From the IMG/VR virus record IMGVR_UViG_3300045988_027757: DNA of 13,031 nucleotides; one strand, written 5' to 3'. This document shows positions 1 to 13,031 of the stretch, one piece after another. How positions within the stretch are numbered: the stretch's first letter is position 1; each line of letters starts with the position of its first letter. The stretch comes from a virus. The notes under the pieces were generated by a model. That model did not search any database and had not been told where the DNA came from. It was given only the letters and a program-made list of their open reading frames with translations. The position numbers and the translations under genes were made by a program.

Positions 1-99
1 GTCATTGCTAACATACCTATAAGAAAAATCCCTCCCTCTGCACTCGGTAGGGTAGGGGAGTACAGCAATTTTTACAATGTAAATAGCAACATATACAAT
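1..99. repeat. Left inverted terminal repeat (99 bp)
   Basis: Bases 1-99 (gtcattgctaacatacc...aacatatacaat) are the exact reverse complement of 12933-13031. Identity stops at base 100. Read directly from the sequence. Confidence 0.95.
71..99 (+). promoter_or_regulatory. ITR-embedded promoter-like element, left copy, pointing inward on the + strand
   Basis: TTTACA (71-76), a 17-nt spacer, then TACAAT (94-99). This is the mirror copy of 12933-12961. No plus-strand gene follows it; only the hairpin at 103-124 does. Confidence 0.3.
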
Positions 100-124
100 A
101 AGCAACCCCTCAATAGAGGGGTTG
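95..124 (-). terminator. Hairpin terminator after the tailspike gene (possibly bidirectional)
   Basis: In minus sense: CAACCCCTC-TATT-GAGGGGTTG (9-bp stem, 103-111 pairing with 116-124), followed by CTTATTGTATAT. It lies 6 nt after the TAA stop at 131-133. On the plus strand the same stem is followed by TTGTTGTGGTT. Confidence 0.6.
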
Positions 125-130
125 TTGTGG

Positions 131-2371
131 TTAAATAGCTGTAGTGGAAATTTGCTGAATGTTTGTAGGGGCACCCAGTTTTGAGTACTTTGTAGGGTCA
201 AACCCGTTGATGAATCCAAACGTACAGTTGCCCGCACCAAACTGAACACCTGCTGTGTAGGCGGGCGATATATCCCATCCAGAAAGTCGGGTAATAAAGC
301 ACCACTCCGAACCGACAAATACAGCTGGTGCGTTTTCTCCATGTAGGGTATTGCGCACTACCGTAATATCGTCCACGAGGGTTCCAATGCCGTCTGAGAT
401 TTGAATCGGACGCGATACATCAATAAAAGTACAATGACTGATAGATACTGCCTTACACCCCCCTTCGATGTAAATACCATTCATGGGAGCCGTCGCGAGG
501 AACTGGCATGTATTGATAACAGCAGTTGATTTTACCAGTCGTATGCCGTATGCCGTGGCGTTACTATAGCTGTTTATAATATGTACTGCACCCTGAAGAC
601 AATTTGTTAAGTAAATACCAGTATTCGGGCACTGGTCTGCAATGAAACCATCAATCAGAATGTCCCAAACCGTTGAGGGGGTCGAGGTTGCGTTAATCCA
701 TATGCCATTGGAGTTGCTACATTCACAGTTGCTGATATAAATATCTCGAATGTCGTTAGAAGAATCAGCAAGGAACATCCACCTATCCCCTGTAGCACTG
801 CCGAGGCTGGAAATGCAGTTTTCTGCGCGGAAAGAGGCGTTGCCGGAGATACCAGTTGCACCCGTGGAATTCTCTACTAAATGATAACTTGTAATAGGCT
901 TAGAGGTTTCAAGTGCAATATCATGTATAATATTGCGCACCTGCATATTGACAGTATGCGCACATTCTAACACTTTACGGCAACCGATTATAAACATATC
1001 CTCAATGAAGAATCGCTCAGAATACTCCGAAGTAAAAGCCGCGTCTACCGCATCTGTTGTACCGATAATAACGCCATTGCGAAAAATAGTGCGCTCCACA
1101 TGGGCTGTATTACTGCCGTTAAAAATGAATTTGCTGTTGGCAGTAGTGAGCTTAATAACACACCCCTGCAAATCGTATGTTGTGTGCGGTTGAAGATAAA
1201 TATTATTACTCACAATGTATGTAGTATCAGTGCCCAGTCCCTCATATGTAGCAGGACGACCAAACTTCACTGTACCCTCATAATCGGAGAGATAATTGCT
1301 GATAGCAGACCCTAAATCACCTTCATAATTAAACCAGTCAACCAGTACAACGCTATCGGTCATCTTGATCGTGCCGTTGTTTGCTTTACGGAAATGACAG
1401 TTAGCACCGGCAATCGGTGCGGTGATGGTTACTGTGCATGTGGTCGCAATCAACATTGCGTTGTACGCAAAATAGGAGCCGGTCAGTGTGACGTCCTGTG
1501 TAATATTGTATGTACCATCCGGGAACAGCAGTGGAAGACCAGATGCCATAGCACGCTTAATTGCCTCCGTATCATCCGCTAAGCCGTTGCCTAATGCACC
1601 GTAGTCCTTAACGTTAGCAAATGCACCAGAGGATTTGTCCTCAATCTGTTTTTGTAATTTCTTATCTGCCTCAATACGGGCCTGTGTCTCATTGCCAATA
1701 GCCGTCTGAAGCTGGGTGTCGGCGTCCTTCCGGGCCTGTGTCTCATTGTCAATATCCGTCTGAAGCTGGGTGTCGGCGTCCTTCCGGGCCTGTGTCTCAT
1801 TGTCAATATCCGTCTGAAGCTGGGTGTCGGCGTCCTCCCGAGCCGCTTTCTCTGCGCTCAAGCCCTCATTAAATGCGGTGATAAGGTAGTTCAGAACTTC
1901 ATTTGTGGAGCTGCTGACGCAGTTGGAGCCGGGCACGTAAGCATCACCGGCGGACATTGTTTTTGTGACACGTACCAGCGCCCCGTTTACCCAGACAAGA
2001 TCGTTGACCGCTCTATCCGCTGTCGCGGTGGGGCTATGCCCCTCATCGTTGGGAGTAATGGCTTTTTTGACATCGGCCCAAAGTTCATCGAAATTGCCAA
2101 TTTTGGTCCAGAACTCGGTACGATCCAGAGACACACCGGACGGCACCGGCTGTACGGAAAGATAGGCGTTGCCGTTGCTGTCCACAACAACGGTGTTTGC
2201 CTCATACTGGCTTGTGATGTCCCACTGAATCGGGTTTGCGTACTTGATCGTGGCCAAACTGACAAAATTTGTCAGTTTGGTATTAAACTCGTTTAGTACC
2301 TCCATAATCCAATCAAGATTGAGATCATGGAAATTGGTGTAGGGCGCTTTGTGAATAGGATCAATATTCAT
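131..2371 (-). CDS. Tailspike / pre-neck-appendage-like receptor-binding protein with a right-handed beta-helix (pectate-lyase-like) domain
   Basis: 746-aa ORF, the last gene of the late block. ATG at 2371 is preceded by AAGGAG. After the N-terminal region comes a triple 18-aa coiled-coil repeat, then the motif AFANVKDYGALGNGLADDTEAIKRAM. That motif is typical of pectate-lyase-3 / tailspike beta-helix N-caps. It is followed by a long repetitive N/G/S/T/I-rich region consistent with beta-helix rungs. Confidence 0.85.
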   Translation of the reverse strand: MNIDPIHKAPYTNFHDLNLDWIMEVLNEFNTKLTNFVSLATIKYANPIQWDITSQYEANTVVVDSNGNAYLSVQPVPSGVSLDRTEFWTKIGNFDELWADVKKAITPNDEGHSPTATADRAVNDLVWVNGALVRVTKTMSAGDAYVPGSNCVSSSTNEVLNYLITAFNEGLSAEKAAREDADTQLQTDIDNETQARKDADTQLQTDIDNETQARKDADTQLQTAIGNETQARIEADKKLQKQIEDKSSGAFANVKDYGALGNGLADDTEAIKRAMASGLPLLFPDGTYNITQDVTLTGSYFAYNAMLIATTCTVTITAPIAGANCHFRKANNGTIKMTDSVVLVDWFNYEGDLGSAISNYLSDYEGTVKFGRPATYEGLGTDTTYIVSNNIYLQPHTTYDLQGCVIKLTTANSKFIFNGSNTAHVERTIFRNGVIIGTTDAVDAAFTSEYSERFFIEDMFIIGCRKVLECAHTVNMQVRNIIHDIALETSKPITSYHLVENSTGATGISGNASFRAENCISSLGSATGDRWMFLADSSNDIRDIYISNCECSNSNGIWINATSTPSTVWDILIDGFIADQCPNTGIYLTNCLQGAVHIINSYSNATAYGIRLVKSTAVINTCQFLATAPMNGIYIEGGCKAVSISHCTFIDVSRPIQISDGIGTLVDDITVVRNTLHGENAPAVFVGSEWCFITRLSGWDISPAYTAGVQFGAGNCTFGFINGFDPTKYSKLGAPTNIQQISTTAI
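1678..1839. repeat. Tandem direct repeat, 3 x 54 nt, inside the tailspike gene
   Basis: Units begin at 1678, 1732 and 1786 (gggcctgtgtctcattg[c/t]caata[g/t]ccgtctgaagctgggtgtcggcgtcct[t/c]cc). They encode DADTQLQT(D/A)I(D/G)NETQAR(K/I) three times. Confidence 0.95.
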
Positions 2372-2384
2372 AAATCACATCTCC

Positions 2385-3074
2385 TTAATATACCAGCAAA
2401 CAAAAGTTTGCCCGGATGTCCGTAACGATTTTATGAACGGCGTTCTCCATTGCAAGGGTCAACTCTTTGGCAATAAGGTCTTGCGGGTCCCGTCCTGCCC
2501 GGCCCTTCTCGGTCACGGTGTCATTGTAGCCGTCGTGTAACTCCGAGACATTGTCATCGGTTGTTGTCTGATCGGTGGTGGTCGTGTCCGTGCCGCTGCT
2601 GGTAATAGTGTTCCCAGTACCGAGGGCCGTTGTGCTCCTCTCCGCAGTTTGTAATGCCCCACTGTCGAACCCCGTGACGTCCCGGGTTGTGATGTCACTG
2701 CCGTTATTATGGCCGGTGGTAGTCAGGTTAGGCGCTCTTGTGGTAGTTCCCTTCACGCCGTTAGTGCGGTTAATTGTGCCGCCGCTGGTTCCTGCATGGT
2801 CGGTGGTTCTGGTTCGGTCATCGGACGCCAAAGCGTCGTATTTAAGGCCCAGGGCCTCAGCGTACCGGGTCCAGCTCGGGAGCATGGTTTCAGAATAGAC
2901 GCCCAGTGCCCTGCGCATCGTGGGGCCGTCCGCATACAATACCTCTAATTCCAGCGTATCAAACAGTAATTGATTGCAGACATTATCTTTAGATACACTG
3001 TCGGGAACTTTCAAGTCATCGAACAGCTCCGGGTATCCCGACAGCAACCCGTTAAAGCTCAACGTTGCGTGCAT
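2385..3074 (-). CDS. Lower collar / tail tube protein (phi29 gp11 position)
   Basis: 229-aa ORF. ATG at 3074 is preceded by AGGAGGTGA. It lies directly between the connector and tailspike genes, as gp11 does in phi29. It has a long T/G/S/D-rich central segment. The call rests mainly on synteny. Confidence 0.55.
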   Translation of the reverse strand: MHATLSFNGLLSGYPELFDDLKVPDSVSKDNVCNQLLFDTLELEVLYADGPTMRRALGVYSETMLPSWTRYAEALGLKYDALASDDRTRTTDHAGTSGGTINRTNGVKGTTTRAPNLTTTGHNNGSDITTRDVTGFDSGALQTAERSTTALGTGNTITSSGTDTTTTDQTTTDDNVSELHDGYNDTVTEKGRAGRDPQDLIAKELTLAMENAVHKIVTDIRANFCLLVY

Positions 3075-3993
3075 CGTTGTTCACCTCCTGCGCCCCAGTA
3101 TCGGGCGGAAAACGCCAATCGACCCATAAAGTAGATTTGTCAATTCCAAAGAGCTTGTGTACTCGCTCACACCCATGCTGCAAGCTGTCCAACCATAGCG
3201 ACGCTTTGGCGGCTGTCTCCACGTTGTTCGAATTGACTTCGTCGGTCAGCATCCGCTCTTTCTTGCTGGTGTTTGTGTTTGGGATGCCTACTTCTGTGTC
3301 AAACAACGCTTTAATGGTTTTAAGGGCTGTTAGCAGTTCGTTGGTGATGAAGTTTCCTTTGAGGTCGGTTGCAAAGTACATCCATGGTGCTTGACCAGAT
3401 GCCCCATTTTTAGGCGCTTTGAGCAAAGAGGCATCAACAAAAACTGCGGGGTCACCCTGCATAATCGCGTCAAACATCTTTTTGAAAGATTCCGCACCCG
3501 CTTTGTCGCCTGCCGCGAACACGTAGGCAAGGCGGCTATTGATTAAATTGCTCTGGATGGTCTGGGCGGTAAGGGCCATCATGTCCCCGTAATATGCCAC
3601 AATATCCACCATACCGCGGTAATCGGGCTGCAAATTGATGATCTCGCACTGCTTCCCGATTTGCAAATAGGGGGACCCTTTGATAAAAGGGTTTGCAATG
3701 ATGGAGTGTGTGGGATTATAGAAAATGTTGATGCCGGTCAATCCCATTCGGTCATATACGAGGCCGTAGCGGTCAGTATTGAACACCGTAACACCGCCGG
3801 ACCCGAAAACAAGATATTGCAAGCGGTTACTGGGCCATGTGTCGGGGAGCGTCCAGCGGACCATAGATACCGCTTCGAGAAAGAGGTACTTGCGGAAATA
3901 GTAGGATAAGCTGTTACCCTTGGTGTTCATCACGGAGGGAGTCACCGGCGACACATGAGCGTTAATCTGCTCATAGCTGTAGGGTGCACTCAT
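3052..3993 (-). CDS. Head-tail connector (portal, upper collar), phi29 gp10-like
   Basis: 313 aa (phi29 gp10 is about 309 aa). The segment GIPNTNTSKKERMLTDEVNSNNVE matches my recollection of gp10 [24 protein letters not shown]. The AAAGGAGG RBS and an ATGA overlap with the upstream gene support the start. Confidence 0.88.
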   Translation of the reverse strand: MSAPYSYEQINAHVSPVTPSVMNTKGNSLSYYFRKYLFLEAVSMVRWTLPDTWPSNRLQYLVFGSGGVTVFNTDRYGLVYDRMGLTGINIFYNPTHSIIANPFIKGSPYLQIGKQCEIINLQPDYRGMVDIVAYYGDMMALTAQTIQSNLINSRLAYVFAAGDKAGAESFKKMFDAIMQGDPAVFVDASLLKAPKNGASGQAPWMYFATDLKGNFITNELLTALKTIKALFDTEVGIPNTNTSKKERMLTDEVNSNNVETAAKASLWLDSLQHGCERVHKLFGIDKSTLWVDWRFPPDTGAQEVNNDARNVEL

Positions 3994-4526
3994 AACAGAC
4001 GGCCTCCTTTCGCCATTTTAAACAGTAACCACACCGGCAATTTACCAGTAGGCCACGGACCCGGCCCGGGGCCAGGTCCTCCGCCGGAATCCCATTCGAC
4101 GTCCCATGTGCCGACCTGATTTGGGATTCTGATAATGCCGGACGGGTCCCTCAAGTTTCCGGCGGCGTCGGCGTACTCCCAGTGCGTGTGAATGCCCGTT
4201 GCGTTGCCGGTTTTGCCCTGCGTGCCGATAAACTGACCCTTGGAAATGGTGTCACCAACGTTCCAAATCTGCGAGGCAAAGTGAGCGGCTCGCCAGGTGG
4301 TGCCGTCGGCCATCCGTACTTTAATCATGTTTCCCCACGACTGATCACCCGAGGTACTGCCATTCCAGTGCTGCGCCACGACCACAACGCCCGCTTCTGG
4401 CGCGTATGATTTATGGTTGCCGTGTACCGTATCAATGCCCCGATGGGGACTGCCATCCGAGTACGCGGGGTAGCCTGCGGTTACCCGGATGGGGGAAACA
4501 TCCGTAATGCACTGTTTATATGTCAA
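3990..4526 (-). CDS. M23 (LytM-type) zinc metallopeptidase; tail-associated peptidoglycan hydrolase and/or lysin
   Basis: 178 aa with the M23 signatures HRGID (HxxxD) and HTHWE (HxH). It has a TTG start at 4526, 8 nt after AGGAGG. The C-terminus carries a GGGPGPGPGP linker followed by a hydrophobic/basic tail. Confidence 0.85.
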   Translation of the reverse strand: MTYKQCITDVSPIRVTAGYPAYSDGSPHRGIDTVHGNHKSYAPEAGVVVVAQHWNGSTSGDQSWGNMIKVRMADGTTWRAAHFASQIWNVGDTISKGQFIGTQGKTGNATGIHTHWEYADAAGNLRDPSGIIRIPNQVGTWDVEWDSGGGPGPGPGPWPTGKLPVWLLFKMAKGGRLL

Positions 4527-4538
4527 GATTAACGCCTC

Positions 4539-5939
4539 CTACTCATAGAAAAAACCGTTTTTGAGATAGCTTTTAACACTGTCGATCTCTGCCGCTGTGG
4601 CATTGAGCGCGATGTCTGGATCATCTACCATAATGAACCCCGGAATTGTGGACAACTGTACCCGCTTGCACAAGGGCCGTCCGTGGTCCTCATTGTTGTC
4701 GTCCACAAGAATTTTAAAGCGAGCGACCATATACGGTACCGAATCAAAAGCTATTGTAGAACCAGTGGCACCCTTACTTGCAACATCAGCATTGGTTGCT
4801 TGTGCAGCATTTAGAATACCGTTTCCAACGTCTGAGAAAGATCCCCCGGTTAATGCTGCTTGGAGACCTCCGAACGCAGCAGCAATACCCGTTTGCAGCA
4901 GTCCTCCGCCCGATGGTACATCAAATGTAATATTTGAAAGTTGAATAGGTACCCCGAGTTTAGCGGTTGTCTCGTGTACTAGCTGATTTGTATCAGTAAA
5001 CACTCGCAAGATACTGTCGCCGGTGAAAAGATCCACCTTATACTGTATAGATAATGTTGCAGCGCCCCACAATTTAGAGGCACCAAGGGGAATTACTCCA
5101 AATGGCTGCAAGAAGATAGTGTAGTCCGTGTAGGGGGAGGCATTGCAATACCCTCCACGACTTGCCGCTTGTGGGTGCTTCGGAATAGCCACACTTACAG
5201 ATTGTGTTAAATTATTATTATCTTCTCCCAAAATCCAGCACGGAATGTCTACCGACCACCACCCAACATCTACACTAGAAACAAGCGGTAAATGTGCGGT
5301 GATTTTGGCAATACTGAATGGAAAGTAGTTACAACTTACGATATACTGATAGGGATTAAAAAGTATTTTTGTTAAACTGTCACTAATCTCCGCATTGTCT
5401 ATACTAAGGTACGACACATCGGTTAGTAATTTGGCGGAGAGTTTTTTAGCGTTTCCAGACGTCATTACTACATACGTCACCGCTCCAACCGAGTTCGCGT
5501 TTTTAGCTATGAAGCCGATAACAAAGAAGCCCCCGCTGATTGTTTCAGCGAACCCCCCTTGAAAAGCGGTTGTCACACTCTGCACTTTAGCCGTCGCCGG
5601 ATAAAGACCATCTGAAATTGTACCATCAAACCGAGCCGACGACCTCGCCACATACTCTGTAGAGTTTCCAATTTGTTCTCGATAACTCGCCAGCGTGTCA
5701 ACAGTCAGCGATGCAGTCCATAGGCCTTCAGAATACGTCCAGTTCTTAACCCAGTAGTAGCGGCTAAATGTAGGCAGATAGCAATAGTTATATCCCGTCG
5801 GGTCACTCTGTGAGGCAATCTTGATTTCGGGGTTGATAATGTTGCAGGGGGCTTTAAGGTCAATTCCAAACTCATGACCGCCGCTGGGCCGTTTTGTGCT
5901 GTTTGTGCGCTTTGCGAATTGATAAAATGTTGCTTGCAT
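4539..5939 (-). CDS. Tail knob protein, phi29 gp9-like
   Basis: 466 aa, immediately after the capsid gene as in phi29. It has a Gly/Ala-rich hydrophobic segment (GGGLLQTGIAAAFGGLQAALTGG...). The C-terminal part (GFIMVDDPDIALNATAAEIDSVKSYLKNGFF) parallels my recollection of the gp9 pore-forming loop and C-terminus ([27 protein letters not shown]). RBS is AGGAGG. Confidence 0.75.
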   Translation of the reverse strand: MQATFYQFAKRTNSTKRPSGGHEFGIDLKAPCNIINPEIKIASQSDPTGYNYCYLPTFSRYYWVKNWTYSEGLWTASLTVDTLASYREQIGNSTEYVARSSARFDGTISDGLYPATAKVQSVTTAFQGGFAETISGGFFVIGFIAKNANSVGAVTYVVMTSGNAKKLSAKLLTDVSYLSIDNAEISDSLTKILFNPYQYIVSCNYFPFSIAKITAHLPLVSSVDVGWWSVDIPCWILGEDNNNLTQSVSVAIPKHPQAASRGGYCNASPYTDYTIFLQPFGVIPLGASKLWGAATLSIQYKVDLFTGDSILRVFTDTNQLVHETTAKLGVPIQLSNITFDVPSGGGLLQTGIAAAFGGLQAALTGGSFSDVGNGILNAAQATNADVASKGATGSTIAFDSVPYMVARFKILVDDNNEDHGRPLCKRVQLSTIPGFIMVDDPDIALNATAAEIDSVKSYLKNGFFYE

Positions 5940-5950
5940 AAACGCCTCCT

Positions 5951-5984
5951 AAAAAAATAACCGGCGAGCGTACTGCCCGCCGGT
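5951..5984 (-). terminator. Rho-independent terminator after the major capsid gene
   Basis: In minus sense: ACCGGCGGGC-AGTAC-GCTCGCCGGT (10-bp stem including one G-U pair), followed by TATTTTTTT. It begins 5 nt after the TGA at 5990-5992. The RBS of the next gene follows immediately. Confidence 0.8.
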
Positions 5985-5989
5985 GCCGG

Positions 5990-7264
5990 TCAGGACTTAG
6001 AGGGGTCGGCGTCCTTGTACGTGGTGGTTTTCAGGGTGGAGGCTTTTGCCGCCTGGGTATCTTTCGGCGCAGTAACGTCTCCGGTGGTCATCAGGAAGAG
6101 CACGGCGTTCTCGGTGAAGTCATCGTACCACGTCCACCCGTAGTGATACCAGAAATTCGTATAAAGGCCACGGGCGTTCATGGGCGTAGGGACCACACGG
6201 GACAGCTTAGGATTATAGCCGATGGCATCCCAGTCCAGCAGGCACCCGAACACATTGGAGAGCTGCACTGCTGCATTCTTGGATGCCACACCGGCAGCAG
6301 TGGTCACAACAGGTGTCGCGGTAATGGTCTCGCGCTTGTCGATGTTCTGCCAGAACGTCACCTGCTCCGCGTCGCGGTATTTCAACATGTTATCGTGGAA
6401 CACCTCGGGAATCACGCGGGCGTCAATCTGGCTCTGCGTGCCACTGTACAGATAGAGGTGCTGGCGATCATACGGAGTGTGTCGCATGATGTTGTACGTC
6501 GTGCCGTCGATCGTCCAATTCTGGTGCCAATTGATGGAACGTTCCTTCATCAGGCGGGAAATATCGTTGATGCGGCCATAGGCGTATTTTGCAAAACCCG
6601 GGAAGTTCGCTTCTTTGTAGACGTCCTGCACCGTCAGTTCTGTGCCCTGCTGGGCGTTGTACTCATCAAGCAAATACACAACGCTGTGTGGGTTAGTCAC
6701 AGTCATGCCGGTCAGATGGTTGGCCATCAGGTTGTTGGCCAGGTTTCGCCGGTCTGCCTCGATCTGGTTCGACAGATGCAGCACGAACGAGGACCAGAAC
6801 TGCGCCAGTTCCTCGGGGCCTTTGAAGGCCGCTTCCATCTGGGTATCAGCCTGCGTGTACACGCGGCTGTAATTGGTCTGACCATAGTAGTTAGTTTGAA
6901 GGACTTTAGGCTTGTGGACTTCATACATATCCGCGCTTTGACCGTCCACCAGCGCCCACGCCTTGTCGGTGACGGGGTCAGTGTCGCAGAAATTGATCTT
7001 CCGCACATGGTTAGACCAGTCGTCACCCGTGACCTGCAAGCGCTTCAGGGGCGCGTCATAGGGACGGACGGCGAAAATGGTACGGCCCAGCACTTGGCTG
7101 ATCGCTTTAGTGTAGTTATCGGTGCCGGTCAGCAGAGTGGCCTGCGCCACCGAAACGAAGCTGGATGTGTCCACGATGGGCGACGTCGTTTTCTGGCCGG
7201 TTGCCATTTTGTTGATTTCGGTCAAAATTGCGGCAATATCCGCAAAATCCATGCCGAGGTGCAT
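5990..7264 (-). CDS. Major capsid protein, phi29 gp8-like (HK97 fold expected)
   Basis: 424 aa. MNARGLYTNFWYHYGWTWYDDFTENAVLFL matches my recollection of phi29 gp8 [30 protein letters not shown]. It follows the scaffold gene. RBS is AAAGGAAGTGA. Confidence 0.9.
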   Translation of the reverse strand: MHLGMDFADIAAILTEINKMATGQKTTSPIVDTSSFVSVAQATLLTGTDNYTKAISQVLGRTIFAVRPYDAPLKRLQVTGDDWSNHVRKINFCDTDPVTDKAWALVDGQSADMYEVHKPKVLQTNYYGQTNYSRVYTQADTQMEAAFKGPEELAQFWSSFVLHLSNQIEADRRNLANNLMANHLTGMTVTNPHSVVYLLDEYNAQQGTELTVQDVYKEANFPGFAKYAYGRINDISRLMKERSINWHQNWTIDGTTYNIMRHTPYDRQHLYLYSGTQSQIDARVIPEVFHDNMLKYRDAEQVTFWQNIDKRETITATPVVTTAAGVASKNAAVQLSNVFGCLLDWDAIGYNPKLSRVVPTPMNARGLYTNFWYHYGWTWYDDFTENAVLFLMTTGDVTAPKDTQAAKASTLKTTTYKDADPSKS

Positions 7265-7265
7265 A

Positions 7266-7625
7266 TCACTTCACTTCCTTTCCGTAGGTGGGGTCGATGA
7301 TTCGGGCTGTCACAGTAGCGGCATCTGCCGCCGGCTGCTGCTGGATACCAAGGCCCAGCGCGTTTGCCTGCAACGTCTGGGTCATAGTCTGCATTGCCTG
7401 GGCGTTGGTCTGCTGGCCCTGCAAAATCTCCCGCAACAGGGTTTCGAGGCCGTCATACTGCGGCGCGGGCTGCGGCGCGGGCTGCGGCACGGGCTGTAGC
7501 GCGGGCTGCGGCACGGGCTGCGGCACGGGCTGCGGCACGGGCTGCGGCACGGGCTTCTCCATAGCTTCGATCTCTGCTTTGGTGTATCCGGCCATTGCGA
7601 GGGCCGCTTTTTCACTGATTTTCAA
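7266..7625 (-). CDS. Scaffolding protein candidate with a (P-x-P-Q) repeat linker
   Basis: 119 aa, directly upstream of the capsid gene (the phi29 gp7 position). TTG start at 7625 lies 7 nt after GGAGGCG. A helical, Q/A/L-rich C-terminal half follows PVPQPVPQPVPQPVPQPALQPVPQPAPQPAPQ. Confidence 0.6.
   Translation of the reverse strand: MKISEKAALAMAGYTKAEIEAMEKPVPQPVPQPVPQPVPQPALQPVPQPAPQPAPQYDGLETLLREILQGQQTNAQAMQTMTQTLQANALGLGIQQQPAADAATVTARIIDPTYGKEVK
7458..7553. repeat. Tandem direct repeat, 8 x 12 nt, inside the scaffold gene
   Basis: ctgcggc[g/a]cggg occurs eight times with one variant unit (ctgtagcgcggg). It encodes the Pro-Gln repeat. Confidence 0.95.
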
Positions 7626-7845
7626 CTTTTGTCGCCTCCATTACAACGTATGTGTCATGTGCCAGGCATCTAACGACCTGGTCTTTGTCTCCTTTGGACA
7701 GAGGGCCCACCGCGCAATACTGCCGCGTGTGAGCGACGTCTGCCCAGTCGCTATAGTAGCCGATTTTCAAACGAGTGCACAGGTCAGCCAGCAGAAACGC
7801 ACGCTCGTTTGTGATCGACTGGGCGAAAATGATATAACAACCCAT
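7612..7845 (-). CDS. Hypothetical protein (77 aa), second gene of the late block
   Basis: ATG at 7845 is preceded by AAGGAAAG. It is tightly packed between the holin candidate (2-nt gap) and the scaffold gene (14-nt overlap). No motif recognised. Confidence 0.55.
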   Translation of the reverse strand: MGCYIIFAQSITNERAFLLADLCTRLKIGYYSDWADVAHTRQYCAVGPLSKGDKDQVVRCLAHDTYVVMEATKVENQ

Positions 7846-7847
7846 AG

Positions 7848-8006
7848 TTAGCTTTCCTTCTTGATGTCGTCCAGGGCGAGCCGCATCTCGGTAATAGCCG
7901 CAGTGTTCTCCTTGACAACGGTATTACACTGATACCACATTAGCAAAAAAGCGGCGATAGGAAACCCAACGTTAGAAATAGCCTGAATCACAGTATTAGC
8001 ATCCAT
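7848..8006 (-). CDS. Small membrane protein, BhlA/UviB-like holin candidate (52 aa, not in the ORF track)
   Basis: Hand translation gives MDANTVIQAISNVGFPIAAFLLMWYQCNTVVKENTAAITEMRLALDDIKKES. ATG at 8006 lies 5 nt after GGAGGTG, and the stop is TAA at 7848. It has one N-terminal hydrophobic helix followed by a charged helical tail. The pattern resembles BhlA-family holins (GPFAVLFCWLLFYVMKTSKERESKL, from memory). Confidence 0.5.
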   Translation of the reverse strand: MDANTVIQAISNVGFPIAAFLLMWYQCNTVVKENTAAITEMRLALDDIKKES

Positions 8007-8037
8007 TTGAGCACCTCCATATTAAATATAAATACAA

Positions 8038-8109
8038 TAATCCCAGGTTCTTGCGCTGGCTGACGCTTGCCCGCCCCTTCTGGGGGCTGCCTGTGGGCGC
8101 CTGGGATTA
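8038..8109 (-). ncRNA. GC-rich structured RNA element (candidate pRNA-like RNA or late-operon leader)
   Basis: A 10-bp helix, TAATCCCAGG (8100-8109) pairing with CCTGGGATTA (8038-8047), encloses 52 GC-rich nt. Inside is a GCCCC-CAGAA-GGGGC hairpin, plus possible CGC/GCG and GGC/GCC helices. It starts at the predicted transcription start of the promoter at 8115-8143. It is followed by AUUAUUGUAUUUAUAUUU. Confidence 0.35.
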
Positions 8110-8114
8110 ACTTT

Positions 8115-8143
8115 AATATATATCACCCGTATAAAAAAGTCAA
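8115..8143 (-). promoter_or_regulatory. Sigma-A/sigma-70-type promoter for the late (lysis and structural) block
   Basis: In minus sense: TTGACT (8138-8143), a 17-nt spacer, then TATATT (8115-8120). The -35 box overlaps the ATPase stop codon. This is the only near-consensus promoter I found inside the genome. Confidence 0.6.
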
Positions 8144-9201
8144 GTACCGCAATACTCGCGAAAGAAAATTTCATCCGAGTATCGCTCAAACTCAATTTGC
8201 CTCTGCAAATACGCGGGCCAGATATACCCATACGCGGCCCTGAATCGTTTACGCTCATAATCGCCGGTGCCGTATGTGGGCATCTCGCCGGACCGATGCC
8301 GGCACACATAGTAGAGGGGTTTACTCTTATGCTCATAGATGCAGCACCGCCCAATTTGAACAAGGGGGTAGTATTCCCGGAGGGGCCGAGATACAACAAG
8401 ACTTTTCTCCTCGGCACTGTACTGGTTTTCAATAGCGGACCTATAAAAGTCCGTTCCGGTCATGGACCTATAGAGGGCCGTATTGGCTTTCTCTTTGGCA
8501 ATAGGGCTGTCCACAAGATCAATCAAAAGAATCCCTTTATCGGCCAACAGCTTTACGCGCTCTTTCTTGCCGATCATCTTTTCGACTGTATCGGTGATTT
8601 CCCACTGCATATAATAGGGGTTTGCCATCCCTACCGCATTTGACATACAGAGAAGCGTCAAAGGCTTCTGGCCCTTAAGTTCGCGGTTACGGTTGACTGT
8701 CTCATAAATGTTGGCAAGGCCCACCCCCTCCCCCCGCCGGTAATAGTCGGACTCTTCTTTCTGGTATTCGTCCAAGATAATTATATTGGTATGGGGGCTT
8801 GAAAAACCACGGGTGCGAGCAAGAGTCACCACACTACCCACTAAGCCCGACATCTTGGCCGGTTTTATGGGAGCCCCTGTATCCGTGTAGGCTCCCGCGT
8901 TGCCCACTTCATACAGTCCCGTTATTTTGGGCAATTTGAACGGGGCGTAATGTGTTTGCAAATCATCGTTCAACGGAGACCACGGCCACATACTGGGTGA
9001 CGCGCAAATGAGTTCCGCTTGCTGCGGAGTCCTACGCAAATACAGAAATTCGTCGCCGGTCTGGTGAACGTGCTTTAGCGCCCCGTAGGTCTTGCCGGTA
9101 CCACGCCCGCCCCAGATGAAAATAATGGGGGCTCCTGTGGACAAAATGCCATCCTTTTCAGAAAAATTCGGCCAACCTTCATCGGTGTACAGTTTAATCA
9201 T
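8140..9201 (-). CDS. DNA packaging (encapsidation) ATPase, phi29 gp16-like
   Basis: 353 aa with Walker A GGRGTGKTY and Walker B IIILDE. DEFLYLRR and CMSNAVGMANPYY match my recollection of gp16 EQFIYVRR and CLSNAVSVVNPYF. The start overlaps the polymerase stop (TGATG) and follows GGAGG. Confidence 0.92.
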   Translation of the reverse strand: MIKLYTDEGWPNFSEKDGILSTGAPIIFIWGGRGTGKTYGALKHVHQTGDEFLYLRRTPQQAELICASPSMWPWSPLNDDLQTHYAPFKLPKITGLYEVGNAGAYTDTGAPIKPAKMSGLVGSVVTLARTRGFSSPHTNIIILDEYQKEESDYYRRGEGVGLANIYETVNRNRELKGQKPLTLLCMSNAVGMANPYYMQWEITDTVEKMIGKKERVKLLADKGILLIDLVDSPIAKEKANTALYRSMTGTDFYRSAIENQYSAEEKSLVVSRPLREYYPLVQIGRCCIYEHKSKPLYYVCRHRSGEMPTYGTGDYERKRFRAAYGYIWPAYLQRQIEFERYSDEIFFREYCGT

Positions 9202-11291
9202 CAGACAACCTCCATAATCTTATACCCAAGTATCTTTGCGTATTCGTCAGTGATACCCAACGTGTAGGTATTATCACAAATACACAGGTTTCTTGTTATA
9301 TGTACCGTATGACCGTCAACCACAAAATCGGGCACATTGGGCCGGTCATTATAAATAACCTGATTTCCGGCGGCAAGACAGAACGTAAAGCCGGGCTTGA
9401 ATACCTCAAAACCACCCCATAGGGCCAGCTCCAAACCGCCTTTCCGCTTGCTAACTCCTGCTATGGTAGTAGTAATCGGCCCGCCTTTTTTATAGGTAGT
9501 AGCGTATTTCTTAGCGCCCCACGTCATAAACTCCGCGTAGCTGCGCTCTTGCTCATAAACGCCCATGTAATGAGTATTGCCTTTGGGGTCTGTAGCGCAA
9601 GCACCGTTGTCTTTTGCAAGCTGTTTCACAGATTTGTTAAACTCCGCTAAATCAATATTACCCATGTATTTGACGCTGTCCGTGTCGCAGTACACGCCAT
9701 TTTTGCCCGCGGCCCATTGCGCTATTTTTAGGCGCTTGCGGGTGTGAGCGGTTGTCCATACGCCCCATTGATACGGTAGGAACAAATGGGGGCGGTGGTC
9801 GTTATAACTGCCCTCCGGGTCGTCGGTGCATTCGCTCCACAGATCGTCGGGGTCGTCCTCGTCAAAAAGTGTGTCCAGCTGCAAGGGGTCCTGTGCTGTC
9901 ATGCCGTAGTAGCTATTGAGATCGCCCTTGGCTTTGACATAATACAAATCTTGACCGGCTACACCTTTAAGAGATGTTTTGCCGGTGTAACTCTCTTTTA
10001 CACAATCCGTCAAGGGCTTTGGCAGTTTGTCATAATCGGACGTCCAGAGGTCCAGAACGTTAAGGGCGTCCCAATCATATTCTTTGGCAATGATTCTAAA
10101 ATCTATATCTGTTATGGTGATCTCGAAATGTTCAGCAGACAGCAAACGACCATTGTCGTTAATGTATCCTTCACAGTGCCGGACTTTCGCAAGCGGGATA
10201 TAGGGAAACCCCCACCACTTAAACCGCTGGCGCAAACCTTTTACTTGCAAGCGCATCAAGCACGCCTTGCCGTGCCTCATACATTGCATCAGCCGCACGA
10301 CGGTGGCCGGTTCCTGCTTAAATGGAGTCATAGGAAAATAACATTCACATTGTACGGCGGGGTACGCACTCGACATATCCACGGAACCGACGTTTTCTAG
10401 GTGCAAACCCACATAATAGCGGTTGGCGTGAGTGTCACCACCTCGGAAAGCCTCCCGCAGCATCTGGTAAAGGTCCCATGACGGAAGCAACCTCTTGACC
10501 CGTTTAATGCCCCATTCGTACATGGCCGAGCGTGCCATTCGTCTGACGTAACCAGTGCGCGTCAGTGGCAATGAATACAGGTCGTCGCCGTCTCGCTTCA
10601 TCTCAATTAACAAGCACTCCACAATACAGCGAACATCGTTGATACAATACGCTAATTCTGTAGACGTTAAGGGAGTCCATGGATAACGAACCTTTGAATA
10701 ATCAAGTGCCCCGGTCAATTTGGCATGAGGGGCACCCAACTGTTTGCCCCATGCGTCAAGGGACAAATTGCTATGGCGCATACTGCATCGATATTCAATA
10801 GCGCGGTTGTCGCATTTTAAGACCCTTCGGGGCTTGCTGGCGAATACGTCGCCGGGGCCAAAATCCAGAACCCCCGACAGATATTGGAATTCGTGAGCGA
10901 GATTATGGACGTACATACACAGAAACCAGTCACCCTGCGGGCCGCTGTTTGCTTGCAAATAGTCGCTGATTGCTCCCGTAAAGTTCAGCCACTCGTCCCA
11001 CGTCCTACCAATAATGGTAATATCCAGACCAAGTTGACACTGCCAAATATACATTATGGTGTGTGGATTGTCGTCCGCATCTACACATACTCGGCTAGTC
11101 TCGATATCAAACGCACATGGGGCATTAACGTACAAGCGTTTCTTATTTGTTTTGCGTTTTTTGCCTTTGGTGTGCTTTCTGTCCAAATGCTCCATGAGCC
11201 ACGGGACAGGGTTATAATTACAAGCCTCCGCCAAAACCTCCGCGCAGGTCGGCGGAACTGCTGCCGTCACTGTAGTCCCATTCTTTGCCAT
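9201..11291 (-). CDS. Family-B DNA polymerase, protein-primed type (phi29 gp2-like)
   Basis: Motifs present: ExoI AFDIETS, ExoII YVHNLAHEF, ExoIII YCINDVRCIVE, motif A VDMSSAYP, motif B KGDLNSYYG, motif C YCDTDS (9675-9692) and KxY GAKKYA. Long insertions lie between motifs A/B and B/C, where the TPR1 and TPR2 insertions sit in phi29. The track ORF starts at GTG 11303. I prefer ATG 11291 because AAGGTGAGG lies 6 nt upstream of it. Confidence 0.95.
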   Translation of the reverse strand: MAKNGTTVTAAVPPTCAEVLAEACNYNPVPWLMEHLDRKHTKGKKRKTNKKRLYVNAPCAFDIETSRVCVDADDNPHTIMYIWQCQLGLDITIIGRTWDEWLNFTGAISDYLQANSGPQGDWFLCMYVHNLAHEFQYLSGVLDFGPGDVFASKPRRVLKCDNRAIEYRCSMRHSNLSLDAWGKQLGAPHAKLTGALDYSKVRYPWTPLTSTELAYCINDVRCIVECLLIEMKRDGDDLYSLPLTRTGYVRRMARSAMYEWGIKRVKRLLPSWDLYQMLREAFRGGDTHANRYYVGLHLENVGSVDMSSAYPAVQCECYFPMTPFKQEPATVVRLMQCMRHGKACLMRLQVKGLRQRFKWWGFPYIPLAKVRHCEGYINDNGRLLSAEHFEITITDIDFRIIAKEYDWDALNVLDLWTSDYDKLPKPLTDCVKESYTGKTSLKGVAGQDLYYVKAKGDLNSYYGMTAQDPLQLDTLFDEDDPDDLWSECTDDPEGSYNDHRPHLFLPYQWGVWTTAHTRKRLKIAQWAAGKNGVYCDTDSVKYMGNIDLAEFNKSVKQLAKDNGACATDPKGNTHYMGVYEQERSYAEFMTWGAKKYATTYKKGGPITTTIAGVSKRKGGLELALWGGFEVFKPGFTFCLAAGNQVIYNDRPNVPDFVVDGHTVHITRNLCICDNTYTLGITDEYAKILGYKIMEVV

Positions 11292-11817
11292 AGTTGACCT
11301 CACCTTGCTGCCACTTTACAAAATCGTCAATACTGACATTGTAGCCGCCTTTCTCGCGCCAGTACATAACCGGCTGGTCGGACGGATAATAGTACACTCC
11401 CGTTGCCTTTACGATCTCCCACCACTCAGACAGGGCCGTGTATTGATCTTCCGGCACATCGGCAATGTCAATACCACCAACTTTCATTTTTTGCTCAAAT
11501 TTTGCCCGCGCACCGCCAACAGTGGAGCCTTTGGAGCGCACAAAACGCGCTACATCCGCAAGGGCCTGTTCCAATGCTTTGCGGTCTCCCCGCATTGCTT
11601 TCAGGGTAGGGAAACCTCCGGCAAATTCTTTATAAACATCGCTGGTGCCGCTGATGGGGTCTTTTGATAATCGCTTGATACGTTTCTGCGCAATGTCACG
11701 TAGTCGGGTGTACTCTTTACGCATCTGCTTATCGGGCCAAGACTCCAAGGCGTAGGGGGTGTACAGCTCGGAGCTGTATTTTAGGGTTGCACTTGCTTTA
11801 GCTGCGCCTGCTGCCAT
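11218..11817 (-). CDS. Terminal protein candidate (primer for DNA replication)
   Basis: 199 aa, immediately upstream of and overlapping the polymerase gene, which is the phi29 gene 3 / gene 2 arrangement. KEYTRLRDIAQKRIKRL resembles my recollection of the phi29 TP N-terminus AEYARLVKNTKAKIARTKKKY. The Ser/Tyr-rich C-terminus (WDYSDGSSSADL) could hold the priming residue. Confidence 0.6.
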   Translation of the reverse strand: MAAGAAKASATLKYSSELYTPYALESWPDKQMRKEYTRLRDIAQKRIKRLSKDPISGTSDVYKEFAGGFPTLKAMRGDRKALEQALADVARFVRSKGSTVGGARAKFEQKMKVGGIDIADVPEDQYTALSEWWEIVKATGVYYYPSDQPVMYWREKGGYNVSIDDFVKWQQGEVNYGKEWDYSDGSSSADLRGGFGGGL

Positions 11818-12028
11818 GCTTCTCCCGCTCCTTTCTATTCATAATCATATAATACCAGTTGAGGGGGTCTGCTTCAATTCCTAGGCCGTTGAAAATGATT
11901 TTGGCCCATTCAGAGCGGAAAAACTTTACATCATTTGTTGTGACTCCACTATATACAATGGCCGTTGCGAGGTAGATCAAATAATCGTCGCAGTTAAGCA
12001 AGGATACTCTGTTATCTTTACTTTTCAT
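11798..12028 (-). CDS. Hypothetical early protein (76 aa) with a basic C-terminus
   Basis: ATG at 12028 lies 4 nt after TAGGAGG. It overlaps the TP gene start by 20 nt. No motif recognised. Confidence 0.6.
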   Translation of the reverse strand: MKSKDNRVSLLNCDDYLIYLATAIVYSGVTTNDVKFFRSEWAKIIFNGLGIEADPLNWYYMIMNRKEREKHGSRRS

Positions 12029-12040
12029 GGGGCCTCCTAT

Positions 12041-12068
12041 AATAAATAAGGGCGGCCATAGGCCGCCC
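12041..12068 (-). terminator. Rho-independent terminator inside the early operon
   Basis: In minus sense: GGGCGGCC-TAT-GGCCGCCC (8-bp all-GC stem, 12050-12068), followed by TTATTTATTAT. It lies 5 nt after the TAA at 12074-12076. Confidence 0.7.
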
Positions 12069-12073
12069 GCCGG

Positions 12074-12373
12074 TTAGAACGGCAACTCGTCGCCTTTGTC
12101 GTTACGGCCGGAAATAACAAGTTCCGGATAACCCTTGTCGTTTTCCTCGACGGTCAAAACGACATTGCGCAGGGTAATCTTCCGCATCCAGTCGGAAACG
12201 GTCTCTTCGGGGTCAATCTTGACGGACACAGACGGCGCATCGTATTGGCCAGATTTCAGCCACATTTCACCGTCATCAATCTGGACTTCGTCCTCAAATT
12301 CGGGCAACTTAATGTAATTCATGTTGGATTTAAGGGACTCACCGGTGGACTTTTTGTGGTTGCGTTTCATCAT
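12074..12373 (-). CDS. Small acidic early protein (99 aa) ending in an SSB-like C-terminal tip (GDELPF)
   Basis: I start it at ATGATG (12373), 10 nt after AAAGGA. The 195-aa track ORF extends upstream through a different frame of the 88-aa gene with Arg-rich, junk-like sequence. The protein has a basic N-terminus (MMKRNHKK), an acidic body, and the terminal residues DELPF. Confidence 0.65.
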   Translation of the reverse strand: MMKRNHKKSTGESLKSNMNYIKLPEFEDEVQIDDGEMWLKSGQYDAPSVSVKIDPEETVSDWMRKITLRNVVLTVEENDKGYPELVISGRNDKGDELPF

Positions 12374-12405
12374 GGTATTGATTCCTTTCTGCCCTGTCTC
12401 ATCAG

Positions 12406-12443
12406 TACCGGACGGGCTACCCGGTAGACGGCCCGTAGGCCGT
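12406..12443 (-). other. Two adjacent GC-rich hairpins in the 76-nt gap between early genes
   Basis: First hairpin: taccgg (12406-12411) pairs with ccggta (12421-12426) around a 9-nt loop. Second hairpin: acggcc (12428-12433) pairs with ggccgt (12438-12443) around a 4-nt loop. An alternative ACGGGC/GCCCGT pairing bridges the two. No U-tract follows. Confidence 0.4.
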
Positions 12444-12449
12444 TTCGAC

Positions 12450-12716
12450 TCATTTCTTGTCGTATAAAGAGTACATGGCCCTGACACCATCTCGGACGTG
12501 ATCCGCGCCCTGATACATGAGATCGGCTGACAAGCACGTCCCTTTGAAGCCCTTAAGCGTCTCAACCTGCTCATCGCAATGCTTGAGTGCTTGCCGATAA
12601 CCGGCCAACCACGCACGATCAGTTGCGGCCCAAATGGATTCTTTAGGGTCCTCATACTCACAGCACGTCAGCGACCCGTCGGGGTGTATCTCAATGATGA
12701 ATTTACGCATTTCCAT
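12450..12716 (-). CDS. Hypothetical early protein (88 aa, four Cys)
   Basis: ATG at 12716 lies 7 nt after AGGAGAG. The start is embedded in the last codons of the upstream 58-aa gene. No motif recognised. Confidence 0.65.
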   Translation of the reverse strand: MEMRKFIIEIHPDGSLTCCEYEDPKESIWAATDRAWLAGYRQALKHCDEQVETLKGFKGTCLSADLMYQGADHVRDGVRAMYSLYDKK

Positions 12717-12879
12717 TTGTGGACTCTCCTATCTGTAAAAAACTCAAAGTCTTTGAAAGACTGACAAGCATCTTGATGCTGTCGATAATATCGTTCTCTG
12801 TCAGTTCTAGGATATTCTCACCATCAAGAGTAATATTATCATCGGTTAAATCGATAGTAATCGTGATTTCTTTTTTCAT
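12703..12879 (-). CDS. First early gene: small, strongly acidic protein (58 aa, not in the ORF track)
   Basis: Hand translation gives MKKEITITIDLTDDNITLDGENILELTENDIIDSIKMLVSLSKTLSFLQIGESTNGNA. ATG at 12879 is preceded by AAAGGGGGTG. It has 11 Asp/Glu against 4 Lys. Its 14-nt overlap with the next gene start suggests translational coupling. Confidence 0.6.
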   Translation of the reverse strand: MKKEITITIDLTDDNITLDGENILELTENDIIDSIKMLVSLSKTLSFLQIGESTNGNA

Positions 12880-12915
12880 TGGAGCACCCCCTTTCTTGTT
12901 TCTTTAATTGTCTAT

Positions 12916-12924
12916 ATTATACCA
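12916..12924 (-). promoter_or_regulatory. Extended -10 promoter element just inside the right ITR
   Basis: In minus sense: TGgTATAAT (TATAAT = 12916-12921). It lies about 37 nt upstream of the first early start codon. The -35 region is weak. Confidence 0.4.
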
Positions 12925-12932
12925 TACACTAA

Positions 12933-12961
12933 ATTGTATATGTTGCTATTTACATTGTAAA
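12933..12961 (-). promoter_or_regulatory. ITR-embedded promoter-like element, right copy, pointing at the early genes
   Basis: In minus sense: TTTACA, a 17-nt spacer, then TACAAT ending exactly at the inner ITR boundary. It is in tandem with the extended -10 element 8 nt further downstream. Confidence 0.45.
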
Positions 12962-13031
12962 AATTGCTGTACTCCCCTACCCTACCGAGTGCAGAGGGAG
13001 GGATTTTTCTTATAGGTATGTTAGCAATGAC
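12933..13031. repeat. Right inverted terminal repeat (99 bp)
   Basis: Exact reverse complement of bases 1-99. Confidence 0.95.

What the first reader, a model, noticed from the sequence alone, without database searches (positions are those of the whole stretch)
1..13031. The window is a complete, unusually small linear phage genome with 99-bp ITRs and a protein-primed replication module
The two ends of the window are perfect inverted copies of each other over 99 bp. Between them lies a full set of phi29-type genes: terminal protein candidate, DNA polymerase B with all exonuclease and polymerase motifs, gp16-like ATPase, scaffold, gp8-like capsid, gp9-like knob, gp10-like connector, lower collar and appendage.

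At 13.0 kb it is well below phi29 (about 19.3 kb) and near the lower size limit known for tailed phages. The protein matches I can recognise are short motif islands, not long identity. This suggests a distant, possibly unclassified lineage.

Sample 60-nt stretches counted by hand range from about 30% to 62% G+C. Together with the strong Shine-Dalgarno sites, this suggests a mid-GC Bacillota-type host (inference).
Basis: partly seen in the sequence, partly recalled or inferred. Interest (0 to 1): 0.8.

Follow-up and report, generated by a model that had tools for sequence, protein, structure and literature searches.

The report
Near-complete small phi29-like gut phage
The window is an almost complete genome of a very common but uncultured human-gut relative of phage phi29; its "99-bp terminal repeat" is an assembler-limited slice of a repeat of about 189 bp, so this is an ordinary member of a known group, not a new kind of virus.

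Summary
The 99-bp perfect inverted repeat at the ends is real, and so is the phi29-type gene set. That set comprises a protein-primed family-B polymerase, gp16-like ATPase, phi29-type capsid protein, gp9-like knob, gp10-like connector, gp11-like lower collar, appendage, M23 peptidase and holin.

The window is not complete. An ENA assembly of the same strain is 100% identical over all 13,031 bp, runs 28 bp further at each end, and has an ITR of exactly 127 bp, which is its k-mer size. Relatives extend about 90 bp beyond the window to a shared terminus, 5'-GGGACACG, and sequencing adapters are fused near it. The true ITR is therefore about 189 bp and the genome about 13.2 kb.

The lineage is not obscure. 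At least 184 IMG/VR contigs encode a polymerase 95% or more identical, and the polymerase's 90%-identity cluster has 6,656 members. GenBank holds an unclassified relative from human faeces. Cultured phages of 10.4-12.3 kb share the gene layout. The terminal-protein assignment rests on position and on homology to the Astrithr counterpart, not on similarity to phi29 gp3. The host is unresolved.

Two extras turned up: a canonical type II hammerhead ribozyme between early genes, and an unannotated 75-nt covarying RNA element next to the ATPase gene.

The parts
1..99 (.). Left inverted terminal repeat; only the inner 99 bp of a repeat of about 189 bp
   Evidence: 100% complementary to 12933-13031. 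Identical to positions 91-189 of the 189-bp ITR of L006. The same strain assembled at k=127 gives a 127-bp ITR.
12933..13031 (.). Right inverted terminal repeat (inner part), on the promoter-proximal end
   Evidence: The right end of MT836263.1 matches it from ITR position 47 inward.
12933..12961 (-). Sigma-70-like promoter TTTACA-N17-TACAAT inside the ITR, reading into the genes. Its mirror copy lies at 71-99(+).
   Evidence: 10 of 12 consensus matches. Consensus match only; function is inferred.
12916..12924 (-). Extended -10 element TGGTATAAT just inside the right ITR
   Evidence: Read from the sequence. Conserved in MT836263.1. Function is inferred.
12703..12879 (-). Early ORF, 58 aa, unknown function
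   Evidence: ORF with a Shine-Dalgarno motif. No family hit.
12450..12716 (-). Early ORF, 88 aa, unknown function
   Evidence: ORF with AGGAG upstream. No significant family hit.
12388..12450 (-). Type II hammerhead ribozyme. Predicted cleavage is after C12427 (GUC|U).
   Evidence: Rfam RF02276: 44.3 bits against a gathering score of 37, E = 1.8e-06. The core CUGAUGA/GAAA/GUC is present. All 19 pairs are kept in 9 distinct copies, with one compensatory pair. The loop I-tail pseudoknot GCCC/GGGC matches the published description (PMC3088659).
12074..12373 (-). Early ORF, 99 aa, unknown function
   Evidence: ATG preceded by AAAGGA. Called as a 99-aa gene in L304. No family hit.
12050..12068 (-). 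Intrinsic-terminator-like hairpin GGGCGGCC-TAT-GGCCGCCC followed by a T-rich tail
   Evidence: 8 G-C pairs. Function is inferred.
11798..12028 (-). ORF, 76 aa, unknown function
   Evidence: AGGAGG Shine-Dalgarno motif. No family hit.
11218..11817 (-). Terminal-protein candidate, 199 aa
   Evidence: Lies immediately upstream of the polymerase gene. BLASTP to Astrithr gp02 at 5.8e-06 and hhalign 92.9%, E = 3.8e-07. All-helical AlphaFold model, pLDDT 74.9. Invariant Ser, Thr and Tyr residues, including the S98-T99-V-G-G motif. No similarity to phi29 gp3 by sequence or fold.
9201..11291 (-). Protein-primed family-B DNA polymerase. The start is ambiguous: 11291, or 11195 for a 664-aa product.
   Evidence: PF03175 and phrog_1907. 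25% identical to phi29 gp2 at 3e-12. Motifs aligned. Start options examined.
8140..9201 (-). gp16-like DNA-packaging ATPase, 353 aa
   Evidence: PF05894 at 6.6e-15; phrog_2150 at 4.1e-24; BLASTP to phi29 gp16 at 1.4e-15.
8115..8143 (-). Sigma-70-like promoter TTGACT-N17-TATATT; candidate late promoter
   Evidence: 10 of 12 consensus matches. Function is inferred.
8036..8110 (-). Conserved 75-nt multi-branched RNA element of unknown function
   Evidence: 23 base pairs, 5 of them with compensatory changes; 0 of 500 shuffles reach the observed covariation. Present in all 81 close relatives and in at least 119 IMG/VR contigs. No Rfam family matches.
7848..8006 (-). Holin, 52 aa
   Evidence: phrog_4898 (holin) at 1.8e-06. 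Hydrophobic core visible in the sequence.
7612..7845 (-). ORF, 77 aa, unknown function
   Evidence: Called as a gene in L304. No family hit.
7266..7625 (-). Scaffolding-protein candidate, 119 aa, with (PQPV)n repeats
   Evidence: Lies directly upstream of the capsid gene, as phi29 gp7 does. The 12-nt tandem repeat spans 7446-7577. No homology evidence; assigned by position only.
5990..7264 (-). Major capsid protein, phi29 type, 424 aa
   Evidence: PF25622 Phi29_MCP at 1.9e-17. BLASTP to the AD70P2 capsid protein at 5e-48.
5960..5984 (-). Strong intrinsic-terminator-like hairpin followed by TATTTTTTTA, after the capsid gene
   Evidence: 10 pairs, 8 of them G-C. Function is inferred.
4539..5939 (-). 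Tail knob, gp9-like, 466 aa, with a disordered Gly/Ala/Leu-rich loop at residues 340-383
   Evidence: AlphaFold pLDDT 87.5. Foldseek top hit is phi29 gp9 5FB5_A: E = 1.4e-11, probability 1.00, TM 0.55. Homologous to AD70P2 gp05 and to the two halves of the split knob in Astrithr.
3990..4526 (-). M23 metallopeptidase, 178 aa; cell-wall hydrolase
   Evidence: PF01551 at 1.1e-13. BLASTP to the M23 domain of phi29 gp13 at 6.6e-07.
3052..3993 (-). Connector (upper collar), gp10-like, 313 aa
   Evidence: PF05352 at 3.8e-16; phrog_2038 at 6.1e-27; BLASTP to phi29 gp10 at 6e-15.
2385..3074 (-). Lower collar, gp11-like, 229 aa
   Evidence: hhalign of the window-family profile against a gp11-family profile: 94.2%, E = 1.2e-07, window residues 29-91 against gp11 48-110. 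Reciprocal HMM hits as well. BLASTP to AD70P2 gp03 at 1e-07.
131..2371 (-). Appendage or tailspike, 746 aa, with a pectate-lyase-like domain and three 18-aa repeats
   Evidence: PF12708 at 4.2e-07; tailspike and pre-neck-appendage PHROGs; BLASTP to phi29 gp12 at 1e-07. The C-terminal part is replaced in MT836263.1.
103..124 (-). Terminator-like hairpin after the last gene, just inside the left ITR
   Evidence: 9 pairs followed by CTTATTGTAT. Function is inferred.

Best explanation
The window is the nearly full genome of an uncultured human-gut podophage of the phi29-like, protein-primed group. It lacks at least 28 bp, and most likely about 90 bp, at each end. The assembler collapsed the two copies of a terminal inverted repeat of about 189 bp and kept only k = 99 bases of it.

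Inferred life cycle, following phi29:
- Replication. A terminal protein, probably the 199-aa product encoded just upstream of the polymerase gene, primes DNA synthesis by the family-B polymerase at both ends. The terminal 5'-GGG reiteration allows sliding-back. Replication proceeds by strand displacement.
- Transcription. All genes are read in one direction from promoters at the right ITR. Terminator-like hairpins divide the genes into units. A type II hammerhead cuts the early transcript between the second and third ORFs. A second promoter, followed by a conserved structured leader, heads the holin-scaffold-capsid block.
- Assembly and entry. Unit-length DNA is packaged by a gp16-like ATPase through a gp10-like connector into a phi29-type capsid. 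The tail consists of a lower collar, a gp9-like knob with a membrane-active loop, an M23 peptidase and a depolymerase-like appendage.

What is shown: the sequence features, the homologies, the truncation of the ends, and the conservation across relatives. What is inferred: covalent attachment of the terminal protein, the timing of transcription, ribozyme activity, and the host.
For: ITR and truncation:
- The 99-bp ITR is perfect.
- It equals positions 91-189 of the 189-bp ITR of L006.
- About 12 contigs share the terminus 5'-GGGACACGTAATAGC.
- TruSeq and Nextera adapters are fused a few bases in from that end in L073, L080 and L084.
- L304, the same strain with 0 mismatches, has 28 extra bp per end and an ITR of 127 bp, its k-mer size.
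- Sibling contigs carry ITRs of exactly 55 and 77 bp, which are SPAdes k values.

Genes:
- Pfam and PHROG hits.
- BLASTP to phi29 gp2, gp10, gp12, gp13 and gp16.
- Polymerase motifs aligned to phi29.
- Knob fold matches gp9 at E = 1.4e-11.
- Lower collar: hhalign 94.2%.
- Terminal-protein family matches Astrithr gp02 at 92.9%.
- Gene order is collinear with the cultured Amedibacillus phage AD70P2.

Prevalence and source.

Regulatory elements.
Against: - No tool result shows a protein on the DNA ends.
- The terminal-protein candidate has no detectable sequence or fold similarity to phi29 gp3 and none to the AD70P2 positional counterpart.
- The outer 62 bp of the ITR are inferred from relatives that are 88-92% identical, not observed for this strain.
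- No phi29-type pRNA was found, so packaging may differ from phi29.
- Promoters and terminators are consensus matches only. The scan found 22 promoter-like sites against 15 expected by chance.
Confidence: 0.9

Rival explanations
1. The window is the complete genome and the terminal repeat is truly 99 bp.
For: The repeat is perfect and starts exactly at both ends of the window.
Against: The same strain assembled elsewhere is identical but 28 bp longer at each end, with a 127-bp ITR equal to its k-mer size. The 99 bp are the inner part of a 189-bp ITR in L006, and about 12 contigs run roughly 84-91 bp further to a shared terminus. 99 is a standard assembler k value (own knowledge).
Confidence: 0.02
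2. The inverted repeat is purely an assembly artefact, such as a fold-back chimera, and the real molecule is circular or terminally redundant.
For: ITR lengths in many contigs equal k-mer sizes (55, 77, 99, 127), which shows that the assembler shapes what is seen.
Against: Independent contigs from different samples carry ITRs of non-k lengths (189, 157, 146, 111, 105 bp) with the same terminal sequence. Adapters are fused near that end. No direct terminal repeat is present. The polymerase is of the protein-primed type. Cultured relatives are linear with ITRs. A graph in which an ITR longer than k is collapsed predicts exactly k-long inverted ends.
Confidence: 0.02
3. It is a helper-dependent satellite-like phage, like Acinetobacter phage Phanie, or a linear plasmid, rather than an autonomous phage.
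For: The genome is small. Astrithr-like relatives of similar size include a helper-dependent phage (PMC11476376).
Against: The window encodes a full virion set, including an unsplit gp9-like knob, an appendage or tailspike, an M23 peptidase and a holin. The split knob and the absence of a fibre that typify the Phanie group are not seen here (PMC11476376).
Confidence: 0.04

Closest known systems
Uncultured gut phage contigs of the same genus-level cluster: ENA ERZ915387 k127_63188 (L304), IMG/VR UViG_3300045988_029210 (L006), GenBank MT836263.1
   Same: L304 is 100% identical over the whole window. L006 is 92.3% identical over 98.5% of the window. MT836263.1 is 86.6% identical over 72%. All share the gene order, the ITR sequence and the RNA element.
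   Different: The ends are longer in L304 and L006. The early region is mosaic: the hammerhead occurs in 12 of 80 relatives. The receptor-binding part of the appendage is swapped in some relatives.
Amedibacillus phages AD70P2 and AD70P3 (listed by NCBI under Guelinviridae; 12.2-12.3 kb; cultured)
   Same: Collinear gene order on a single strand, with ITRs. Polymerase 35% identical, capsid protein 29%, connector 33%, ATPase 28%. Knob and lower collar are homologous.
   Different: No nucleotide similarity. GC is 26.7% against 50.1%. AD70P2 has no M23 gene at that position. The terminal-protein candidates are not alignable. The RNA element is absent.
Bacillus phage phi29 (Salasmaviridae, 19.3 kb)
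   Same: Protein-primed polymerase, gp16 ATPase, gp10 connector, gp9 knob fold, gp11 N-terminal domain, gp12-like appendage, and the M23 domain of gp13. The structural genes run in the order 7-8-9-10-11-12.
   Different: phi29 has a 6-bp ITR; this phage has about 189 bp. phi29 has divergent early and late operons; here all genes lie on one strand. The window has no pRNA match, no head fibre, no detectable gp4, gp5 or gp6, and the ATPase gene lies between the polymerase and the late genes.
Astrithrvirus and allies (Salmonella phage astrithr, Pectobacterium DU_PP_III, Acinetobacter Phanie, Vibrio K58 g2; 10.4-11.9 kb)
   Same: Polymerase 32-35% identical and capsid protein about 23% identical. 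The terminal-protein candidate is homologous to gp02, encoded just upstream of the polymerase gene. The ExoII motif carries Glu in both.
   Different: Those phages split the knob into two genes and lack a fibre or spike (PMC11476376). The window has one knob gene and an appendage.
Type II hammerhead ribozymes of bacteria and phages (Rfam RF02276; Perreault et al. 2011)
   Same: Same catalytic core, the same permuted architecture, a 4-bp pseudoknot between loop I and the tail, and an intergenic position in a phage transcript (PMC3088659).
   Different: None found. I saw no report of one in a phi29-like phage in the papers I read, but I did not search for that specifically.

Membership tests
phi29-like protein-primed podophages (broad group: Salasmaviridae, Guelinviridae, Astrithrvirus and allies) | Family-B DNA polymerase of the protein-primed type, with Exo I-III, motifs A/B/C and KxY, and the insertions between A-B and B-C | tested here: met
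   PF03175 at 2.7e-09 and phrog_1907 at 1.3e-39. In the alignment with phi29 gp2 the residues D66/E68, HNLxxE137, Y219..D223, D309xxSxYP, K459xxxNSxYG, Y538CDTDS and K598xY600 line up. Spacing between motifs A and B is 150 aa, against 134 aa in phi29.
phi29-like protein-primed podophages (broad group: Salasmaviridae, Guelinviridae, Astrithrvirus and allies) | Linear genome with inverted terminal repeats | tested here: met
   The ITR is at least 127 bp in this strain and 189 bp in L006.
phi29-like protein-primed podophages (broad group: Salasmaviridae, Guelinviridae, Astrithrvirus and allies) | Terminal-protein gene next to the polymerase gene | tested here: inconclusive
   A 199-aa ORF lies directly upstream and is homologous to Astrithr gp02. 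It has no similarity to phi29 gp3 by sequence, profile or fold. Terminal proteins are known to diverge beyond detection (PMC11476376).
phi29-like protein-primed podophages (broad group: Salasmaviridae, Guelinviridae, Astrithrvirus and allies) | Protein covalently bound to the 5' DNA ends | not testable with these tools
   This needs a proteinase-K dependence test or mass spectrometry.
phi29-like protein-primed podophages (broad group: Salasmaviridae, Guelinviridae, Astrithrvirus and allies) | Virion and packaging core: homologues of p8, p9, p10, p11 and p16 | tested here: met
   p8: PF25622 at 1.9e-17. p10: PF05352 at 3.8e-16. p16: PF05894 at 6.6e-15. p9: Foldseek hit to 5FB5_A at 1.4e-11. p11: hhalign 94.2%.
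Salasmaviridae (phi29 and its Bacillus-phage relatives) | Prohead or packaging RNA (pRNA) | tested here: not met
   Rfam RF00044 was not found in the window or in the full-length relative L006, even with permissive thresholds. A divergent analogue cannot be excluded.
Guelinviridae | Groups with the Clostridium perfringens type phages in capsid, terminase and polymerase trees | not tested
   No phylogeny was run. The only link is through AD70P2, which NCBI files under Guelinviridae but which the review places in a separate capsid-protein cluster (PMC11476376). The window-family lower-collar HMM hits CPS1 at 4e-14 in a 10-sequence set.
Genus-level cluster of about 13-kb gut contigs (L006, L304, MT836263.1 and others) | At least 70% nucleotide similarity over the genome (ICTV genus rule, own knowledge); at least 95% for the same species | tested here: met
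   Coverage times identity is 91% to L006, and 65-89% to about 60 further contigs. L304 is identical. No named species matches.
Type II hammerhead ribozyme (RF02276) | Core CUGANGA, GAAA and an NUH cleavage triplet; stems I and III closed, stem II open; score above the Rfam gathering threshold | tested here: met
   44.3 bits against 37. 19 of 19 pairs are kept in 9 distinct copies. The pseudoknot is as described in PMC3088659.
Type II hammerhead ribozyme (RF02276) | Self-cleavage activity | not testable with these tools
   This needs an in vitro transcription and cleavage assay.

The most novel reading that the evidence does not exclude
The conserved 75-nt multi-branched RNA at 8036-8110(-) lies directly next to the gp16-like ATPase gene and matches no Rfam family. 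It could be a compact packaging-RNA analogue in a phi29-like phage outside the Bacillus-phage group. That would show that RNA-assisted packaging motors are not confined to phi29's closest relatives. More mundane readings are a 5' stabiliser or an antitermination leader of the late transcript.
Probability: 0.1. Interest if true: 0.7.

Novelty: new member of a known kind. Interest (0 to 1): 0.3.

Why it matters
The biology is ordinary: this is one more small phi29-like gut phage.

Two practical points do matter. First, ITR lengths read from short-read contigs can equal the assembler's k-mer size. 'Complete genome' calls based on ITRs, possibly including the 55-bp ITR of the GenBank AD70P2 record, can therefore hide missing origins of replication. 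Second, this lineage is among the most frequently seen gut phages, with thousands of distinct protein variants, yet it has no host, no name and no isolate.

It also carries a self-cleaving ribozyme and an unannotated covarying RNA. Both are small enough to test directly.

Tried and rejected
- Terminal protein against phi29 gp3. I tried phmmer and a profile search against PDB sequences, Foldseek with the AlphaFold model and hhalign. All were negative.
- Terminal protein against AD70P2 gp13. Not significant.
- Knob by sequence against the PDB. Negative. Only the fold search worked.
- Host from genome assemblies. Three hits were binned to Prevotella, Collinsella and Butyricicoccus. Each is a phage-sized contig on its own, so I rejected them as host evidence.
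- pRNA. No Rfam hit in the window, in the 191-nt region alone, or in L006.
- The RNA element in more distant relatives. The covariance model found nothing in L003, AD70P2, Astrithr or phi29. A degenerate-pattern scan found only genomes of the same roughly 13-kb group.
- Single-sequence folding. It gave unremarkable z-scores for both RNA elements (-1.05 and -1.56), so the case for them rests on Rfam scores and covariation.
- tRNAs. None found.
- The weak cow-rumen-3 match at 4123-4267(+). It scores far below the gathering threshold and I treat it as chance.
- Literature search for a name or host for this lineage. Nothing specific was found.

Full report
OBSERVATION

Window positions 1-99 and 12933-13031 are perfectly reverse-complementary. 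The next longest inverted repeat in the window is 23 nt at 74%. Every long ORF is on the minus strand, and about 96% of the window is coding. GC content is 50.1%.

GENE CONTENT

Pfam and PHROGs identify six genes:
- a DNA_pol_B_2 polymerase at 9201-11303 (phrog_1907, 1.3e-39);
- a Podovirus_Gp16 ATPase at 8140-9201;
- a Phi29_MCP capsid protein at 5990-7264;
- a GP10 connector at 3052-3993;
- an M23 peptidase at 3990-4526;
- an appendage or tailspike with a pectate-lyase-like domain at 131-2371.

Direct BLASTP links the window's proteins to phi29 gp2, gp10, gp12, gp13 and gp16. Aligned with phi29 gp2, the polymerase has ExoI, ExoIII, and motifs A, B, C and KxY. In ExoII it carries Glu where phi29 has Asp, a feature shared with the AD70P2 and Astrithr polymerases.

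The 466-aa protein at 4539-5939 had no family or PDB sequence hit. Its family, however, comprises 5,160 clusters at 50% identity. A confident AlphaFold model (pLDDT 87.5) matches the phi29 tail knob gp9 (5FB5_A; E = 1.4e-11, probability 1.00). The only low-confidence segment, residues 340-383, is rich in Gly, Ala and Leu. From my own knowledge, gp9 has a membrane-active loop, and this segment may be its counterpart.

For the 229-aa protein at 2385-3074, I built a small family profile and compared it with a profile of ten annotated lower collars. hhalign gave 94.2% probability and E = 1.2e-07, and the reciprocal HMM searches also hit.

The 52-aa ORF at 7848-8006 is a holin. The scaffold at 7266-7625 is assigned only by its position and its (PQPV)n composition.

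THE TERMINAL-PROTEIN CANDIDATE

The ORF at 11218-11817 lies immediately upstream of the polymerase gene. Its family has invariant basic and Ser/Thr/Tyr positions, and its model is all-helical. It is homologous to Astrithr gp02, the gene just upstream of the polymerase in that phage (5.8e-06; hhalign 92.9%).

It shows no similarity to phi29 gp3 by sequence, profile or fold, and none to the AD70P2 counterpart. A 2024 review reports that HHpred links phi29 TP only to its close relative Nf (PMC11476376). The negative result is therefore expected, but the assignment remains an inference.

THE ENDS

This is the main correction. IMG/VR holds 184 contigs whose polymerase is at least 95% identical to the window's.
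- Among the 80 I fetched, several have inverted ends of exactly 55 or 77 bp, which are SPAdes k values. Others have 89-189 bp.
- The window's 99 bp are identical to positions 91-189 of the 189-bp ITR of L006. About a dozen contigs run roughly 84-91 bp beyond the window's first base.
- Those contigs start at the same sequence, 5'-GGGACACGTAATAGC. The few that go further continue into TruSeq or Nextera adapter sequence fused a few bases in from that end, which marks a physical DNA end.
- An ENA contig from human-gut run ERR589561, named k127_63188, carries the same capsid protein. It has 0 mismatches to the window, 28 extra bp at each end, and an ITR of exactly 127 bp.

The same genome thus yields a 99-bp or a 127-bp 'ITR' depending on k. 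This is what a de Bruijn graph produces when it collapses an inverted repeat longer than k. The window is truncated inside the repeat. The true ITR is at least 127 bp and, by homology, about 189 bp, giving a genome of about 13.2 kb. The terminal GGG fits the sliding-back mode of protein-primed initiation (own knowledge of phi29, Cp-1 and PRD1).

RELATIVES AND NOVELTY

- The nearest GenBank phage record is MT836263.1. It is unverified and unclassified, comes from Mexican faecal samples, and is 86.6% identical over 72% of the window.
- L006 is 92.3% identical over 98.5% of the window. That places it in the same genus but, by the usual thresholds, a different species.
- The polymerase's 90%-identity cluster has 6,656 members and a terminal-protein cluster has 4,426.
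- The cultured Amedibacillus phages AD70P2 and AD70P3 (12.2-12.3 kb) have the same one-strand gene order. Astrithrvirus (about 11.6 kb) and Vibrio phage K58 g2 (10.4 kb) are smaller.
- The review PMC11476376 already describes 11-14 kb phi29-like genomes, many of them from human metagenomes.

The genome is small, but it is neither exceptional nor from an unseen lineage.

HOST

Three genome-collection hits sit in MAGs labelled Prevotella, Collinsella and Butyricicoccus. Each hit is a phage-sized contig on its own, so I discount them as host evidence. Shine-Dalgarno motifs precede 15 of 16 genes. From my own knowledge, this argues against a Bacteroidota host. Cultured relatives infect Bacillota.

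TRANSCRIPTION LAYOUT (INFERRED)

- A TTTACA-N17-TACAAT promoter-like site lies inside the ITR, followed by a TGGTATAAT element just inside it.
- Terminator-like hairpins lie at 12068-12050, 5984-5960 and 124-103.
- A TTGACT-N17-TATATT site lies at 8143-8115, at the end of the ATPase gene.

HAMMERHEAD RIBOZYME

Rfam reports a type II hammerhead at 12388-12450(-), scoring 44.3 bits against a gathering score of 37. It lies between a stop codon and the next Shine-Dalgarno motif. The predicted cleavage is after C12427.

It occurs at the same place in 12 of 80 relatives. All 19 pairs are kept, with one compensatory change, and the 4-bp loop I-tail pseudoknot is invariant. This is the architecture Perreault et al. 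described, and they also noted hammerheads flanking genes in prophages (PMC3088659). More than 120 IMG/VR stretches match a similar pattern. It is a canonical member of a known class. The likely role is processing of the early transcript.

UNEXPLAINED RNA ELEMENT

Between the ATPase gene and the holin gene lies a 133-nt gap. Right after the promoter-like site, at 8036-8110(-), there is a 75-nt multi-branched element.
- Across 26 distinct copies, 99.2% of cells are paired and 5 of 23 pairs show compensatory changes. None of 500 shuffles reaches the observed covariation, and the slid controls collapse.
- It is present in all 81 close relatives and in at least 119 IMG/VR contigs, all from this roughly 13-kb group.
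- No Rfam family matches it, even at E <= 10 on the isolated region.
- My covariance model finds nothing in more distant relatives or in phi29.

It may be a 5' leader that stabilises or regulates the late transcript. Its position beside the packaging ATPase also leaves open a packaging-RNA analogue. I consider that unlikely, at about 0.1.

VERDICT

This is a phi29-like, protein-primed, unclassified phage. It is not complete, its ITR is not 99 bp, it is not near the size limit, and it is not rare. It is a new member of a known kind, of modest interest. The useful cautions concern k-mer-limited ITRs. The two small RNA elements are worth a bench test.

Noticed in passing
window 12388-12450 (-): A type II hammerhead ribozyme above the Rfam gathering score, lying between the stop codon of an 88-aa early ORF and the Shine-Dalgarno motif of the next ORF. 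It is present at the same place in 12 of 80 relatives and has the canonical loop I-tail pseudoknot.
   Followed up: yes
window 8036-8110 (-): A 75-nt multi-branched element with five covarying pairs, lying right after a promoter-like site between the ATPase and holin genes. It is conserved across the whole roughly 13-kb phage group and absent from Rfam. Its function is unknown.
   Followed up: partly
window 7446-7577: A 12-nt tandem repeat of about 8 copies, encoding (PQPV)n in the scaffold candidate. Copy-number variation among relatives was not examined.
   Followed up: no
window 1665-1852: Three 54-nt tandem repeats encoding an 18-aa repeat (DADTQLQTDIDNETQARK) in the stalk of the appendage protein.
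   Followed up: no
window 131-1749 versus L001 (MT836263.1): The C-terminal, probably receptor-binding, part of the appendage gene does not align between close relatives, which suggests module swapping.
   Followed up: no
window 10890-10910 (polymerase residues 133-137): The ExoII motif reads HNLxxE, with Glu where phi29 has Asp. The AD70P2 and Astrithr polymerases share this feature.
   Followed up: partly
L002 (Amedibacillus phage AD70P2, OP172638.1), both ends: This GenBank 'complete genome' has a perfect ITR of exactly 55 bp, a SPAdes k value. Its ends may be k-truncated in the same way as the window's.
   Followed up: no
L073, L080, L084 (IMG/VR) and L206 (GTDB MAG contig), contig ends: Illumina TruSeq or Nextera adapter sequence is left at the ends of public contigs. 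In the IMG/VR contigs it is fused a few bases in from the phage terminus.
   Followed up: partly
L206, L207, L208: Phage-sized contigs, each standing alone, are binned into MAGs labelled Prevotella, Collinsella and Butyricicoccus in a species-representative genome collection. This is probably mis-binning.
   Followed up: no
L006 19-27 and 52-60 (outer ITR, absent from the window): A 9-bp inverted repeat, TTGCACAAA / TTTGTGCAA, lies within the terminal 60 bp and is conserved among relatives. It may be an origin-recognition site.
   Followed up: no
window 11195-11303: The polymerase start is ambiguous. ATG at 11291 has a GAGG motif upstream but overlaps the terminal-protein ORF by 74 nt. ATG at 11195 gives the 664-aa product that gene callers most often report.
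   Followed up: partly
L012 / L214 (IMG/VR UViG_3300045988_033841, 18,010 bp): An 18-kb contig carries two copies of the RNA element in opposite orientation. It is probably a fold-back or chimeric assembly of the same phage.
   Followed up: no

Follow-up and report, generated by a model that had tools for sequence, protein, structure and literature searches.

The question raised by this locus is whether the gap that follows the packaging ATPase gene of a 13-kb, phi29-like gut phage encodes an RNA and, if so, whether that RNA is part of the DNA-packaging motor in the manner of the phi29 prohead RNA (pRNA), as was originally predicted from the sequence of IMG/VR virus record IMGVR_UViG_3300045988_027757 (hereafter the window, meaning the whole stretch of 13,031 nucleotides that was analysed). 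The gap (positions 8007–8139) is real, being bounded by the ATPase open reading frame on one side and a 52-amino-acid open reading frame on the other, both on the minus strand (Table 1). The genome encodes a gp16-type ATPase (PF05894, 55.8 bits against a cut-off of 25), a gp10-type connector (PF05352, 59.8 bits), a phi29-type capsid protein (Phi29_MCP, 64.1 bits) and a type B DNA polymerase, and it has perfect inverted terminal repeats of 99 bp; the structural matches of the window ATPase are to phi29 gp16 (PDB 7jqq_A and 5hd9_A). A terminator-like site lies 3′ of the capsid gene (5984–5960), and a conserved type II hammerhead is found in the early region of these same phage genomes. Genome bins are uninformative on the host, since the contig was binned with a Prevotella and with a Collinsella genome alike.

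Table 1 Features of the locus between the ATPase gene and the downstream operon, listed in the direction of transcription (window coordinates)
Feature	Position	Strand	Remark
Packaging ATPase gene, gp16 family	8140–9201	minus	Constant neighbour of the folded RNA
−35 hexamer TTGACT	8138–8143	minus	Overlaps the ATPase stop codon TGA (8142–8140)
−10 hexamer TATATT	8115–8120	minus	Expected start at about 8109–8107, the first P1 bases
P1, 5′ strand UAAUCCCAGG	8100–8109	minus	Putative counterpart of pRNA helix A
Linker C8099 (1 nt)	8099	minus	P1 to P2
P2, 5′ strand GCCC	8095–8098	minus	Putative counterpart of pRNA helix C
Bulge ACAGGCA (7 nt, 5′ side only)	8088–8094	minus	Putative counterpart of the pRNA CE loop
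P3 hairpin GCCCC-CAGAA-GGGGC	8073–8087	minus	Putative counterpart of pRNA helix E
P2, 3′ strand GGGC	8069–8072	minus	Directly after P3; 0 nt opposite the bulge
Junction AA	8067–8068	minus	P2 to P4
P4 hairpin GCGU-CAGCCA-GCGC, conserved	8053–8066	minus	Putative counterpart of pRNA helix D
Junction AAGAA	8048–8052	minus	P4 to P1; family consensus A-A/U-G-A
P1, 3′ strand CCUGGGAUUA	8038–8047	minus	Forms the 10-bp helix with 8109–8100
A/U-rich leader (8037–8019) and Shine-Dalgarno GGAGG (8018–8014) of the 52-aa gene	8014–8037	minus	
52-aa holin-like protein, heading the downstream operon	7848–8006	minus	phrog_4898 holin, E = 1.8e-6

The near-consensus promoter reported for this gap was recovered, with TTGACT and TATATT separated by 17 nt (8143–8115, minus strand) and matching 10 of 12 consensus positions. 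TTGAC is kept in all close relatives, and TTGACA-like hexamers are found in 71 of 77 distinct contexts from other lineages. Across nearly all of these lineages the distance from the end of the −10 hexamer to the closing helix of the RNA (P1) is 4–9 nt (mode 6), which upholds the expectation that transcription starts at the first base of that helix. This is a strong promoter of the sigma-70 type and is the RNA gene's own; with its start at P1, the first transcribed bases are already in the closing helix, and promoter A1 of phi29 likewise starts at helix A.

The RNA that begins at this point folds over 72 nt (8109–8038, minus strand) into a three-way junction in which P1 is the closing helix, the first arm consists of P2, a bulge and P3, and the second arm is P4. 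Folding of the region, which the original prediction had put forward as a check, separates the two scales, in that the 72-nt core is unusually stable (−34.4 kcal/mol, z = −4.12, with none of 200 shuffled sequences as good) whereas the whole 146 nt is unremarkable (z = −1.56). Both the 10-bp helix (8109–8100 with 8047–8038) and the GCCCC-CAGAA-GGGGC hairpin named beforehand are present. Of the branched interior that had been sketched, only this hairpin is retained, the rest of the arms being redrawn as P2 with its bulge and P4 with a complementary loop, such that GCC in the P4 loop (8060–8058) can pair with GGC in the bulge (8091–8089). The hairpin GCC-CACA-GGC, preferred by energy minimisation, was rejected in favour of the P2 pairing (GCCC, 8098–8095, with GGGC, 8072–8069), because only the latter covaries.

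Relatives were gathered by contig look-ups and by a protein-alignment-driven search. An exact-pattern search of viral contigs with the core sequence returned near-identical phages only, and single-protein locus searches of viral contigs gave one locus for P0007 and none for P0011. The RNA family, ranging in size from 63 to 80 nt, adjoins a gp16-type ATPase gene in about 275 fetched loci, and the ATPase identity of its carriers falls to 27–29% in the most distant, among them the cultured Amedibacillus phage AD70P3 and three contigs of uncultured phages from human faeces. A covariance model built from distant relatives only (R1) identified exactly one site in the 13-kb window (8042–8105, minus strand; 35.9 bits, E = 2e-9) and exactly one match per locus in 80 of 91 sources, without exception in sense orientation and immediately 3′ of the ATPase gene. 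A strict cut-off was applied to the descriptor scanner because at low scores it also matched reverse-complemented (49 of 80) and shuffled (35 of 80) loci; matches were kept at a score of at least 18.5 with a CNGAA or GGGA loop (one CGAAA variant passed) and were confirmed independently with R1. Streptococcus phage Cp-1 gave low-quality scanner matches only and no convincing element, and in MT835998 (L294) a plain terminator hairpin follows the ATPase gene, with no clear element seen. On the other side of the RNA the neighbour changes, with unrelated small genes standing in place of the 52-aa gene in close relatives while the RNA is unchanged.

The covariation in relatives on which the original prediction had staked its case is found in P1–P4 and in the bulge-loop pairing alike. 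The alignment was made without any knowledge of the bulge-loop pairing, and 93.5% of its cells are paired; its covariation score is 0.838, compared with 0.178 in shuffled alignments (0 of 500 shuffles reach 0.838) and 0.05–0.12 with slid partners, and the seed set gives the same picture. All 7 scored pairs of P1 are changed on both sides (CCCAGG/CCUGGG to CCCCGG/CCGGGG, and also CCUCGG/CCGAGG), P2 is 100% paired with 32 and 37 double changes in its two inner pairs, and a compensatory P3 variant, GCUCC/GGAGC, is present in one relative (L003), while the P3 pentaloop CNGAA is kept family-wide. The G-U pairs are specific to one strand, indicating a sense-strand RNA. A coding explanation for the conserved interval was rejected, as length differences between lineages are not multiples of 3 and the substitutions are paired.

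The pairing between bulge and P4 loop occurs in 26 distinct complementary variants, with double changes at three of its pairs numbering 20, 29 and 25. Among distinct interiors, at least three Watson–Crick bulge-loop pairs can form in 79 of 80 and at least four in 47 of 80, while only about 6% of non-cognate combinations allow at least four. One sub-lineage carries three different bulge-loop quartets on otherwise identical helices; the window group has no more than 3 bp here (GGC/GCC), without variation. Judged by this pattern of substitution across the family, the pairing is genuine.

A compact three-way junction with a pseudoknot and almost unvarying junction nucleotides is also what might be expected of a new riboswitch, or of a self-cleaving ribozyme for the processing of read-through transcripts where early and late genes meet. 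RNA self-processing is in use in these genomes, given their type II hammerhead, and early transcripts can read through into the element, there being no terminator ahead of the promoter, whose −35 hexamer contains the ATPase stop codon. Pseudoknotted three-way-junction aptamers with bulge-loop or loop-loop pairing, such as the purine and THF riboswitches, are likewise closed by a P1 and have two arms, about equally long, that are joined by a long-range tertiary pairing. Unlike these riboswitches, the element comes without an expression platform and is restricted to phi29-like phages, beside the ATPase gene. An Rfam 15 scan at E ≤ 10, of the whole window and of 7990–8160 alone, returned no family for the element (best scores over it 13–14 bits, against gathering thresholds of 45–98), and ARAGORN found no tRNA or tmRNA gene in the window. 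The promoter that starts at P1 makes 5′ processing unnecessary, and the length of P2, from 4 to 10 bp, would be unusual for a catalytic core. We consider a riboswitch or ribozyme improbable.

The topology of the RNA, judged against the Rfam pRNA consensus (RF00044, Salasmaviridae) as read on phi29, is that of pRNA. Both RNAs belong to phages that replicate by protein priming and encode a gp16 ATPase and a gp10 connector, and both are transcribed from their own promoter with a start at the terminal helix, which pairs the 5′ and 3′ ends and closes a three-way junction. In both, one arm has a bulge on its 5′ side only (9 nt in phi29, 7–8 nt here, with 0–1 nt opposite) and is capped by a short hairpin of 4–5 bp; a junction of 2–3 nt is then followed by a second hairpin, whose loop and the final 4 nt of the bulge are complementary by covarying Watson–Crick pairs. 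In a 2025 survey, new pRNAs were accepted by a three-way junction, covarying paired loops and the presence of gp10 and gp16 (PMC12670572), which are the same criteria as applied here, and a pRNA reduced to a core of about 75 nt still folds, associates with itself and binds the motor (PMC4201828). All pRNAs reported so far are from Bacillus phages. A 2024 review considered the molecule to be confined to phi29 and its Bacillus phage relatives (PMC11476376).

What is established here is the promoter, the fold with its covariation, the constant place by the ATPase gene and the phi29-type motor proteins. With these in hand we lean, at slightly better than even confidence, towards the window RNA being a mini pRNA, with copies joined bulge to loop in a ring through which the ATPase is docked on the portal. 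The copies would pair between molecules to form this ring on the portal vertex of the prohead, where P1 and the junction would dock the gp16-type ATPase for protein-primed genome packaging. The RNA may be released from the late-gene transcript where termination is partial, at the U-rich tract following P1, or else through a nuclease cut within the A/U-rich leader. The pRNA-like RNA of the original prediction is thus the best-supported reading, with a covarying pRNA topology in a genome encoding gp16 and gp10, but the proposed check with the Rfam pRNA model was negative, as RF00044 gave no match at E ≤ 10 on the window or on 7990–8160 alone and none at E ≤ 1 on the relatives, while scoring 145 bits on phi29 itself. 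R1, in turn, has no match on phi29.

The two RNAs also differ in their dimensions and setting. The phi29 pRNA is 120 nt in its functional form and 174 nt as a full transcript, against 63–80 nt here, the window RNA having about 60% of the size of the functional form. Helix A is about 24 bp long with bulges in phi29, and 7–17 bp and unbulged in the family (10 bp for P1 of the window); helix C has 9 bp in phi29 and 4 bp here, helix D 6 bp with a 5-nt loop in phi29 and 4–5 bp with a 7-nt loop here, and the junction linkers are 1, 3 and 0 nt in phi29 compared with 0–1, 2 and 4 nt here (the 4-nt linker joining D to A). The phi29 gene is placed at the genome end with its own terminator, whereas that of the RNA described here heads the late operon next to the ATPase gene, and the hosts are Bacillus for phi29 pRNA but not Bacillus here.

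Some of these features count against a mini pRNA. The phi29 ATPase docks on a long helix A with bulges, and pRNA is bound by a basic RKR cluster of the phi29 connector, whereas P1 of the window RNA is a 10-bp helix without a bulge and the connector of the window has no basic N-terminal cluster (N-terminus MSAPYSYEQ...). The span per subunit is about 75–80% of that in phi29, so a ring of 5–6 copies would be tight around a connector of similar size. In addition, P2 (4 bp) and P4 (4–5 bp) are of equal height, so that on geometric grounds the bulge-loop pairing could form within one molecule, and a complementarity between the P3 loop and the leader, found in 40–47% of contexts, hints at a role in cis. 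The mutual failure of the two covariance models, the deviating junction linkers, the lack of a terminator after the RNA in most lineages and the short, invariant pairing of the window group speak against a mini pRNA as well.

These points bear on a different explanation of the same fold, a cis-acting 5′ leader in which the bulge-loop pairing is an intramolecular pseudoknot and the element folds the extreme 5′ end of the late mRNA into a compact domain. Such a domain would shield the transcript from 5′-end-dependent RNases, and binding of a phage or host factor to it might set translation of the holin-like gene or late-gene read-through. We regard this leader as the main rival, possible but less likely than not. 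In its favour, the element is always promoter-proximal with its start at P1, the equal lengths of P2 and P4 together with linkers of 2 and 4 nt would permit the arms to pack side by side, and the conservation of the junction nucleotides (AA, A-N and A-A/U-G-A) and of the CNGAA loop resembles that of compact tertiary folds. A known phage RNA in a similar position, one of several promoter-proximal antitermination elements of nascent RNA, is put of HK022, whose RNAs of about 70 nt lie directly downstream of a phage promoter and act in antitermination; put RNA consists of two stem-loops and comes from lambdoid phages of E. coli. It resembles the present element as a structured RNA of about 70 nt at the head of a long operon with internal terminators, but lacks a closed three-way junction and a bulge-loop pairing.

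The 3′ side of the element agrees with a leader in part. The Shine-Dalgarno sequence of the next gene follows directly, and most lineages have no terminator, nor room for a second promoter, between the RNA and that gene (in the window the interval 8014–8037 is too short for a further promoter), so that in many lineages the RNA is made as the 5′ end of the late mRNA. A terminator scan limited to loops of 3–8 nt reported nothing at the 3′ end of the RNA. The U-rich tract noted after the closing helix in the original prediction is present in some lineages but does not hold as a terminator in others: a U-rich tract or hairpin 3′ of the element occurs in some lineages only, the first 6 nt after P1 containing 2–5 T (mostly 3–4) in distinct contexts of the window group and 0–5 in other lineages, and in one lineage a GC-rich hairpin with UUUUAUU directly after the element is terminator-like. 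The CNGA core of the P3 loop can pair with a UCNG 4-mer in the leader, located 7–12 nt after P1, and this agreement is well above controls, with CAGA loops accompanied by UCUG in 43 of 92 contexts (controls 0 of 92) and CGGA loops by UCCG in 23 of 61 (controls 3–4 of 61). However, it is missing in more than half of the contexts, the window among them.

An outer A/T helix (8112–8119 with 8019–8026), which would form in read-through transcripts only and would mask the holin ribosome-binding region or create an RNase III site, had also been proposed for these flanks. The 8-bp complementarity on which it depends (AUAUUAAA/UUUAAUAU) is present in the window but is found in only 6 of 107 distinct contexts among close relatives, where the longest run is usually 4–5 bp, a length that A/T-rich flanks would be expected to give. 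Its upstream arm coincides with the −10 region, conserved for promoter reasons, and the downstream leader is replaced in most relatives. We therefore give this helix almost no credence.

An intermediate form is present in the gut Clostridium phages CI55P1 and CI461P1, which carry an RNA of about 110 nt, not far from pRNA in size and unannotated in both records, between the polymerase and ATPase genes. It consists of a 23-bp bulged helix A, a 10-bp helix C, a 6-nt bulge and helix E, followed by a UU junction, a 3-bp helix D with a 7-nt loop and a U-rich tail, and its helices show compensatory changes. It shares with the mini RNA the type of genome, the adjacency to the ATPase gene, a promoter directly upstream, a one-sided (5′) bulge with a capping hairpin after it, and the format of the bulge-loop pairing (A-NNNC-A with Y-U-G-NNN-R). 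It differs in having no linker between D and A and a UAAC rather than a CNGAA loop on E, and in lying upstream of the ATPase gene where the mini RNA lies downstream; the dimensions of its helices A, C and D and the missing D–A linker match phi29. This RNA too heads its operon, with the ATPase gene first, which is consistent with a leader. However, with 10 bp separating the bulge from the junction and 3 bp separating the loop from it, intramolecular pairing would be implausible, and in MT835901-type relatives the arms are likewise unequal (about 6 bp and about 2 bp), so that both types favour pairing between molecules. A leader also sits poorly with several properties of the family itself: a mere stabilising 5′ hairpin would not need an architecture kept down to 27% ATPase identity, the RNA stays constant when the downstream gene is swapped for unrelated ones, and no alternative (switching) pairings or expression platform are seen. 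A leader would, moreover, leave the pRNA topology within a phi29-like genome as a coincidence.

Taking the mini pRNA as the preferred reading, the family would comprise the first prohead RNAs outside Bacillus phages and the smallest known, at 63–80 nt, in a large and mostly uncultured clade of 12–15-kb phi29-like gut phages, with the Clostridium forms of about 110 nt as a bridge to phi29; we hold this to be somewhat likelier true than false. To our knowledge, pRNA is the only RNA that serves as an essential structural part of a viral DNA-packaging motor, and it is a workhorse of RNA nanotechnology. The presence of an RNA of pRNA layout beside the ATPase gene in hundreds of gut phage genomes opens to test the old question of whether all gp16-type motors need an RNA ring. 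Cultured members exist in two of the carrier groups (Amedibacillus phage AD70P3 and Clostridium phage CI55P1). If the mini pRNA reading is true, an RNA ring would be an ancestral and general part of gp16-type packaging motors, the RNA would share the late-gene promoter and double as the 5′ end of the late mRNA, and about 65 nt would be the minimal RNA for the job, with the 26 natural kissing-pair variants offering orthogonal assembly modules. If instead the RNA is a cis-acting leader, it would represent a new, widespread and undescribed phage 5′-leader motif with a pseudoknotted three-way junction. A previously unannotated RNA gene is added to a common class of human-gut phages.

The window is a complete linear genome of 13,031 bp with perfect inverted terminal repeats of 99 bp, and all of its genes lie on the minus strand. 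Protein assignment with Pfam and PHROGs recovered a gp16-family packaging ATPase, which also matches the phi29 gp16 chains 7jqq_A and 5hd9_A, together with a gp10-type connector, a phi29-type major capsid protein and a protein-primed type B DNA polymerase, identifying the genome as that of a small phi29-like podophage. Within the phage record collection it has one relative only, a 13-kb human-faecal contig that carries no annotation. Two near-identical 13-kb phage contigs (L316 and L317) were binned with Prevotella and Collinsella metagenome-assembled genomes, a contradictory host signal that probably reflects binning artefacts. A 119-aa protein with a run of PVPQ/PAPQ repeats, for which PHROGs returned no family match, occupies the place expected of a scaffolding protein. 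The promoter-like sites in the terminal repeats face inward, the left one directed antisense into the 746-aa tail gene. The early region holds a type II hammerhead ribozyme (RF02276, full-model match) about 600 nt short of the right end, and 8 of the 10 related genomes that were scanned have it at the equivalent position (39–48 bits).

Positions of genes, RNA elements and regulatory signals in the window
Feature	Position	Strand	Remarks
Left terminal repeat	1-99		
Promoter-like site, left repeat	71-99	plus	TTTACA-17-TACAAT
Terminator-like hairpin	103-124	minus	Strong; T-run; end of tail operon, directly after left promoter-like site
Connector, gp10-type	3052-3993	minus	PF05352
Terminator-like hairpin, strong	5960-5984	minus	T-run; after major capsid gene; 10 pairs, 8 G-C
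Major capsid protein, phi29-type	5990-7264	minus	Pfam/PHROGs
119-aa protein	7266-7625	minus	Just upstream of capsid gene
Non-coding gap	8007-8139		133 bp
UUGUA motif	8037-8033		After P1
72-nt element	8109-8038	minus	
10-bp helix	8109-8100 / 8047-8038	minus	
R1 model site	8042-8105	minus	35.9 bits, E = 2.3e-9; single site
Promoter-like site	8143-8115	minus	TTGACT-17-TATATT
Packaging ATPase, gp16 family	8140-9201	minus	PF05894, 55.8 bits
DNA polymerase, type B, protein-primed	9201-11303	minus	Pfam/PHROGs
Terminator-like hairpin, strong	12050-12068	minus	T-run; early region, after 76-aa ORF
Hammerhead ribozyme	12388-12450	minus	RF02276, 44.3 bits (gathering score 37)
Right terminal repeat	12933-13031		
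Promoter-like site, right repeat	12961-12933	minus	TTTACA-17-TACAAT

The non-coding gap directly 3′ of the ATPase gene was confirmed, and it contains the features that the original prediction had described: a promoter-like site (10 of 12 consensus positions, with the ATPase stop codon falling within its −35 hexamer), a 10-bp helix and the hairpin GCCCC-CAGAA-GGGGC. The 72-nt core has a folding energy of −34.4 kcal/mol (z = −4.12), a value reached by none of 200 shuffles, while the fold of the core plus flanks is unremarkable (z = −1.56). Among 80 close IMG/VR relatives (ATPase 96–99% identical), the element interior is almost invariant and the promoter spacer and leader vary. The compensatory substitutions sought in homologous gaps were found both in the outer helix, where CCCAGG/CCUGGG becomes CCCCGG/CCGGGG, CCUCGG/CCGAGG or CUCAGG/CCUGAG, and in one inner hairpin, which becomes GCUCC/GGAGC. 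An outer A/T helix forming in read-through transcripts had been proposed as an alternative, but just 6 of the 107 distinct contexts among close relatives have it, and we therefore give it almost no weight. At ~4195–4215 in these loci (L002–L081) the place of first gene after the element is filled by any of three unrelated small ORFs (beginning MDANTVIQ..., MNVYAVLA... or MYGCAVYA...), with promoter and RNA unchanged, which suggests module swapping at the junction downstream of the element.

More distant relatives, obtained from contig look-ups for ATPase homologues (38–76% identity) and from 80 diverse loci in a search driven by protein alignment, all have a gap of ~95–200 nt (mostly ~130) after the ATPase gene, with the same architecture in entirely different sequence. 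Helix P1 (7–17 bp) is followed by a linker of 0–1 nt, P2 (4 bp, G-N-N-C), a strictly 5′-side bulge (A(A)-NNNN-A), P3 (4–5 bp, CNGAA pentaloop), 0–1 nt and the P2 return strand, a 2-nt junction, P4 (4–5 bp, loop of 6–7 nt, Y-N-G-NNN-R), and a junction A-A/U-G-A leading into the P1 return strand. Given this shared architecture, GCC-CACA-GGC, which forms the minimum-energy hairpin in the window, is not the conserved pairing.

The variable part of the bulge, four nucleotides long, is complementary to the P4 loop. Bulge–loop pairing was not a requirement of the descriptor scanner, and at least three Watson–Crick pairs were present in 79 of 80 distinct interiors and at least four in 47, with four or more pairs in only ~6% of non-cognate combinations. 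The 26 different pair variants include UAGC/GCUA, GAGC/GCUC, AGUC/GACU, GACC/GGUC and GAAAC/GUUUC, and the window and its close relatives have GGC/GCC. In 18 gapless seeds, 99.3% of cells are paired, and the covariation score of 0.874 (0.195 in shuffles) was reached by none of 500 shuffles. A covariance model built from these seeds (R1), with nested helices only and with the window group excluded, gave one and only one hit per locus in 80 of 91 sources, in every case on the sense strand immediately 3′ of the ATPase gene, and also detected the element in the window. The resulting alignment (A3), free of pseudoknot information, gave a whole-structure score of 0.838, compared with 0.178 in shuffles (0 of 500 as high) and 0.05–0.12 with slid partners; its bulge–loop helix is 77.6% paired, with 20, 29 and 25 double changes at three pairs. 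The fixed orientation of G-U pairs in A3 shows that the structure belongs to the sense-strand RNA and not to double-stranded DNA. The element is thus a real, strongly covarying RNA family, absent from Rfam and from the literature examined.

Of 77 distinct contexts in other lineages, 71 have a promoter-like site (9–12 of 12 consensus positions) ahead of the element, its −10 hexamer ending 4–9 nt (mode 6) before the first P1 base, which places the RNA 5′ end at the first base of P1 across the family. Signals on the downstream side are patchy: some lineages have a U-rich tract after P1, one has a GC-rich hairpin followed by UUUUAUU (unflagged by the terminator scan because its loop is 11 nt), and many have no such signal between the element and the next Shine–Dalgarno sequence. 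As there is also never space for another promoter after the element, the RNA forms the 5′ end of the late transcript, and an independently acting RNA would need release by partial termination or processing. In one lineage (L207, L208, L213–L217), a conserved near-palindrome, UUGUAUACAAGUAUACA, lies ~20–40 nt after the element and ahead of the Shine–Dalgarno sequence, and a shorter UUGUA motif follows P1 in several other lineages, the window's among them; these may be operators or processing sites.

In the literature examined, packaging RNA (pRNA) is described only from phi29 and related Bacillus phages, with 12 further examples added recently on the basis of a three-way junction, paired and covarying loops, and gp10 plus gp16 in the genome (PMC12670572). 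The Rfam consensus (RF00044), read on phi29 itself (145 bits), runs from helix A through 1 nt, helix C (9 bp), a 9-nt bulge confined to the 5′ strand, helix E (4 bp, 6-nt loop), UUU and helix D (6 bp, 5-nt loop) directly into the helix A return strand. The new family shares this order of parts and the bulge–loop complementarity that is the hallmark of pRNA, with shorter helices and with a 4-nt linker ahead of the P1 return strand. A match at the sequence level did not emerge: RF00044 detected neither the element nor its relatives and R1 did not detect phi29, so the resemblance is architectural.

Cultured relatives were found by tblastn of phage records. Amedibacillus phage AD70P3 (Guelinviridae) carries the mini element after its ATPase gene, with bulge–loop pairing UAUCC/GGAUA. 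In the cultured gut Clostridium phages CI55P1 and CI461P1 the large gap instead separates the polymerase gene from the ATPase gene, and within it a TTTACA-17-TACAAT promoter precedes an unannotated RNA of ~110 nt (CI55P1, L300, OP172759, 4764–4872; CI461P1, L299; also L303–L315). Its minimum-energy fold has a bulged 23-bp helix A and a 10-bp helix C, then a bulge confined to the 5′ strand (6 nt, AUACCA), a 5-bp helix E, a UU junction and a 3-bp helix D with the loop CUGGUAA. Helix D leads without a linker back to helix A, and a U-rich tail follows. The pairing UACCA/UGGUA has the format seen in the mini family, and compensatory changes in helices A, C and D are seen in 13 relatives. In dimensions and layout this form comes close to the pRNA of phi29, and it connects the mini element with classical pRNA. 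With its bulge 10 bp and its loop 3 bp from the junction, intramolecular pairing seems implausible and intermolecular pairing is indicated.

We consider a mini-pRNA the somewhat favoured reading of the element. A ~75-nt pRNA core is reported to fold, self-associate and bind the motor (PMC4201828). Our confidence is tempered by a span per subunit shorter than in phi29, a short and unbulged P1, and a window connector whose N-terminus lacks a basic cluster. It is further tempered by geometry: P2 matches P4 in height in the window form, and on this reasoning a pseudoknot within one molecule is feasible, as the P4 loop linkers (5′ side, 1–2 nt; 3′ side, 1 nt) correspond to those of a kissing-type loop and P2 could lie alongside a P4–pseudoknot–P3 stack. 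A hint of a cis role also comes from the P3 loop core CNGA, which is complementary to a leader 4-mer UCNG 7–12 nt after P1 in 40–47% of contexts (CAGA with UCUG in 43 of 92, CGGA with UCCG in 23 of 61; control 4-mers are rare), both in the window group (~4170–4200, e.g. L018) and in other lineages (e.g. L222, ~1727–1735). This complementarity, absent from the window itself, could represent a cis contact near the Shine–Dalgarno sequence or shared descent. We regard a cis-acting leader containing an intramolecular pseudoknot as a tentative, less probable alternative. A new ribozyme or riboswitch is very unlikely. The family adjoins the gp16 ATPase gene in a large clade of phi29-like gut phages, presents the pRNA architecture in miniature and is directly testable in cultured phages.

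Follow-up and report, generated by a model that had tools for sequence, protein, structure and literature searches.

The E. coli dnaX gene yields two forms of a replication protein, tau with a C-terminal module that binds partners and gamma lacking it, by a −1 frameshift that truncates the product. The OB-fold ssDNA-binding proteins (SSBs) of phages T7 (gp2.5, which has a terminal Phe) and T4 (gp32) carry acidic tails that bind phage-encoded partners and self-regulate the protein. Such tails have been described as mediators of both protein contacts and self-regulation (PMC12339929). In Bacillus, the SSB interactome is mediated by the SSB-Ct signature D-D-D-I/L-P-F, the docking peptide for genome-maintenance proteins (PMC3000357), and an SSB-like protein of the BASEL phage collection, Bas52_0087, carries the related ending FDDDIPF (10.64898/2026.04.29.721553). 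In addition, shifty-stop +1 frameshifts, in which an in-frame stop codon is bypassed, are known from prfB (CUU_UGA_C) and from the tail-shaft genes of Listeria phages (CCC_UGA) (PMC5009743; PMC12421855).

The locus described here lies in a stretch of 13,031 nt, referred to as the window, which is IMG/VR record IMGVR_UViG_3300045988_027757 and represents a phi29-like gut phage of 13 kb. The gene encodes a 99-aa early protein with an SSB-Ct-like ending, which may serve the phage as its own SSB.

The gene and its genome neighbourhood

The coding sequence is found on the minus strand at 12074..12373, stop codon included (ATG 12373..12371, TAA 12076..12074), and its ATG lies 9 nt downstream of a ribosome-binding site, AAAGGA (12383..12388, minus strand). 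Its translation, MMKRNHKKSTGESLKSNMNYIKLPEFEDEVQIDDGEMWLKSGQYDAPSVSVKIDPEETVSDWMRKITLRNVVLTVEENDKGYPELVISGRNDKGDELPF and then the stop, confirms the statement of an earlier note on this DNA that the protein ends GRNDKGDELPF. The gene shares the first transcription unit, which is located at the right end of the genome, with two upstream minus-strand ORFs of 58 aa (12703-12879) and 88 aa (12450-12716), spanning 12450..12879, which appear to be co-transcribed. A promoter-like site on the same strand, TTTACA-17-TACAAT (12933..12961), is located upstream of this early unit within the right terminal repeat of 99 bp. Directly after the stop codon of the 99-aa gene, a terminator-like hairpin (12068..12050, 8 G-C pairs and a 3-nt loop), followed by TTATTTATT (12040..12068 in total, minus strand), divides the early unit from the downstream replication genes (9201..12028, minus strand). 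The latter, all on the minus strand, comprise a 76-aa ORF (11798-12028), a putative terminal protein (TP) of 199 aa that is assigned by position only (11218-11817), and the protein-primed family-B DNA polymerase (PolB, 9201-11303). Judged by PolB, the nearest isolates are Amedibacillus and Clostridium phages, at only 33-35% identity, and these relatives point to Erysipelotrichaceae or Clostridia as candidate hosts.

The protein belongs to an unannotated, metagenome-only family. Its close homologues number 442 and its distant clusters about 20, and the search of representatives listed 21 clusters; the metagenome scan used alignment A2, as A1 was too diverse. The homologues come from phi29-like phage contigs, mostly of human-gut metagenomes. 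The gene invariably lies upstream of TP and PolB, at a distance of 1-2 genes, a synteny kept across lineages at 30-45% identity, and it is fixed in the replication module of phages whose genomes span 13 kb to 17 kb.

A predicted beta core without a recognisable OB fold

The 99-aa protein is acidic overall (pI 4.77, net charge −6), and its charge is unevenly distributed. Residues 1-17 (12323..12373, minus strand) form a Lys/Arg-rich arm with a net charge of +4 that is predicted to be disordered, and a basic N-terminus of this kind is seen in every lineage of the family. The conserved core domain, residues 18-89 (12107..12322, minus strand), carries a net charge of −9. The pI within the family ranges from 4.6 to 9.6, and acidity of the core is not a conserved trait. 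Residues 90-99 (RNDKGDELPF; 12077..12106, minus strand) constitute a short tail of low model confidence.

Following the earlier note's suggestion of an AlphaFold model and a Foldseek search for an OB fold, two AF2 models were obtained, with a pLDDT of 80 and block means of 81-95 over residues 21-90. In both, the core is a confidently predicted beta domain of five strands (30-38, 48-54, 57-62, 65-77 and 83-89) with one short helix. W38 is invariant in the family, and G42, Y44, S60, R64, I66, N78, G81, Y82, L85 and I87 are each at least 90% conserved. Foldseek searches with the two models against the PDB, and against BFVD, returned nothing significant and no match with E<0.3. SSB chains do recur within the top 50 matches, yet with E of at least 1.5, TM of at most 0.21 and an rmsd of about 14 Å, values that carry no evidential weight. 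Sequence searches gave the same picture: a Pfam scan of the protein found no match at E<=1, its comparison with Pfam and PHROG together with 28 family members was empty, and a PDB sequence-profile search produced only noise, with a GH57 amylase as the top match (E 0.22) and no SSB matched. On the evidence of the models, the core is thus an unrecognised fold with no recognisable OB fold, and the view that the body of the protein is not a canonical OB-fold SSB is supported by sequence and predicted structure.

Several candidate relatives were considered and rejected. The Phi29_Phage_SSB profile (PF17427) does not match the protein, and hhalign gave probabilities of 0.1% for a relation to phi29 p5 and 0.2% for one to the dsDNA-binding phi29 p6. 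A tblastn match to a cyanophage gp32-type SSB (E 0.04) is a chance match (hhalign probability 2%), and the giant proteins P0136 and P0140, which surfaced in the representative search, are compositional matches with FG-GAP, RHS or Ig repeats.

Conservation of the SSB-Ct-like tip

The window tip (GDELPF coded at 12077-12094, minus strand) agrees with the SSB-Ct signature in E-L-P-F, that is, in its final three residues and in a single acidic position; the longer ending KGDELPF is without the full DDD run and is less acidic than the D-D-D-I/L-P-F consensus (PMC3000357). The claimed match to the bacterial SSB tip consequently stands for the last residues and for their conservation, and only in part for the DDD run. 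By a rough calculation with typical amino-acid frequencies, ~5e-5 of proteins would end in [DE][LIMV]PF by chance. That the tip is real is better argued from its conservation despite a preceding linker that varies freely in the family. An ending of D-[LIMV]-P-F is present in ~45 of the best 120 homologues and in 6 of ~19 distant cluster representatives (31-49% identity), and the tip peptides of the family include KGDELPF (window), DDAGDLPF and EEFVPLPDDEDLPF.

Conservation among related phages, which had been named as a check on the tip, is nevertheless partial: D-[LIM]-P-F is retained in members as low as ~31% identity and is absent from some clades. Large clades ending in ...LLIRPADSE, ...VISGNV or ...LLIQG have the tip in no frame, and a search for hidden tips in the tip-less L056, L057, L059, L061, L062, L145 and L146 found none. 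The tip is therefore dispensable for the core function.

Exchange with the phi29-type SSB in one genomic slot

The most informative comparison is provided by MT836263.1, which is 86.6% identical to positions 1749-12048 of the window and has a 95% identical PolB. In this genome, the counterparts of the 88-aa and 76-aa genes enclose a 144-aa Phi29_Phage_SSB, which matches PF17427 with 36.6 bits (cut-off 25) and phrog_6243 with E 1.5e-18. The phi29-type SSB had been said to lack an SSB-Ct tip, and this is correct, phi29 p5 ending in ...SLQLSL and the 144-aa relative in ...LSLNLV.

Among 145 related loci, 62 have the 99-aa family only, 81 have Phi29_Phage_SSB only, and none has both. Homologues of the 58-aa and 88-aa ORFs flank the slot in loci of either allele type. 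Between the homologues on either side of the slot, the occupant is a member of the 99-aa family in 51 loci and a phi29-type SSB in 79. The median TP identity to the window is 94% in each allele class. Moreover, the two allele types share, on the upstream side, the intergenic region that bears the ribosome-binding site and, on the downstream side, the beginning of the next gene; each type has its own terminator stem. A Pfam scan of the window's 16 largest ORFs (52-746 aa) matched neither PF00436 nor PF17427, and tblastn with the 144-aa SSB against the whole window gave no match. In the longer relatives L145-L148, no other SSB was found, the sole match being a spurious antisense one.

This clean gene-for-gene displacement, as read from genome comparison, suggests that the 99-aa protein is an SSB analogue. 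Since near-identical PolB and TP function with a tip-less phi29-type SSB, an essential phage-encoded partner of the tip is unlikely. The first of two readings offered in the earlier note, a reduced phage SSB, accordingly gains support, indirect but strong, from the mutually exclusive occupancy of this slot with Phi29_Phage_SSB in replication modules that are otherwise ~94% identical.

An out-of-frame tip in close relatives

Frame 0 ends at GAG_TGA_G in most close relatives, and the tip, EEF[VI]P[LC]PD[DE]xDLPF, continues in the +1 frame. This arrangement went unmentioned in the earlier note. In the window allele, the tip is fused in frame and no cassette is present; the junction of GAG (E96) and TTG (L97) at 12085..12086 (minus strand) is the site where most close relatives have a cassette of 28-31 nt, consisting of the TGA stop and the +1-frame extension. 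The 16 distinct cassettes have lengths of 46, 49 or 52 nt, all 1 mod 3, and the extension frame is preserved via 3-nt indels in every one of them (16/16). The frame-0 stop is TGA in 16/16 cassettes, TAA closes the genes whose tip is in frame (15/15), and the heptamer GAGTGAG is invariant except for one variant. In the eight pairs that have diverged most, the +1 frame shows 12 differences at codon position 1, 9 at position 2 and 55 at position 3, of 104 sites each, at a four-fold-site divergence of the core gene of 0.5-0.68. The ratio of synonymous to nonsynonymous changes is 258:324 in the +1 frame; the other two frames give 79:444 and 44:490. By this codon-position signature, the +1-frame extension is judged to be under purifying selection.

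The cassette is bounded by short direct repeats (GATGA) and occurs in 0, 1 or 2 copies, being doubled in L007. The window, L008 and L012 are cassette-free derivatives nested in the cassette clade, all with the tip back in frame. In the distant lineage L054, frame 0 stops at G_GGG_TAA, and DDEDLPF is found beyond it in the −1 frame. A search for more relatives of this lineage found none in IMG/VR and only its own cluster in the protein database, and the −1-frame case stands on a single lineage.

A programmed +1 frameshift at GAG_UGA_G is the proposed route to the tip and would generate tip-less and tipped isoforms from one gene. The P-site shift from GAG_U to AGU allows no +1 re-pairing, the exception being variant L022 (GGG_U to GGU). 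A Shine-Dalgarno-like element, GCGGG[AGTC]GA, is situated 1-3 nt upstream; it also encodes a conserved A-G-D, is present in direct-type genes as well, and includes C at its variable base. A +4 hop from GAG to GAG is compatible with the cassette site, but is at odds with L022. The expected junction would be ...DDAGDE-E-EFVPLPDDEDLPF for the +1 shift and ...DDAGDE-EFVPLP... for the +4 hop. A weak hairpin with one covarying pair extends across the shift site, and as a stimulator it was judged too weak and misplaced.

Other routes to the tip were examined and rejected. Independent initiation would need a start codon in the +1 frame, where neither ATG, GTG nor TTG is conserved; an internal TTG becomes CTG, CTT or TGC in several lineages, and the residues before it are conserved as protein. 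Against a reading of TGA as sense (codes 4 or 25), the frame-0 continuation is unconserved and ends after 7-8 codons. Transcriptional slippage is at variance with the absence of any homopolymer longer than 5 nt, and such a run is not conserved. Under the frameshift reading, the dosage of the tip per filament or oligomer would be tuned by frameshifting. The window allele has shed the cassette by the equivalent of a 31-nt deletion, which places the tip on every molecule.

It is also conceivable that the cassette relatives never make the tip, the cassette being an inactivating or phase-variable indel and DLPF a relic. The flanking direct repeats with a copy number of 0, 1 or 2, the inability of GAG_U to re-pair in +1 and the want of a convincing stimulatory structure all fit such an origin. 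A relic would decay, however, whereas the +1 extension frame is kept in 16/16 cassettes, with a 12/9/55 pattern of differences in the face of a neutral divergence of 0.5-0.68. The invariable use of TGA as the frame-0 stop, the near-invariant heptamer and the out-of-frame (−1) DDEDLPF of a second lineage, L054, likewise speak against decay, and this explanation is considered unlikely.

Proposed function and alternatives

It is proposed, with a probability of about one half, that the 99-aa protein is the phage's own SSB analogue for protein-primed strand-displacement replication. The five-strand beta core would coat displaced ssDNA, and the tip would enter the pocket by which host SSB clients bind host SSB, the Bacillota clients in view being RecJ, RecQ/RecS, RecO, RecG, PriA, Ung, XseA and SbcC. 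Via the tip, the phage may recruit chosen clients to its ssDNA or compete with host SSB for them. A structured core between disordered ends, together with the conserved aromatic residues W38, Y44 and Y82 and the basic R64, makes for an SSB-like architecture. Counting against the proposal are the strongly acidic core (net −9 in the window clade), a fold without any match, and the consideration that mosaic slots may hold functionally unrelated genes, with host SSB available to serve instead. A wider and distinctly more tentative proposal is that non-OB beta proteins of ~70 residues displaced the phi29-type SSB in gut podophages, and that the out-of-frame tip of several lineages could act as a viral rheostat on how host SSB clients are recruited or competed for, with frameshifting setting the number of subunits that bear the tip and SSB-sensing defence possibly shaping it.

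The second reading of the earlier note was a decoy of the host SSB interactome. In the form considered here, the protein would bind no ssDNA and host SSB would coat the displaced strands, while the tip would fill the SSB pockets of host enzymes such as RecJ, ExoVII, SbcCD, Ung and RecQ and so keep them away from phage ssDNA. The tip, which is real, equals the host SSB-Ct consensus (PMC3000357), the protein is small and acidic, and genomes with the 99-aa gene carry no recognisable SSB of their own and could use that of the host; for a phage OB-fold SSB-like protein with FDDDIPF, competition with SbcB on ssDNA, or its displacement, has been proposed (10.64898/2026.04.29.721553). The decoy is weakened by several tip-less clades that retain the core and its position by TP and PolB, which implies a separate function for the core, and acidity of the core is not conserved (pI 4.6 to 9.6). 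Moreover, cassette lineages put a stop ahead of the tip, and a pure decoy would hardly block its sole active part; a decoy is considered somewhat unlikely. Alternatively, the tail may be phage-internal, as in T7 gp2.5 or T4 gp32: it would contact PolB or TP, or fold back onto the basic arm or the DNA-binding surface of the same protein, with convergent likeness to SSB-Ct. An acidic tail with a terminal aromatic residue is indeed paired with a basic N-terminal arm, and a phage encoding PolB and a putative TP may need no host replication factor. This appears improbable, as near-identical PolB (95%) and TP (~94%) work with the tail-less phi29-type SSB, and as acidic-[LIM]-P-F is kept while the polymerases are only 30-45% identical, as would be expected of a conserved pocket in the host more than of a phage partner that co-evolves.

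Finally, the gene might encode an accessory early protein in a mosaic slot, for example an anti-defence factor, in which LPF has another role or none. Neither homology nor a fold match hints at function, and the slot may face diversifying selection, since phage SSBs are frequent triggers of defence (10.1101/2022.08.27.505566; PMC13402713; PMC13381803). Such a role is rendered very unlikely by the fact that a bona fide SSB family replaces the gene one for one behind the same expression signals, by the fixation of the gene in the replication module of 13-kb and 17-kb genomes alike, and by the selection on the tip.

If the SSB analogue reading holds, a new minimal fold would join the few ssDNA-binding architectures, and the SSB-Ct docking peptide would prove graftable onto an unrelated scaffold. 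The swap with the phi29-type SSB in near-identical phages constitutes a natural exchange experiment, which bears on SSB-triggered defence (Retron-Eco8, Hna, DARNA, DRT10). The out-of-frame tip offers a compact candidate shifty-stop site with 13-15 codons and, if confirmed, a rare dosing of an interaction motif by recoding. In addition, the tip-bearing protein could be used as a probe or inhibitor of the Bacillota SSB interactome.

Comparison with known systems

The relatives share with the prfB and Listeria sites an in-frame UGA, an SD-like G-rich stretch 1-3 nt upstream, a +1 extension and two candidate products. Unlike in prfB (CUU_U) and Listeria (CCC_U), the P-site GAG of the relatives cannot re-pair at AGU, and their extension, which is absent from the window allele, amounts to 13-15 codons and supplies a docking tip rather than a domain. 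Compared with E. coli dnaX, the frameshift in the relatives would add a module rather than truncate the product, and the protein families are unrelated.

PF00436 SSBs, such as B. subtilis SsbA and the FDDDIPF-bearing Bas52_0087, share with the 99-aa protein a core followed by an acidic tail, the ending [DE]-[LI]-P-F and a replication setting. The 99-aa protein differs from them in having no detectable OB fold, a core of only ~70 residues, a 10-aa linker and a basic N-terminal arm, and in relatives of the window the tip is gated by a putative frameshift. Unlike the tails of gp2.5 and gp32, its tip has the SSB-Ct signature of the host, and the cognate polymerase functions with a tip-less SSB allele. 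The phi29-type SSB (gene 5 product, PF17427) has no sequence or profile similarity to the 99-aa protein and is without an acidic tail or LPF tip, but the two resemble each other as small acidic early products of protein-primed podophages, and in near-identical phages they use the same slot in the same expression context in a mutually exclusive manner.

Genome context of the 99-aa gene

The window, of 13,031 nt, is bounded by a perfect 99-bp inverted terminal repeat (1-99 and 12933-13031), which indicates a complete linear genome, presumably protein-primed, with a G+C content of 50% and all genes on the minus strand. Three short early ORFs of 58, 88 and 99 aa come first, and a terminator-like hairpin divides them from an ORF of 76 aa, the gene for a putative terminal protein (TP; 199 aa) and that for a protein-primed family-B DNA polymerase (PolB). 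Downstream of PolB lie a gp16-type packaging ATPase, a Phi29_MCP capsid protein, a connector, an M23 peptidase and a pectate-lyase-like tail spike. This gene content and order identify a small phi29-like podophage. Among isolates, PolB places Amedibacillus phages AD70P2/P3 (35%) nearest to it, with Clostridium phage HM2 at 33%; every close relative derives from a human-gut or faecal metagenome.

The terminal repeat includes a promoter-like TTTACA-17-TACAAT, a second copy of which is thus directed inward from the left end. A GC-rich hairpin at 103-124 (CAACCCCTC-AAT-AGAGGGGTTG), set between the left repeat and the point where the tail-spike gene ends, may be a bidirectional terminator, ending the long minus-strand transcript and blocking the left promoter. 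On the minus strand, the tail spike (131-2371) contains DADTQLQTDIDNETQARK three times in tandem, the M23 peptidase (3990-4526) a GPGPGPGP linker, and a 119-aa ORF (7266-7625) a tandem PVPQ/PAPQ repeat, for which homologues of 107 aa in relative L001 and 119 aa in L002 suggest repeat-number variation. One close relative, L003, has an extra Dam-type methyltransferase gene (PF05869; 3749-4174) between PolB and packaging ATPase, and its holin differs.

The small acidic protein with an SSB-like tip proposed in the earlier note is confirmed: the minus-strand ORF at 12373..12074 specifies a 99-aa product with GRNDKGDELPF at its C-terminus and a pI of 4.77. Residues 1-17 form a basic arm (net +4), followed by an acidic core (net -9) and a tail of 10 residues. 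The gene's ribosome-binding site is AAAGGA, and a GC-rich hairpin with a T-run lies directly 3' of its stop.

A family whose predicted fold has no clear match

A word-indexed search returned 442 close homologues, none annotated, with 74-100% identity among the 120 best listed. When 1.84 billion cluster representatives were searched exhaustively, 21 clusters matched at E<=1e-3, with identity down to 28-31%, two of which were set aside as repeat-protein artefacts, and a profile built from distant members matched a further 121 proteins. Wherever context is available, the gene lies 1 or 2 genes upstream of a TP-sized gene and PolB, in phages of 13 to 17 kb. W38 is invariant, and conservation reaches at least 90% at G42, Y44, S60, R64, I66, N78, G81, Y82, L85 and I87.

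Two concordant AlphaFold2 runs (28 and 121 sequences; mean pLDDT 80, block means 81-95 over residues 21-90) predict a short helix and five strands (30-38, 48-54, 57-62, 65-77, 83-89) between disordered termini. Foldseek against PDB and BFVD found nothing better than E 0.3 and TM about 0.3, in keeping with the previous suggestion that this is not a canonical OB-fold SSB; bacterial SSB chains recur in the top 50 at TM<=0.21, a likeness too weak to count as an OB fold. No profile similarity to phi29 p5 or p6 was found.

Exchange with a phi29-type SSB

GenBank MT836263.1 is 86.6% identical to window 1749-12048, with PolB 95% identical, and the similarity ends exactly at the hairpin 3' of the 99-aa gene. 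There, the slot flanked by homologues of the 88-aa and 76-aa genes is occupied by a protein of 144 aa that matches Phi29_Phage_SSB PF17427 (36.6 bits; cut-off 25 bits) and the SSB family phrog_6243 (E 1.5e-18). At least 121 loci in IMG/VR have a phi29-type SSB in this slot. By local tblastn of 145 loci, 62 contain the 99-aa family only, 81 the phi29-type SSB only and none both; the two with neither are phi29 itself and L062, a distant family member. Between flanking homologues, the slot always holds exactly one, the 99-aa family at 51 loci and the phi29-type SSB at 79, and median TP identity to the window is 94% in both classes. The alleles have in common the upstream intergenic region, including the ribosome-binding site, and the start of the next gene; each has its own terminator stem. 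That intergenic stretch (12374-12449, minus strand; GTCGAAACGGCCTACGGGCCGTCTACCGGG...CCCGTCCGGTACTGATGAGACAGGGCA), with counterparts in L005 and L064, is strongly conserved and hairpin-capable, and may be a regulatory RNA or attenuator.

No other recognisable SSB was found in the window or its longer relatives. The strongest argument for an SSB role of the 99-aa protein is this clean, non-orthologous displacement, which would also fit loss of the phage SSB with gain of a helper.

Conservation and proposed recoding of the tip

The family tip corresponds to the bacterial SSB-Ct signature, D-D-D-I/L-P-F (PMC3000357). About 45 of the 120 best homologues end in D-[LIMV]-P-F, and the majority of the remainder in DEDDAGDE. 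Distant representatives end in EDIPF, SDLPF, ADLPF, GDIPF, GDLPF and ADLPF, even though their linkers vary in length and sequence. Some clades, including a 95-aa clade ending in LLIRPADSE and proteins P0126, P0137, P0138 and P0130, lack it, overt or hidden. The tip thus appears to be a selected add-on and not the core function. In L040 and L041, a 24-nt tandem duplication (GATCTACCATTCTAAACGGTGGGC) spans the tip codons, stop and terminator start, its translated first copy being degenerate in L040 (DLPL) and intact in L041; the 3' end of the gene appears prone to slipped-strand events.

Across 53 loci, the gene either ends with the tip in frame, as in the window, or stops at TGA in frame 0. In L001 it reads GAT GAG TGA, and 25 nt on, GAT TTG CCG TTC TAA encodes DLPF and a stop in the +1 frame. 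In this cassette type, frame 0 ends in DDAGDE-TGA and the +1 frame runs on as (S)EEF[VI]P[LC]PD[DE]xDLPF to a stop. All 16 distinct cassettes have a length of 1 mod 3 (46, 49 or 52 nt), TGA as frame-0 stop and the sequence GAGTGAG (GGGTGAG in a further variant, L022); the stop of in-frame-tip genes is TAA in 15 of 15. Variable cassette columns fall mostly at +1-frame third positions, and synonymous to nonsynonymous codon differences are 258:324 in this frame versus 79:444 and 44:490 in the remaining frames. Among the eight pairs that have diverged most, +1-frame positions 1, 2 and 3 differ at 12, 9 and 55 of 104 each, against divergence of 0.5-0.68 at four-fold sites of their core genes, a bias which argues that the extension is translated in the +1 frame. 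That it is instead a non-translated relic, a reading which this bias leaves rather improbable, would make the tip of most relatives silent.

As the cassette loci have no conserved +1 start codon, the tip would most simply be reached through a shifty-stop +1 frameshift, for which prfB and the Listeria phage CCC_UGA sites are precedents (PMC5009743, PMC12421855), or through a GAG-to-GAG +4 hop. Re-pairing of GAG at AGU is impossible, which would call for an occlusion-type mechanism. An upstream SD-like GGNGA is inseparable from its own coding role. The shift site is spanned by a predicted weak hairpin (columns 20-43 of the cassette alignment, A5), with one covarying pair, GAC...GTC versus GAT...ATT, that is, Asp codon wobble versus Val/Ile of the extension. 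By neighbour-joining on the core, three cassette-free sequences, those of the window, L008 and L012, are nested in the cassette clade, each with a 28- or 31-nt deletion returning the tip to frame. L007 (996-1130) has the 28-nt cassette twice in tandem (GATGAGTGAGGAATTTATTTCTCTGCCC); two successive +1 shifts would be required to reach its tip, and the duplication may be genuine, giving a low-tip variant, or an artefact of assembly.

A single cluster (L054/L055), a 44%-identical lineage from a 17-kb phage, ends frame 0 with GAG GGG TAA and has VNGIYFPSNSDFVVIELDDEDLPF and a stop in the -1 frame, reachable by a G_GGG slip. L148, a 17-kb relative with a -1-frame tip, encodes a thymidylate synthase and a dUTPase/dCTP-deaminase-like protein (7432-8690), which is unusual for a phi29-like phage and may be relevant to uracil or Ung, an SSB client.

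Interpretation

The 99-aa protein is best read, with a probability of about one half, as an SSB analogue of novel fold whose tail bears the host SSB docking tip. The window allele would place the tip on every molecule, and in most relatives recoding would dose it. As the earlier note stated, the phi29-type SSB has no such tip, and this tip-less slot allele is paired with near-identical PolB and TP; the partner of the tip is therefore more likely host-encoded, or the 99-aa protein itself, than part of the phage replisome.

A pure decoy of the SSB interactome would also present a host-like tip, but is weakened by the clades that keep the core and lack the tip, and we regard such a decoy as unlikely. 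Less probable still is a tail that acts internally or on a phage partner, as in T7 gp2.5; the pairing of near-identical PolB and TP with a tip-less allele speaks against a replisome target. The absence of any fold match would suit an unrelated accessory protein, which the displacement renders very improbable. Defence systems are repeatedly set off by phage SSBs (10.1101/2022.08.27.505566; PMC13402713; PMC13381803; 10.64898/2026.02.22.705581), which gives a rationale for allele swapping at the slot.

Comparison with known systems

A search of the literature found no account of the 99-aa family, of any non-OB scaffold bearing an SSB-Ct tip, or of an SSB-type tip gated by frameshifting. Phage SSBs with host-like tips are known, and they have OB folds; Bas52_0087, for example, ends in FDDDIPF (10.64898/2026.04.29.721553), whereas no OB fold is recognised in the 99-aa protein.
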